Shown piece after piece: positions 1 through 64,000 of a stretch of DNA of 64,000 nt. The stretch spans positions 24,864,001 to 24,928,000 of the forward strand of contig CM119371.1 of NCBI GenBank assembly GCA_051294905.1, in the 5' to 3' direction. The notes under the pieces were generated by a model. It made no database searches. It had not been told where the DNA came from and worked only from the letters and a program-made list of their open reading frames with translations. The stretch is from Botryllus schlosseri. Its lineage: Eukaryota. The position numbers and the translations under genes are program-made. Every line of letters begins with the position of its first letter. Position 1 is the first letter of the stretch.

Positions 1-264
1 GGAGTATTGCTCTACACGTCATAATATAGTGTATTTTGTCATCGCAATGTGTCCGTAACGTGTTTATATTAGCCAATACGCAGTCTATGAACTGGTGAAC
101 ACATGTATGTGTCTCTAAATTTTTATCTTCATTTTATCATTCAAAGTTTCGAATCAACCAAGTCGACTATATCATTCGAATGCGAAATGAATGTGAGGAA
201 TCGCAGCGAGAAATCGTGATGTGCTTACGAGTATTAACAAGTGAGAGGTTGCATTTTCATTCAG

Positions 265-432
265 CTTTCTCATCTGTCGATATGGGATGGAACAATGACG
301 TCAGATGTCTATTGCGATATCGCGGCTATTATCAGTATCACGGGATGTTCGGCAGTATCTTTCGTGGACTGCAATTTGACAAAGAAGAAGATGAGATGTT
401 TCGCGGTAACCAGCAAAAGAAATCAATTATCT
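265..432 (+). CDS. LRR exon, type A (168 nt, phase 0-0; two 28-aa RI/NLR-like repeats)
   Basis: Acceptor ttttcattcAG and donor GTAAGT bound 56 open codons: LSHLSIWDGTMTSDVYCDIAAIISITGCSAVSFVDCNLTKKKMRCFAVTSKRNQLS. Paralog at 30042-30209 with related flanks. Confidence 0.85.
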
Positions 433-2284
433 GTAAGTTGTAAAGTGTGCTAAGACATTTGCGGTTTTATAGATAGTTGTTATTCCGAAGACAGGACAAG
501 AAAAGAGGCCAAGTATAAATCATACGAAGTCATCACGTTGATTTTAAATTCCCTTTGGACAATTGCAATATACCATGACGTCGCTATACCTATATTGATA
601 ACACCTGCCTGCAAAATAATCTGGTTTCGATTTTTGATTTTTTCAAGTGGTTTTCCCAATTTTTGGGTACTGAATCCGCATATGATCTTAAATTAGGTCT
701 AAAGCGTCAGGTGTTTTAGTAATCAAGATTAATTTAACTCACGAATTTTTGCATTTATCGCATTGATATTGTAAAAAGTAATTAATTAAACTTAGTCAAA
801 TTAGATTAGAGCATAGACCACCAGGACCTAATACTACTAAAATGTAGAGAGTACGATCGACATCGGCAACATTTGCAAGAAAGTGAGCGGTATCATAACA
901 TAGCTATGGAAATTAAACAGCGGCTCTCCAGCCTTTATACCTGTAGTAGTACAGTATTTACATTTGTCATATCATCCGTTAGAGAAATATGACATTAGGA
1001 TAGCCTTTATATACTACAGTATAGAACTTTCGATTTTGAAATGGACTGATGCAAAAAACCATCCACAGTTAAACGAAGGATTTCCAATTATACATACATA
1101 GACTACATACGCGCCACCACCTAATTCGGGGCCCTCGTAAAGTGCGTAAGACGTGTGTTGAGATCGAGTTTTAGATGTTTGACCTAAGGTGAAATGGTGC
1201 GGCTACCATTCAGAATATTCATGGCATAGACTATATAGGAAAAAAGAAGGCATTTGGATGATTGTAATTTCTGTCTTGTGAATGTCACAGGTTACAGACG
1301 TTGAAAAGCATTTTATTCCACACCTGTACTTGGATTCTGCATTGCGACCCAGCTCCTATTTCTGTTTTTACTCATCTTCCTCGAATCGATGAATTTTTTT
1401 CACTATTCCTCTTAGATTGATCACACGACGATCATAAAGATCTTAACTTTAATTGAACCCTGATGCATCAAATGAAATTCTTTGTTTCTTAATTTTATCG
1501 GGGTAAATCACCTGGATTTGCCAAATCACAATGCAGAGTTTAGGGCCCTGAGATTCTAAAAACAACAGCGTAATATTTATATTATATTTATTTCAGGGGA
1601 GAGTTTAACATATTGCCATGATATACCAATTCATCTCTTAAAAGAGTTGGTGGCATGAATACCATTCCGAGGAATGGACGGTATTTATATATAGCTCAAA
1701 ACGCATGTAAAATAGGGTTATCATCATACATGTTCCTTTTTCCAGGTTTTTGAAAATATCCTCCTAGGACGCCTAAACGTCTTCCATTTCGGAAGTTCGT
1801 GCTCCTTTACAGCTTTTAGAGCAGTAGTTCCCAATCGGTGGGGAGAACACCACTGATGGGAAATTCAATGATTTCTGCTGGAGAATAGACGCATTTGCTA
1901 AACATCATATACAGCAGGGGTTCTCAACTTCACATGTACAACGGGCCGCATTTTGCCCGCAAAAGAAGCTGCGGGCCGCAAAACATTATTGCCATGCATT
2001 TGTGAGCTTCTATCAAATTTAGGCTACTGGGGCCTATTAATTAGTCGTATACGGGCGTCTAGTCCATTTTCTTGCATTTCAAAGCATTATTGGTCACTTG
2101 GACAGCGTTCGTAAGTTTTCAATCGCTTTTTTTGCGAGAATATGTATTTTCCGGCGTCGCAAGTAAATCACCTCATGGAGCGTGCGTTGCATTCATTTCC
2201 AAGTCCGTATTTGTACCTTATTATTATTATTACACGCGGTATTACTGTGACGCTTATCGCCGTTTAGGCCTTGTGCGTCACAAC

Positions 2285-2794
2285 TAGGGCTGGGCACAGT
2301 GATTCGAGTACTCGAATCTGAATCGAACATTAAATTTGATGATTCGAGTCGAGTAGTAAAACAGGATTTTTTCGAGTACTGAAATTATACGCTCCTTGCA
2401 ACTGAAAGTTATTTTATTAACGTGGATTTTAGTTTTGATACTATTTTTCACTGAGGAAGCCTTGTTTGTTTGTTTAGCGGTGTCGCAGCATACGAGATAT
2501 GGTACAAAGCTACGAACGTTTCTGGAAATAACACATTTCCGAAGTCATGATCATCCCACAACATTGTCAAGAAATGCAATGAAATCGGTATGGTCGAAAA
2601 AATACCGAGGTATATTTATTGTGTGGGATAACACTCATTTTATCCTTTCTGGTGGCATAAAAGGTACATATTTGAACTTCGACATAGTGCATTCTGTTGT
2701 GACGTCATAATGAGTGATACTCGAATACTCGACTCGAAGCATAATGCGTGATTCAGAATCGAATCACTCAGGTACTCGATTTTGCCCAGCCCTA
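2285..2794. mobile_element. hAT MITE with (A)CTCGA subterminal repeats
   Basis: TIRs tagggctgggca / tgcccagcccta; perfect TSD gtcacaac. Confidence 0.9.
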
Positions 2795-2899
2795 GTCACA
2801 ACACAGGCACTTTTGTGTTACAACAGAGGCCATTATCTATTTAAGCTCTCAGTGAAATGAGAAGAAGTCTGGCGTTTCGGTATCATTTCAGAGCAAACC

Positions 2900-3385
2900 A
2901 ATCAACATATGCCTTTCCTTCCATGGCTGGAGCCCTACACCAATAGTTACATAAGTCAACTTTGTCAAGTTGATGTTTTTCGCTGGTCAGCTCCGCACGT
3001 TTGCCATGCCAGCATTCCTTCTGCAAATATGTCCACTCTGATAAAATGCACCAAGAAAATTAGCTATGCAATGTCTGTGAAGTCGGTGGATTCGTCCAAT
3101 GCTAGGCTAAAGTAGTATACGCGGTTTTCGATGGTCAGCTCCGCACGTTTGCCATGTCAGCATTCCTTCTGCAAATATGTCCACTCTGATAAAAAGCACC
3201 AAGAAAATTAGCTATGCAATGTCTGTGAAGTCGGTGGATTCGTCCAATGCTAGGCTAAAGTAGTATACGCGGCAACTTGTTTCAGAACATGCGATAAAAT
3301 GTCGACGGGCTACTCGTCTTGTCACGATTGAATCGGACAACTTTAGCTTCAAAATTTGTCGGGTAATGTTGTCGTTGCTGCTAAG
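2900..3385 (-). pseudogene. Buster/GTF2IRD2-like hAT transposase remnant
   Basis: Minus strand reads YFSLALDESTDFTDIA (first catalytic Asp motif) and, downstream, APAMEG (TDGAPAM motif region). Stops, frameshifts and a 148-bp tandem duplication (2977-3124 / 3125-3272) are present. Confidence 0.8.
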
Positions 3386-3556
3386 CAGTGTTACCTCTAA
3401 TTTTGACGAGTCTGCGCACACTCATCAACTTACTGCGCAGACCCTTGGACAACCGTGCGTAAAGACTATAAAAAGGTCCTCATTTCGGATTTCTGTGCGC
3501 ACAGATCGTGTCAGCACTGCGCATATGCGCACGTGCCCTGATTGGAGGAAACATTG
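3386..3556. mobile_element. Small hAT MITE (same family as 29502-29694)
   Basis: TIRs cagtgttacctc / gaggaaacattg; TSD ctgctaag / ctgcaaag. Confidence 0.75.
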
Positions 3557-5510
3557 CTGCAAAGTCCCGGAAACAGCGAATATTCGCACAGTATGTTAAA
3601 GTATTAGTGAAATCACACCTTCTCTAGGAGATTTCTAGGGTTTAGCGATATTCCAAAGCGTCTGTAACGTCGTCGGCAATTTTAATAATTCCTCGAACTA
3701 CGGATTACTGGGCTTGATGCCTAGGTAGTAACGTTTTTTCCAAGATCAGGTGATATGTAACCTATAATAAACATTAGTGGTATCATTTCAAGCTTCTACG
3801 CTTCGTTACGACAACTGTTTTTCGACAAATATGACAAATATAGGTTTTCCATTTATATATGAGAAAGCAAATTCATCAAATTCAAGCTGCGCGCGTGCGC
3901 GGCCGCACACTGCTGACAAAGTCGCCACGCACAGAAAATCTGTGCCGCGCACACAAAAAGCCGAAGTGATGACCTTTCTTTCAGTCGTTACGCACCGTTG
4001 TCCAAGGGAGCGCGCGGTGAGTTGGTGAGTGCACGCAGACTAGTGAAAAATTAAAGGCCCATACCAATACTGATTCAGAACAATAACAATCTAAACTCGA
4101 GAACATATCAAGAGACCAGAACACGTCAAAGAATGGGTATTTAAACGAAACAGCGACGGTGCGATAAGAGAGCTATTAAGCTAAATTAATATGCAACAAT
4201 GCTGGGCCAGTAATAATTGCGTTCGTAATGAAAGAAACCGCGGGCCGCAAAATGAATCTCTGCGGGCCGCATGCGGCCCGCGGGCCGCGGGTTGAGAACC
4301 CCTGATATACAGGATAGTCTACATTTACGAAGACACATGCGCGATTACCGTTACCAGTAAACGGCTCAGGAATGTATGTATCGAAAACAATAAATTGAAA
4401 GTGTCCTCAGAGTACGCCTAAATGGCCTCTTTTTCGGGAATTTGTGCTCTTTTTCCCTGAAAAGGACTTAAATACCAGGAAAATTGCGAACCCGACGCGG
4501 CGAATGTCAGAGTTTCGTAAAAGTCGAGTCAAAGTGATTACCATAGCGCAAGTTTTTGCAAATTTTGCAACTTTTTTTTACATCCACTGACAGCTTCCAA
4601 GATACTCGGAATCTATGTACCATGATGTTTTAAGCTGTTTGGATGGATTTTATAGTGCAACTTTTTTCTATTTTTCATGCCAATTTTACTGCATGTTTGA
4701 TCAAATATTGCGTAAAAATGTAAAAGAGTGATTTACAAACATGCCAAAACGATTTCTAGTATGGTTCTATTCGCTTTGATTTGCATAACAAAGAGCTATA
4801 TGATTGATTAGCTGCATATCACTGTTATCTATGAAACAATGGCTTGCAAGCAAGAAGTTCAACTACCCCTGCCAAGCACGTCCGTGTCCGAAACAATATG
4901 TAAATAGGTTTTATAAATAAATTTGAGACAGTTTCCCATTTAACGAACGCCCAGGCGAGATCTCCGAAAATTATATTTTCACTGGGTCACCTTATTCAGG
5001 CTAAGTTTCCAAGAGTGAGTGTTGCTGCAATACGTCGGGTCAAATTTGCAGACCTAGGGGATTTGGAGTGTGTTATTTGACTTGTTTTTGGGGGATGGGG
5101 TTATCAGTCTGCTGTTTGGCTTTTTGGGCAAAATTTATTCCCGCAATGCGTAATTCTCTTGCTGGGTACAGGGAAAATGTAATTATGACGGTCTCGGTGG
5201 AATGCCAGAATGTCCGTGAAATGTAACAAATTCAAAAACTCTGTGGGAACTATGTTATACAACGGAACGTTTTGAGTATCTCATACCCCAGGGGCGGGCA
5301 ACTTCTCCAGTCGGTGGGCCGGATATAGGAAAATTAAGCACTCGGCGGGCCGGATTGCTTAATCGATAGATTATTCGCCCATTTATTCAGTTATACAAGG
5401 AATAAATCGTATTTAAAGAATGTATTTTAACGACAGCAATGTCATTTCAAGCGATTTCTCGCCGATAATGACGATGACAATGAGGAGTTGAGAACCGTAT
5501 TGTCATACAG

Positions 5511-5811
5511 CAGTAGTTCTCAAACTTTTTAAACACGCCTGCTTTTTGATGGTGAAAAATTCTGCGCCCCCCTTCCTTATCATGATATATTAAAGAGAGA
5601 AACCAGAATGCTAGCCATCCCAATGGGTAGTTTGATGGCATTAAAGGTTATGGCTATTGATGAGAGAGTTCTCAAATATGAAATTCGTACACTATACATA
5701 GCAATCACCATAAGCTGGAAGTAAATCGCGCGGAGCGCGAAAAATTTTCAGTTAACTGCGACTTCGCGTCACTTTTAGATACTTTCCCGTCCCACAGGTT
5801 GAGAACCGCTG
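5511..5811. mobile_element. ~300-bp hAT MITE (family also at 12161 and 39108)
   Basis: TIRs cagtagttctcaa / ttgagaaccgctg; TSD tcatacag / tcatacat; interior homologous to the other two copies. Confidence 0.85.
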
Positions 5812-5920
5812 TCATACATGCACCGCCATATCTGTTTCTCTCTCATCAATCAACACAAGGTGCAATCTTAAATTATGATTTAGGACGTTCGATAAGCCCT
5901 GTACCTCCAATTTAGTAGGT

Positions 5921-6130
5921 GAGGAGATAGCGTAGTTGTATAATCCACAGCTACAAAACCGATGTGTTGTGGGTTCAAGTCTGACTCCAGAATTCCTACC
6001 GAAGTGTTGGAGCTTTATCTAGGCTTCTCCTCGCCATCTCATCGGCATGATTACTAAGCTGTATCTCACAAAAGCCTGGACGTGTACCGTGCTACCAGCA
6101 GTTGGCGGTTACGGAATGAAAAATTAGAAA
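5921..6130 (+). mobile_element. Possible tRNA-derived SINE
   Basis: A-box-like tagcgtagttg (5928) and B-box-like ggttcaagtc (5972) at tRNA spacing. Single copy in the window; 3' end uncertain. Confidence 0.35.
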
Positions 6131-8894
6131 TATCGGCCTGGTGTAAATGACCATTGTGGACGACTAACACCATGATTACCACCAATAACATTAGGGATGA
6201 GTACATAGTTAATGCTGACAACGCTAGTCTTTTCGCTTCAACGAACTTGCCCGTAAGCTCCACTCTCGCACGCTGCGCAGGGCGCACACCAGGATATAAT
6301 AACACACAGTCACTAAAATTTGACGTAGTAAGCAAGAAGTGGGATATCTCGGCAGACTGATGGGCCGCAGGCCACGTTATCATGTAAGACGGGAATCTGT
6401 CCGCGGGCCGGACAAAATGCCGTTGCGGGCCGAATCCGGCCCTCGGGCCGTATGTTGCCCGCCCCTGTAATACCCTATTAATCCAACATGAATTATACAT
6501 GCAACTTTTTACTGCAACTTTTGTCAAAATTAGGTGCAACTTTATCGCGATTTTAGTGCAACAAAAATTGCCCTTCTGATCACCTTTTTTAGTCAACACA
6601 ATACTACTATCGCCCTAAAAATTTTCAACGTCTCCAGGTTTCTTAAAGCTTTCAGAATTTCTAAAAAGTGTCGTCTTTTTAGGATATCAAATAGGGTAAC
6701 CCTACTTTAAAGGTATATAGGAGTTTTGGGTAGGGCGGATTGAAGACTCCGAATAAATAAAAGTAGGGAATGAAGGCAGAAAGGTTGGAAACTACTGTTT
6801 TGGAGCTAAGATAATGGATAGATTCGAGTGAAATTGGGCATAAATAACTCTACATAGGAAAATTCGTGGTTTAAACGTACGCAACGACCTTTTTTCTTGA
6901 AAACCAAACACAACGACGTCGTAAATTTACCATTTTTTTGGATTTTACTCCAGTATCGTAAGTCTGAAAATTTTGAAAAGTGTCCGCCTTTACCGAATCC
7001 AAAATATGATAACCCTGTTATAGGAGTGTTTTTTTTTCGTAATGGCAATCAATCTGGCCTATTTCTATCGAACATTCCCTTACTCTAAGAGATGAATATG
7101 AAAACAGCCAGCTTAGCTTGATTCCAACAAATAAGAAATGAGCAATATTATTGGCCATGGCCAACTAAAAACACGGCCTCACTGTCTGCTTATTGACCTG
7201 AAATTAAGAGGCCTAAAGTCTACTTTCCAACCCTTACCAGCTGTGCACTCAATTGTTCAGAAAATGCTATATTGTCGTAACTCTCCCTGTCTCTGGTACT
7301 CCAATAACACACCGATGCAGAATGAATGTAACAAATAGTCTATTGCTGCAATATATAACGAAAAATTAGGAATGAAACTTTTATCATCAAAGAAAAATGG
7401 GTTCAGAAGCTCTTGAATTAGAGCTTTAAAAAAAACAATATCATAGCCTCACAGAACAATCAATTCTTTTGCCTTTCCCTCTCTTTAAATTGGCGAAGCG
7501 AGTATTACCCGAGTGAGAAATGCACCAATTTTTTCTGATTATTGTAAGAAATGTTCACAATTTTCTTGAACGAAACATTTCCACAATTTTCACTGTGTGC
7601 ATTGCAACCAATTCGGGATTTACCTAACACAACTTTCAACACGTGTTTTGCCCTTTTTGTGATTTGTATGATTAAGATTGCAGCAATGTGAGGTACTAAA
7701 CCGAAGTGGGCGTTAAATATAGTATCAAGAAAAATTCCGGCCCGCCAAAAAGTTGTGCACTCGGAATTTGGCCCGCGACTAGCAAAAGGTTGCCGACCCC
7801 TGGTATAGACGAAAACAAATTATTAGAATTGACAGTCCAAGCAAGATAAACAACCAGACATTAAAATGAGAATTAGTGCAATTTCTTAGGCTGTAATGAT
7901 ACTCGGCCACGGAAGTAATTGACCTAGCAGTATCTGGTACAGAGAGCAAAACGTTATAAATAATGCGAGCAAAACCCCCGACAAATGGATACAATAAAAC
8001 ATTAGAATCGACAGTCTTACTGGAAGCAGAATAACTATCATGAGGGGATAGAGAACAGAAGCCCGGGAAGTGACCATCAGAAAGTACTGCATACCGGCCG
8101 AACAAATGCATGATCACAAAAATGGTCTTTTAATTGTCAATATTGATACTAAATGACACCACCGCGACATTTGGCAAATACAGCACCGGAGTCAACCAGT
8201 GCAACCTTTTATATAAGCGCCAACCAAACACCACATTAGTTTTCCCATCTACTACTTAGCGCTTGGCAGATGGAAATACGCATTAAAGCGAACGGACGCG
8301 ACTTATCGCAGTCTTGCATTTCTGCTCGTTATTTCTCTTCGTTCCTCTTTGCTTTCGCATTCGCTTGAGAGAAACAGTTGGACGCGTTTACGGATCGTGA
8401 ATTCCCGGCTTAGGGATGATTCTTCCTCCAATTGTCAGCAACTTGAAAATTGAGAACACTGTTGTTGCAAAATGCATGACAATTTGAAAGTTAAAGCCCT
8501 TGAATCGTTACAAGTGCGATAAACATAAGACTACAATTACAATATTTAGCAATAATTAACAATTCTATTATGTTGATCGAGTCCCAATAGATGAAACATG
8601 TCAAAGAATTTGCTCAAATTTTTTTTATAATTTGATCGATTCCGAAATCCTCTCAAAGTACACCTTTCAAGAATTTGATTTCAAGAATCCCAAAATTTTA
8701 CTATTCAAAGTTAGATGGCTTTACAAATACAAGCAAACAGTTTGCATCGCAATTGACAATTCTGTACAGAACGCTGCGAGGTGTTTCAGTAGGCCTACCC
8801 TAAATGGTTTCCCTGACACGCACGATGTTATTGGCCTATACAAATAAATTTTGAGCATAGGCCGTCTAAAAGCATTAAAAAAACAGTCTGTAGT

Positions 8895-9368
8895 TGCTTA
8901 AGTCTCACAAAAATGCTGAATCTGCACCAGTGCGCTATCAATTGGAGGTTCGCAAATTTTATCATAATATTGAGCCGATGCTTACATTTACAGTAAATAC
9001 AAAATATGTAATGACTTTAAATGGAAGGTTCAACACAACTCAAATTTGGAACAACGCCAACTATTTGAGAATACGTGGTGTATTATATCTTAGTGGTACG
9101 ACACGAATTTTGGACGCATGACAATCACACGCAGCAAAAAAAAACATACTCTGTAACTGCTGAACTCTTACAATGTCATAAAAATACTTGTAATCTACAC
9201 TGGTGTGCTATCAATTTTAGGTTTGAAAAGTGCATCTTGATACAGAACGGATACTTACATTTACAGTAAATACACACTATTTTGCCACATAAACTGGAAG
9301 GTCCAACACGACTGAACTTTGGATCAAAGCCCACTATTTGAGAATCCCTGCAGTATCATATCATAGTC
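8895..9368. repeat. Diverged two-copy tandem duplication, period about 270 bp
   Basis: Shared blocks gctatcaatt, cttacatttacagtaaataca, tggaaggt and actatttgagaat occur in the same order in both copies. Confidence 0.75.
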
Positions 9369-12160
9369 AAAAATACCGGCACGAAATTACAAACATCGGT
9401 CAATAAGGGATATGTAACAATCATCTAAATTCAACAAATGGTGTGAAATATGGCCTGACAAGCTAGATATGCTAATTAACATCACATCGAGTGAATTTAG
9501 CAAAAAATTATAATATTTCTGCTACGAGTTTGGAAGATTCCACTATGATTCATTACAAAATTTGTACGTATATTTCCTACAATATCAGTCCCTTTACCAG
9601 ATGCAGTGGAATCATGGAATATCAATTGAAAGTAGACGTTATGATCATTATCAGGGTCTTCTATACTCTCCTACCCACGACGAAAGCTGTTCCTGTTGTG
9701 AATAATATCTCAAATGTACATATTAGGAATATTTGGCCATACCTGTTTTTTTTCTGGTCAGAGAGTCTTGCTTTTACACTTACAGGCTCTCAACTCGGTT
9801 TGGTGCGCTATTTGTAAAACATCAGTGCTGCTGTTTCTGGAATCGGAAGCAGTAACCAACATTATGTCAGATAGTCTCCCACATGTTATGATACAAGGCT
9901 GACATAAGAATGCAATTTTTTCTCACCTTACGTGGATAAATGTAGACGACCAGCGATTTCAGCAGCACATCAACAATATACCGGTAATGCATTGACTTCC
10001 TTGCCGGCATCATACTCATAAACTATTTAATGTATGTAAAATGGCTGTAGCTGATATCCTGCTACAATACAATGTTACAAATAACTGAAAATACGGTACT
10101 ATTGTTATGTACACCGAAACAGTTCAGGCGAAATAAAATAGACGTCATTCTGGACGTGTTTGAAGGAAGCCAGTCAGCTCTCGCCTCCATATACCACATG
10201 CAATTACTTCGAAACAACAAGATACCTCGCAAGCTATAAACAAGTATAGGCCGTTTGGTTTTACCCAGTGCCCATGTCGGTCACAATTCTGATCGGGTAT
10301 TTACAATACAATAAAGTACGCAATTACTCACACAAGAAGCGTCGCCTGTGCTACCTGCCAGATACAGAGAGTGACAAAAAATTCAAATTAGTCACGCAAC
10401 GATGATCATTCACTGTTTATTTTCGAAATAAAACTAGGACCCATGCCCAGTGTACATACAAGACAACGAATAAACTTAATGGAGGCCGTAAATGAAAAAA
10501 TGAACGGTTCAATAGACCAATACGAGTTTTCACTGTTTACAGCCGTATACATAGTGAAACCAAACATAGTAACGATATCTAATGGATCCAACGAACTTAT
10601 TAAATGTGAAAGAATATCACCCCAACGAAATTATTCATGTTTAAATGTCACCCAAGATTATTCTTTTTACATATTTTAGACATATCCTTGCAACAATAAA
10701 ATCGTAACCTGATCGGCACCATCCCGCATGGTTCTTTTATGGTTGGATGTTTGCTGGGGGCCCGAGAATGGATTCAGATGTTGAATGCGGCCTGCGAGCA
10801 CAAAAGTTTGCCCACCCCTGTCCTAGAGTCACAGTCCTGTTCAATGCCTGGTATTCGCCGGCGCTGATATGGCTATTTCTCTAAAGGTGCATTTTTCCAT
10901 TATCATATTACCTAAATATAGACCGCTTTGGACATGAGATCGCGCTAAACGCGACGAAATTTTCAATTGAATAAATCTCCTCATAGAAAAGACGAACGAT
11001 ATAGTTTTTGGCCCCATAGTTCCACCATAGTTGGGAATATTATTACTATTCTGGGTCAGCTTCAAACAATTCTTTGTAAATGGGATACTACAGAGAAGTG
11101 AAGGAATTTTCTTTGATATACAAGCTGTACAATTGTTAATAATATGTCTTGTTCTTAGTGAAGTTGCGATGTCAGAACCTTCAATCCAATGATACAATCA
11201 ATTCATGAGGACTCTTACATTATGAACAATGATTTCAATGCCGGTCGTTTAAGACGGACTCCAAAGATTGATGTGTTGTGGTAAATCAGGGCCGGCCAAC
11301 CCGTGGCCCACGAGAAGGTTTTGAGTTTCCCGCGAGGTAATTTCTGAATTTTTTAATATAATCAAAAATGGATTGCACAGATTGTGAACTTGCAAGGCCA
11401 ACCAAAACTTGATTAGTCTGGTCGCAACACTTGGGATGTGATGACTAAAATTTCAGTTGTGACGCATTGACCGATCCATCAGCCATTGAGATATTGTTAT
11501 ATCATAGTGTCCTATATGGTGTCGACACAAGCAAATCTCACGGCTCAGTGAAATTGTATCACGTCACAATTTCCATTTAGCTACAGGCAATTTGACGGTC
11601 ATTTTTGACCTGCTTGCCGAGGATTAAATTTAGCGAAACGGGTATCAATCGAAAGCTGACTCTGCACTGATTACGCTCGCGGCGCTGGAACCAGGGCATG
11701 GTATGGTATGGAATGGAATGAGAATCTTCCATACTCCATACCCGCCAAATCGTTCCATACCATACTTGACGATTTTCCATACCATACCAACATTCTTCCA
11801 TACCATATTTGATACTTTTTCCATACTTTCGAAACTTGACCAACCTCTCAAGTGATATTCTATTTTTGACGTGTGGAAATGTTCCGGCGTATATATTCTA
11901 ATTATTTTGGATGAGATTATTCATTTAAACAGTCCTGATGCACCAATGATATCCCCAATTTCTTTGTATCATATGTCGTTAGCGATGTAGGAACGTATGA
12001 TGTAGGCCTATGTATCCCACAGGATTATTTGGAAATCACAAACAGAATCTCACGACATGTAAATCTAATGTGGTAACGCACTGCTAGCATAACCTCATCT
12101 ACAGAATTACATAAAACAAAGGTACTGTCAAATTATAAGATAGGTTCCCAACCTTTATAC

Positions 12161-12465
12161 CAGTGGTTCTCAACCTTTTTTAGACACGCCCTCCTAGTGA
12201 AAAATTTCGCGCCCCCCTTATCGTCATATCACAAAATCTAACCGGGATGCTAGCAACCCCAACAGATTGTTTGATGGCATGGAAGGTTATGACTGTTGAT
12301 GAGAGAAAAAATCTGAAATTCGGTCTATATAGAGAGAAACATGCGTGAATTGGAAGTAAATCGCGCATAGCGCGATTTTTTCCTGTTAACCGCTTCTTCG
12401 CCCCCCCTTCAGTTGCTTTCACGTCTTCCAAGGGGGGAGGGCGCCCCCCAGGCTGAGAAACACTG
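12161..12465. mobile_element. ~300-bp hAT MITE
   Basis: TIRs cagtggttctca / tgagaaacactg; perfect TSD ctttatac. Confidence 0.92.
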
Positions 12466-12780
12466 CTTTATACACTTTTAAATTGATCCTCCAATAAAAT
12501 TTGATAAGACTTTCTTTTGTAAAGACTTGCTGTTGGTGAAAGTTAAGACCCCCAGAATGGAACAGCACGCAATAAAATTAATGCGCAGTGAACTGATAAC
12601 CGTACACGCAATGTTGCGCCTCCTTAAAATGGATATGTGAGGTAAGCCCACAAAAACTTGGAAGAGTTTGTAATTTTTCCAAATGTACCAAGGTGGGTAG
12701 CATCAATTTACATGTGTAAATGTCGAATATATTGCATGAGTCAGATAAACTACCTGGTGTAGACGAGCTAATGCGTATGG

Positions 12781-13225
12781 TAGGCTTACCATATTTTGGA
12801 AATCTAAAAAGAGGACACTTTTTCAGAAATTTGAGACTTGCAAAACCGGAGAAGAATTCTCAAAACCGGTGAATTTTTCCCACTTTGTGATCGGTTGACT
12901 AAAAAAAAAAGTCATCTTGTCCGCTCAGAGCTCAAAATACCGCGTTTCTTCCCGCATTGCTAGGTGGATGACTAAAGAAAAAAAAAGGTCATCTTTCCGC
13001 CCAGAGTTAAAATATCCGTTTTTCACTCCGAAATACCCGCCGGAGCGTCAGTTCTGTGCTAATTTACGGCATATCACTCGCAATTTGCTCTAAATCTGAC
13101 CTAAATTTTCAAAAAAAGAGGACAAAATCTCAAAAAAGAGGACAAAAGGGCGTCCTCCGAGGACACTTTCAAAAAAGTCAAAAAAGAGGACAAATCCTCT
13201 TAAAAGAGGACGTATGGTAACCCTA
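12781..13225. mobile_element. hAT-like MITE with AAAAGAGGAC subterminal repeats
   Basis: TIRs taggcttaccata / tatggtaacccta; perfect TSD gcgtatgg. Confidence 0.9.
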
Positions 13226-14132
13226 GCGTATGGTAGATATAAGCCACCATAACCCGCATCCCCATTGCATCCCCATCGCATCCCCATCGGTTGGAAACAT
13301 CTGCATTGGGATATATCGTTAAATAAATTTTATATCACTACAATCATTTTGCAACAGCTAGTCAAAGGTCTATTTTCTCCACCAATCTGTGGGTCACACT
13401 CGTTTTCTTCATTAGCCAGACATCAAGGTGTCCGCTGTCCACTATATCAGAAACAACCAGATTTCATGAAGTTACAATGCGTGTTGTAGGCCTAGCCTAC
13501 ATATCGTTAGTCACTTCAAGACAAGCTAGGCTACATATTTTTGAATTACAATCATGGTTCTGTCAAATAGATATTGCTTGACGATCATCCTCCTAAAGCG
13601 CAGAAAATTAACAAATTGATAAAAATATTGATGTAACTTCTACATTCTCAGAGTCTACGATTTTAGAACTATATACATTGGCTATTTACGTAGTGGAAGT
13701 TACGATAAGCGAAATGCAATTGTAACGCGACAGCGGTCGAATATCATTCATTTTTATGATATTTAAATCGGAATAATTTTGTCGATATTATTTCCATTCA
13801 TAAGCGCGACGCAAAACTTTGTTGTCTTCACATAGATGTCGACCTGGATGGGTGAGTCATGAATCACAATTTGAGATATGAACATAGACAATGAGCGATT
13901 TTACGTGGTATGCAATCAATTTGACAAATGTAAAGTAGGATTATTGTCATGGTTCTGGCAAAACTGTCAAATTATGGAAAAGTATGGAAGTATGGAAAAC
14001 ACATTCCATACCATACTTGGGAAATTTCCATACCATACCATACTTGCACTCTTCCATATTCCATACCGAAATTTCGTTCCATACCATACCATACTTCCAT
14101 ACCATACCATACCATACCATGCCCTGCCTGGA

Positions 14133-14279
14133 ACCCCCACAATCAGCCTCGAATTTTTCATTGTTATGGAGGTTGGCATTGAGACAGCATTGTTGCGTCC
14201 CAATGCCAATCTCTCGTTTCGCCAGACAGCATTGTTGCGTCTCCATAACAATGAAAAATTCGAGGCTGATTGTGGGGGT
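14133..14279. repeat. Foldback element with 39-bp perfect inverted arms
   Basis: acccccacaatcagcctcgaatttttcattgttatggag and its reverse complement. A related copy with longer arms is at 40240-40390. Confidence 0.85.
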
Positions 14280-14528
14280 CACTACAGCACTTGCCACTAC
14301 GTCTATTCAGAGTCCGATGAAAAGATTCATGTAGCCTACGTATAATTGGATAATATGAATACACTTTTGAGCGAACATCATGACGAATATAAGTGAATTT
14401 TCACTAATTCTACAATTTTCCCTGTAGCTCTGTGGCCCACCTCAAAATGCTGCCGTGGCCCACCATTGAGCAATGGCCCACCATTGAGCAATGGCCCACA
14501 GTTTGAGAACCCAGGTATTAGATTAGAT

Positions 14529-14940
14529 CAGTGGTTCCAAATCTGTGGTACACGAACGTATTCCAGGTGGTTCGCGAGTAGTTTCCGTGAAATCATAGAT
14601 CACCTCTCACTGCTCAATGCTGAGTTGAGGCATTACTTCCCGGATGTGACATGTTGTGCCCACACCTACATGACCGATTCATCCACTGTTAATCCAGCAG
14701 ACCATCCTGTCGGGTCATAGATATCCAGGATGACCAGAAAGCAAAGACGAAACACAAAGATTGCTCTCCAATGAACTCCTTGCATAGCATGGCCTCCTCG
14801 TACTAAACGCTAGCTTCTCGCGCTATTCCCCAGCTGATAATTTTCCCTTCTACGTGGGAGTGCGAGCAAGGATTTTCATCCCTGATGACTATCGATTCGA
14901 AGAAACGAAACCGACTTGCGAACACGCATGACTTTCGATA
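14529..14940 (+). pseudogene. hAT (Charlie/ZBED5-like) element end with transposase C-terminal dimerization-domain remnant
   Basis: Starts cagtggttccaaa. Reads LRHYFP, then PQLIIFPSTWECEQGFSSLMTIDSKKRNRL, matching the hATC pattern P-S-T-x-x-C-E-x-x-F-S...K-R-N-R-L. Confidence 0.8.
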
Positions 14941-14944
14941 CGCT

Positions 14945-15390
14945 TTCGATAGCGAAAATTTCGCTATATATAAACAAAATACATATAGGTTTAATTGTCC
15001 ATAATAGGCACCTAAATGACTGACGTCGAATGTTCCTGTCTTGGCAATCTGAACCTCACAAGACAAATACCATCCCGCAGGGAGAAATTATAGGCCAGTA
15101 AAGAAATACCAATTTGAAATCGTGTGCGTCTATTGATTTAGTAGCCTACGTTTGGGCGATTTTTTGATATAGCAGACAGGAGCTCACGAAATACCATCAT
15201 GCTACGGAGTCATACAATGGGTGCCACAGTTTCGAAGACACCTCTCCCGGTTCTACCGGTAAATCTGATTACGTGAGCAGAGAGGACAAGAAAATGATAG
15301 CCATATATGTTCAATTCCCGATCTTATTCACCGATTTTATCGTGAGTTATCGAAAATTTTCGCGCTTACCGCTGGCTCAACAGTACGACT
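14945..15390. repeat. Unclassified interspersed repeat
   Basis: Homologous in direct orientation to about 19270-19710 and inverted to about 31130-31590. Confidence 0.7.
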
Positions 15391-15569
15391 AATTTCGTGG
15401 AAAAGCGAACAACGTGATTGGGGATAGGTTTATCAACCTATGAGATCCCAAGACGAAGTGTTGTTTCGTTCTTGCCAACGGGTGTACGCCTATACATGTT
15501 TAATTATTGTTGCGGGGTCCTACCGTTTTAAACACACCTAACTCAACTCTACCTGTACATCTGATTACA

Positions 15570-16410
15570 CAATTGAATAATATATTCATATTGAAATGAA
15601 TCCGAATATTTTCGGCTGATACTCGTCAGGGGTAATCGTCAGCAACTAGTAGAGAATTTGAAAGAACATTGTATATCAACAATCGTATCACAAATATGAC
15701 GTCACTAGCATGAAACTTCAAATGAGAGAGCGTTTAGTGCACTATTCCCAGGTGGTACACGAATTTCGTCTGCTGACAGTTTCTGCTGATGTATTTTGAT
15801 AAAAGTCGACTCCACGGCACATAAATTGAAGTCTGAACGGCCTCTCCCAATAACGCAAAATTTATCGTCTCGATAATTATTTGCACAAATCGGATTATCC
15901 AACAGATGTTTAACGATTGCAGAATTAATGGCCTTCGATCGGTCAGCATCAAGCTTGAGTGGCTGAGTTAAGGGTGAGCTTTTCACCGAGCGTGATGCAC
16001 GTGCTCTGGTAAATCTAGGGACATGCTGGTTTATCCGTTCCTGCAGACGCTTCGACGTTGTTCCTACGTAGCCACAATCACAGTGGCACTTATATTCGTA
16101 AACTACATTACTTTGTTGAAGTGCAGGAAGCACGTCTTTGCGTGTTGAAGGGAGCAGTTGCGTAGTCGTAAAAATCGAAATGGTTTTGATTGTGTCGTAA
16201 CATTTACTGACCGCAGGAATCAATTGTTTTTCAAATCGGGTTGAAATGGGACCAATCCAAGGTAGATGAATATAAACATATTTTATTGTTCGTTCGGTGG
16301 GCTCTGTTGATTTTTCTGCGTTGAATTGCGTTAATTCCATCTCTATGCCGCGGCTGATGACGTGTTCAGGGTAACCGTTATCAAGTCAGATTTTTCGGAT
16401 GTCAAATTCG
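15570..16410 (-). mobile_element. Penelope-like retroelement, 5'-truncated (RT C-terminus, GIY-YIG endonuclease, 3' terminal repeat)
   Basis: LDNGYPEHVI; LPWIGPIS; KDVLP..QQSNVVYEYKCHCDCGYVGTTSKRLQERINQH; SAIVKHL (ORF 15705-16340). The 3' part recurs at 60760-60895. Confidence 0.9.
15597..15636 (-). ncRNA. Minimal type I hammerhead ribozyme of the Penelope terminal repeat
   Basis: Minus strand ccc-CTGACGA-gtatcagcc-GAAA-atat-TC-gg: both core boxes, a palindromic helix-III loop and a UC cleavage site. Helices I and II are short or eroded. Confidence 0.65.
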
Positions 16411-16424
16411 AAACTCAGTTTGTT

Positions 16425-17828
16425 ACCGTTTGAGCGGTTTATATTCAAGTATGTACATAAAATATCAATAATTTCATAAAGAAATTCTTTCCCCTTCATC
16501 GGGTCATCTCATCTCAGCCGTCGCCGAATTTGGATCTGTAGTCGAGGCCGTACCCGCTCGGTTCATCTCATAGCATCGCATCGCATCGCATCGCATCGCT
16601 GGAGTCGATGTGAAATTGTAGTCGTGGTCGTAGTACGATCCGCCGGTATCTGGCGCTCTTTTGCGTTTGTGGATTGGGTTGGGTATTCGGTGCGGAGTGG
16701 TGGTGGAGGGGGTGGGCTAAATGGGTCGGGGAAGGGTTTAGGGGTGGGGTAGAGTGGGATTGGATGGGTGGTTTGTTTGAGTGGTTGGGATAGGTTGTGG
16801 GTGGATTGGTTGGGTTTTGTGGGTCGAGAAATACGATACGGTTTATCTCGTTTTATCGGTGCGTTCAGTGGGCTCGCTTAAATTTTTCGGTATAATTTAC
16901 TTCTTATATCGATCGTTAATGCGTTGGTCTAAATTTTGGGTGTATTCATTGTCGAGTGCATTTTTCCATTCCCACACAAGGGTTTCCACGTTCAGAAAGG
17001 CTTTTATTATGGTCGGAGCTTGCGGTCCGTCGTACACGTTTCGCATTATCTCGTCGGGTGTAGCGTCGATAGTCGTTTGCAGGTCGTTCTCGAGATCCTG
17101 TATTACAAGAGAGAACAGTATTTTGTAAGTTGCACATTCGGCGAAGGTATGGCGCAGAGTATCTTCTGCATTTTGGCAGAATTTGCATTTGTTTTTCAAG
17201 TAGGCTTCTTTTCTTCGTATCCAACCCGCGTTGGTTTTTCTGGAGCCTGTAAAGTAACTCTTAGTGTTATTGCAATACGAGATCTCCCGTTGCTTGTTGT
17301 CAATGTGATCTTTGATATTGGGTTGGTATAGCCATATCTGTTTCCAGTCCGACTTTCGGTTTCCTCCTTGCTGCGTCTTTTTTTTAACAAGGATCTGGTA
17401 CATTTCTTTCTGGCTTAGTTCTTGTAGCTCTTGTGATTGGCTTTGGATTACGTCGGAAATTTCCTTTTCCTTCCCCATTCCTTCTTCATGGTATTTCTGT
17501 GAGGGTAGAGGTTGTTGTATAAATTGCAATTTATATCTCTCACCTTCGTTGTCAAATTGTATATCGCTTCAGCGTGCCAGATATCAATCGGGCTCTCAAG
17601 TCGGCTTAGTTGTTGTAGCGTTTTTGCTCTCTTTGCGTGTGTGGCTGATTCAATATCTGGCATGTCGATCCCTCCTTCTGGCTTGGGTTTGATCAGTTGC
17701 ATTCTGCCTTTTTGCTCAAGTTTTTCAGGGCTCCGCAGTAGGCCGAACACGAGGCGTTCAAGGTGTTTGAGCTTGTCGCCTGGAACCTGCTTGTTGGTAT
17801 ATGTATACGTTATTTTGCTAATTATGTA
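16425..17828 (-). mobile_element. L1/Tx1-clade non-LTR retrotransposon 3' fragment (frameshifted)
   Basis: IISKITY; LIKPKPEGGIDMPD (post-RT L1 motif); zinc knuckle CKFCQNAEDTLRHTFAEC (Cx2Cx8Hx4C). A long low-complexity 3' region includes (GCGAT)n. The 3' boundary is approximate. Confidence 0.8.
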
Positions 17829-19115
17829 AGCCCTAAATTGATCATGGACAAAATGACAGAATTGTTCCAAACAATATGGGAGATTGAAAAATTACCCCAA
17901 TCATTCGGCCACAGCAAGCTAACTGCCATATGGAAGAACAAAGGAAGCAGAACCGATCCATCGACATATCGCGCTTTTCAAGTTGGAAGCGTATTCTGCA
18001 AACTGTTAGTACAAATAATCATATCAAGAATAGAAGAATGGTACAACCAGCAAATTCTCGAATTCCAATGTGGTTTTAGAAAAAGGAAGGGAACCACCGA
18101 CTGCATATATGTCACGAAGCAGTCTCAAATCATCGCTGAAAAAACTGATAAACAAACATATGCCTTGCTTGTCGATCTCTCCTCTGCTTTCGACCACGTC
18201 AACAGAACCTGGCTAATTCAGTCGCTACGAAATCGAATCGATGAGCTTGCCTCTCTTTATCGATGTACAACAACCGAACTGTAAAGCCACCCTAACCTAA
18301 CTTTTCCCACAAAATCTGGAGTTCGACAGGGCGGACCCGAATCCCCTATCCTCTTCAATCTTTATATGGACTATGCCGTGAGAGTCTTCCTACACAGATC
18401 GAAACTAGCCGATATCGCTTTCAGCCAGTATCACTTTCGCACACCGGACTATGCACGAGAAAATAAAAGGGACAAGAACTACCAAGGAACCGCTATCAAC
18501 ATGGGCTCAGGCTATGCAGACGATCTGGAATTCTTTTTTAAAGACCAAACTTCTCTTCAGGAAGGTCTAAAACTACTATCAGAAGTTCTTACTGAGTTTG
18601 GATTACAAATTAATGAGTCGAAAACAAAAACTATGATATTTAACCACAATGAAGAACTGACTCACCCGACTTCAATCTGCTCTCTGCATAATCATGATAT
18701 TGAAAACGTGAAAACTTTCAAATACCTTGGTAGCATGATTCACTATAACGAAACGAATGTGGGGATATCCGAAATCAACAATAGGGGCAGCTCGGCTCAT
18801 GCAGCTTTCCAAACCTATAAATACCTGCTTCGAAACTTCAGAATTTGGATTGGTACAAGAATAAAATTTTTGAATGCCTTTGTGCGAAGTCGACTCACAT
18901 ATGGCTGCAGTGTATGGTCTCTTTCGGAAAATAAAAGAAGCGTCCTGGATGTCTGTTACAGACAATTTTTGCGAAAAATGGTACACGGAGGCTACACTCG
19001 AAGGGGAACCGATCACGCATTCAAAATTAGCAATCAGAATCTTCATCAGAATCTGTCGCACTGAAGACCTTTCAGCATTCATTGATCACCAACATAAATT
19101 ACATATCATGTTTTG
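17823..19115 (+). pseudogene. Non-LTR retrotransposon reverse transcriptase (RTE/CR1-like), degraded
   Basis: QCGFR, LVDLSSAFDHVNR, GVRQGGPESPILFNLYMD, YADD, GLQINESKTKTM and FKYLGS lie in one frame with a single TAA at 18282-18284; frameshift near 19030. Confidence 0.9.
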
Positions 19116-22100
19116 ACGACTCCCTCTCGAAAATATACGCATAAGTATAGAAAATAGAAATAGGCATTTCGGCGTCAGTCATTACCACGCCACGCCACGA
19201 CGCACGAGGATATATGAAGGTCCGGCCAATATGGGACTCCGAGAAGTGTGTCAAAAAGATCGTCAGTGAGAAAACTTTACCGAAGAGGATTGCCCTTATG
19301 TTGACCGTAAACTATGATTTATATAAGTCTGATTGTTCATAGGTGCTTAAATCGCTCGTGCCGAATTATCCTGCCGTCGCAATCTGCACCACACAGAACA
19401 AATAACATCCATCAGAAAAAAATTATTTGCCAGTGAAGAAATAGCAATTTTGAATCGTGTGCATACTTTTGTTTAATACGTTTATGCGTTTCATATCTTT
19501 TGACTTTAGCGGACAAGAGGTAACAAAATAACAACATGTAACGAAGTAATTGTACCAACGGGCACGCCCGAATATGTTTAATTTATTAATTATGTGGCCT
19601 TCATTTTCCTAGACAACAGCTCACTAAGCGCTACTGGTAAATCAGATTACGCGGGCTTAGAGGATAAAAAGTTTATAACGACATATATATGCAATTACCA
19701 CCTATTCATTCATGCATTATAGAAAGTTTTGGCGACTAGGGCGACCAGGCCACACAAACTTTGCTGACCATCGAAATCACGCGACGGCATTTTTGAGGTG
19801 AAGCTCGCAGAAGTTTGGTTTATCACGCTATGGGTGCGCAAGACAATCGTTTTTAAGGAGGCTGACGAAGTGCTGTTACGGCCCTCCCTATTACCCATTG
19901 TCTTTATTACAGTTCTTACAATATGGAGTACGGGGGCGCTAAAGCACGATAATTTTTGAAAGGGGGCGTTGAAGGAAAAAAGGTTAAGAACCACTGGTCT
20001 AGGCTATATGTAGGGGAAATATATATTACATGAATATACTGGCAGTATTGGCACATAGCCTACATCAAATCGACTAAGTGGTTTGATCTCTCAGCAGCAG
20101 TTAGTCATTTGTCTCGAACGAACTCGTTTTGCTATCTCGTTGTATATTATATATAGCCTAAGTCAGGGAGGGGCTAACTGCGGCTCGCGATCCGCATGCG
20201 GCTCATTTATCCTTTGATTGCGGCTCTTTGATTATACATAGAATGGTTTCGCCATTTACTCAGATTATAAATTGATGCAATCAATCGCGAATTTTTCTCG
20301 TGTTGTTTCTTTATGGAACAAACACGAGCATAAATGCTCACTCTCTGTTCACGTTCAGTCATCTTGATATATTTCCTGATCATCTTGTTGATTAGCAAGG
20401 GGACGGTTCCACGAAGACATCGAAACAGCAACAAAAGTATCAGAGCAGATGAGATGTACATATTATGGCAGACCATTGCAGGAATCTTTCGAGAAATTGC
20501 ACTATATTGTTTACAGGCAAAAATCGTACAAAAAGAATTGTGCTCCAAAGCAAATAATTAATATCATATTCCAGCTGATCATTTCAAATTTACAATTGAT
20601 GGTTAACGTAAACCTCATTAAAACAATGCCACGTTATTTGAGTATCAAGGTAAATACTTATATACATGACAAGACTTTATTTATGTACATGATTTCCGTG
20701 ATCTATGATAAATCTAATGCTCCTAAGTATACTGCTGCTGCTGTATTTTGATTTAAAAGAGTCTTCTGTGTGTAAAAATAACAAGTAGATAGATTTTTAA
20801 ACTTAATAGTACGACTGAGTCAATTTTCGAACCAGCCATTAGAGCAAAAATAGGAGATTTTGGTCAAAATAGTACCATGGATTATCTCCAAAACAAGAGC
20901 CAATTTGAAAAATCCGAGGTCATATTCCGAATCAGTGCCCTTCAGAATCCCCAAAACCACTCCTACTTTGTCTGCCTAAAGATATGCGTTGACCGGTGTA
21001 CTGCACCCCGATGACAGCAAAGGAAGTTTACCCCAAACCTAATAGGTAAATTGCGACGTAATAAATTTTTAACAATTTCGATAAAATTGCTTGACATATC
21101 ACACCATAGTAATTCCTAATACTTAAATAACTCAATTTCGTTACTTCTACGTACTGGGACTATGCCTATATATTCCTCTACAATTAAAAGGTTAGCACTG
21201 TTTCGTAACGAAGAAGCAGTGTATTTGGGTTATATTGTGCAAACTAATTATTCGACTTTCTGGCTAAGCTAGGGTAGCATACTCAAAGCATTCATCCAAC
21301 ATTTGCCTTGAATTCTTAGCACTTGCGGCGCAACGTCACTAGGGCTCCAATATAATTTCACGTACGAGTTGTTGGTATTACTATGTCATGTGATAAAACA
21401 CTTCGTTCGATCAATAACTATTCCTGCGCTAAATTTTAATGACACCAGTACCGCAGCAGCTCCGCCGATAACGCGAGGTGACAGATGATATAAATTCAAC
21501 AGTAATATATGCAACTACCATTACTTTTGTCAAATATACATCAGTTTACTTTGAAGTAATTTCCCGATCGCGCTGCTACGAAAACGAAGGTGACTCATCT
21601 GAAAAGTAGTCCTGTGATGTGTGCGTATGCCTGCAGTTTTGGTACGCTCATCGATATTGATACAGCAGTAGGCCATTTTGCTGCAATCGATCTCGCCTTG
21701 TAACCTCGTCGCCAATCATATATATATTTAAATACATATGTCTATGGCGCGATAGAACAGGGTGAAGGGGTGCATGCCTACGTCACAACAGCTTTTTGGG
21801 ATCCCTAATTGCAGAAATATTTTAAAAGCATCGCATGTATATTAGAGAATCAGAATTTCGTCAAACACCGGAATTTACCCGCTTTTTCCAGCTACGAATT
21901 AGGCAGGTGGAGGCGCAAATATACTAAGCCACGTGATTGACTATTTCCTATTTGACTCAATTGCTCAATCTGAGTGAAATCGTGAACGTAAATCGTAATC
22001 GCAATGACATCGCTACGTGTATTGGTAATTCCTGTTTCGCAACCTTTCTTGAACAAGAGAGTAAATAAACAATAATCCACTTTATAGTATAGTTGCTAAG

Positions 22101-22134
22101 CAATCGGTAATGGAAAAGACTGCTTATTTTGAAG

Positions 22135-22302
22135 CTCTCAACTCTGTGTATAATCGATGCCCAAATGCCTGCTGAAAGTTTTCGAGAAATCGCAATCACA
22201 CTCCAGACCACCTGCTGCAAAGAGATTCATTTCGAAAACTGCGAATTGACGAGTCGGAAGCTTTCTGAATTCTACACTGGATGTAAAGACAACGATCTAT
22301 CT
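22135..22302 (+). CDS. LRR exon, type B (168 nt, phase 0-0)
   Basis: ttattttgaAG acceptor, GTAAGT donor; LSTLCIIDAQMPAESFREIAITLQTTCCKEIHFENCELTSRKLSEFYTGCKDNDLS. Confidence 0.85.
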
Positions 22303-22716
22303 GTAAGTTTATTTAGTGTACAGAAAACGTGTATTGCTGGTATCATGTGTGCCCGCTAAGTTTTCGTTAGGTTTCTACTTCCTACCCGCAGATCACGCAA
22401 TAATACTAATCCGAGAATATAATGTTTTGACGAGCAATATTGACAGTACTTATTCCGGGTATTGGCTGATCTAAGTGATTTCTGTGCTGGAAAAGCAGTC
22501 ACAAATCCATCGAAATAATGAGCACACAACACAGATCGACAGGATGAATTACTGAGCGACTGGTGGACTCTTGTAAGGCTTTTAATCACTGCAACCAAAG
22601 CCCGTATGTTGGGAACAGTTAAAAAGTTCGATTGACTTTATTGCAGCGCACTGATCAGAATTGCGATGATAGGAAGGGGTAGCCAAGTAAATGAAACAAG
22701 TAAGTGAAAAAATTAG

Positions 22717-24842
22717 TTGGGGTGGTGTGAACCTCTAAAACAGGGGTTCTCAACCTAGGGCGAACGCACCTCTTGGGGACGCGGGAGGCTCTCAGGGGGT
22801 GGGGGCGCGAGAAATTCACAAAGTCTGTATAAATTGTGACTAAAAATGTGTTTCACAATCATTCTGAAATGACGATTGATTGTTGAAGATTAAACTTTTT
22901 TCATAAGAAAGCTTACCAAACTCAAACTCCAGCAGTCGCGCTCAATGGAGTACAGGGTGACTTCAACTTTATTTGAACAAATTTTTTATATTTTCTGAAG
23001 ATTTAGAGCAATTCCTACGTGAAAGTCATTCATTTCTTTATAGCTTTCGCAGTAGCGTTAATCTCGGTGCGCTAGGTAGCTGTTGTTAGTAGCTGACGAA
23101 CTGCACTGCCCAAGACAGACTTATATGCAATACAGGTTGCCCAGTTTAGCCCTCAATTAGGCAATTAGTCTCAGTGCAACCTCCCTTGAAATTATTTGAT
23201 GTCCTGTTCAATGTTTTTTGTTATTTTCAAACAAGTTTGGGGAAATTTGTCAGCAATGTAAAAGACTCAACAACTGGAATGCGGATTCAAAATTGGCGTA
23301 AGATATACCTTATGTATACTATTAGCAGGGGTGGGCAATCTGTGCCCGTACGGCCGCATATAGAAGGGAATTTGTGCGGCCGTCGACGCCAAATTCAAAT
23401 AGTATGTGTTGGCGGCCGTAGACATGCCAATTGCAATTACGAATTCACTCCCGAATTTTCGAAAAATTTTGTTAAATCTTGAAATTTTCTTCGTGCACCG
23501 CGCAATTCAACAAGACTTCATTTTTCGATTTCAATCTGAGCCGGAATGGGAATCGTCAAGAAATAACAATTCATTCGCGGCTCTGTAAAATTCTGAACTG
23601 AGGCTATGCAATTACTCAAGTAGTTTAGCAGTACTACACGTATGTGAGCGATACTGTGCCTTCTTGCGTGTATATTTAACTCTATATTCGTTCATTGGTT
23701 CAGAATCAATGACCACTCAATCTGTAATTCAGACAGCTAGCAAAATGCAATGACATAATCATGCCTCATACTTCGAAAAGGCAACTTGACTTGAATTGTG
23801 ACTTGACTCGTGACTTGACTTGACTCGACTTGACTCGAGTCACCTCAAAAAAATCGAGTGACTTGACTCGAGTCACCTTCGAAAATCGATTGCCTCGACT
23901 TGACTCGAGTCAAAATGTGCAGTGACTCGAAATGACTCGTGACTCGAAGGTAGTGACTTGATCCCAACACTGCTAGGTTCGTGTGAACGCGAACCGTTTT
24001 GAAAGGTTCTGTGTGAACGCGAACGCAAACCTCATGACGTAACGTGATGGTAACATGCTAATTCAAACCCTACATTTCAGTGAAGTAGTAGCATGTATTA
24101 ATGTATACACGATACCTAGTGACGACTCTGGCCACATAATGCCACAATGCTGAATTAAAACATTGACGTTTTGAACGTCGCTGAATGTATCAACTAGGGC
24201 AATCAAATGATATAATAATGCTATAAAATCAGTATCTTCCGCCGCATTGCCAACAACGCCGATGATGACATGCAAGGGCATGGTAGCTTACGTCTTAACG
24301 GTCTAGCTAGGCTTGCCTGGGTAATGTATTCGGCGTCTGAGTATTTCTACGTTGATATTGAGCAGAGTGTAATATGGGTTTAAATACTTGCTACCGATAA
24401 CACCCCATTACCAAGTTGTACAGCAGTAGCCAACAACCCAGTCGCATCAATTTGGTTTTCATGGTACCGTATAATATGATACCAATAATACGGTTTTTAT
24501 GGTACCGTAAAAATACTCACAGTAAAAAATAAATACCTATTCACAAACGGAAGGCTGGATATTTCGAGCAATTGTAACAAAGCAAGTAATTCTTTCGAGA
24601 TTGACAAGGTTCATGCTCGTTTAGTATTGATTTTGTATGCTACCAGTGCCGTACGTAGAGTGGCCCGCTGTTGAAATGCAATAAATTTCAACCAAATATG
24701 TTTTAATGAAGTGAAATGTGTAATATAAGAAAATGTTTCACGGGGAAGAACCTACCAAGGTTCGATTATGAATGTTAACCTTTAAATTTCTGACATTCAC
24801 ACACACAACGCGAACGTGAACCTTGCGTTCACTCAATCCCTA
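22717..24842. mobile_element. hAT-like element with GTGAAC subterminal repeats and nested fragments
   Basis: Inverted homolog of 34360-35359. Absent from the paralogous introns near 32225 and 38775. Contains caggggttctcaac (22741) and a partial GACTTGACTC element (about 23596-23972). Confidence 0.75.
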
Positions 24843-25297
24843 GAAATTAATATCAAGTGATATGCAAATCCGTTCTGAATATGCCACCACTGACAAAACA
24901 GTTTGTACACTATACGTTGTTGGATTACCAAGATTATAATGCGAAAAATCATAATTTCATTGAAGAAGTTGAACACGACACGAATCGTGTGGTGTAAGAA
25001 GAATAAATGATCAAATTCGTCGACATGACGCTTATTATTTGTCGTAATTTTCGCGGCATTTTTGACACTGGAAGGGACATATAGTCAATGTTGAAATCAT
25101 GTTGTGATATCTAAGTCGGTAGTTCTGCACAGAAAAACATCTACTATTCTCCAACTTGATTCAGATTTCACATTTTATTGTGTGACAGCCTACTGAAATT
25201 CTTGACTGTTAGATAGTGTTTGAATCGTATGACGTTTCATACATTCTTCGCACAGCTGAACCCGAGGACGTTTTGCGAATAGCACCATAAGCTAAAT

Positions 25298-25680
25298 TAG
25301 GGTTACCATACGTCCTCTTTTAAAAGGATTTGTCCTCTTTTTCAACAAATTGAAATTGTCCTCAGAGGACGCCTAAATGTCCTCTTTTTAAAATTTGTCC
25401 TTTTTTTCTACAAAAATTATTAAAATACCATCAAACACTCGACCCCGACGCAGCGAACGGGTATAACGAAGGTCTGGTCGAAGTGTTGCCTTGTTTTAAT
25501 AAACAGCACAGACTTATCGTATTAAAGCGGGTAATTCGGGATTCGGGTCGCGTCAAAGTGATGAGTTTTTTAATTTTGTATTTAGTCAACACTTGTACTA
25601 TTTTGGTCGAAAACCTTTAAAATTACCCATTTTCTTTTCCGGTATTTCGAGATTTCCGAGTTTTTAAAAAGTGTCCCATT
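25298..25680. mobile_element. Truncated copy of the TAGGGTTACCATA MITE family
   Basis: Starts tagggttaccatacgtcctctttt, the reverse complement of the end of 12781-13225. Confidence 0.75.
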
Positions 25681-26010
25681 TCTCTGCTACGACTTCTTGG
25701 CACATGCAGCGCAAAGTGGCTACAGATCCATTATAATTTTTGCACGTGTTGTTGGTATTACTATAGCATGCATGGAACACTCCGATCGATCATTAACTAT
25801 TCCTGCGCAAAATTTTAAAGAAACTACTACCGCATCAGTTTCGCCAATAACGCTGATCACATGCGGTGACAGATGACATAAATTAACCAGTAATATATAC
25901 AACTACTATTAGTTTTGGCAAAACATAAACAAGTTTACTTTGAGTAAATTTCCCGATTTAAGCGTCTATAAGAAAATCAAGGCGACTCATATGAAAAGTA
26001 GTGTGGGATC

Positions 26011-26965
26011 CAGTGTTGGGATGACTCGAGTCATGACTTGACTCGAGTCACCTTTTTTCGCATGACTTGACTTGACTCGAGTCACTTTGCTAAAATGACT
26101 CGACTTGACTTGACTCGGCGTATCAGAAATATGGATTGACTCGTGACTCGGAGCAAAATCCACGAGTCAATTTCAAGTCATCAAGTAATCGGTGTCGATA
26201 AAAATCACTGTATCTTGCATATGTTTAGATTGTTCGCAAAACGCTTGCGTAACCCGTGAGAGCGACCAATCATTCGATGACCGTGCGTTTCACTGAGCCT
26301 AAATTGTTCTCTTAGAAATAAATTGACCGCGCACGAAGTGATCGAAGCTTTCAGGTTACGTTGTCGTAACTCTAGTAGTAAAGTAATAGAATAGCAAAAT
26401 GTATATTTCTGTTCTCTGTTCTTACCTTAATCAAACCTCTTGTTTTATTGAAATTGAAGTCGCAGATTGTTTATATAGTCCTCAAACATTGGCGCAGGCT
26501 CGAATGGTATCATATCTATTTGTAAATAGATAATGTATTGCTTCTTATCAATTCGTTTCCCTATTCTCTATTTTGGCTGGTAACTATATAAACTGAGGCT
26601 ATGTAATTGTTTAACTACGTATATGTGTGCGATACATCGCGTTCTTGCATGCATATTTAACTCTATATTCATTCATCGTTTCTGAATCAATGACCATAAC
26701 CACTCAAACTGTATATCAGACAGCTAGCAATGCAATGACGTAATAAAGCCTCATATAAACTTCGAAAAGGCAACTTGACTTGAAATGTGACTTGACTCGT
26801 GACTTGACTTGACTCGACTTGACTCGAGTCACCTTCGAAAATGGAGTGAATTGACTTGACTCGTGTCATCTTTGAAAATCGATTGACTTGACTTGACTCG
26901 AGTCAAAATGTGCAATGACTCGAAATGACTCATGACTCGAAGGTAGTGACTTGATCCCAACACTG
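26011..26965. mobile_element. hAT non-autonomous element with (GACTT/GACTC)n subterminal arrays
   Basis: TIRs cagtgttgggat / atcccaacactg; TSD gtgggatc / gtggggtc. Confidence 0.9.
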
Positions 26966-27528
26966 GTGGGGTCTGAACATCTGTTGGGAAATTTGGTATA
27001 GGCGCGTCGAATCGACATTGATTTTCGATATTGCTACTGTAGTCGACCATCTTGCTGTGAGTGAATTCGCCTTGTAACCACGTTGTCACGTATATATTTT
27101 TAATGGTAATGGCGTGAGAGAACATGGTGAAGGGGTGCATGCGTTCGTCACAACAGCTTTTAGGGATCCAAAATACGAAAACATTGAAGAAACGTCGTAG
27201 AGTTTCATTAAATACCAGAATTTCACTGCTATTTCCAGCTACGAATTAGACAGCTCCAGGCGTAAATATAGTAAGACAATGTATACTGGATTGACTATTA
27301 TCCAATTCGACCCAATTGTTTCCAAAAATCCCAAGTGCATTTTTGTGATCAAATTGCTCAGCCTGATAATTAAATCATAAACGTAACTGTAAACGCTGTC
27401 AGATTGCTATGTATATTGGTAATTTATGTTTCGCGACCTTTCTAAAATGAGCAAGTATGGAAATAGTAATCTACTCTACGGAGTTGTTGTAAAGTAATCG
27501 GTAATTGTGAAGAACGCGTATTTTGTAG

Positions 27529-27696
27529 ATCTCAAATCTGATCATTATCGATGCCAAAATGTCTGCTGAAAGTTTTCGTGAAATCGCAATCACACTCAAG
27601 ACCACATGTTGCAAAAAGATACATTTCTCAAACTGTGAATTGACGGCACGCAAGCTCTCGGAATTCATCAATGGATGTAAAGAGAACCATCTATCT
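27529..27696 (+). CDS. LRR exon, type B variant (168 nt, phase 0-0)
   Basis: tattttgtAG acceptor, GTAAGT donor; ISNLIIIDAKMSAESFREIAITLKTTCCKKIHFSNCELTARKLSEFINGCKENHLS. Absent from the ORF track. Confidence 0.88.
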
Positions 27697-29501
27697 GTAA
27701 GTTGGAATAATGTTCCTGAAAGGGGAATTATTTAGATTGGGTGTGAAAATAAGGGCGATCGTGATCTTTCGGTATAGATTGCGAGAACCAACCGAAAGCC
27801 ACAAAACTATAGTGATTGTAGGTCTTCTTGGGTAAAAGAGCAATATAGACTGAAATTTGCCATACTCGTGGGTTTGGTAGACCATAGGATGACTGCTGTA
27901 TCTGTAAATTAGACAGCGAATCTCCACCTGGTCAGGATCGGAAAAATGAATCGAAGCTGGTTCGATATATCACAGAGGTATTTAAATATGTGCTTGGCCT
28001 TAAATGGCATGCAAATTCCTTCTCAATATGCATCAACCAATGATCCAGTCTTGTCAATACATGATATGTATAATTTACTGTATTAAAATCTGGTAGAATC
28101 GTAATTTGAGGATTTGTATTATAAAGGCTAGCAATAACTGCAGAGTCTGGCAAAGAAGTGTCATCTAGTGATAGTTGCCAGAAAAGAAAGTATGAACAGG
28201 AAAATAGAGTGGTAACTAGAAACGTTAATACGAAACCAAACAACAAAACTTTGTCACGAGTTACCCAACGGAGACGGATTTGCGGAATAATAAAATTACC
28301 GGGCTGAAACCTTCCTTACATTCTAATCATAACTTAAAGGAACTACTCCGCACTGCTTTGTCGTCATTTCAGTCCGATTTCATACACCTTGCAGCCCAGG
28401 TGGAGACGAACCAAATCACCACTCACTATTGAACTAAATTCGGTAGCCTAGATTTCATTTGACGAAATATATCCGTATTTCATAATTTTTGTGTTCGGGC
28501 TATTTTAACGCTAAAATTATTGATTTGTGGCTCACGTATGAAGCAGATCTTTCCACCCTGATATAGGTATATATATATTCGTATAATATTATACGCTGTG
28601 AAGGAACGGAGTTCAGGGGAGGATATGTTCGTCACAACAATTTTTAACCGTGACCAAATTGAAAAGGATTGAATCTACATTGGAAAGTCCCTTAAAAACA
28701 GGAATTTTCCCATTATTTTTTTGCTATAATTTCGGCAGATCAATATGGATTACCGTTCTTGAACTTACGTGTCTAATAACTAACCCATTTACTAGTCAAA
28801 ACGATCTTATGATATCAGATTGCCTTGTTCGAGCACTGTGGCGTTTGTCGACCACATTGAAACTCTTTTTAATGTTAGCCAATACTCAGTCAACCAAATG
28901 CTGAAATTTTGTCACTTCGATTTGTCGACAAAATGACTGTACACAATGAATAAGTGAGCGACTCTGGACTCCTCCAATGCTTTTGATCACTACAACCAAA
29001 TCCCACAGGTCAGGAACAGTTATATATTTCTGATATTGGATTGGACGGATAAAATCCACATTCTACGTTACTCTTGCTGTCGACGCAAGTAGCCCTAGAC
29101 AGAAAAAAACATCTAGTGTTCTCAAACTTGGCATTTACTTTACTTTGATTTTGATACCAATCTTTAAGTTAATTTGATGTACAGGAAACTTACAGATATG
29201 AATAATAGTTTTTGCCAATTTGTTTACATATTTGGTATTGGAATTCTTATATCATAGCAAATAGAATTATTTTTTGCTGTCGACGGCAAATATCCCTGCA
29301 CTTAAAAAGCATCTACTATTTAAAGCATAATAGTTACAATACTATTATCTTGGTATCAATTCGCATTGTGCTACAGACAAAGGTGGTCAAAGTAGGAGTA
29401 GAAACGCAAAAATCAAGCACAAAAGAATAAAGTCCGATATTGGGCAATTCAGTATCGTATCGGAATAGCCATATCCACCAACCACCATAGCACATTATAA
29501 A

Positions 29502-29694
29502 CAATGTCCCCTCTAAGCTGCGTACGTGCGCAAATGCGCAGTGCTGACATGGACCCTGCGCCCAGAAAATCTAAGTTGCGCACAAAAAATCCGAAGTGAC
29601 GACCTTTTTTCAGTCGTTACACCCTTTTGTCCATGGGTCTGCGCAGTGACTTGGGGATTGTGCGCGGACTCGTTAAAAATTAGAGGGAACATTG
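29502..29694. mobile_element. Small hAT MITE
   Basis: TIRs caatgtcccctctaa / ttagagggaacattg; degraded TSD attataaa / attacata. Confidence 0.75.
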
Positions 29695-30041
29695 ATTACA
29701 TAGCATACTAAGTGCATCTGTATCCAATGCGAAGAGAATTGTTTCGGAGCAGATCATCACCGATCTACCGTCTCAAATTTGCTAGTCTAGATAGTAATGC
29801 ATTCCCACGTCAAGGAAATGGTTTTATACGGAGCATTGAGTCGCTAAGACACGCTCCATAATCTTTCAACCATAGAAATTCACCGATTGAATATTTTTCG
29901 CTATATTTTCGTTCGATGATTTGCATGGACTCTCTCGATTATTTTAGGTGACTACGCGAACTGAATGTCAGACATTCCAGCGAGCAATTATATCATGGTC
30001 TTGACTAATCACTACTGACAAGTTGCATCATTATCATTCAG

Positions 30042-30209
30042 CTTGGCAAGCTGTCGATATATGATGGAACGATGACGTCAGATATCTACGGTAACGTTGC
30101 GGGTATTATCCGCATCACGGGATGTTCGACGATATTATTTGGAGAATGCGATTTGACGAAACAAAAGTTGCAAAGTTTCACCAGAACTGGCAGGAATAAT
30201 AAAATATCA
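30042..30209 (+). CDS. LRR exon, type A (168 nt, phase 0-0)
   Basis: ttatcattcAG acceptor, GTAAGT donor; LGKLSIYDGTMTSDIYGNVAGIIRITGCSTILFGECDLTKQKLQSFTRTGRNNKIS. Absent from the ORF track. Confidence 0.88.
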
Positions 30210-30352
30210 GTAAGTTGCAAATTTTGCTGATTGATTTGTTTTGATATAAATGACCTGTATTATGAAAACAAGTACCATGAAGTAAATCGACCTTAAACTC
30301 TACACCGTAATTATTAATCAACCGGATATGGTGATTATATCTTATTTCCTAG

Positions 30353-30520
30353 CTCTCGAAGCTTCACATAAGAGATGTCAAAATGCCCGCTGAATGTTAC
30401 CGCGAAATCGCAACTACACTCAAGTCCATCAGTTGCAAAGAGATCGTGTTCGGACGCTGTGAATTGACGAGTCTGAAGCTTTCTGAATTCTACAATGGAT
30501 GTAAAGACAACGATCTATCT
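30353..30520 (+). CDS. LRR exon, type B variant (168 nt, phase 0-0)
   Basis: cttatttcctAG acceptor after a 143-nt intron, GTAAGT donor; LSKLHIRDVKMPAECYREIATTLKSISCKEIVFGRCELTSLKLSEFYNGCKDNDLS. Confidence 0.88.
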
Positions 30521-30665
30521 GTAAGTTTAGTTATTGTACAGAAAACGTGCATTGCTTGTATCACGAGTGCTCGCTAAATTTTCGTTCGGTTTCTTATTCT
30601 TACCCGCATATCACGATATAATACTAATCCCAAAATATACTGCGTTTGACGAGTGATATTGACAG

Positions 30666-31955
30666 CATGGCCGTAACTGCACTTCGTCAGGCTCCCCTAA
30701 AACGTTGGTCTTTCCCCCCCCCCCCATATGGTGATAAACCGAACTTCTGGGGGGATTCGCCCCCCTCTCCCGACCCCTAAGGCTATACGCTGTTTACCGC
30801 TACTTATCTGCTCCATTGGGTGTCCGTTTGGTGAGCCAGATTTTATTCCCTTAACCCGCCAAGCGCGAGAAATTTCTATAGTTCATTACTGAATCTCTCC
30901 GCTCACGCAATCTGATTTACCGGTAAAGCTGAGTTAGGTGTGCTTGAAAAGGCAGGACCCCTCAATAATAATTAAACATTACCGGGTGTATACCCGTTGG
31001 CAGGAACGAAACAGCACTTCGTCAGCCCCTATAAAAATTGAGTCTTTGGCTCAATGGGCTGATGAACTGACCCCCGCTCCATCGCGTTTTTCGCTTTTGC
31101 CACGGAATTACAGCTGTACCCTGATGTGAGTTAGCGCGATGCGCGAAAATTTTCGATAATTCGTGATAAAATCGGTCAATACGATCGGGAATTGCATATA
31201 TATTGCTATCAATTTCTTGTCCTCTCTACTCACGCAATCAAATTTACCGGTAGGGCTGAGTGAGGTGTCTTTGAAACTGTAAAGCCCGTAAATAATAATT
31301 GAACATATTTGGCGGGCGGACCCGTCGGTATGACTTCGTTACATGATGCTATTTCATGACCTCCGGTCTGCTATATCAAAAAATATAGAATCGCCCAAAC
31401 GTACTAAACTGAAGGACCATGCGATTTCAGATTGGTACTTCTTCACTGGCATATAATTTTTTCCTGCGGGGTGGTATTTGTCTTGTGACGTACAGATTGG
31501 CAAGACAGGAGCATTCGGAGCCAGTCATTTAGGCACCTATATGGACAATTAAACCTATATGCATTTTATAGATATAACGAAGTTTCCGGTCAGCATAAGG
31601 GCAGTCCTTTACGGCCAAAGTTTTCTCGCTGCCGATCGTTATGTCACACTTCTGGGAGTCGCATGTTTCATGGCCTAAAACTTTATATATCTTGGTGCGT
31701 CGTAGCGCGGTTATGGCCAACGCCGATATGCCCTTTTCTATAAATCTTGCGTATCTTTTCGTGGGGTGGGAGTACCCAATATTCAAGATATTTGGCGACT
31801 TGAAATCGCGGCGAGCGCGAAAACCTTTTGAAAAAGTTGCATAAATTTTCAAAAAAGACTCTATAATTTATGCCAATTCACGAAATAATTTTGAGTCCTC
31901 TTCGAGCTCGCCCCCCCCCTAATTGTGGATTCGGGGTGCGGCTGTTACGGCCCTG
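30666..31955. mobile_element. hAT non-autonomous element
   Basis: TIRs catggccgtaac / gttacggccctg; TSD attgacag / actgacag. Empty paralogous site aatattgacagtacttatt near 22435. Confidence 0.85.
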
Positions 31956-33204
31956 ACTGACAGTACTTATTCCGTGGATTGGCAGATCAAGGTGACCTCT
32001 GTGCTTGAAAAATAGTCCGAAATCCTTCTAAATATTGAGCACACAACACAAAATTGACAAAATGAATTACCGAATAACTCGTGGACTATTGTAATGCTTT
32101 TGATCGCTGCAAGCTAATCCCGCATGTTAGAAACAGTTGGAAAATTCCGTTGACTGTATTGCAACGCACTGATAAGAATGGCGATGATAGTTGGGGGTAG
32201 TCCAGTAAAAGAGACGGGTAAGTTAAAATAAAATGAGTATAGAGAGCTATACAAATTTGTTGTGGATACGCGGCCCACGATAATATAGCTTGTACACTAC
32301 ATCGTTGGATTTCCTAGATTACAATGCGATACGATCATATTTTCATTGAAAAAGTTAAAGACGACAAGAACTGCGGGATGTAAGAAGAATAAATCAGCAA
32401 AACCGTAGACATTATGCTTATTTATTTCTCGACCTTTTTTGACACTGGAAGGGACAGATAATCAGAAGTGGAATGATTTCGCGCTCTCTACCTCGGTATC
32501 CCTGTAAAGAAACATTTCTACTATTCTGAAACTTGACTTACATATCAGTTTTCATTGTATGACTGCCTCCTGAAATTCCCAACTATGACGTACCGTTTGA
32601 ACCGTGTGGTGTTTCATACATTTTCCGCACAATTGAATCCAAGGAAGTTTTGCGAATAACATCGTAAGCTACGGCCGAGATTCGCAAAAATATGGGACTG
32701 CAATATTTTTTTTTTCATTACGAGCTCGGAAGATGTTGATGAAAATATAGTTTACTAGAGATGTTGCAAACATTTATTTACGTTGGTGTCCGGCATGGGA
32801 ACCGTGAGCTACATGTCCACAGACCAATATTTGCGGTTTTCCCCTGTGAAAGTTTTGTGTGAAGTACCAGTATTTTCCAATAATCTTGGGAGTAATCGTA
32901 AACATTCTTGAGATAGTAACTGCACCGCGATGACAGCAAAGGAAGTTTAACCCAAACCTAACAGGTAAATTGCGACTTAATAAATATTTAACAATTTCGA
33001 TAAAGTTGCTTCATATCATACCATAATAATTTCTAATATTAAAATAACTCGCTTTCGGTACTTCTACGTACTTGGACTATGCCTATATATTCCTCTAGAA
33101 TTAAATGTTAGCTCTGTGTCATAACGAAGAACCATTGTATTTGGGCATGTTGTGAAAAATAATTATTCGGCTCTCTGGCTAAGCTTGGGTAACATACTCG
33201 AAGC

Positions 33205-36200
33205 CAGGGCTCACCATCCCGCGGCCCGCGAGGTCATATTTTTTGGCCCGCGACCTGCTTTGAATTTCGGAAGAAAGCTTGGTAAAGCATTTTGGAATGC
33301 TGAAATTGATTTCAGTTTAAACAAATTGTTGTTGCTGTTCAAAGTAAGCCATTCTCTTGTTTCCAATATCACTAGCTGATACATCTTCGGCGATGATAAA
33401 ATCAATCCATGGAGGATGAATTTGATGATACGAATGGGCATACTGCCTTGTTGTGCAATGGTCGCCACTGCCAAGACCAAGACGCGTGGAAAACGACCAA
33501 GCTTTACGAGGGAAATAATTTTCCAGCAAGAACCATTTCTAGCTAACCCCAATATCGATTCTTTAGTCTAGTAGTGGGCAATCTGCGGCAGTAGAAGGAA
33601 AATGATGCGGCCGCCGACGCTTAATTCAATTAGGATGTGTTGGCGACCGTCAATATGCAAATTTAATTTACGTATTGAATCCCTAATTAATTAGAGGTTT
33701 AAATTTTTCTTGAAATTTGCATCGCGCTACGCGCGGTTCGAAGCGAGTTGATTTTCGATTTTAATATAGTAGTGTCATTTGTAATCTGAGCCTCACAGTA
33801 CAGATGCGAACACCAAAGGAAAAGGATGCGAACCATAAAGAAATACCAATTTGTACCGGTGAATCTGTGCACATGGGCTGAGATAGGATAAATATTTCAT
33901 AATAATATTTGAAACCATAATAATATTCAATGGCGAAATTGACCCATGAATACCAAAAATTTTTTGCGCAGGGCGCGACTGCAGTACGATTCCCCGGGCC
34001 TGTTCACAACTTGACTACCCACGGTTTCGGTGCGCAGTGTAAGCCGATATGAGTAAATAGATTAGACCGGAGTTCAACGGCAAAGGGCATGGGCAGTTAT
34101 ACGCGGGTATTTCGCCTCCAGTTAGTGCATTACGACTATGCACTGGAACGCGGCCGTAGGCTATAAGCATAAGCGCCGAGTTACGGGGTACCGGGGTGGC
34201 GCAGCCACCCCATGACTCATTTATGGGGTGGCGGCCACCCCATACAAAATGCTTGAACACCCTTGGTCTGCGACACGACATCAGCCCAACGACGCAAACC
34301 AGATCATCAGCGATGTCAATAAGCGAGTCCGTGTTATCGCGCAAATGCCAACTATTTACTAGGGATGGTGTGAACTTGAGGTTCACGTTCGCGTTCTGTA
34401 TGTGAACCTCGGAAATTTAGAGGTTCGCGTTCACAACAGAACCTTGGTAGGTTCTGCACTGTGAACCTTTTTCATATATTACAATTTTCACTTCATTATG
34501 ACATTTTCGGTTCGAATTTATTGCATTTCAACTGCGGGCCACTCTATGCATGACTCTAGCAGCATAAAAAACAATAACACAAAACGAGCATGCACCTTGA
34601 CAATCTCAGAGATTCTACTTGCTTTATGACTAAAGTTTGCTTGAAATATCAAGCTTTCCGTTTGTGAAATTTAGTGACTCTCTGCTGTGAGCTTGAACCG
34701 CAATCACACAAGATCACGAGCGACATGCAGTACACGTAGTCAGCGAATGATGCTTATTCTACCAATCAATGAGATTGATATCGTTTTTTGATGTAACAAA
34801 TCTAGCAGGCGTACGGGGTCAATCCTCACTTCATATGTTTACTGTATCATTAAAACCAAATCCGTGCGATTGAGGTGTTGGCTACAGCTGTATAACTTGT
34901 GACGTAGCCTAATATCGGTAGCAAGTATAGAAATCTGTTTTACACTCTGCCCAATATCAATGTAGCAATACTCAGATGCCGAATACATTGTCCGGTCTGG
35001 CTAAGACCGTTGAGGCGTAAGCTTATATTCCCTGGCAATTCCTCGTCGAAATTGTTGGCAAAGCGACGGATGATATTGATTTTATGGGAGTATTAAATCA
35101 TTTGATTGCCTCGGTTGATACATTTAGCGACGTTTCAAATGCCAATATGTACTTCAGCATTGTGTCATTATGTGGCCCGGGTCGTCGCTAGGTATCGTGT
35201 ACATTAATATAGGCTATCACTTCATTGAAATGTAGGGTTGTAATTAGCAATATGACGTCACGTGACGTCATAAGGCTCACGTTCGCGTTCACACAGAACC
35301 TTTCAAAAAGGTTCGCGTTCACACGAACCTGAACCTTTCAGAGGTGCACACCATCCCTACTATTTACAATTAACCAATACGCGCGCGTGAATAGAGACGA
35401 CGAACTCGTGCTAAAACGCCCCAATAGATTGTAATCCGTGTTTAGTAATGATAATCAGACATTCGAAGCGACCTCGTTTATGGTCGATTTCGACGAGTCT
35501 GCGGCCTGCGCTGAGAAACACCATCTTCTCTCTCGACCAGACGAGCGAATTCACGTTCTCCTTCCAATTAAATTATATTAGCGCGCATATTCGTTTACAA
35601 AATAATTCTTGACTTAATGTGGTGATAGTCGCTTTAATTGGACCGCGAAATAGGACGGTGTGTTTGTGTATGCCTGCGACTTCAAAGTCATTTCTGTTCA
35701 AAGTGCGCATATTCATTATTCTGACAAACCAACTTTTATCGGGAAAAGCAGCAATGCAGCTCAAACGTCGTTATAATGAGTAAAACAATTGTCGCGCTGT
35801 CAGATTAGGATCCCCAATGTGCCGTGCGCAAGTTGAGGAATTACTGATTAGATGCGCGCTTTCTCGTTTGCTACCATCTGTAGGCTACAAATTCTTGTCT
35901 GCTTTATATACTAAAATTCCCGCGATGTTACTTGTCAGTGTTTTATTTGTTATTGATACTGCGCATTGTGCAATGCACGGCGTTGAATCACGTTGTCAAG
36001 TATTGATGCAACACAAGACTATCTGTGGCGCAAATTCTGAATTTATTCGATTAGTTTGAACGGGAACCTTCTATGTTCCAACGAACCTCATTGATGGACG
36101 GACTGTATTGAGCGCAACCACATCGCGGATTTCAAACTACTGGGATTTGTATTTCTATTGATATGGTCGCGGCATGCGCCCATATTGCCCTTGTTGCAAT

Positions 36201-37499
36201 AACACCTGTATAATTAAAATAGCACCGTTTCACGATCAAATTCGACTGGCTGATCGGGGCCTACGTTGGCTGTAGGCCCCGGGCTGATATTAACCAGTGC
36301 GTGCCGGCTGCCGGTATTAAAACCCTACCTACGTGCGTAGTCAGGGAGTTTCTCATTTAAAACTAGAAATCGCGTCCTTTTGAAATGCCAATCCACTAAT
36401 TCGCGTTATCGATGCTGCGTACTGCAAATTAGCGAGAATCATTTGTATGTGAAATGGGTCATTGACATCTGATTTGCACCATCGTCGCGTTTTTGATTTA
36501 GCGCGTCCGCGTGCAGGCTAGGCCTGATATCGTTACTACAGCAGGACTGGCGCATGCGATAACACCGCTAGCCTTAAATTGTTACTTAAACTGCTACATG
36601 CCTCGCATGATTTGCATGCTATCTCTACTTATGCGATTGTTGCTCCAGCAAGACCGAAAGCGTGAAATTGAAAAACTTTGAATCTGCGCAATTGGCCATG
36701 AACATTGAACATACTCGAACGAACGGACGTAATTGATTAGCGCTATTGCTAGAACGTCAGAAGATGTGTGTTAAGGCTTAAGGCCGAGTTATCAGAAGAT
36801 ACGACAGGCCTGAATCACCTGAAATCGGTGCCATTACAGAGCAGATTCCACAGCAGATTTCAATCACATCAATTTGTGTAATCGTTCGTAGACAGCGAGG
36901 TTGGGTATTCAATTTTTCGCGTGCAGGCGTGCGTGTTGGTAAATGTTTGATATTGAAGCAAGATCGAAGAATCGCCGATTGACCGCTAGACTCGCTGGCA
37001 AGCTTATGCGTACTTATACGCGCAAATCCTATCCATGTATTATGGGCATTTACGCATGTATTTAACCCTAATAAATTGATGCTAGCTCGGTAGGTTTGAA
37101 CAATTTTCAAACCTCTTCCCTTTTCAATCTCGCCACCCATGTAAAAATAAAAGTCGGCGCCTATGGCTATAAGTATAATCGAAATGCGGCCGTGAAAAGC
37201 AAAAATTTAGCCCATCAATGTCTTATAGTTGCTGAAGAGTGTTGTCAGGTATCGTGCGCAGCTCACAGTTCAAAATAGAAGGAAATTGATGATCTTGATC
37301 TTTTTTTGTTGTATTTGCTCTTCTTCGATAAAATATCATTTCCTATGCCCGTCAACCATCTTATAGAGCACAGCGTTATGTACTGACGTAGGGTTATCCA
37401 AGTGGGGTTGTTAAACTGCATTGCCTATTTTTATCAATATATTGAAGTCATGCGGCCCGCGGGCCTCTGCAAATTTCGAAAAGTGGCCCATGACCCTTG
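33205..37499. mobile_element. 4.3-kb composite hAT-bounded insertion
   Basis: Starts cagggctc..gcggcccgcg and ends gcggcccgcggg..gacccttg; TSD ctcgaagc / ctctaagc. Empty site ctcaaagc at 21282-21289. Confidence 0.8.
34360..35359. mobile_element. 1-kb hAT-like element with GTGAAC repeats
   Basis: TIRs tagggatggtgtg / cacaccatcccta; perfect TSD ctatttac. Confidence 0.92.
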
Positions 37500-38367
37500 C
37501 TCTAAGCATTCATTCAATACTTGCGATAAATTCTTAGCACTTGTGGCGCAAAATCACTATGGTTCCATTACGTACGTTCCATCACGTACGAGTTGTTGGT
37601 GTTACTATATCATGTGATAAAACACTCCGTTCGATCAATAACTATTCCTGCGCTAAATTGTAACGACACCACTACCACAGCAACTCCGGCTATGACGCTG
37701 ATCACGCGAGTTGACATATGATATAAATTCAACAGTAATATATGCAACTATACCATTACTTTTGTCAAATATACATCAGTTTATTTTGGAGTAATTTCCC
37801 GATCGCGCGGCTACGAAAACGAAGGTGACTCATCTTGAAAGTAGTGTTGTGATGTGCGCGTATGTTGGCAGTTTTGGTACGCTCATCGAATCGACTTTTA
37901 TCTGCGACATTGCTACATCAGTAGGCTATTTTGCTGCAAGCTGTCAATTATATAGATATTTAAATAAATATGTTTATGGCGCGATAAAACAGGGTGAAGG
38001 GGTGCGTGCGTTCGTCACAACAGCTTTTTGGGATCTCTAAATGCAAAAATATTTTTAAAATATCGCATTTATATTAGAGATTCAGAATTTCGTTAAACAC
38101 CGGAATGTCACTGCTATTTCCAGCTACGAATTAGGCAGGTGGAGGCGCAAATGTAATAAGACACTTGATTGACTATTTCCTATTTGACTCAATTGCTCAA
38201 TATGATAAGTAAAACGTAAACGAAAATCGTAATAGCCAGGACATCGCTTCGTGTATTGGTGATTCCTGATTCGAAACCTTTCCTAAAAAAATGAGTAAAT
38301 AAATTATAATCCACTTCATAGATAATTTCAAAGCAATCGGTAATGGAAAAGAATGCTTATTTTTTAG

Positions 38368-38535
38368 CTCTTAAATCTGTGTATAATCGATCCCCAAATG
38401 CCTGCTGAAAGTTATCGTGAAATCGCAATCACACTGAAGACCACATGCTGCAAACAGATAGCGTTGGAAAACTGCGAATTGACGAGTCGGAAGCTTTTTG
38501 AATTCTACACTGGATGTAAAGACAACGATCTATCT
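38368..38535 (+). CDS. LRR exon, type B (168 nt, phase 0-0)
   Basis: cttattttttAG acceptor, GTAAGT donor; LLNLCIIDPQMPAESYREIAITLKTTCCKQIALENCELTSRKLFEFYTGCKDNDLS. Confidence 0.87.
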
Positions 38536-39107
38536 GTAAGTTTATTTAGTGTACAGAAGACGTGCATTGCTCTTATAACGAGTGAGTACACAGCACAAAA
38601 TTGGCTAATGAATTAGTGACCGACCCGTAGAATCTTGTAATGCTTGTGATCGCTGCAAGTAAAGCCCGCCTGTGGGGAACAATTGAAAAAAGCAGTTCAC
38701 ATCATTACAGCACACTAATAAAAATTGCAATGATAGTTAGGGGTATCCCGGCACAAGAGACGGGTAGGTCAAAATGAAGTTAATATCGAGGGCTATGCAA
38801 ATCAGTTCTGGATACGCCGCCATCGATAATACAGCTTGTACATTACATCGTTGGATTTCCTATAATAAATAGGAAACAATCCTAATTTCATTAAAAAGGT
38901 GTGAGAAGAATTAATCAGCAGATTCGTAGACATGATGCCTTTATCGAATGGACTTTGATCTGCGAAATTGCTACAACATTCGGTGATTTCTGCAAGGAAA
39001 TTCACCTCCTAACCTCATTGACATTTATTACATATATATATATTGCAATACATATGGTTATGGCGTGGTCGCTGTTCTTTGTGGTATTGATGGTGTTTCG
39101 ACTATAC

Positions 39108-39409
39108 CAGTGGTTTTCAACCTTTTTTTAGACACGCCCCTCTTTTTGATGGTGAAAAATTTCGCGCCCCCCCCCCTTATCGTCATATCACAAAATCCAA
39201 CCGGGATGCTAGCAACCCCAACAGATTGTTTGATGGCATGGAAGGTTATGGGTGTTGATAAGAGAATTAAAAATATGTAATGAGGTCTGTATATAGAGAA
39301 ACACACGTGAACAGGAGGCAAATCGCGCCAAGCGCGAAAATTTTTTCCAGTTGACCGCTTCTTCACGCCCCCTTCACTGCTTTCACGCCCCACAGGTTGC
39401 GAACCACTG
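39108..39409. mobile_element. ~300-bp hAT MITE
   Basis: TIRs cagtggttttcaacc / ggttgcgaaccactg; perfect TSD gactatac. Confidence 0.92.
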
Positions 39410-39772
39410 GACTATACTATGGTCATTTACACCTGACCGATATTCTTTAATTTTGATTCCGTCTCTGCCGACTTGTAGCACGGCCCACTTTTGGGCTTTC
39501 TATAAGACACCGCTTACGAGTGAGATAACAGGGTGAATGAATGCATGCGTTCGTCACAGCAGCTTTTAGGGATCGCCAAATTCAAAAATATTTAAAAATA
39601 ATTGCATGTATATCAGAGAATCAATATTTCATTGAATACCGGAATTTTACTGCTATTTCCTACGAATGGGGCAGATCGAGGCGCAAATATAGCATTATAC
39701 CAGATTGACTAGTCTCCTATTTGATTCATTCGCCTACGAAAGCTCCTCGTGCATATTAGACAATCTGATAAG

Positions 39773-40390
39773 TAGGGCGATTATTTTGACATGTCAAAAT
39801 TTTGTAAAAATAGTATCGTTAGGTGAAAATTTGTCAAAATTGTTCACAACGTCAAATTTCTTTTGACGTCTGCATCTCGTTTGTTTAGTTAATTTTGCAC
39901 TGTCGGTGAACTTATCATTTGATATTTTACAGCTTGTAGCCTAGTTCATAGGCCTACCGTTGGAAACGGCCAATTGTCTTCTCATTGAATCATAAACGGT
40001 CAAACAATACAAATAGGTAGACATGGTGTTATCATAGTGTCCTATACGGTGTCGACACAGGCAAATCTCACACCTCAGTGTAATTGTATCACGTCACAAT
40101 TTCCATTTGGCTACAGGCAATTTGACGGTCATTTTTGACCGCCCTGTCGAGCACTAAATTTGGTAAAACGGGTATCAATCGCAAGCTGACTTTGCACTGA
40201 TTACGGAAATATAAATTTTATTCCGCCCGTGGCCCTGGAACTCCCACAATCAGCCTCGAATTTTTCATTGTTATGGAGATTGGCATTGGGACGCCACAAT
40301 GCTGCCTGGCTCTATTTCTCTTGAGCTACTCTCTATTTTCGCCAGACAGCATTGTTGCGTCCCAATGCCAATCTCACTAACAATGAAAAA
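39773..40390. mobile_element. Unclassified interspersed element ending in a foldback
   Basis: 40030-40205 matches 11500-11675; 39775-40010 matches 63050-63300 inverted; 40240-40390 matches 14133-14279. Confidence 0.7.
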
Positions 40391-40451
40391 TGAATTCTTC
40401 ATCGGATGTACTCATGAATTCTTCATTGGATGTAAAGACAACCATATATCT
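40391..40451 (+). pseudogene. Broken LRR exon (3' remnant, paralog of 27529-27696)
   Basis: Reads EFFIGCKDNHIS; donor GTAAGT is replaced by ATAACT; 24-bp internal duplication; the 5' part is replaced by a repeat; the downstream intron matches 27697 onward. Confidence 0.8.
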
Positions 40452-40996
40452 ATAACTCGAAAGAATGTTCCTGAAAGCCGAATTGTTTAGATTGGGTGTG
40501 AATATCAGGGCGATTGTGATCTGTCGGTAGATTGCAAGATCCAATCGAGAGTCACAAAATACAAACCATATGACTTATTGGGTGAAAGGGCAATATTGAC
40601 AAGAATTTGTCATTACTCGTGGATTGATAGTCCACGGAGATTTCTGCATTTGTTGAGTAGAAAGCGATTTACTAGTGATCACCCCCTGGTCTGAATCGGA
40701 ATAAAAGAAATAAAGCTACTTCAATATATCACATATGTAGTTGAAATTTGGTTTTTATTCATTCTGAATATGCATCGGTCCATGATCTAGTTTGAACACT
40801 ACATAATATATATCATTTCCTATATAAAGTCAGATATAATCGCAATTTGATGTAAGTTGAGTTTCGGGGCATGAGAACACAAACCCACAAATTACCGGAC
40901 ATGACGATATCTAGAGTTCGCCATTTCGTCGACATCTTTGATGCTAGATTAGCCATCATACGACTTGGTTAACTTCATCTAGCCTACGCCATATAC

Positions 40997-41698
40997 CAGG
41001 GGTGGGCAATTCTTTATCTAGCTAGCCAAATTAAAAGCAGGAAATACGTTGGCGGGCCGAGTCAAAAATGTGAATGATATTCTGCGGCATATTAGTTGTT
41101 ATAAATTGACACAGTGAATTACATTGTTCATACATGCTTCCCAGTATTTGTATTGATATTAGGACATGGGAAAGTGACGGGTAATAATATCATAATTCAT
41201 AACAACGGTAACATCATAACTTTAAACTATATTTTATTGCACAGACACGTTTTTCTAGTAAGACATAGAAATGAATTTAGGATACTACAATTCCTGTCTT
41301 GGTCACCGCCTCCCAAGTAGGATGTAGCTTGGTGAAATAGCCTTGTTGCTGATGGAAACTAGCAGTGTTTTCCAAATTCGCCCCCCCCTGGCCGAGTGTC
41401 TATCTTCGTGTTTTTTGTCATCAAACAGACCTAAAATATACTCCACTGCGACCTGCTCGCAACAGACTAAGATGATGGGTTCACCTCTGACTCCAGTATA
41501 CAAATCTATTTTGGAATTTCGGCAGTCGGCCCGCACCTTCCATTCTTGGCATGCCGCGAAAATCGATGATCGCTTATGGGCGGGATGACTGATCAAGCAC
41601 AGACACTGGACACTGATTGACATGTTTTACTAATTGGGGACTTGCAAATGTATCACGTAACAATTTGGATTGGGCGGGCTGGGTGCCTGAGACCGCTG
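40997..41698. mobile_element. hAT non-autonomous element
   Basis: Starts caggggtgggcaa, ends gagaccgctg; TSD ccatatac / ccatatag. Confidence 0.7.
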
Positions 41699-43014
41699 CC
41701 ATATAGGGCTATAAAAAGGATTATATCGTAACCTTGTGTGGTACATGTGTCTCTGCGCACGCGAAAAACAGACAAGTTCGAAATAATTGCAGTCGCCAGC
41801 AAATACATTTGTTAAGAAAAAAACATGAAAATTGCTAATTCTATTGCTAGTCCGTGTAAGCTTTGATCATTTTCTACGTTTGTCACATGCTGAAAATTTC
41901 AGATGTAAACTATGTAACAAAGTATGAAGGGTACGGTGAACTGTTTCCAGAACTGGACTTGATTGCTAACGAATAAAACGGCGTCCGTTACCTTGGCTTT
42001 GAAGACCGCAATGATCAGAGAGTCTCTGGAGTCAATATTAACGGACCATGATTGTATTCGTATTGCTAAATCTACAGTTCCTTATAAACCGGAATCACAT
42101 TTGATTATTTTACAACGTTCAATCGTTAATATTCTAACTGTAGACATTCTATAGCGATCATTATATTCTACCCGTCATATCATTAATAGTATTCCTTTTA
42201 TTAAAAGTTTATGCAAACATATGAGTAGTAAGGTTGGATCAAATATACGCCCCGCCCCTCAGGCTATTTAGAATGTAAACACTCTCATAATATAATTAAC
42301 GTCGGACTATGCCTGGTCCATGCTTCCGAGAAATAAATAACATTCATAATACGTTGGATGATACTTTCCTTAGATATTCTAATATGTGTATTTAGGACTA
42401 ATATTCTAATATGTGTATTTAGGACTAATGCGACAACTTCGAAAACGCGTACTGAGCTGTTTTAGGAATATGAACACTATGTATTGATAATAACTTGCCT
42501 CCGAGAAATGCCACGTCGAAGTGATCTTTGTGGATTTGAACTAACTATTGCGTAAACGTGATATACTAAATTGTTTTTTGAATTTCAATACCGATTCTCC
42601 ATGTGTATTTAGCAATATGTATTGATAATAACTTGCTTCCGAGAAATAAATAAAAACACGAGTCCAGATTCCGTTAAGTGAATTATTTTTAGGTATTAAT
42701 CTTTACGAAAAATTGACGTAGTTCCAATAATACACTATATTTTAATTTTTAAAAATTACTAATCCGCGTGAGTCGAGGTTTTCTTAAGTAAATTATTTTC
42801 TTATTGTCTCCACATTTTTCCATACCAGTTTTTGAGAATATGAATTCTCGCGTAACACACTAAATGTTGACTCCCCATGAGTCGAGATGTCGCTAAGTAA
42901 TTTATCAACTACGCATGATTTTATGTGAATTTCATCGATGGTGTCCGAGTTCTATATGACATAAGTACAATTCCAGCATCGGTATTTGCAATAAATCCGA
43001 AAAATTAGGTTCGC

Positions 43015-43355
43015 ACCTTTTCGCAATTTATGCAGCTATTCGCGCAGACTTTGCCGCATTTGCTGTATCTGAAGTAGAGTTTCAGCGTCGTTATTCGCTA
43101 TAAGCCGAGAAATGCACCTTCGCGCAATTTATATAGCCAAACGCATTAACTTTACTGCATCTGAAGTAGACTTTCAGCGTCGTTATTTGTTATAAGCCGA
43201 GAAATGTACCTTCGCGCAATTTTTACAGGCGGTCTCACACAGTTTGCTGCGTCTGAAGTAAAATTTCAGCGTCGTTGTTTGCTATAAGCCGGGAAATTAG
43301 AGTCGCTGCTTCGCATCATTTTACAGGCAGTCTCACACAGTTTGCTGCATCTGAG
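43015..43355. repeat. Tandem repeat, ~92-bp unit, 3-4 copies
   Basis: Recurring tctgaagtag..tttcagcgtcgtt..tataagccgagaaat. Confidence 0.85.
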
Positions 43356-43975
43356 CTTCATACTAATACATGCATAATTTTTGCATGACGAGAATACGGG
43401 TAATACGGTCAATAAACGCCGGAGGCGAGTCATTTGAACCTTGTTGCTAGATAATACCGCTTTCGGCTACAACAAAGTTGCCCTGCAACAAAAAATAGAA
43501 GCCCTAATGATCATGCAGAGGAAAGTTCAATTATACATCGAATTATTCGAATAGACTATCTACATTGTGTAGGTATGAAGTGAAATAGAACGGAGTTCAC
43601 GCAAAAGTTGCTATTGATCATATACCAAGCTTGCTTTCAGAGCTGGAAACTAAATGCATATGAAAATTTACCTAGGTTTTCCCCGCACGCATCAAATGTA
43701 GGCCTACTCAAGTGTTTATGAGGTGGCGAATAGTAGGTTGTTGGCATGCAAGGACGTCACATAGAATTGTGGAGTTTTCTGTAAACTATAATCCAGTGAT
43801 CTATTTTCAATCACTATATTTTTCAATAATCTAAACTAAGTACTGTTAGTAGGCAAACCCTAGGAAAGTATCCTCTGATAAAAGCAGGAGTAATTTGTTA
43901 TCCGTGAAATTAATAGATGGTGCGCAATATGAGCGGTGCCGCGATGACTGACAAATACTTTGAAATAATGTATAG

Positions 43976-44176
43976 AATGTTAGGAGCGAATATAGTAGAA
44001 AGTTCACGTCTGGACATCTGTAAGCAGGTGCGCATACTACCGTAGTAAAACGCATAACAGAATTCACGCGGGTGCTGCTATAATGTTAGGAGCGAATATA
44101 GTAGAAAGTCCACGTCTGGACACCTGTATGCAGATGCGCATACTACCGTAGTAAAACGCATAACAGAATGCACGCA
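43976..44176. repeat. ~106-bp tandem duplication with a third copy near 44620
   Basis: aatgttaggagcgaatatagtagaaagt...cgcataacagaat is repeated. A separate 52-bp duplication lies at 44373-44474. Confidence 0.85.
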
Positions 44177-44937
44177 AAATTCGATATTACTTTGTGATGA
44201 TTTTGATGTTGTTCCATACCGATTGGGAAGATAGGACTCCTAATTTCCTAACTAACTACATAACCCCTAGTAACATAGTCGGACGCATAACGGAATTTAC
44301 GCAAAATCGGTATTGCTCTGCGATAATTTTGACCACTACGATTCGAAATATTGTTAACTAACTTATGTTTTCGACATAAGATAAGCGTGTAGTGTACAAA
44401 TTTCGATGTTGCGCAAATACCACAGACATAAGATAAGCGTGTAGTGTACAAATTTCGATGTTGCGCAAATACCACGATTTTACATCGAATTATTCGAATC
44501 GACTACGTACATTGTATAGGTATGAGGTGAAATAAAACGGATTTACGCAAAAGTTCGACACTAAAACGTCGACGGTGTCTTATAAAGTAATAATGTAAGC
44601 TGCGATGGATGCTGCTATATAATGCTAGTAGCGAATATAGTAGAAAGTCCGCATCTGGATGAATGTAAGCAGGTGCGCTTAGTAACGTAGTAAATCGCAT
44701 AACAGAATTTACATAAATTGCTACTTCTACCTTAATTTAATGGATTTATCTGAGATCATTGCTTTACTTAATCTCTCCAAAATGTGCATTATACAAGTAC
44801 GTCACCATCGAAACCATCTACCTATAACTAGCTGACAGTATAATTGTAGGAAATACTCGAGTACTAATTTTAAAGTAACTTAGATATCTAAATGAGCTCT
44901 GAGTCGTTGTTATCTCGCATCTTGTACTTGTATTCGC

Positions 44938-45202
44938 ACTTTACCTTTACACGTCGTTTTTGTATAATGGATACTAATTTTATTAAAAATACACAAAAAG
45001 CGCGAAAAATACATTTTATCCCGGAACGGAGCAAGAAAATGCGTATGAATTTTGTAAAGTAGATATTATATTCTATTATGTGTATTTAGGGCTAATGCGA
45101 CATCACTATGTTAGCGACAGGCCTGTTCGCTCTTTTTATTTTTTATTTTTTCAATAAAATTAATATTCATTTTACAAAAAACGTCGTGTAAAGGTAAAGT
45201 AC
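44938..45202. repeat. Imperfect inverted repeat, arms about 70 bp
   Basis: actttacctttacacgtcgtttttgta versus tacaaaaaacgtcgtgtaaaggtaaagt. A direct copy of the left part is at 45565-45675. Confidence 0.8.
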
Positions 45203-45949
45203 TTGTACATTTCGTAGTGCTCAAGTATAAGTTTTTAAAGTATTAACTTGATAAAATTTTCAGAATAGAGACTTTTGCGTAAAGTCTGTCTTGCATTTAG
45301 TTATTCATGTTCTGAAGTCTCATACATGCACCGACTCTGTGCATTCAATGTGGGGGGTAGCTGACTTGGAGACAGAAAAACACACATATTTGACCGTAAC
45401 ATGGTCTTAGTATGAACCGACATGCATTCGACTTGTGGGAAAATGTCTCGCATACTATTTCACCGAGATTACAACCCTTTCACGGATATCCGTTGGTGCT
45501 ATCGATACGGTGAACAGCACGTTATGTATAGCGATATCTCCACAGTCAAATACGCGAACCATGCACGTTTTTGTAAAATGAATACTAATATTATTGAAAA
45601 AATAAAAAATAAAAAGAGCGAAAAATTACATTTTATCCCGGAACGCAACAAGAAAAATCGTATGAATTTGTAAACTACTTATTCATGACATAATAATAAT
45701 TCTACTTGTACACTTTTTCACACTTTATAACACTTTAAGTAGTACTTAACAGTTTCAGTTTTAAATAAAATACGGAATATAAACTAATCGAAAAATTCGG
45801 TTACCAATTTCGCGTAGGCTATGCATACAAATGAGGAAAGTTACATCAACGCGTGTTAACTAGTTGTATCGAGTTATCGAATGATTTTTTTCTTTACATC
45901 AAAATAACTAGAGTGTGTAACTACATTAAAAACGTATCTAAATGAGCTC

Positions 45950-47115
45950 CAGGTCATTGTGATTATGCAGCATACCAAATTTCATCACACATTTCATGAT
46001 GGAACAACTTTAAAACTAACGCAGTTCTATAGCAACTTTTGCCTAAATCTGTTTTCGGCAGCATGTACATATCCATAGTCAGCTTTAATAACAGAATTAC
46101 CATACTAATATGTGACTCCTCACCTTGAAACTTGGTACGTAGTTGTAGGACATTGTGATTATGCAGCATACCAAATTTCTTCACGCATTTCATAATGGAA
46201 CAACTTTAAAACTAACGCGGCTCTACATCGACTTTTTTGCGTACATCTGTTTTGCGGGAGCGTATAGCACGTACCTATACATAGTCAACTTTAATAACGG
46301 AATTACCATGCTCAACATTGAATCCCAACTCTAAACTTGATTCGTAGTTGTAGGACATTGTGGCAATGCACCATGCTAAATTTCATCGCACATCTAATGA
46401 TGGATCACCTTTAAAACTAACGCAGTCGAATACCGACTTTTAAGCATATCTGTTTTGCGTGAACATAGCATATACCTATGCATAGTCAATTTTAATAGCA
46501 GAATTACCGTGTTAAACATTGAATTCCCACCCTGAAAGTTGGTACGCGATTATAGGACACTATAACAATGCACCATACCAAATCCAATCACACATTTCAT
46601 GATGGAACAACTTTAAAACTAACGCGGCTCTACATCGACTTTTTGCGTATATCTGTTTTGCGGGGGGGGGGGGGGGGCGTATAGCACGTACTCATACATA
46701 GCTAACTTTAATAACGGAATTACCATGCTTAACATTGAATCCCAACTCTAAACTTGATACGTAGTTGTAGGACATTATGGCAATGAACCATGCTAAATTT
46801 CATCACACATGTAATGATGGAACACCTTTGAAACTATCGCATTCGAATACCGACTTTTACACATATCTGTTTTTCGTGAACATAGCATATACCCATACAT
46901 AGTCAATTTTAATAACAGAATTAGCATGCTAAACCTTAAATTCTCACCTTGAACGTTGGTACCCAGTTGTAGGACATAATAACAATGCACCATACCAAAT
47001 TTCGTCAGGCATTTCATGATGTAACACTTTCAAAACCAACGCAGTTCTATACAGGCTTTTGGCTAAATCTGTTTTTCCGTAGCGTAGCACGTACCTATAC
47101 ATAGTCAACTTTAAT
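45950..47115. repeat. Satellite-like tandem array, ~200-bp unit, about 6 copies
   Basis: Units begin near 45953, 46147, 46352, 46553, 46769 and 46971 (aggacattgtg..atgcaccataccaaatttc..atagtcaactttaata..aaacttggtacgtagttgt). Confidence 0.9.
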
Positions 47116-47121
47116 ATCAAT

Positions 47122-48022
47122 ACATGTTTATCGTAAGTCCTACACAGTCATGATATCCGGCCGAGTTTGACTTTTAGAAAACATTATACCGACATCGCGA
47201 CATCTTACAAAATTGAAACCGCGGTGACTGCTTGAGAGACCTACCAGTGATATCGCGGTAATCTAGTTACTTCCACAAAATAGTATGTATTCAACTTACT
47301 TTCCACAAATCTAACGCGCAAAACAATTTACTTTGCTAACGAAAAGTACTGAGTCATCATATCATTATCCACGCAACAATACACCTAAAACATACTATCG
47401 TACAAAATGGTCGCTAACCTCTTTGTGCACCAGCTGTAAATCTCACAAGCAACAAGTTTCAAGATTCCAGTTATTGAAAAAATGTTAAAGTGTTTCTCCT
47501 GCGCCAAGTCGTTATGTTGACGAAAGCGTATATTGTAATATCATGATCGATTTGCATTCGTTGCTCACAAACTGTCACTACTCTAAATAATTATTTTTCA
47601 CTCAAACACAACAGCATACTTGTCGCCATTCGTTTTCATCAAGCACGAGTTCAATAAACTTACTTACTACGACATGAATTGGTATTTTTATGTTGTGTAA
47701 ATAGGTAATAATTAATTTTAGTAACACTATACCAACATCATCGAGTTGTGCGAATAGATTTACATGTGGTGTTATGGTTTTAATCGAAGTACACTGCACG
47801 ATCTAATGTAGAGTCATCTCTATTGTATAGCAACTCGGTAATCGAAATGCATGCATTAACATTTAAACAGCGATCGTGTTTCGTCACGCGAAAAATATGT
47901 TCACTACTGCGATACTCTGCACAGGGCATGCAAATCCTTTTCACATTCGTAATAGTATACCAACGGCTACCGGCGACAACGTTTAACAATACCAACGACA
48001 CTAAACATACGATACCTACCCA
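47122..48022. repeat. Diverged inverted copy of 55404-56288
   Basis: Colinear reverse-complement similarity with many substitutions; also a direct copy of 51659-52032. Confidence 0.85.
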
Positions 48023-49205
48023 ATCTGCAAATTGTTTCGATTTATTCTGTCTGTTTCAATTTAAGATAAGGAAGCCCATTTCACTCAATGTATCGATGCC
48101 TACGGTACTCTACAAAATTTTCTGATTAATTCGCCCTATGCTTATTTATCACAAGAAAGATGATTTGATACCTAAAGTACGAAATACTTTTTCGCTTGAG
48201 CTAAGCCGCAGCGCCTGGAGTGGAATTTTACGGGGTATGTGGACTCATTTCGTAGGGCTCTATGCCATAGGAGCATACTTTACGCTCCAATTCGATTCCC
48301 ACACATTCCATATAATTACTAACAGAACCATTGAGTACCAGCCTTGACATTTTCCGTAGTACTAGATGGCATGTATACAATTTCACGACATCCGACATTA
48401 CGACGAAGACTATCAAAATATCGAAAGAAGCCCTCTATTCTTTTCTGAAATAATCAAGGTTTTATCAGGAATTCCCTTCATATAAACTCCAGCAGAATCA
48501 CTAATAACCTCTCAAGTGTACTCAATTTACTCTAATTTGATACTCGTGTACCAAATCCCTATTTTCCGCAAGTATGATAGAGGCTATCGCTCGATACTCA
48601 ACGATTCGTAATTTTGCTGGAATACAAGTACAATTAGTTTAAAGTAGTTTGAGGTTACGTTTGTATCACCTCGACAAGTGCTATTATCAAAAAATGCTTT
48701 TGCTAAACTCTTACACTTTCACTAAACTTCTACACTGAATCTTGTAAAGTAGATAGAAAAGGAAAACTATTAACATTAGGTAAGTGAGAAGCACGCAAAT
48801 TTCGATTGCATACAAATGCCACAAACTGCGCTAACTTCCAGAGTTGTTAAGTATAGAAGTACTCGTACGTCTTGAGAATACCCAAGTAGGTTTTTTTGCC
48901 TACATGTACCAAATACTCTCAAGTCCTTATGATATTGGAGTACATCAACTTCATGATAGCTACAGTATTAAACAGAAATAGACCTAGAGTACTAACGTTT
49001 TTGTGCAGTGAGAGTTCGCAACTTATCGAAGTATTTTTGTTATTTTTATTGCGATAAGTCATTCTGCAGCGCAAAAAATGCGTCGTAGGATATAGATGAA
49101 ACTAGCACCACTCATCAAGACCGCTGATAACAGTACATTTCAACATTTAGTTGCAGTAAATTTCGAGTAAAGTACAAGAAGTGATGATTTCCGAGTGAGA
49201 TAAAA

Positions 49206-51558
49206 AGTAAGTATTGCAGGTATAGTTTACCTGAAAACCGAATACTCTGAAATAGAAGTAGATGCAGTGTAAATAGTTAATCACTTGATTAAGTATAGCG
49301 CAAGCAGATAAAACCTATACTTGAGTACTACAAAATACACGACTACTTCGCTATCGACTCCCTCCACGTAATAAGTGACTACGGTTTAAGACTGCTTTTA
49401 CCGATACTCGTCAGTTTCCGTTTTAGATAGAATTCGGAAACCAAATAATTTCATAAACATAAGCTAATTAAATGAATTTACTCGAATGTACTATGCCGCG
49501 CTGATAAGATTAATTATAATATACTTATCATGTTAGAGCGATTTTTCTAGCGTAGAAAATCTTTCAAATGTAGTAAGCAGGCCAATATGAAGATATTCGT
49601 TGAGCTGAATAAACATAAAAAATACTCTAGACGACTTTATCGGTACTTTACAGTTTCAGTTTTAGATAAAATTTGTCCCTTTCACTCCTCGCTATCTAAA
49701 CATGTTTAGAATATATTATTTGCGATGATACGAACCCGTAAAGTACTCAAGTAGCTTTTCGTTGGATATAGATGAAACTGACACCACTCACCAAGACCAC
49801 TGGCCCACTGACAAAAAGTACATTTCAACATTTTAGTAACAGTAAAGTCCTACTAAAGTACAAGAAGTCATGATTTCCGACTGAGTTAAAAAGTAAGTAT
49901 TGAAGGTATAGTTTGCTCGAAAACCGAAAAAACTCTGAAATAGAAGTAGATGCAGTGTAAATAGTCAATCACTTCATTTAGTATAGCGCAAGCAGGCCAA
50001 ACCTATACTTGAGTACTCCAAAATATACAAGTACTCCCTCCACGTAAAAAGCGACTAGGGTTTAGACTACTTTATCGGTACTTGACAGTTTTAGATAAAA
50101 TTTGGTGAGACTTTAAATTTAAAGTAGTTTGAGCTTACGTTTGTATCACCTTGACAAGTATCATTATCAGACATGAAAATGATACTATCACCTAATACAG
50201 AAGTTAACACACGTCAATGTGCTTCGGAATTCACGAGAAATTGCTTACTAAGAGAAGTATATTCTTGTATACACAATAGTGGAGAGAATCTTTAAAATGT
50301 AGTAAGCAGGGCGATGGGTATTCATTGAGTTGTATAAGCATAAAAAACATTCCCGCGCGCTCCTAAACCTAACACTTCCTACCCTACCACCTAATACTAA
50401 GACGCGCGCGGGAATGTTTTTTATGCTTATACAACTCAATGAATACCCATCGCCCTGCTTACTACATTTTAAAGATTCTCTCCACTATTGTGTATACAAG
50501 AATATACTTCTCTTAGTAAGCAATTTCTCGTGAATTCCGAAGCACATTGACGTGTGTTAACTTCTGTATTAGGTGATAGTATCATTTTCATGTCTGATAA
50601 TGATACTTGTCAAGGTGATACAAACGTAAGCTCAAACTACTTTAAATTTAAAGTCTCACCAAATTTTATCTAAAACTGTCAAGTACCGATAAAGTAGTCT
50701 AAACCCTAGTCGCTTTTTACGTGGAGGGAGTACTTGTATATTTTGGAGTACTCAAGTATAGGTTTGGCCTGCTTGCGCTATACTAAATGAAGTGATTGAC
50801 TATTTACACTGCATCTACTTCTATTTCAGAGTTTTTTCGGTTTTCGAGCAAACTATACCTTCAATACTTACTTTTTAACTCAGTCGGAAATCATGACTTC
50901 TTGTACTTTAGTAGGACTTTACTGTTACTAAAATGTTGAAATGTACTTTTTGTCAGTGGGCCAGTGGTCTTGGTGAGTGGTGTCAGTTTCATCTATATCC
51001 AACGAAAAGCTACTTGAGTACTTTACGGGTTCGTATCATCGCAAATAATATATTCTAAACATGTTTAGATAGCGAGGAGTGAAAGGGACAAATTTTATCT
51101 AAAACTGAAACTGTAAAGTACCGATAAAGTCGTCTAGAGTATTTTTTATGTTTATTCAGCTCAACGAATATCTTCATATTGGCCTGCTTACTACATTTGA
51201 AAGATTTTCTACGCTAGAAAAATCGCTCTAACATGATAAGTATATTATAATTAATCTTATCAGCGCGGCATAGTACATTCGAGTAAATTCATTTAATTAG
51301 CTTATGTTTATGAAATTATTTGGTTTCCGAATTCTATCTAAAACGGAAACTGACGAGTATCGGTAAAAGCAGTCTTAAACCGTAGTCACTTATTACGTGG
51401 AGGGAGTCGATAGCGAAGTAGTCGTGTATTTTGTAGTACTCAAGTATAGGTTTTATCTGCTTGCGCTATACTTAATCAAGTGATTAACTATTTACACTGC
51501 ATCTACTTCTATTTCAGAGTATTCGGTTTTCAGGTAAACTATACCTGCAATACTTACT
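49206..51558. repeat. Palindrome 1: 1155-bp arms, 43-bp spacer
   Basis: 49206-50360 is the reverse complement of 50404-51558 (coordinate sums constant at 100764). The right arm runs into the gap. Confidence 0.95.
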
Positions 51559-51658
51559 NNNNNNNNNNNNNNNNNNNNNNNNNNNNNNNNNNNNNNNNNN
51601 NNNNNNNNNNNNNNNNNNNNNNNNNNNNNNNNNNNNNNNNNNNNNNNNNNNNNNNNNN
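51559..51658. other. Assembly gap (100 N)
   Basis: Run of N. Confidence 0.99.
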
Positions 51659-54600
51659 TTCAAGAAACCTGCTACGACATGAATTGTTATTTTGATGTTG
51701 TGTAAATAGGTAATAATTTATTTTAGTAACACTACATCAACATCATCGAGTTGTGCGAATAGATTTACATGTGGTTTTAATCGAAGCACACAGCGTATTC
51801 TAATGTAGAGTCATCTCTATTGTACAACAACTCGGTAATCGAAATGTGTTAACATTTAAACAGCGATTCTGTTTCGTCACGCGAAAAATATCTTTACTGT
51901 CGCAACACTCTGATACTCTGCACAAGATGTGTAAATCCTTTTCACACTCATAATAATACACTAACGGGATACCGACGTCAAGCAACAACGTTTACCAACA
52001 TCACTGACGCTGAACATACGATACCTACCCAAGTAAAAAATATCATTTTCACCAGGAGGTCAGCCGTTACCTGTGTACAATTACCATTTGCCCTTGGGGG
52101 TCTAGCGTTACCCGAGTAACAAAACCATTTTCACTTGGAAATATATGTTTTCCCTCAACAACAAACGTTTTTCACTTGGAAATATATTTTTTCCCTGGGT
52201 AACAAACCTTTTTCACTTGGAAATATATTTTTGCCCTGGATAACAAACCTTTTTCACTTGGAAATATATTTTTTCTCTTGGTAACAAACCTTTTTCACTT
52301 GGAAATATATTTTTTCTCTGGGTAACAAACCTTTTTCACCTGGGAATATATTTTTTCCCCGATCAACAAACCTTTTTTCACTTGGAAATATATTTTTTCC
52401 CCGAGCAACAAACCATTTTCACTGAGCAACAAACCCTTTTCTCCCCAGGCAACAAACCCTTTTCGTTTGGAAAACTATCATTTACCTGAGTACCAATACC
52501 ATTTTCGTTTTGAAAACTGACAACTACACCGGTCAATTTGATATTTTTTGTATATTGTTACAGCAGACAGTGACAAAATATACACCAACAACGACTCCGA
52601 TACATTTGCGTAATCAAATATTCACTTGCTCTGATGCATCCCATCAAAATCATTGGTTACTCACATACAATAACAATGTGCTGTTGTACATCGACATGTA
52701 TGTTTTCGGAATTGGCGAATAAAGGGGTTTCTGATATGTCCGCGATGTCCGGGTTCGTGCTTTAGATTTTCCAGAGTCAAAATGTCTGAATAAAACACCT
52801 CCTTGACGATGGTTGGTATGTGGATAACGGTGTTCGGAAAACGGTTGGATTTATGTCACCCATCGCGATAACAACTCCAGGTCGAGTTTTCCTCCCGCAT
52901 GTTTACTATATTGTGTCTTTATTGGTCAATGTATGTCTCGACATTCAGTTTGAAATCGGAAACCCTGATAAAGTACGTAACCGGATCCGGATATCAACTG
53001 TGAATCGATAAACCAATGGACAATATTCAAAGTAAACATGTTACACCCTGTGTTTCCACGAAAAAATACCATCCAGACATACGTCGCGCTTGTTTGCCCA
53101 CACCAGTATACGCGCAAATGGAGGTGTGTGACATTGCATGCAATGTGTTGGTATACAAACATCGATCCACAGACATTATCATGACCGGTAGTTTTGATGT
53201 AGATCGAATGTCACCTGATAACAATACCAATAAGCCACATTGCAATGAGTCCGCGCTATTACATCGATATTTCGGCACCGTTCACTGATTTACTCGATGG
53301 TGTTATCGTGTTGTAACATTACAAGATAGTCATGGCCCTATCTCCCGACAGATCACTCAGACCAATTGGATACATCGGTCAATGTGTTGTCGACACCGAA
53401 GTTTTCTGCTGCAGCGTTTGATCTAGGTGAACTATCGAAGTGGTGCTCGAAATGATTGCGATCAGTCTTTCAGTCACGATGCATGGATGTCGCTACTCCC
53501 ACATAACGACTCCAGACAAATATCGTGAACAGTGATTATGCAAATCTCGGACTGATACTGTGATCCAATAAGGTGTGTTTCTGTGGAATCTGCAATCGTA
53601 CACCGCAATAGAACACTACCTCGCGATTTCACACGCAATCATAAAACACACCTTCGTATGGGTCCAGTTCGTCCAGCGACATTGCAAAACGGTCATCGCC
53701 ACAAGAGATCGAGGTTGGTCTCGTCATATCGGAGTATTTTGAAACGACATCGTCACAAGGCTATTGACATCAATTCTGCTGGTCATATCGAAGAACATGT
53801 CAATCCGTTTCGCAATCCATCGTTTTTCGAGTCCCTGCACCATAGTGTTACGACACAGGCAAGAAGCGTCGGTGGAAATAATAAAACACGGAAGGCACAC
53901 TTTGGTGTTATTTGACATGGATTTTACACCCGACGAACCTCACATTCGAGCGATGCATTTGAATGGCGATTGTAATATTGATGTCCAGAGAAAAGAAATG
54001 TATCGATTTATTGGTTTCGTACATATCCAGCAAAAACCTGGGTTTATGATTGTGCACGGTTCGCATATTTGACTGTGAACACTCTACTGGTATATGCTGT
54101 ATAGTTCACTTCCACCGTCGTGCGAATACCCATGTTACGGTTTCTATGTTTGTGTGTCCGTATGTCATGCTTCAGATTGACTCAGAGTCATTGCAATGTG
54201 GCTTATTGGTATTGTTATCAGGTGACATTCGATCTACATCAAAACTACCGGTCATGATAATGTCTGTGGATCGATGTTTGTATACCAACACATTGCATGC
54301 AATGTCACACACCTCCATTTGCGCGTATACTGGTGTGGGCAAACAAGCGCGACGTATGTCTGGATGGTATTTTTTCGTGGAAACACAGGGTGTAACATGT
54401 TTACTTTGAATATTGTCCATTGGTTTATCGATTCACAGTTGATATCCGGATCCGGTTACGTACTTTATCAGGGTTTCCGATTTCAAACTGAATGTCGAGA
54501 CATACATTGACCAATAAAGACACAATATAGTAAACATGCGGGAGGAAAACTCGACCTGGAGTTGTTATCGCGATGGGTGACATAAATCCAACCGTTTTCC

Positions 54601-55777
54601 GAACACCGTTATCCACATACCAACCATCGTCAAGGAGGTGTTTTATTCAGACATTTTGACTCTGGAAAATCTAAAGCACGAACCCGGACATCGCGGACAT
54701 ATCAGAAACCCCTTTATTCGCCAATTCCGAAAACATACATGTCGATGTACAACAGCACATTGTTATTGTATGTGAGTAACCAATGATTTTGATGGGATGC
54801 ATCAGAGCAAGTGAATATTTGATTACGCAAATGTATCGGAGTCGTTGTTGGTGTATATTTTGTCACTGTCTGCTGTAACAATATACAAAAAATATCAAAT
54901 TGACCGGTGTAGTTGTCAGTTTTCAAAACGAAAATGGTATTGGTACTCAGGTAAATGATAGTTTTCCAAACGAAAAGGGTTTGTTGCCTGGGGAGAAAAG
55001 GGTTTGTTGCTCAGTGAAAATGGTTTGTTGCTCGGGGAAAAAATATATTTCCAAGTGAAAAAAGGTTTGTTGATCGGGGAAAAAATATATTCCCAGGTGA
55101 AAAAGGTTTGTTACCCAGAGAAAAAATATATTTCCAAGTGAAAAAGGTTTGTTACCAAGAGAAAAAATATATTTCCAAGTGAAAAAGGTTTGTTATCCAG
55201 GGCAAAAATATATTTCCAAGTGAAAAAGGTTTGTTACCCAGGGAAAAAATATATTTCCAAGTGAAAAACGTTTGTTGTTGAGGGAAAACATATATTTCCA
55301 AGTGAAAATGGTTTTGTTACTCGGGTAACGCTAGACCCCCAAGGGCAAATGGTAATTGTACACAGGTAACGGCTGACCTCCTGGTGAAAATGATATTTTT
55401 TACTTGGGTAGGTATCGTATGTTCAGCGTCAGTGATGTTGGTAAACGTTGTTGCTTGACGTCGGTATCCCGTTAGTGTATTATTATGAGTGTGAAAAGGA
55501 TTTACACATCTTGTGCAGAGTATCAGAGTGTTGCGACAGTAAAGATATTTTTCGCGTGACGAAACAGAATCGCTGTTTAAATGTTAACACATTTCGATTA
55601 CCGAGTTGTTGTACAATAGAGATGACTCTACATTAGAATACGCTGTGTGCTTCGATTAAAACCACATGTAAATCTATTCGCACAACTCGATGATGTTGAT
55701 GTAGTGTTACTAAAATAAATTATTACCTATTTACACAACATCAAAATAACAATTCATGTCGTAGCAGGTTTCTTGAA
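51659..55777. repeat. Palindrome 2: 1590-bp arms, 939-bp spacer
   Basis: 51659-53248 is the reverse complement of 54188-55777 (sums constant at 107436; mirrored ORFs in the track are identical). Confidence 0.95.
52110..52510. repeat. 41-bp minisatellite, about 9-10 copies (mirrored at about 54926-55326)
   Basis: Unit is approximately taacaaacctttttcacttggaaatatattttttccctggg. Confidence 0.92.
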
Positions 55778-58700
55778 CTCGTGCTTGATGAAAACGATTG
55801 GTGACAAGTATGCTTTTGTGTTTGAGTGAAAAATAATTATTTAGAGTAGTGACAGTTTGTGACCAACGAATGCAAATCGATCATGGTATTACAATATACG
55901 CTTTCGTCAACATAACGACTTGGTGCAGGAGAAACACTTTAACGTTTTTCAATAACCAGAATCTTGAAACATGTTGCTTGTGTGATTTACAGCTGGTGCA
56001 CAAAGGTTAGCGACGTTTTTTAATATAGTTCCACTTTCTAGTTGTTTTGATGTGAGGCTCGGTGCTTCTCGTTAGTAAAGTAAATTGTTTTGTGTGTTAG
56101 ATTTGTGGTAAGTAAGTCGAATACATACTCTTTTGTGGAAGTAACTGTATTACTGCAATATCATTGGTAGGTCTCTGAAGCAGTCACCGTGGTTTTAATT
56201 TTGAAAGATGTCGCGATGTCGGTATAATGTTTTCTAAAAGTTAAACTCGGACGGATATCATGGCTATGTAGGACTTACGATAAACATTATACTTATACAA
56301 CTTTGTTACAAGAACTATGATATTTCTGTAAGTGCTATAGTCGTGTGTTGGATTATTTGAATATTTAGATACGTAACCATTCGTATGAAAAAGTTCTTGT
56401 GACATCAGAACAGTTTGTAGAGTCAAACCATAACCATTCAGTTTCGTAGTGTGAGGATATCGAGTAAAGTCGATTACTTTGTGTGATGTAAATATCCTTC
56501 GTACTTTTGTAAGAGTTGTGAGGATGATCATTCGTATCCTACGAAGTAGCTAGTTGATACTACAAAATATTGAATGATCGCTAACACACTGAGTTCATAA
56601 CCCAAGATAGTGAAAATTGTGTACTCTTAGACTAACATAATTCGTATCCAGCAAAACGATAGACACCAAAGGTTCGATGGAGTTTAAATCTAGATTGTAT
56701 TAAGCGAAGTGATGAGTATCTCCAGTAATAAAGTCGAAACGATCAAAACAAATTTCTGTGTCTTGTAAAGAACTATTTGGTATGATATTACTTGAGTGTG
56801 TGACAATTCGTATCCGTCGAGGTTGAATGTTTAGCCATATCGAAATGAATCCAGATCACATGAAATATATATTGATCACAATAGAATCGACGAGAATGTT
56901 AACCACGTAGAGTGTGTTTGTTTAAAAGTTATCTCCAATACGGTTACTTCGATCGGTATTAATTCCATGTCATACAAAAACATGTAACCTTTGTACAGTT
57001 TCGTAGTACGGGAATATCGAGTGAAGTTGATTATTTTTGTGTGACGAAAATATCTTGTATTGGTATTGGACACTGGTTTCGTTACCCAAGTGAGTGAAAA
57101 TTGTTCTTGGCTGGACAGATATGATTAGTATTTAGAAAAAACGACTCACACCGATTAGGCGACGCTGTTTCCTATCCAATGACTGAGTGAAATTTCTCAG
57201 GGGTTTGATTTACCGAGGTAATTGTCGGCGATTCAATAACATACAAGTATATGGTCTTTTAGTGACTGATTATTGTGACGACATTTACTTTGACGAATGG
57301 CAATGGAAAAATGTCCAATTTCTCTGATCGTGTGCGTTGCACAAATAGTTCTAGTATGTAATCAGTGAACGTCATGTAAATTGACAACGACTCTCAGTAG
57401 TTTGGTTAGATGATGGAGGTTCAAATCGATATCGCTACTACAAACAGCAATACAAACACATTTTTGTAGATTTCAGTGTAGCGCACATTTCGATTTTATT
57501 AATGCTGAGAGGTTTCTGTATTACTCAAGTATAGTTGAATAGGTGATGCCTAGCAAACATATTCCAATTTACTTTTGTAATGATCAAAGTGAGTGTGAAA
57601 TGATGCGAACGGATTAAGCATTAATCAAATGGTGGTATGTCAATTCACCTAGTGTGATATCTTGACACCAGGTAATGCGCGAAAGTGTTTCAATTCTCAC
57701 CGACAATAAAGTATTGCGCCGGTTATTGTTCAACAAAGGAAATTGTTGTTTCATCTTTAGTCTTGTTTAATGCAGACATTTGTAAAATATTTCCTGATAT
57801 CCACAATACTCTGCGTGGTTTGTACCAAGGCTGAATAATTTTCCAATCGAGAACATTTTAGACACACCTAGTTTACAACTCAATATGTTAATAACAATGG
57901 TACTGAAAAGTTTGTTGCTGTCACAATAATCTTTACCACAACGCCGGGTCTAATTAACGCAAATAATTTAATAATCAAGTCATGATCAACTATTACATAT
58001 GTCAAATCAATGTGTCAATCCTTATGTTTACATCATGATAATTTTCAATATAACACCTGCGTTCGATTGTAAGAAATGAATTCTCAACATGTTGGGCAGA
58101 CTTTCAAATCTCGCATACTCAAACATATTATGTTAATCTCAAGTCGCCGGCGCCGAGAAGTAATTACTTTTATCTTACAAAATATACCGCATAGTAATTT
58201 CTTTGTCTCGCACAATAGTAACGACTTTTACAGTTGAACAAAAAAGATGTGTCGTAGGGATATGAATACAACCAAGCTTGTTAAGGATTTTGGATTGTGG
58301 TGATTACTCGCGTATAGTCTTGTCTACTTTTCATAATGATACTTTTTGCTTTGGTCGGGTAACGGATTGACTTGACAATGTTTTCGTGGTTGATTCTTTG
58401 AATATGGTAAGATGGTAAGATGTCGAGACGTAATACTATTTCGTTAGCTCAATTACAACAAAACATAACCAGCATTCAAATAATCCGTAAGCTACGAGTG
58501 GATTTAAAACTTGATGCTGTTTTGTGGTTAACTCAAGTCAGTGGTCATATTTGTGTTGATTTCAGGAATGATCATGACGAGTTGGTCGGGTAAATTAGTG
58601 GTAGTAACTATGACCGTACAGAGTTGCTGACATTCAAACATCTTTTACGCTGTAATATACGTATTTTATTGCGATAAATTATTTCTCAGTTATTGTTCAG

Positions 58701-60079
58701 ACATTCAAATCTCGTATACTCAAAATATAATATGTTTATGTCAAGTCATTTATGTGTCGATTAGTAAATAGCTTACTTTGTCTTCAGAATAGTAACGACC
58801 TTTACAATTGAATAAAAAAGACCGATCATACGAATACAACCAGGATGAATTAATTCAAATTTGTGAGTTGCAGTGATATAATCAAGTAAGTGAAAACTGG
58901 ATTTTGAACACTTGTTAATGTTGTAAATAATTCTTTTGAGTATGGTAAGATGTTAAAATGTCGCTTTGACAAACGAAAAGTCGGATCGCGAATAGAGTTG
59001 CAATGTTCCATTACTTGTTTAGAATCAATGTGCGTATAATATCAATATGGGACTGTGGGAAAGTTGATGGTCATGTTTGTCAATCCTATTTCAATTCACA
59101 CTACGCCAAAGTCAAAATATTTCGTTTCGGATTATCTCAATTTACCTTTAGTACATCCGCGAATGGATTTAAAGTTGGTAAATTACCAAAATGATTGAAT
59201 ATTATCGGGTTAGAGATAGTTGATATTGATTCTATAACTGTTAAAACAGCGGCGTGCAATGTGTGAATAATTCAATGTGACTGAAAGTCGGTGTCAGTAA
59301 TATTCAGATTACGGTCGAATCAAAAGATCCCATTAAAAAGATTTCTCAAATTAATTAGAATTGTACCGAATTAAAACATTCAGATACGAATCAACTTGAG
59401 CTGTGTAGTAAGTTTCATTCCATTCAATTGATACATTGCTTGAATATTCGCATGATTCTTATCATACAACTAAAGTCAAACACGGACAAAGTGTCAAAAA
59501 CATATAGCGACCATACCAGAAAGTGTCAAATTGTTGGTTTACGAATCACCGTCTGCGACGACTCTGTGACAAACTAATTACGGAAATATTACCTTGTGAG
59601 CGGGCATGAGGGATCGCTTTGTCTGAAGCATTACCCTGTGAGTGTCGTAGGATTTTAAAATGATATCACACCCTTTTGAATAAGCGTTCACTTCACAAGG
59701 ATTAGGGTTAGAGCGGAAATAAGTGACAATTTGTCGCTATTCAAGTTACCGACACTGGCGGTCTGTTATTCGTTACTTATTAAATCGTACGAGTGAAATC
59801 AAGCTCTGTGCCAAACTGCTTACGAAAATTTCACCGCGTGAGCGATCGATATGCCTGTAACATCAAGTCGCGTATGTCTGAGACATTATCTTGTCAGCGA
59901 ACGCAGGGTTTGCAAACTATTTCACACCTATTTGGTGTGTTAATATGTGAACGCGGCTATTGTTGGTATTGGAATCACCGTCTACGCCGGTTCCGTGGTA
60001 AACTAATAACCAAGCGACTGATTCCTAGATTCAGCAAACTATTTCACACCCTTTTTGCTGAAAGTACGACATGCCACCC

Positions 60080-60595
60080 GCAGTCTATACCGAAAGTACG
60101 AATCACGACCGCACCCATAAGACGCAATAGCCGCTTGTGACCCCCGCCATAAGAATAACGATATATTGAAGTCGTAATCACCGTAAACGTTGGGATTAAC
60201 TCGAATCGGTGATATTTAACAATTTGTAATATACACATTATCTAACAAACAATCACGTGACTATTTACTATTCCTGATACATATTCAACACCGTGCCGCC
60301 GCCGCCTATACCCGAAAGGGCGATTCATGACCGCACCCATAAGAACACATGGCGAGTCACCAGAGACCGCGTAAGAATACATGACAGGCGAATCACCGCC
60401 ACCGCCTATAGTAAAAAAGGCGAGTCACCAACACGAGTTTTCGCGGCGAGTCACCGACGCAGCCTATACCTGAAAGGGCGAATCACGACCGCACCCATAA
60501 GAACACATGGCGACTCACCAGCGATAGGGGGGGTCGAAAAGGGCGAATCACCAACACGAGTTTCGCGGCGAGTCACCAGCGGGCCCATAAGCCAC
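60080..60595. repeat. GC-rich subterminal repeat array (GGCGA[A/G]TCACC; ACCGCACCCATAAGA)
   Basis: Repeated motifs with a ~158-bp higher-order unit (60305 and 60463), directly before the terminal ACTACT. Confidence 0.85.
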
Positions 60596-60628
60596 AATGG
60601 CACACCACGAGCGATCTATATAACTACT

Positions 60629-62308
60629 GACATCAGTTGGATGAATTTGAGGATCAATCCAAGACTGTTGAAAAGAAAATACTTGTTTTAAAAATTTGCT
60701 ATACAAGGGAACCATTCAATATTCGAACAGCTTCTTCGAGGTACAAAACTTCAATATAAAATTGAATAGTATATGCATATTGAAATGTGCCCAAATATTT
60801 TTGGCTGAGACTCGTCAGGGGTAATCATCAGCAACTAGTAGAGAATTCAAAAGATCGTTGTATATCAACAATCGTATCACAAAATATGACGTCACCCGCA
60901 TTCAGTATTCACGCAGATATCAGACTGGATACAATTGTATGTGACAAAAGGGTGTCTTTCATAGAACAATTATTTGATGGAATGGAAAGTTGCATGTGAC
61001 CTTTCCACCAATTTTACTCCAGCACGGGTAGCATACTTTCCTGGATTGTTAATCATTTTAGTGAAATTTTACCAGCAAACATTCATAAAAATAACCTAAT
61101 GCAGCAGAATCAAATTTATTTTCTAAGGATATGCCAGCTTACTTAAGAAACACTGCGATGCTTACCAGTATTTTAAACACCAAATACATTTCAAAATGGT
61201 GCCAATTGCAATACATACTACCTGAACATTAGGGCATTTTCATATTCTTTCCATCAGCCGCAACCCAGGCTTGATGAGTCCCTCATTCGTGGCGTGCCAT
61301 GGCGGCTCCATCTTTTTACTGGTCAAATCCAAATGCTGCTCCTAGAAAATATGATAAATACCAAAGGAAAATTGTAAATATTATGAAGAAGTAAATATAA
61401 ATATTTCACACAGGTAGGTTACAGAAGCGCAAGAGAGGTGCTCAGCCCCCCAGGTTGAGAACCACTGACCTAGCCCATTATAGCTCAGTAAGCAATAGTT
61501 AAAGTACAAGTTAGATGAGCTCATTACGTTCAACTACATCTCTGTTCAGTGTTCAGTGTACACTGTACAGTGTACACAGATGAAGCCTTTTTCAGCTCAT
61601 ACCGAATAGTCCGTAGGCTACTCTGCGAGATAGTTCGTGAGAAAAGTAGGGCTGCAAAAACCAGGAAATTACATAATCAATGGTGATATAAAAAATAAAT
61701 AAATAGGCTTACATAATCATATGTATCCATGGGTTCTTGAGACAAAGGTCTGTATCGCATAAGATGACTGTGCCGGCACAAAACCCGTTACGAACGACTC
61801 CTCAGTCCTCACGTCACTGTCAACATTGTCTGATAGCGCAGGCACGGTAGATCCAGGGGACTCCTTTCAAAGACTCGACATCAGTTGGACGAATTTGAGG
61901 ATCAATCCAAGACTATTGAAAAGAAAATATATGTTTCAAAAATTTGCAGTACAATAATGAACTACTCAGTAATCACGTAGATATCATACTGAATACAGTT
62001 GTTGTTTTCTGCAATAAGTTCTGTGTCACAGAAGGGTGTCTTTCATAGAATAATTAGGTAATGAAATGGAAAGTTGCACATGACGTTACCACCAGCACGG
62101 GTAGTATACTTCCTGGATTGCTGACAATTTTAGTGAAATTTTATGAGCAAACATTCATAAAAATCTTTATCACGAAGATAACCGAATGCAACAGACTCAA
62201 ATTCATTAAGGATATACCAGTTCAATTACAAAACACCGTGATGCTTACCAGTATTCCCTACAGGAAATGCATTTCAAAAAGGTGCCAATTTCAATACATA
62301 CTACCTGC
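60629..62308. repeat. Direct duplication: 60629-61224 and 61877-62308
   Basis: Both start gacatcagttgga.gaatttgaggatcaatccaagact and end caatacatactacctg. Confidence 0.9.
60725..60898 (-). mobile_element. Solo Penelope terminal-repeat insertion with a mutated hammerhead
   Basis: Homologous to 15570-15705; flanked by cattcaatattc / cattcagtattc; absent from the 61877 duplicate. CTGACGA is kept but GAAA has become AAAA. Confidence 0.75.
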
Positions 62309-64000
62309 AAAATAGAGTTTAGTTCAGTTACCGTATCATAATAAACTCAGGAAAGTCAAATTTGAGGATTGGGCAAAACAAATATTACCCCTTGTGATCC
62401 ATGGTTTGTTGAAAAGATTGTTTGTTTGGCTGTGCTGTTATTGGGGCAATTTTGTGGACCTAAAAATGGAAGATTTTGACCAAAAAATCAACATTCACAC
62501 ATATTTTGACGATAAAAAACTTAATTTTGACCCCATGTACTTGAATTAGGTGTTTCTGATATAATGTTAGAATTGTACTACCGGTACTTATCTTTATTTC
62601 TGGCTGGAGCTGTCTGTTCTTCCAAAGTAGTTTGACCTAAAAAATATCTTTTGGCAAGAAAACTGACAAATTTTTACATGAAGAAACCTTATTTTATCGA
62701 AATCTAGACCCATGAAGAATTCCAGTATTAGTTACATCTCGTATTATGGTAGAAATAATTAAAACTTTGTTGTAGTATAACGAAAGATACTTTCCCACAT
62801 TTTCGGGTAGAAAGTGTATGTCCTTACTAAGTAGCTTGGCAAGAATGGAGAAAAAACGTTCACCAGCAGCAGTTGTTGGCCGTCAACATTGAAGTTGTGG
62901 GTACACTGCAGGTGACACACCGTGTTGCTTCAATGTGACAAAGTTGTCTACATCGCAATTTTTCATCATACGGTTTCTAATAGAAGAACCAATGCCCACG
63001 CAATCTTGCTTCAGTTAGGATACTTCAGTAGGCTACGTTGAGCATTTATTTCATTTGACAGTTTCTGATTCACAATGAGCAGACGATGGTCCGTCTACAA
63101 CGGTAGAGCTATAAAGTAGGCTACTAGATGTAAATTGTAAAATGATAAGTTCACCGACAGTGCAATCATCTATGATACAAACGAAATGCAAGTTGCCAAA
63201 AAAAATTTTGACTTTGTAAACAATTTTTGCAATTTTAACCTAACGGTACAATTTTGACAACATTTTGACCTATTTTGACATGTCAAAAAAACTGTCTTAG
63301 TTAAAACCTTGCCACTTGGAATAAACAGTACAGTGTAAAATGTGTTGCAGTTGAAAAACCATCAAAACCGTTGCATGACTGTCATACCGGTATTCAATTG
63401 CTGAAATTGCAGTACTTGTCCACAATGGACCACAATATCGCCTACATAGGGATATTTCAGTGTGGATAGAGAGAACATCCCTTTATCTATACGTCAAAAA
63501 GTTAGTTGGATATCAGCTTCCCATCAGTACCGTAGTACTGGACCTGGTCGCAGCCTGTTATATTATCAGATTCCGAGCTCGATCATCCAGCAATAAGATC
63601 GGACGAATCATATACTAGAAAACTTCCAAAGAACATTCATATGAATAAGGGATATCAGTAGTCTACTAAAACATCTAAAACAAACGACCTTATTGCCATG
63701 TCAAAACGAGCTCATTTTATGACTATTCTCACATTACATATATTCAATAACATTTACCGCATTTCCATACCTTACAGTACACGGATGTTATGATCCTATA
63801 CGCCATCAGGTAGCAGAAACTGCTTCAATATATCCATTCCGCCAAGTCTGTTCGTGTACCCTACTCTCTGCCTGAAGCCTGACGAACCACCAATTCAAAT
63901 TCCAAACTGAAATCGAGCGTGCTCTACCGTAACGAAGGTGGTGACCCCTCTGCGTCACATGGAAATATGTATATTTTGTTCAAATATTACCCTTAAACTT

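Follow-up and report, generated by a model that had tools for sequence, protein, structure and literature searches.

Leucine-rich repeat exons of a putative, very long NACHT-LRR gene in a tandem cluster of the tunicate Botryllus schlosseri

Exons that encode two leucine-rich repeats (LRRs) and keep the reading frame are the described norm in NLRs, according to the available text of Hoss et al. (2019, PMC6642158). In NLRP3, as described there, every LRR exon is 171 bp long and encodes 28 + 29 amino acids, and one of these exons, exon 5, is skipped in the human gene. Symmetric repeat exons are also known from the LRR/TPR candidate receptors of brown algae, associated with NB-ARC or ROCO, where, according to the accessible parts of PMC3341825 and PMC11378527, they are suggested to provide the raw material for shuffling. 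Among tunicate proteins, Styela clava LOC120326569 (XP_039248824.1) combines NACHT, NOD2_WH and 32 repeat stretches in 2508 aa, and LOC120336943 (XP_077976001.1) consists of Death, NACHT, NOD2_WH and 11 stretches.

The locus presented here lies in a stretch of 64,000 nucleotides of the Botryllus schlosseri genome, referred to as the window; positions outside it are given in window coordinates, with minus for upstream and plus for downstream. The window harbors six LRR exons on the plus strand, at 265..432, 22135..22302, 27529..27696, 30042..30209, 30353..30520 and 38368..38535. The preliminary description of the exons as intact, symmetric and phase 0 is accurate: each follows a pyrimidine-rich tract and an AG acceptor, measures exactly 168 nt and ends at a GTAAGT donor, with phase 0-0 throughout and frame 0 free of stops in all six. 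Both other frames contain several stops in five of the six exons, the exception being exon 265, in which frame 2 is open too. Each exon encodes 56 aa that form two ribonuclease-inhibitor (RI)-type LRRs of 27 + 29 residues, and starts two residues ahead of a strand. Two RI-type LRRs per exon, a border fixed at the strand and strict preservation of the frame are shared with mammalian NLRPs as covered in the available text of PMC6642158. Unlike the NLRP3 exons of that text, the Botryllus exons measure 168 rather than 171 nt, fall into two alternating subtypes and are separated by introns of up to 20-50 kb.

Subtype A comprises exons 265 and 30042 (family HMM E=2.2e-24 and 3.4e-23), which are 70% identical in DNA sequence, and subtype B comprises the four remaining exons, which are 75-91% identical to one another. 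Exon 22135 (B1; E=5e-35) clusters in the exon tree with B1 exons of other genes in the cluster, and exon 38368, likewise matched by the family HMM, is a second B1 copy and the sister of C1:24243693 (support 99/92). Exon 27529 (B2; E=1.1e-32) is the sister of C1:24229770, and exon 30353 (E=1.6e-33) belongs to the B3 clade (support 100/96). Judged by sequence comparison, the six exons are homologous and their resemblance is not due to chance; a co-duplicated flank of ~55 nt upstream and ~75 nt downstream surrounds them. Exon 30042 is the partner of exon 30353 across a 143-nt intron, and the same A-then-B3 pairing, with ~310 nt from start to start, is present in the paralogous loci with a B3-type exon. 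The exons are therefore not equivalent cassettes, as first described, and constitute two subtypes in a recurring module of an A-B3 pair with its 143-nt intron, followed by B1 and then by B2.

Exon 265 is solitary, as a B partner is absent within 3 kb downstream, its similarity to other A loci stops at about 450-606, and 24 kb separate it from the preceding LRR exon. The reported dead copy is indeed dead: this plus-strand remnant of a B2'-type exon, at about 40391..40451, retains only the last ~12 codons (EFFIGCKDNHIS) and a donor that reads ATAACT, and its 5' portion is swapped for unrelated sequence. The introns are riddled with insertions, as had been claimed. Two plus-strand ORFs (17742-18281 and 18285-19061) match Pfam RVT_1 (E=8e-13 and 5e-15), and a weak zf-RVT match on the minus strand (16900-17568) falls below the cut-off (E=0.0086). 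Exons 265 and 22135 are separated by 21.7 kb of intron, which contains this retroelement debris (16900..19061), and many interspersed repeats also occur in the flanks.

A search of 1.84 billion representative proteins with a family profile of 38 exon translations gave only 52 matches. The named matches are 'uncharacterized proteins' of Styela clava. The top match, P0001 (2508 aa, E=2e-188), contains 32 repeat stretches and is followed by P0002; P0004 contains 11 stretches. Four of the 16 matches scanned with Pfam carry NACHT (P0001, P0004, P0012 and P0034), and P0004 also carries Death. The window exons align in register with the repeats of the Styela clava relatives at 27-42% identity per exon, and therefore represent a diverged subfamily from a different species. 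Both share the 56-residue double-LRR unit with the register L-x-x-L-x-I/L-x-D … C-x-L-T-x-x-K-L, as well as the order of NACHT, helical domains, LRRs and a cap with a G-W motif, which is collinear on the Botryllus locus.

The repeat units fit a 27-29-residue L-x-x-L-x-L-x-x-(N/C)-x-L pattern, each with a strand and then a helix, and the conserved residues of the exon family are L1, L4, I6 and M11 in addition to C28, I31, F33, C36, L38 and T39. Pfam LRR models match none of the six single exons, even at E<=10, and none of P0001-P0005 at E<=0.001; LRR_6 is present in four weaker profile matches (P0014, P0022, P0029 and P0032). Against PDB sequences, the best match of the exon profile is the designed RI-type LRR 4r5d (E=0.009). 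Structure prediction, suggested earlier as a check on joined exons and carried out here on a single one, yields the LRR-type succession: AlphaFold2 with the family alignment places a strand at residues 3-7, a helix at 13-25, a strand at 30-34 and a helix at 40-52 of exon 22135 (pLDDT 90.2). The model of the relative P0003 (pLDDT 92.7, pTM 0.87) is a horseshoe of regular strand/helix units of ~28 residues. Foldseek searches with this P0003 model, rather than with joined window exons, returned NLRP2, ribonuclease inhibitor, NLRP3, NLRP9 and NLRP14 as top matches, with probability 1.00 for the first three, E down to 1e-9 and 159 chains at E<=0.001; the predicted fold matches these mammalian NLRPs. 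The resemblance to ribonuclease inhibitor extends to the ~28-residue strand/helix units (Foldseek E about 5e-9 to 1e-5, TM about 0.46-0.51), whereas sequence identity is 10-13%, the setting is NACHT rather than a stand-alone inhibitor, and Pfam LRR_6 misses the exons. The earlier assignment of the exons to RI-like LRR pairs in a protein of NLR type is supported by profile matches to NACHT-bearing proteins and by the predicted folds.

Neither a NACHT exon nor a terminal exon had been seen in the preliminary description. This holds within the window, where searches for a start exon, a terminal exon or a cap with a stop were negative, but not for its surroundings: the NACHT exon lies at -45.8 kb and the terminal exon at +98.9 kb. 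The plus-strand NACHT exon, at -45,999..-44,755 (match C1:24818202-24819218), has an open frame of 412 aa (-45,967..-44,732) that scores 47.1 bits with Pfam NACHT (cut-off 26.7) and is 33% identical to the NACHT region of Styela clava P0001. The putative gene continues on the same strand with two exons for helical domains, near -41.8 and -38.8 kb, and four LRR exons at -35.5, -32.7, -29.1 and -24.2 kb, the first of which was assigned on weak scores (E=0.04 with the family HMM, and E=0.40). Downstream of the window, three plus-strand LRR exons at +90.0, +90.3 and +92.3 kb precede a C-terminal cap exon (+98,915..+99,097, plus strand), which is phase 0, open and stop-bearing. The NACHT and cap exons, both on the strand of the window exons, bracket 13 intact LRR exons, all with AG/GT sites and open frames; the seven outside the window are also frame-preserving, with 168 nt and phase 0-0. 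Over the 264 kb examined, a single NACHT exon was found, along with just two terminal-cap exons: one at -82.5 kb, which closes the upstream gene, and one at +98.9 kb. On the interval -46..-24 kb, the Styela clava NLRs and the spliced ORF P0019 align in collinear order.

This arrangement suggests that the interval from NACHT to cap is one NLR gene of ~145 kb. The six window exons are likely to be internal LRR exons, probably numbers 5-10 in a series of 13, and to belong to a single, very long gene for a NACHT-LRR (NLR-type) innate-immune receptor in a 1.5-Mb tandem cluster of paralogous NLR genes on contig C1. All of the exons would then belong to one transcription unit, from which a protein would be made that may sense ligands via its LRR face. 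Against a single 145-kb unit stands the need for repeat-filled introns of 20-50 kb, and one intron of the proposed unit spans a gap in the assembly as well as perfect palindromes (49-56 kb). That the window exons belong instead to one or several short LRR-only genes, with no link to the NACHT exon that lies 46 kb upstream, is quite improbable. Styela clava P0003 (445 aa) and P0005 (266 aa) are predicted LRR-only proteins of the same repeat type with no NACHT, and the 24-kb distance upstream of exon 265 would accommodate such a division. These two proteins may, however, be fragmentary gene models, all of the window exons are internal, with phase 0 and both splice sites, and caps in the 264 kb are confined to the two positions given above.

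The proposed search of adjacent sequence for NACHT and death-fold exons was successful for the former alone. Across the region from -60 to -30 kb, Pfam searches of 80 plus-strand ORFs of >=55 aa detected nothing except NACHT, with no Death or CARD, and tblastn with the Death region of P0004 gave no match upstream of the NACHT exon; the locus differs in this respect from LOC120336943. Effector domains at the N terminus (Death, CARD, PYD or TIR), none of which was found in these searches, are not obligatory, as P0001 is also without one.

The family comprises at least 148 six-frame copies (E<=0.001) in the 495-Mb genome, a lower bound with 150 of 316 candidates scored. At least 53 copies are present on C1 at 23.46-24.96 Mb, all on the plus strand, together with at least eight NACHT exons. 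In the exon tree, exons cluster by array position across paralogous genes. The dead ATAACT donor of the remnant at 40391 is also present in the otherwise full-length paralogous exon C1:24247199, so this donor was dead before the arrays separated, and the position-wise grouping and the shared dead donor indicate that the arrays were inherited en bloc. This does not support interchangeable cassettes, and it sets the locus apart from the brown-algal candidates, as characterized in the accessible parts of PMC3341825 and PMC11378527, which are of another lineage and repeat class: here, exon order is kept between paralogues and not shuffled. With phase 0-0 exons, the gain, loss or death of an exon would keep the reading frame, and therefore the array could expand as a module of four exons (A-B3, B1, B2) was duplicated, and individual exons could drop out.

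Diversification by duplication, which had been suggested from the outset, is supported by these copy numbers and by the pattern of selection. B exons overall have a dN/dS of 0.38 (406 pairs). At 10 predicted strand-face x positions dN/dS is 1.09 as against 0.30 elsewhere, and none of 200 random 10-column sets equalled the observed pN; the contrast is partly circular because the positions were picked from the LRR motif after the alignment had been seen. Diversity would be germ-line in origin, arising by duplication of genes and exon modules and then by amino-acid change, mostly at predicted concave, ligand-facing strand positions.

The preliminary description also envisaged that alternative splicing could leave out or recombine the symmetric exons, with one locus producing many LRR solenoids. 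Equal length and phase 0-0 would leave any exon subset in frame, the variation concentrated at strand-face positions is compatible with such a use, and human NLRP3 skips one exon of this kind (available text of PMC6642158). Frame-preserving two-LRR exons are, however, normal for NLRs according to the same text and do not imply combinatorial use, so the layout alone is no evidence of a special diversifying mechanism. Position-specific exon identity, moreover, is conserved across paralogous genes, as constitutive exons would show. Four bulk RNA-seq runs with the same species label, from unchallenged material (39 million reads, 5.85 Gb), were mapped to five of the six window exons. Bins with these five exons had a depth of 0-0.13, and none of the joints listed lies at an exon border. 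Between 97 and 99% of mapped reads fit only partly and therefore derive from repeats; these partial reads fall in introns only. Among the matches listed, no RNA dataset contains the A-B3 pair. Neither skipping as in human NLRP3 exon 5 (available text of PMC6642158) nor constitutive splicing was thus seen in the four runs, which gave practically no exon reads. Four isoforms are predicted for Styela clava LOC120336943: in the one pair aligned (1650 and 1337 aa), the difference is an alternative 3' end rather than cassette skipping, and the other two, known by length alone (1651 and 1650 aa), deviate by 0-1 residue. Combinatorial splicing is unsupported, and we regard the cassette reading as highly improbable.

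The same RNA data are relevant to the possibility, doubtful but to be taken seriously, that the array is a transcriptionally dead, decaying segmental duplicate of an NLR gene whose exons are intact only through recent duplication. A near-total lack of reads and the absence of splice joints would be expected of such a relic, as would the dead exon at 40391, the missing B partner of exon 265 and 20-50-kb introns full of retroelement debris. The nearest paralogue, a sister array at C1 24.22-24.25 Mb, lies after a NACHT exon whose frame is interrupted by two stops. Exon 38368 differs from its sister C1:24243693 by eight non-synonymous and no synonymous changes; dN/dS is near or above 1 in the closest exon pairs and 0.62 in close pairs. 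Decay is nevertheless difficult to reconcile with exons that all keep 168 nt, frame, AG and GTAAGT, with the open NACHT and terminal exons, or with the dN/dS of 0.30 outside the strand face. In 14 close pairs, exons are 91-96% identical with zero indels, while the 200-nt flanks are 71-93% identical with 0-19 indels each. Silence of immune receptors is common in bulk tissue from animals that have not been challenged.

A bolder variant is a germ-line 'construction kit', in which modules of two to four exons would repeatedly be duplicated, lost and exchanged among at least eight clustered genes and immune cells would choose exon subsets by alternative splicing. It is compatible with the strand-face dN/dS of about 1 and with the lack of signal in RNA samples that were unchallenged bulk material, and we consider it improbable. 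If true, a few very long genes would produce LRR surfaces specific to each individual and cell, in the invertebrates most closely related to vertebrates.

The layout of the locus is ordinary for NACHT-LRR receptors, and no new mechanism of diversification emerges from the locus. Its significance is that of a lineage-restricted, poorly annotated NLR subfamily, with tunicate proteins as the nearest named relatives. The terms 'NLR', 'NOD-like' and 'NACHT' do not occur in a review of tunicate immunity (PMC5465252) or in the S. clava genome paper (PMC7540406), and the NLR expansion may therefore be undescribed. Introns swollen by transposable elements can hide such genes from annotation. As a clean natural example, the array shows how a receptor built from symmetric two-LRR exons can acquire, drop or inactivate repeats while its reading frame is kept.

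The window carries six exons, named here by their start positions (265, 22135, 27529, 30042, 30353, and 38368), which were each inspected at their coordinates. All are exactly 168 nt long, follow a pyrimidine-rich tract ending in an AG acceptor, and precede the donor GTAAGT. Three-frame translation leaves frame 0 open in every exon, with several stops in both alternative frames of five of the six; exon 265 is additionally open in frame 2. A further copy at 40391-40451 is dead, retaining the last dozen codons next to the donor ATAACT. The six stop-free AG/GTAAGT exons and the dead copy of the preliminary description are thus all recovered at their positions. The exons form two subtypes, A (265 and 30042; 70% DNA identity) and B (22135, 27529, 30353, and 38368; 75-91%), which share just 30-36% protein identity with each other. 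In B exons, ~55 nt of upstream and ~75 nt of downstream sequence are co-duplicated as repeat family D1. The mutual homology of the six exons is confirmed, and the pattern is not due to chance.

Pfam searches with the six single exons return no LRR model, just unrelated sub-threshold matches. A word-indexed search of exon 22135 against proteins of 99-2000 aa gives three candidates, none at E<=0.001; among Botryllus schlosseri proteins in that collection, annotated or assembled, no multi-exon one is close. A family profile of 38 exon translations, searched with HMMER against 1.84 billion representative proteins, matches 52 proteins at E<=0.001, five of them at E<=1e-30, and the top matches are 'uncharacterized proteins' of Styela clava. 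The S. clava repeats align with the window exons over nearly their full length at 27-42% identity. The product of S. clava LOC120326569 (P0001; 2508 aa) contains 32 repeat stretches with Pfam NACHT and NOD2_WH, and that of LOC120336943 (P0004) contains 11 repeat stretches with Pfam Death, NACHT, and NOD2_WH. Pfam NACHT is also present in the matches P0012 and P0034, making four of the 16 profile matches scanned with Pfam, and LRR_6 is detected in four weaker matches.

An AlphaFold2 model of exon 22135 based on the family alignment (pLDDT 90.2) places strands at residues 3-7 and 30-34 and helices at 13-25 and 40-52, so that each exon is predicted to encode two complete LRRs. As a stand-in for the joined window exons, the eight-repeat, LRR-only relative P0003 was modeled (pLDDT 92.7, pTM 0.87), giving a regular strand/helix period of ~28 residues. 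Foldseek with this model retrieves 159 chains at E<=0.001, including NLRP2, ribonuclease inhibitor (RI), NLRP3, NLRP9, and NLRP14, with E-values down to 1e-9; against PDB sequences, the exon profile scores best with an RI-type LRR of designed origin (E=0.009). As homology and predicted fold agree, the assignment of the exons to the RI-like LRRs of an NLR is supported, without a contribution from Pfam LRR models. The feature is real and this part of the earlier interpretation is right: NACHT-bearing S. clava homologues bear it out, and structure prediction, proposed as a check on the joined exons, yields an LRR fold for exon 22135 by itself and for P0003.

A scan of 264 kb (the window and 100 kb on each side) with the family HMM detects LRR exons exclusively on the + strand and with AG/GT borders. 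Relative to the window start, an upstream gene has LRR exons at -96,270, -88,623, and -84,707; four more precede the window at -35,506 (weak), -32,672, -29,065, and -24,217, and three lie past it at 89,960, 90,273, and 92,300. With the NACHT region of P0001 as query, eight NACHT exons are found at 23.45-24.82 Mb of the contig CM119371.1 (C1), all on the + strand; a genome scan with Pfam NACHT, in which 94 of 224 candidates were scored, lists none in this cluster. The only NACHT exon within the 264 kb, at C1:24,818,202-24,819,218 on the + strand, lies 45.8 kb upstream of the window, has an open frame of 412 aa, and scores 47.1 bits with Pfam NACHT against a cut-off of 26.7. The preliminary description had pointed to adjacent sequence as the place to seek NACHT or death-fold exons; the former is there, and the sequence examined upstream of it shows neither a Death nor a CARD exon.

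From this NACHT exon towards the window, the S. clava NLRs are collinear with segments at -46.0, -41.8, -38.8, -35.5, -32.7, -29.1, and -24.2 kb. P0019, an unnamed 379-aa ORF on a 2.5-kb assembled contig that is probably a spliced transcript of another species, joins exons of this same chain, those that follow NACHT and the first ones with LRRs. At the other end, tblastn with the P0001 C-terminus gives no match in the examined sequence; a stop-bearing C-terminal cap exon with a phase-0 acceptor was located at 98,915-99,097 (+ strand) through the unnamed ORF P0006. The 264 kb contain two caps only, at +98.9 kb and at -82.5 kb, the latter 2.1 kb past the upstream gene's last LRR exon. The most economical reading infers one transcription unit, a gene of ~145 kb comprising NACHT, helical exons, 13 double-LRR exons (~728 aa), and the cap, in which the six window exons would be LRR exons 5-10.

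The putative 50-kb intron of this gene, between 40.4 and 90 kb, contains two inverted repeats whose arms are 100% identical: 49206-50360 pairs with 50404-51558, and 51659-53251 pairs with 54185-55777. Both adjoin a 100-N gap (51559-51658), and the palindromes of 49206-55777 look either artefactual, arising in assembly, or like a genuine palindromic satellite. Tandem arrays are built of 92-nt units at 43059-43334, of ~200-nt units at 45951-47119, and of 41-nt units in a pair of inverted blocks at 52042-52460 and 54976-55386. Downstream of the window, large inverted duplications of 99-99.95% identity occupy +64 to +86 kb (e.g. 71648-77850 with 85009-78807); they represent a palindrome of recent origin or else sequence duplicated in assembly.

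The family extends well beyond the window. A six-frame search of the assembly (495.5 Mb, 219 contigs) with exon 22135 scored 150 of 316 candidates and therefore gives a minimum: 148 matches reach E<=0.001, all of them free of internal stops. By our count, at least 53 of the matches lie at C1 23.46-24.96 Mb, every one on the + strand, and further clusters occur on the contigs C12, C7, C3, C15, and C11, with compact paralogues at C15:13.24-13.27 Mb and C7:28.55-28.59 Mb. Among the 30 best loci, 28 are full 168-nt exons preceded by AG, with a GT donor in 27 (mostly GTAAGT) and ATAACT in one; the other two are offset partial matches, one being window exon 38368. In a recurring module, an A exon begins ~310 nt before a B3-type exon, and a B1 and then a B2 exon follow this pair after some kilobases. 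On the - strand of C7:28565679-28581822, LRR-exon matches with identical scores recur every ~6.6 kb, which suggests that a compact member of the family was duplicated in tandem very recently.

The inheritance of the array is reflected in a maximum-likelihood tree of 41 exon copies, in which A and B are split with support of 100/100 and the B exons cluster according to position, in the clades B1, B2, B2', and B3, and not according to gene. The sister of exon 38368 is C1:24,243,693 (support 99/92). The order B1-B2-A-B3-B1-dead B2' is identical in the window and in a paralogous array at C1 24.22-24.25 Mb, and the ATAACT donor of the dead remnant recurs in the otherwise intact exon C1:24,247,199. 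Since order and donor are common to both arrays, the module duplications and the donor death are older than the gene duplication, and the arrays were copied as blocks, not as swapped cassettes. A mosaic ancestry of adjacent exons, with nearest relatives in different genes, was considered and set aside because 168-nt trees resolve poorly and the array order matches that at C1 24.22-24.25 Mb as a block. Exon 265 stands without the B partner found beside other A exons, and no B-exon remnant was found downstream of it; the frame survives this loss because every exon is phase 0-0. Elsewhere in the cluster, the paralogous NACHT exon C1:24164994-24166091 has one TGA and one TAG in frame, and the array 3' of it has the same dead-donor exon as the window; its gene is a probable pseudogene.

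LRR receptors typically combine a conserved scaffold with a changeable ligand face. Over 29 B exons (406 pairs), dN/dS is 0.38; it is 0.62 in 104 close B pairs and reaches or exceeds 1 in some of the closest. Fourteen close pairs have exons of 91-96% identity, free of indels, and 200-nt flanks of 71-93% identity that carry 0-19 indels. Codons were partitioned into two sets, ten x positions that the LRR motif has within the strands or directly behind them versus the rest, the positions being fixed after the alignment was seen. On this partition, dN/dS is 1.09 at the ten positions versus 0.30 elsewhere in B exons, and 0.70 versus 0.38 in A exons. Of 200 sets of 10 columns drawn at random, none reaches the observed pN. 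In this pattern the scaffold is conserved, and change on the face presumed to contact ligands is free or diversifying.

Four bulk RNA-seq runs (X6, X9, X10, and X12; two studies with the same species label, unchallenged tissue per labels) were mapped to window positions 21,000-40,999, using 39 million reads (5.85 Gb; 6-13% of each run). Depth is 0-0.13 in the bins of the five exons in this interval, and no joint is listed at any exon border. Given this depth and the lack of joints, the five exons are either not expressed in those samples or expressed at a very low level. Between 97 and 99% of mapped reads fit just partly; these carry fixed differences, pile on the intronic repeats 23668-26999, 34340-35673, and 39009-40342, and stem from transcription of related repeats at other places in the genome. 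For the A-B3 pair, the sequencing-run index search lists no RNA run, which is not evidence either way. The main rival reading, that the same array is a silent, decaying relic, has this near-zero depth and the dead copy on its side; against it stand the intact exons beside indel-bearing flanks, the open NACHT and cap exons, and the dN/dS of 0.30 outside the ten strand-face positions, and it is considered unlikely.

The 168-nt layout has a counterpart in known NLRs. According to Hoss et al. [quoted passage not shown] The window exons share the two-LRR design at 168 nt (27 and 29 aa); their layout is a rule of the receptor class and no sign of a special mechanism. Peculiar to the locus are a lineage-restricted repeat sequence (the 52 profile matches), two alternating exon subtypes, a megabase cluster, and extreme intron sizes. 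In S. clava, LOC120336943 has four predicted isoforms (1651, 1650, 1650, and 1337 aa); the 1650- and 1337-aa forms, the only pair aligned, are identical to residue 1322 and then diverge, so that they differ by an alternative 3' end and not by skipped cassettes. Combinatorial splicing of interchangeable cassettes, as proposed in the preliminary description, is unsupported in the window, given the block-wise inheritance and the class-wide exon layout; at the near-zero depth of the four runs, neither constitutive nor alternative joints are seen. The terms 'NLR', 'NOD-like', and 'NACHT' are absent from a 2017 review of tunicate immunity (PMC5465252) and from the S. clava genome paper (PMC7540406). 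A full-text literature search found no description of the subfamily or of tunicate 168-nt LRR exons, which is weak evidence of absence as most subscription journals lie outside its scope.

The six exons probably belong to the interior of the LRR region of a very long NACHT-LRR gene. This gene would lie in an NLR cluster arranged in tandem, and its germ-line diversification would proceed by duplication and by substitution on the strand face. Across the genome, the Pfam NACHT cut-off is exceeded by at least 94 ORFs, with 94 of 224 candidates scored, mostly as single open frames of 400-620 aa spread over many contigs. This NLR repertoire is large, considering that the closest named relatives of the genome's proteins are from tunicates.

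Follow-up and report, generated by a model that had tools for sequence, protein, structure and literature searches.

Does the 18.4-kb block at positions 42224 to 60628 of a 64-kb window (64,000 nucleotides of the Botryllus schlosseri contig CM119371.1, the whole stretch of DNA analysed) represent one transposable element or the remains of two? The original prediction regarded the block as a single gene-less Polinton-like element, non-autonomous or defective and possibly recombined from two families. Our analysis suggests instead that two different giant hairpin elements, named A and B here, flank a scaffold gap and that they probably are helper-dependent satellites of Mavericks. The features on which this answer is based are compiled in Table 1.

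Table 1. Features of the hairpin elements A and B and of their surroundings in the 64-kb window
Feature	Coordinates	Strand	Description or evidence
Candidate 6-bp target site of A, CATATG	42218..42223	+	Sequence; putative role
Full outer arm of A (8,137 bp)	42224..50360	+	AGTAGT end, GC box at 42248
Array of ~200 bp, 5.7 copies, 74% matches	45951..47116	+	Repeat analysis of A arm
900-bp module common to A and B, 85% identity	47124..48023	+	Orientation agrees between the arms, each followed from its own end
A loop, 43 nt	50361..50403	.	CCCGCGCGC closes the loop; contains a single G; similar to decayed (CCCTAA)n
A second-arm stub	50404..51558	-	Exact reverse complement of 49206-50360, cut at gap
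Scaffold gap, 100 N	51559..51658	.	Real size at least 11.8 kb if A and B are both whole
B first-arm stub	51659..53251	+	Reverse complement of 54185-55777; 1590 exact, mismatch at 53249; begins at gap
41-bp array in B first-arm stub	52111-52464		Repeat analysis
B loop, unique, 933 bp	53252..54184	.	Both arm/loop junctions present in other contigs
Intact 91-aa ORF, B loop	53797..54072	+	Conserved; product predicted to be all-beta with eight strands; no family assignment
Full outer arm of B (6,444 bp)	54185..60628	-	Ends in ACTACT
41-bp array in B outer arm	54972-55410		Repeat analysis
A/B shared module in B outer arm	55404-56287		Sequence comparison
GC-rich terminal subrepeats of B	60078-60577		Sequence comparison
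Candidate 6-bp target site of B, GACATC	60629..60634	+	Sequence; putative role

Outer ends of the block

Both ends that had been claimed for the block are real, namely AGTAGT at 42224, followed by CGCCCCGCCCC at 42248, and ACTACT at 60623-60628. The 64-kb window contains 25 copies of AGTAGT and 18 of ACTACT, and given these counts the end motifs carry little weight by themselves. The right end is strong because its ACTACT adjoins a homology breakpoint, a coincidence with a chance of about 18/64,000 per position: as described originally, the boundary is sharp, and homology to the host copy at 61877 begins exactly at 60629. GACATC forms the first bases of this host segment, which is present again from 61877 onwards. 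The left end is less firm than the right, the evidence for it being the motif and the composition. The change point in composition was located at 42048, with a flat profile between about 41800 and 42400 (~600 bases), and the only AGTAGT between 37840 and 45738 is the one at 42224. For the right end of the block, the composition change point was uninformative.

The block had been said to be free of hAT MITEs, and this was borne out. Matches to the repeats of the flanks covered 0 of 18,405 block bases and 17,322 of 45,595 flank bases, and the hAT-like MITE ends, located at 5511/5799, 12161, 39108/39397 and 61455, all lie outside the block. It had also been stated that the block lacks a target site duplication (TSD) and that its ends are mismatched. 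If the block is treated as one element, the hexamers on its left (CATATG) and right (GACATC) indeed differ, the alignment of the two block ends stops after about 7 bases, and no terminal match was found between the two outer arms.

Two perfect fold-backs end at an assembly gap

A run of 100 Ns at 51559-51658, the only one in the window, marks a scaffold gap in the middle of the block that had been missed in the original prediction. On its left side, 49206-50360 and 50404-51558 are exact reverse complements of each other (1,155 of 1,155 positions), the two arms of A being separated by a 43-nt loop. On its right side, 51659-53248 likewise mirrors 54188-55777 exactly (1,590 of 1,590 positions), with a 933-bp loop between the arms of B and a single mismatch at 53249. 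Both pairings end exactly at the Ns. Palindromes had been reported within the block before and are present, but it had escaped notice that both of them are perfect and terminate precisely at the gap.

We infer from this arrangement that the first contig ends in the second arm of A and the second contig begins in the first arm of B, and that the missing arms, both inner ends and the TSD partners fall in the gap. Mirroring of the complete outer arms predicts 16,317 bp for the whole of A (8,137-bp arm) and 13,821 bp for the whole of B (6,444-bp arm), sizes that are mirror arithmetic, as 1.16 kb (A) and 1.59 kb (B) are paired in the window and the rest is extrapolated. In that case, 6,982 bp of A and 4,851 bp of B would be missing in the gap, plus any host DNA between them.

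No similarity was detected across the gap (local scores of 17-18 compared to a shuffled mean of 17.8), and no mirror of either outer arm was found elsewhere in the window. Nesting of A in B or of B in A was rejected, since no arm continues elsewhere in the window. The two elements differ in composition (GpC of 1.21 in A versus 0.78 in B) and have in common only one 900-bp module with 85% identity and one 47-bp match. The meeting of halves of two elements at the gap would explain both the unmatched ends and the absence of a TSD around the block, and the Polinton-like size of the block would be a by-product of the gap.

Repeats of the arms and the loop of element A

The outer arm of A holds arrays with periods of 27, 92, 106, 52, and 202 together with diverged internal duplications. 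The original description of the block as being built from arrays proved correct for their existence, as the periods 41, 92, 106, and 202 are present, but not for their extent, as the arrays comprise only 2,614 bp or 14% of the block.

The A loop is closed at CCCGCGCGC, which is one of three G+C runs of at least 8 in the A arm. To judge from its letters, the loop looks like a decayed telomere repeat; the telomere-type motif (CCCTAA)n was chosen for comparison after the loop had been inspected. The alignment of the loop to (CCCTAA)n outscored all 2,000 shuffles and was equalled by only one of 2,604 43-mers sampled from the block. The CCCTAA hexamer tied for best among 696, three heptamer units scored higher, and 3 of 300 shuffles of the loop reached the same score with some hexamer. 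The apparent pattern in the loop makes a random fold-back read less likely, without excluding one.

The stem of the A loop gave no match in viral contigs and the terminal pattern of A none in metagenomes. In the case of the terminal pattern of B, no match was found in viral contigs, and two matches in metagenomes were dismissed, both being chance 19- to 22-mers without further similarity.

Element B is repeated and occurs in diverged copies

Read depth had been proposed as a check of the block. We determined it for positions 53222-64000 in 4 of 24 sequencing runs, i.e., the contig runs X1, X3, and X13 and a raw RNA run, and dropped 5 of 30 bins (two junction bins and three bins with host-repeat peaks). 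The median summed contig depth of the B arm (17 bins) exceeded that of the flank (6 bins) 8.5-fold in X1, 6.3-fold in X3, and 6.4-fold in X13. These ratios are not copy numbers, and in X3 and X13 the lowest bins of the arm overlap with the highest ones of the flank. For the B loop (2 bins), the ratio to the flank was 3.9 in X1, 2.4 in X3, and 0.7 in X13. Run X13 bears another organism label, and X1 does not stem from the assembled individual, as the window letter is absent from it at 61386 and 61651. The B arm is thus repeated in all three contig runs, a result that covers B only. In the raw RNA run, of which about 6% was read, the depth reached at most 3.8-fold, on either strand, in bins lying wholly inside B and did not exceed about 1 at the loop gene. 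Among the joints and loose ends listed for the contigs, a minority of all rows, none lay at 60628.

Diverged relatives of the B sequence are present in databases. The database gene call P0006 spans from the arm into the left loop end of B, and P0005 joins the same peptide of the arm to the right loop end. As these junctions are independent of the assembly, they indicate that further copies, diverged from this one, are organised as fold-backs like B. At five positions of the B arm (54417, 54460, 54704, 55427, and 55441) the window letter is the minority letter in the runs. All five lie within the exactly mirrored part, which means that both arms of B carry this copy's own variants. Identical arms can also arise by polishing or from fold-back reads.

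A conserved gene in the loop of element B

The block had been called gene-less, which turned out to be wrong. The loop of B contains an intact ORF for 91 aa at 53797-54072 whose product has full-length relatives; no copy of the gene was found in A. Six aligned relatives of the 91-aa protein are 56 to 84% identical, share the start, and show one single-residue gap among them. The contigs bearing relatives are 0.67 to 2.0 kb long. Those from Logan measure 922 to 1,117 bp, which is about the size that would be expected of a unique loop cut out by inverted arms in the assembly graph.

A structural model of the protein calculated from seven sequences showed eight strands in an all-beta arrangement with a pLDDT of 70, one of five models being confident. 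HSP20/alpha-crystallin and CS domains filled most of the top rows in three fold libraries; the best fold match had a Z score of 5.0 and an rmsd of 3.4 over 63 aligned residues, with E values of 0.016 or worse. Foldseek yielded no match at an E value of ≤0.001, and no sequence match was obtained in Pfam or the PDB. We consider the likeness of the predicted fold to HSP20/alpha-crystallin a lead rather than an assignment. Relatives of the protein were absent among 97 candidates from viral contigs, and one of 89 candidates from prokaryote genomes showed a weak 34-residue match that was taken as chance. The Atlas gave no usable match, and nothing below an E value of 0.17 was obtained with PHROGs. 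P0008, a weak hit to an insect repeat protein, was dropped.

The minus-strand reading of the loop, P0001, was rejected as a gene despite its matches to P0003 and P0004, because these use W at TGA, shift frame relative to the window, and fold at a pTM of 0.15. Likewise, a 90-aa ORF in the arm at 53016 was unsupported as a gene, since it has only two relatives, both of which are frame-shifted.

Core genes and RNA genes

No Pfam family was detected at an E value of ≤0.05 in any of the 12 frames of A and B (stops translated as X), whereas a LINE reverse transcriptase in the flank, which served as control, was detected at 2.8e-30. The region 41000-62000 contains 77 ORFs of at least 60 aa, and none of the 47 block ORFs that were scanned singly gave a match at curated cutoffs. 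Genes for pPolB, integrase, ATPase, protease, and capsid proteins were not found in A and B, a search in which Pfam may lack models of some capsid and accessory proteins, and a transposase remnant was absent from all 12 frames. There were no Rfam matches in 41000-62000, and no tRNA genes were found.

Comparison with known systems

Foldback elements such as FB of Drosophila and Galileo have long, subrepeated inverted arms around a short loop, generate TSDs of 9 bp (FB) and 7 bp (Galileo), and have a DDE transposase as partner. A and B would resemble them in the long subrepeated inverted arms and the short loop, a plan seen in their paired stubs and extrapolated to the full arms, but they have Maverick-type ends, their arms are several times longer, and no transposase was found. 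In snap-back or copy-back defective viral genomes, one terminus is duplicated as a near-whole inverted repeat, and these genomes depend on a helper. A and B resemble them in the near-whole inverted repeat and in a presumed dependence on a helper; unlike them, they are integrated in an animal chromosome, have predicted sizes of 14-16 kb, and have long diverged into families.

In the available text on vertebrate Mavericks (PMC8097293), these elements are described as having (AGT)2//(ACT)2 ends, 6-bp TSDs, TIRs of 46-1,447 bp, eight core genes, and sizes of 12.7-24.6 kb. A and B likewise show the 5′-(AGT)2//(ACT)2-3′ motif at each outer end and a sharp insertion edge, and their predicted sizes of 16.3 and 13.8 kb fall within this range. 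In contrast to the Mavericks described there, they contain none of the eight core genes and almost no unique interior, and their inverted arms are predicted to be 8.1 and 6.4 kb long. TIR-only and partial Polinton remnants of C. elegans, as far as covered in the available text of PMC11414722, are similar in being gene-free pieces with Polinton termini at rearranged loci, but they consist of 744-bp TIRs that autonomous elements left behind, whereas B forms a repeated family, has arms of kilobase length, and carries a gene of its own in the loop. Foldback elements are mentioned in the available text of PMC6431247. Whole-element palindromes of the A/B type are undescribed in the available portions of PMC8097293, PMC4196379, PMC6431247, PMC11414722, PMC11662393, 10.1101/2023.08.22.554363, and 10.64898/2026.07.13.738322. 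A literature search, with subscription journals mostly outside its coverage, retrieved no paper on whole-element palindromic Maverick satellites. With core genes absent from their sequences, A and B are not Mavericks by membership. As they keep the end signal without the enzymes, they presumably depend on a helper, a hexamer end motif being a weak pointer to the enzyme that moves an element.

Alternative explanations

It is very unlikely that the block is one real 18.4-kb recombinant of two families that was inserted or rearranged without a TSD and contains a small gap, as originally proposed. The 85% module common to A and B suggests that the families have exchanged DNA, and palindromes are fragile, so that neighbours could fuse by deletion. 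However, the join coincides exactly with the N run, across which there is no similarity, and recombination through the shared module was rejected, since the module is located 3.5 kb from the gap and not at the join. Moreover, a relative of the stretch preceding 61877, which would be expected upstream of GACATC, is absent from 30000-42223. A transfer of the same two hairpins by foldback-type cut-and-paste through a DDE transposase of the FB, Galileo, or MuDR type, with coincidental AGTAGT ends, appears improbable. The very long subrepeated arms around a short loop correspond to the foldback plan, and B has GC-rich terminal subrepeats; yet two otherwise unrelated elements both carry the commonest Maverick end motif, none of the 12 frames holds a transposase remnant, and cut-and-paste alone leaves arms with common private variants unexplained.

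The support from independent contigs concerns B only, and the A palindrome stops at a contig end without a mismatch. Hairpins furthermore disturb long-read methods, as reported for simple satellites in the available text of 10.64898/2026.07.13.738322. B could therefore be a real hairpin and the A fold-back a contig-end artefact caused by a fold-back read or a collapsed repeat, in which case A would be a normal long non-autonomous element that lacks its right part. We consider this unlikely, as the turn coincides with a G+C run of at least 8, of which A has only three, and the 43-nt loop is non-templated and patterned. The reading with two hairpins draws on the outer ends, the fold-backs at the Ns, the absence of core genes, the repetitiveness of B, the junctions of the B loop, and the gene within it, all of which were observed. 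What persists of the original prediction is that the two ends derive from different elements, both non-autonomous, with Maverick-type motifs and without core genes; its single 18.4-kb defective or recombinant element does not. Most likely, the locus is a pair of young insertions that was misread as one owing to the assembly gap.

Proposed mechanism and implications

It has been proposed that the replication of Polintons is primed by a protein at a short terminal repeat and that the single strand adopts a racket-like shape, according to the available text of PMC4196379, where this model with a folded single-strand intermediate derives from sequence analysis. If A and B were satellites of autonomous Mavericks, the protein-primed polymerase of the helper would begin at the AGTAGT end, and the displaced single strand, folding back over nearly all of its length, would give a duplex rod that bears a fresh origin. 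As synthesis proceeds through the loop, one arm would be remade from the other, and the resulting palindrome with its two ends would be inserted by the integrase of the helper, duplicating 6 bp of the target. In this way, each element would amount to one arm plus a loop, the arms being reset to identity in every round. Such remaking of one arm from the other would explain why the arms are identical down to private variants and why cargo occurs once, in the loop.

A more far-reaching and rather doubtful idea is that the Mavericks here support several families of hairpin satellites, with a selected 91-aa beta-sandwich protein in the B loop, a telomere scar in the A loop, and modules swapped between families. 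The loop would be the only free space for cargo, and the 91-aa protein would perhaps be a chaperone-like packaging aid or a host modulator. In the case of A, a broken end might have been healed by a telomere-type repeat and later folded back, thereby founding the family.

The locus alone, with two truncated copies, adds little. It provides two leads, the protein encoded in the B loop and the telomere-like A loop, and a warning that such hairpin elements break assemblies and can pass for recombinant elements. If the proposed mechanism is true, whole-element hairpins with private variants on both arms would be a natural readout of the folded intermediate of Polinton replication, and the hairpin elements would add a new type to the virus-like satellites of animals.

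Telomere-like sequence and repeats

The hairpin loop of A (50361-50403), one of two predicted giant hairpin elements with Maverick/Polinton-type ends, is closed by a G+C clamp and, when aligned to the telomere-type repeat (CCCTAA)n, a motif chosen after the loop had been seen, appears similar to a decayed form of it. Besides this loop, a G-rich stretch at 16711-16830 was the only place in the window with such a score against this repeat (34-37 in the minus comparison). In the arm of the second element, B, a short GATTAGGGTTAGAG stretch (59700-59715) was judged telomere-like by eye only.

As the reverse transcriptase pieces lie on the plus strand and the zf-RVT-like piece on the minus strand, the LINE-type element at 16900-19064 seems to be partly inverted. 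The 226-aa frame, with its weak domain match, resembles the tail of a Penelope-type retroelement.

Features located in the window
Feature	Positions	Strand	Remark
LINE-type reverse transcriptase pieces	17742-19064	+	
zf-RVT-like piece	16900-17568	-	
226-aa frame	15705-16385	-	weak GIY-YIG match, E 0.015
Short host repeat	60738-60901; 15571-15711		two copies
Common 900-bp module	47124-48023 (A); 55404-56287 (B)		85% identity, sharp edges

The only RNA peak (~40-fold, both strands), in one raw RNA run (~6% of it read) mapped to 53222-64000, coincided with the short host repeat, which also attracted many loose ends. Several kilobase-scale host segments, each present 3-4 times, lie within 21000-34700.

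Possible insertion site and common module

A 64-aa frame (61763-61957) spans the start, at 61877, of the second copy of the host segment that directly follows B. It contains LDISWTNL, which resembles a leucine-rich repeat turn; a Pfam search of the frame gave no match. A relative of this stretch may have been the insertion target of B.

Within the 200-bp array of A, a run of ~16 G is present at 46661-46677 and is missing from the other units. In A the common 900-bp module lies beside this array; in B its neighbour is the 41-bp array. That both elements carry the module suggests that the families have exchanged modules.
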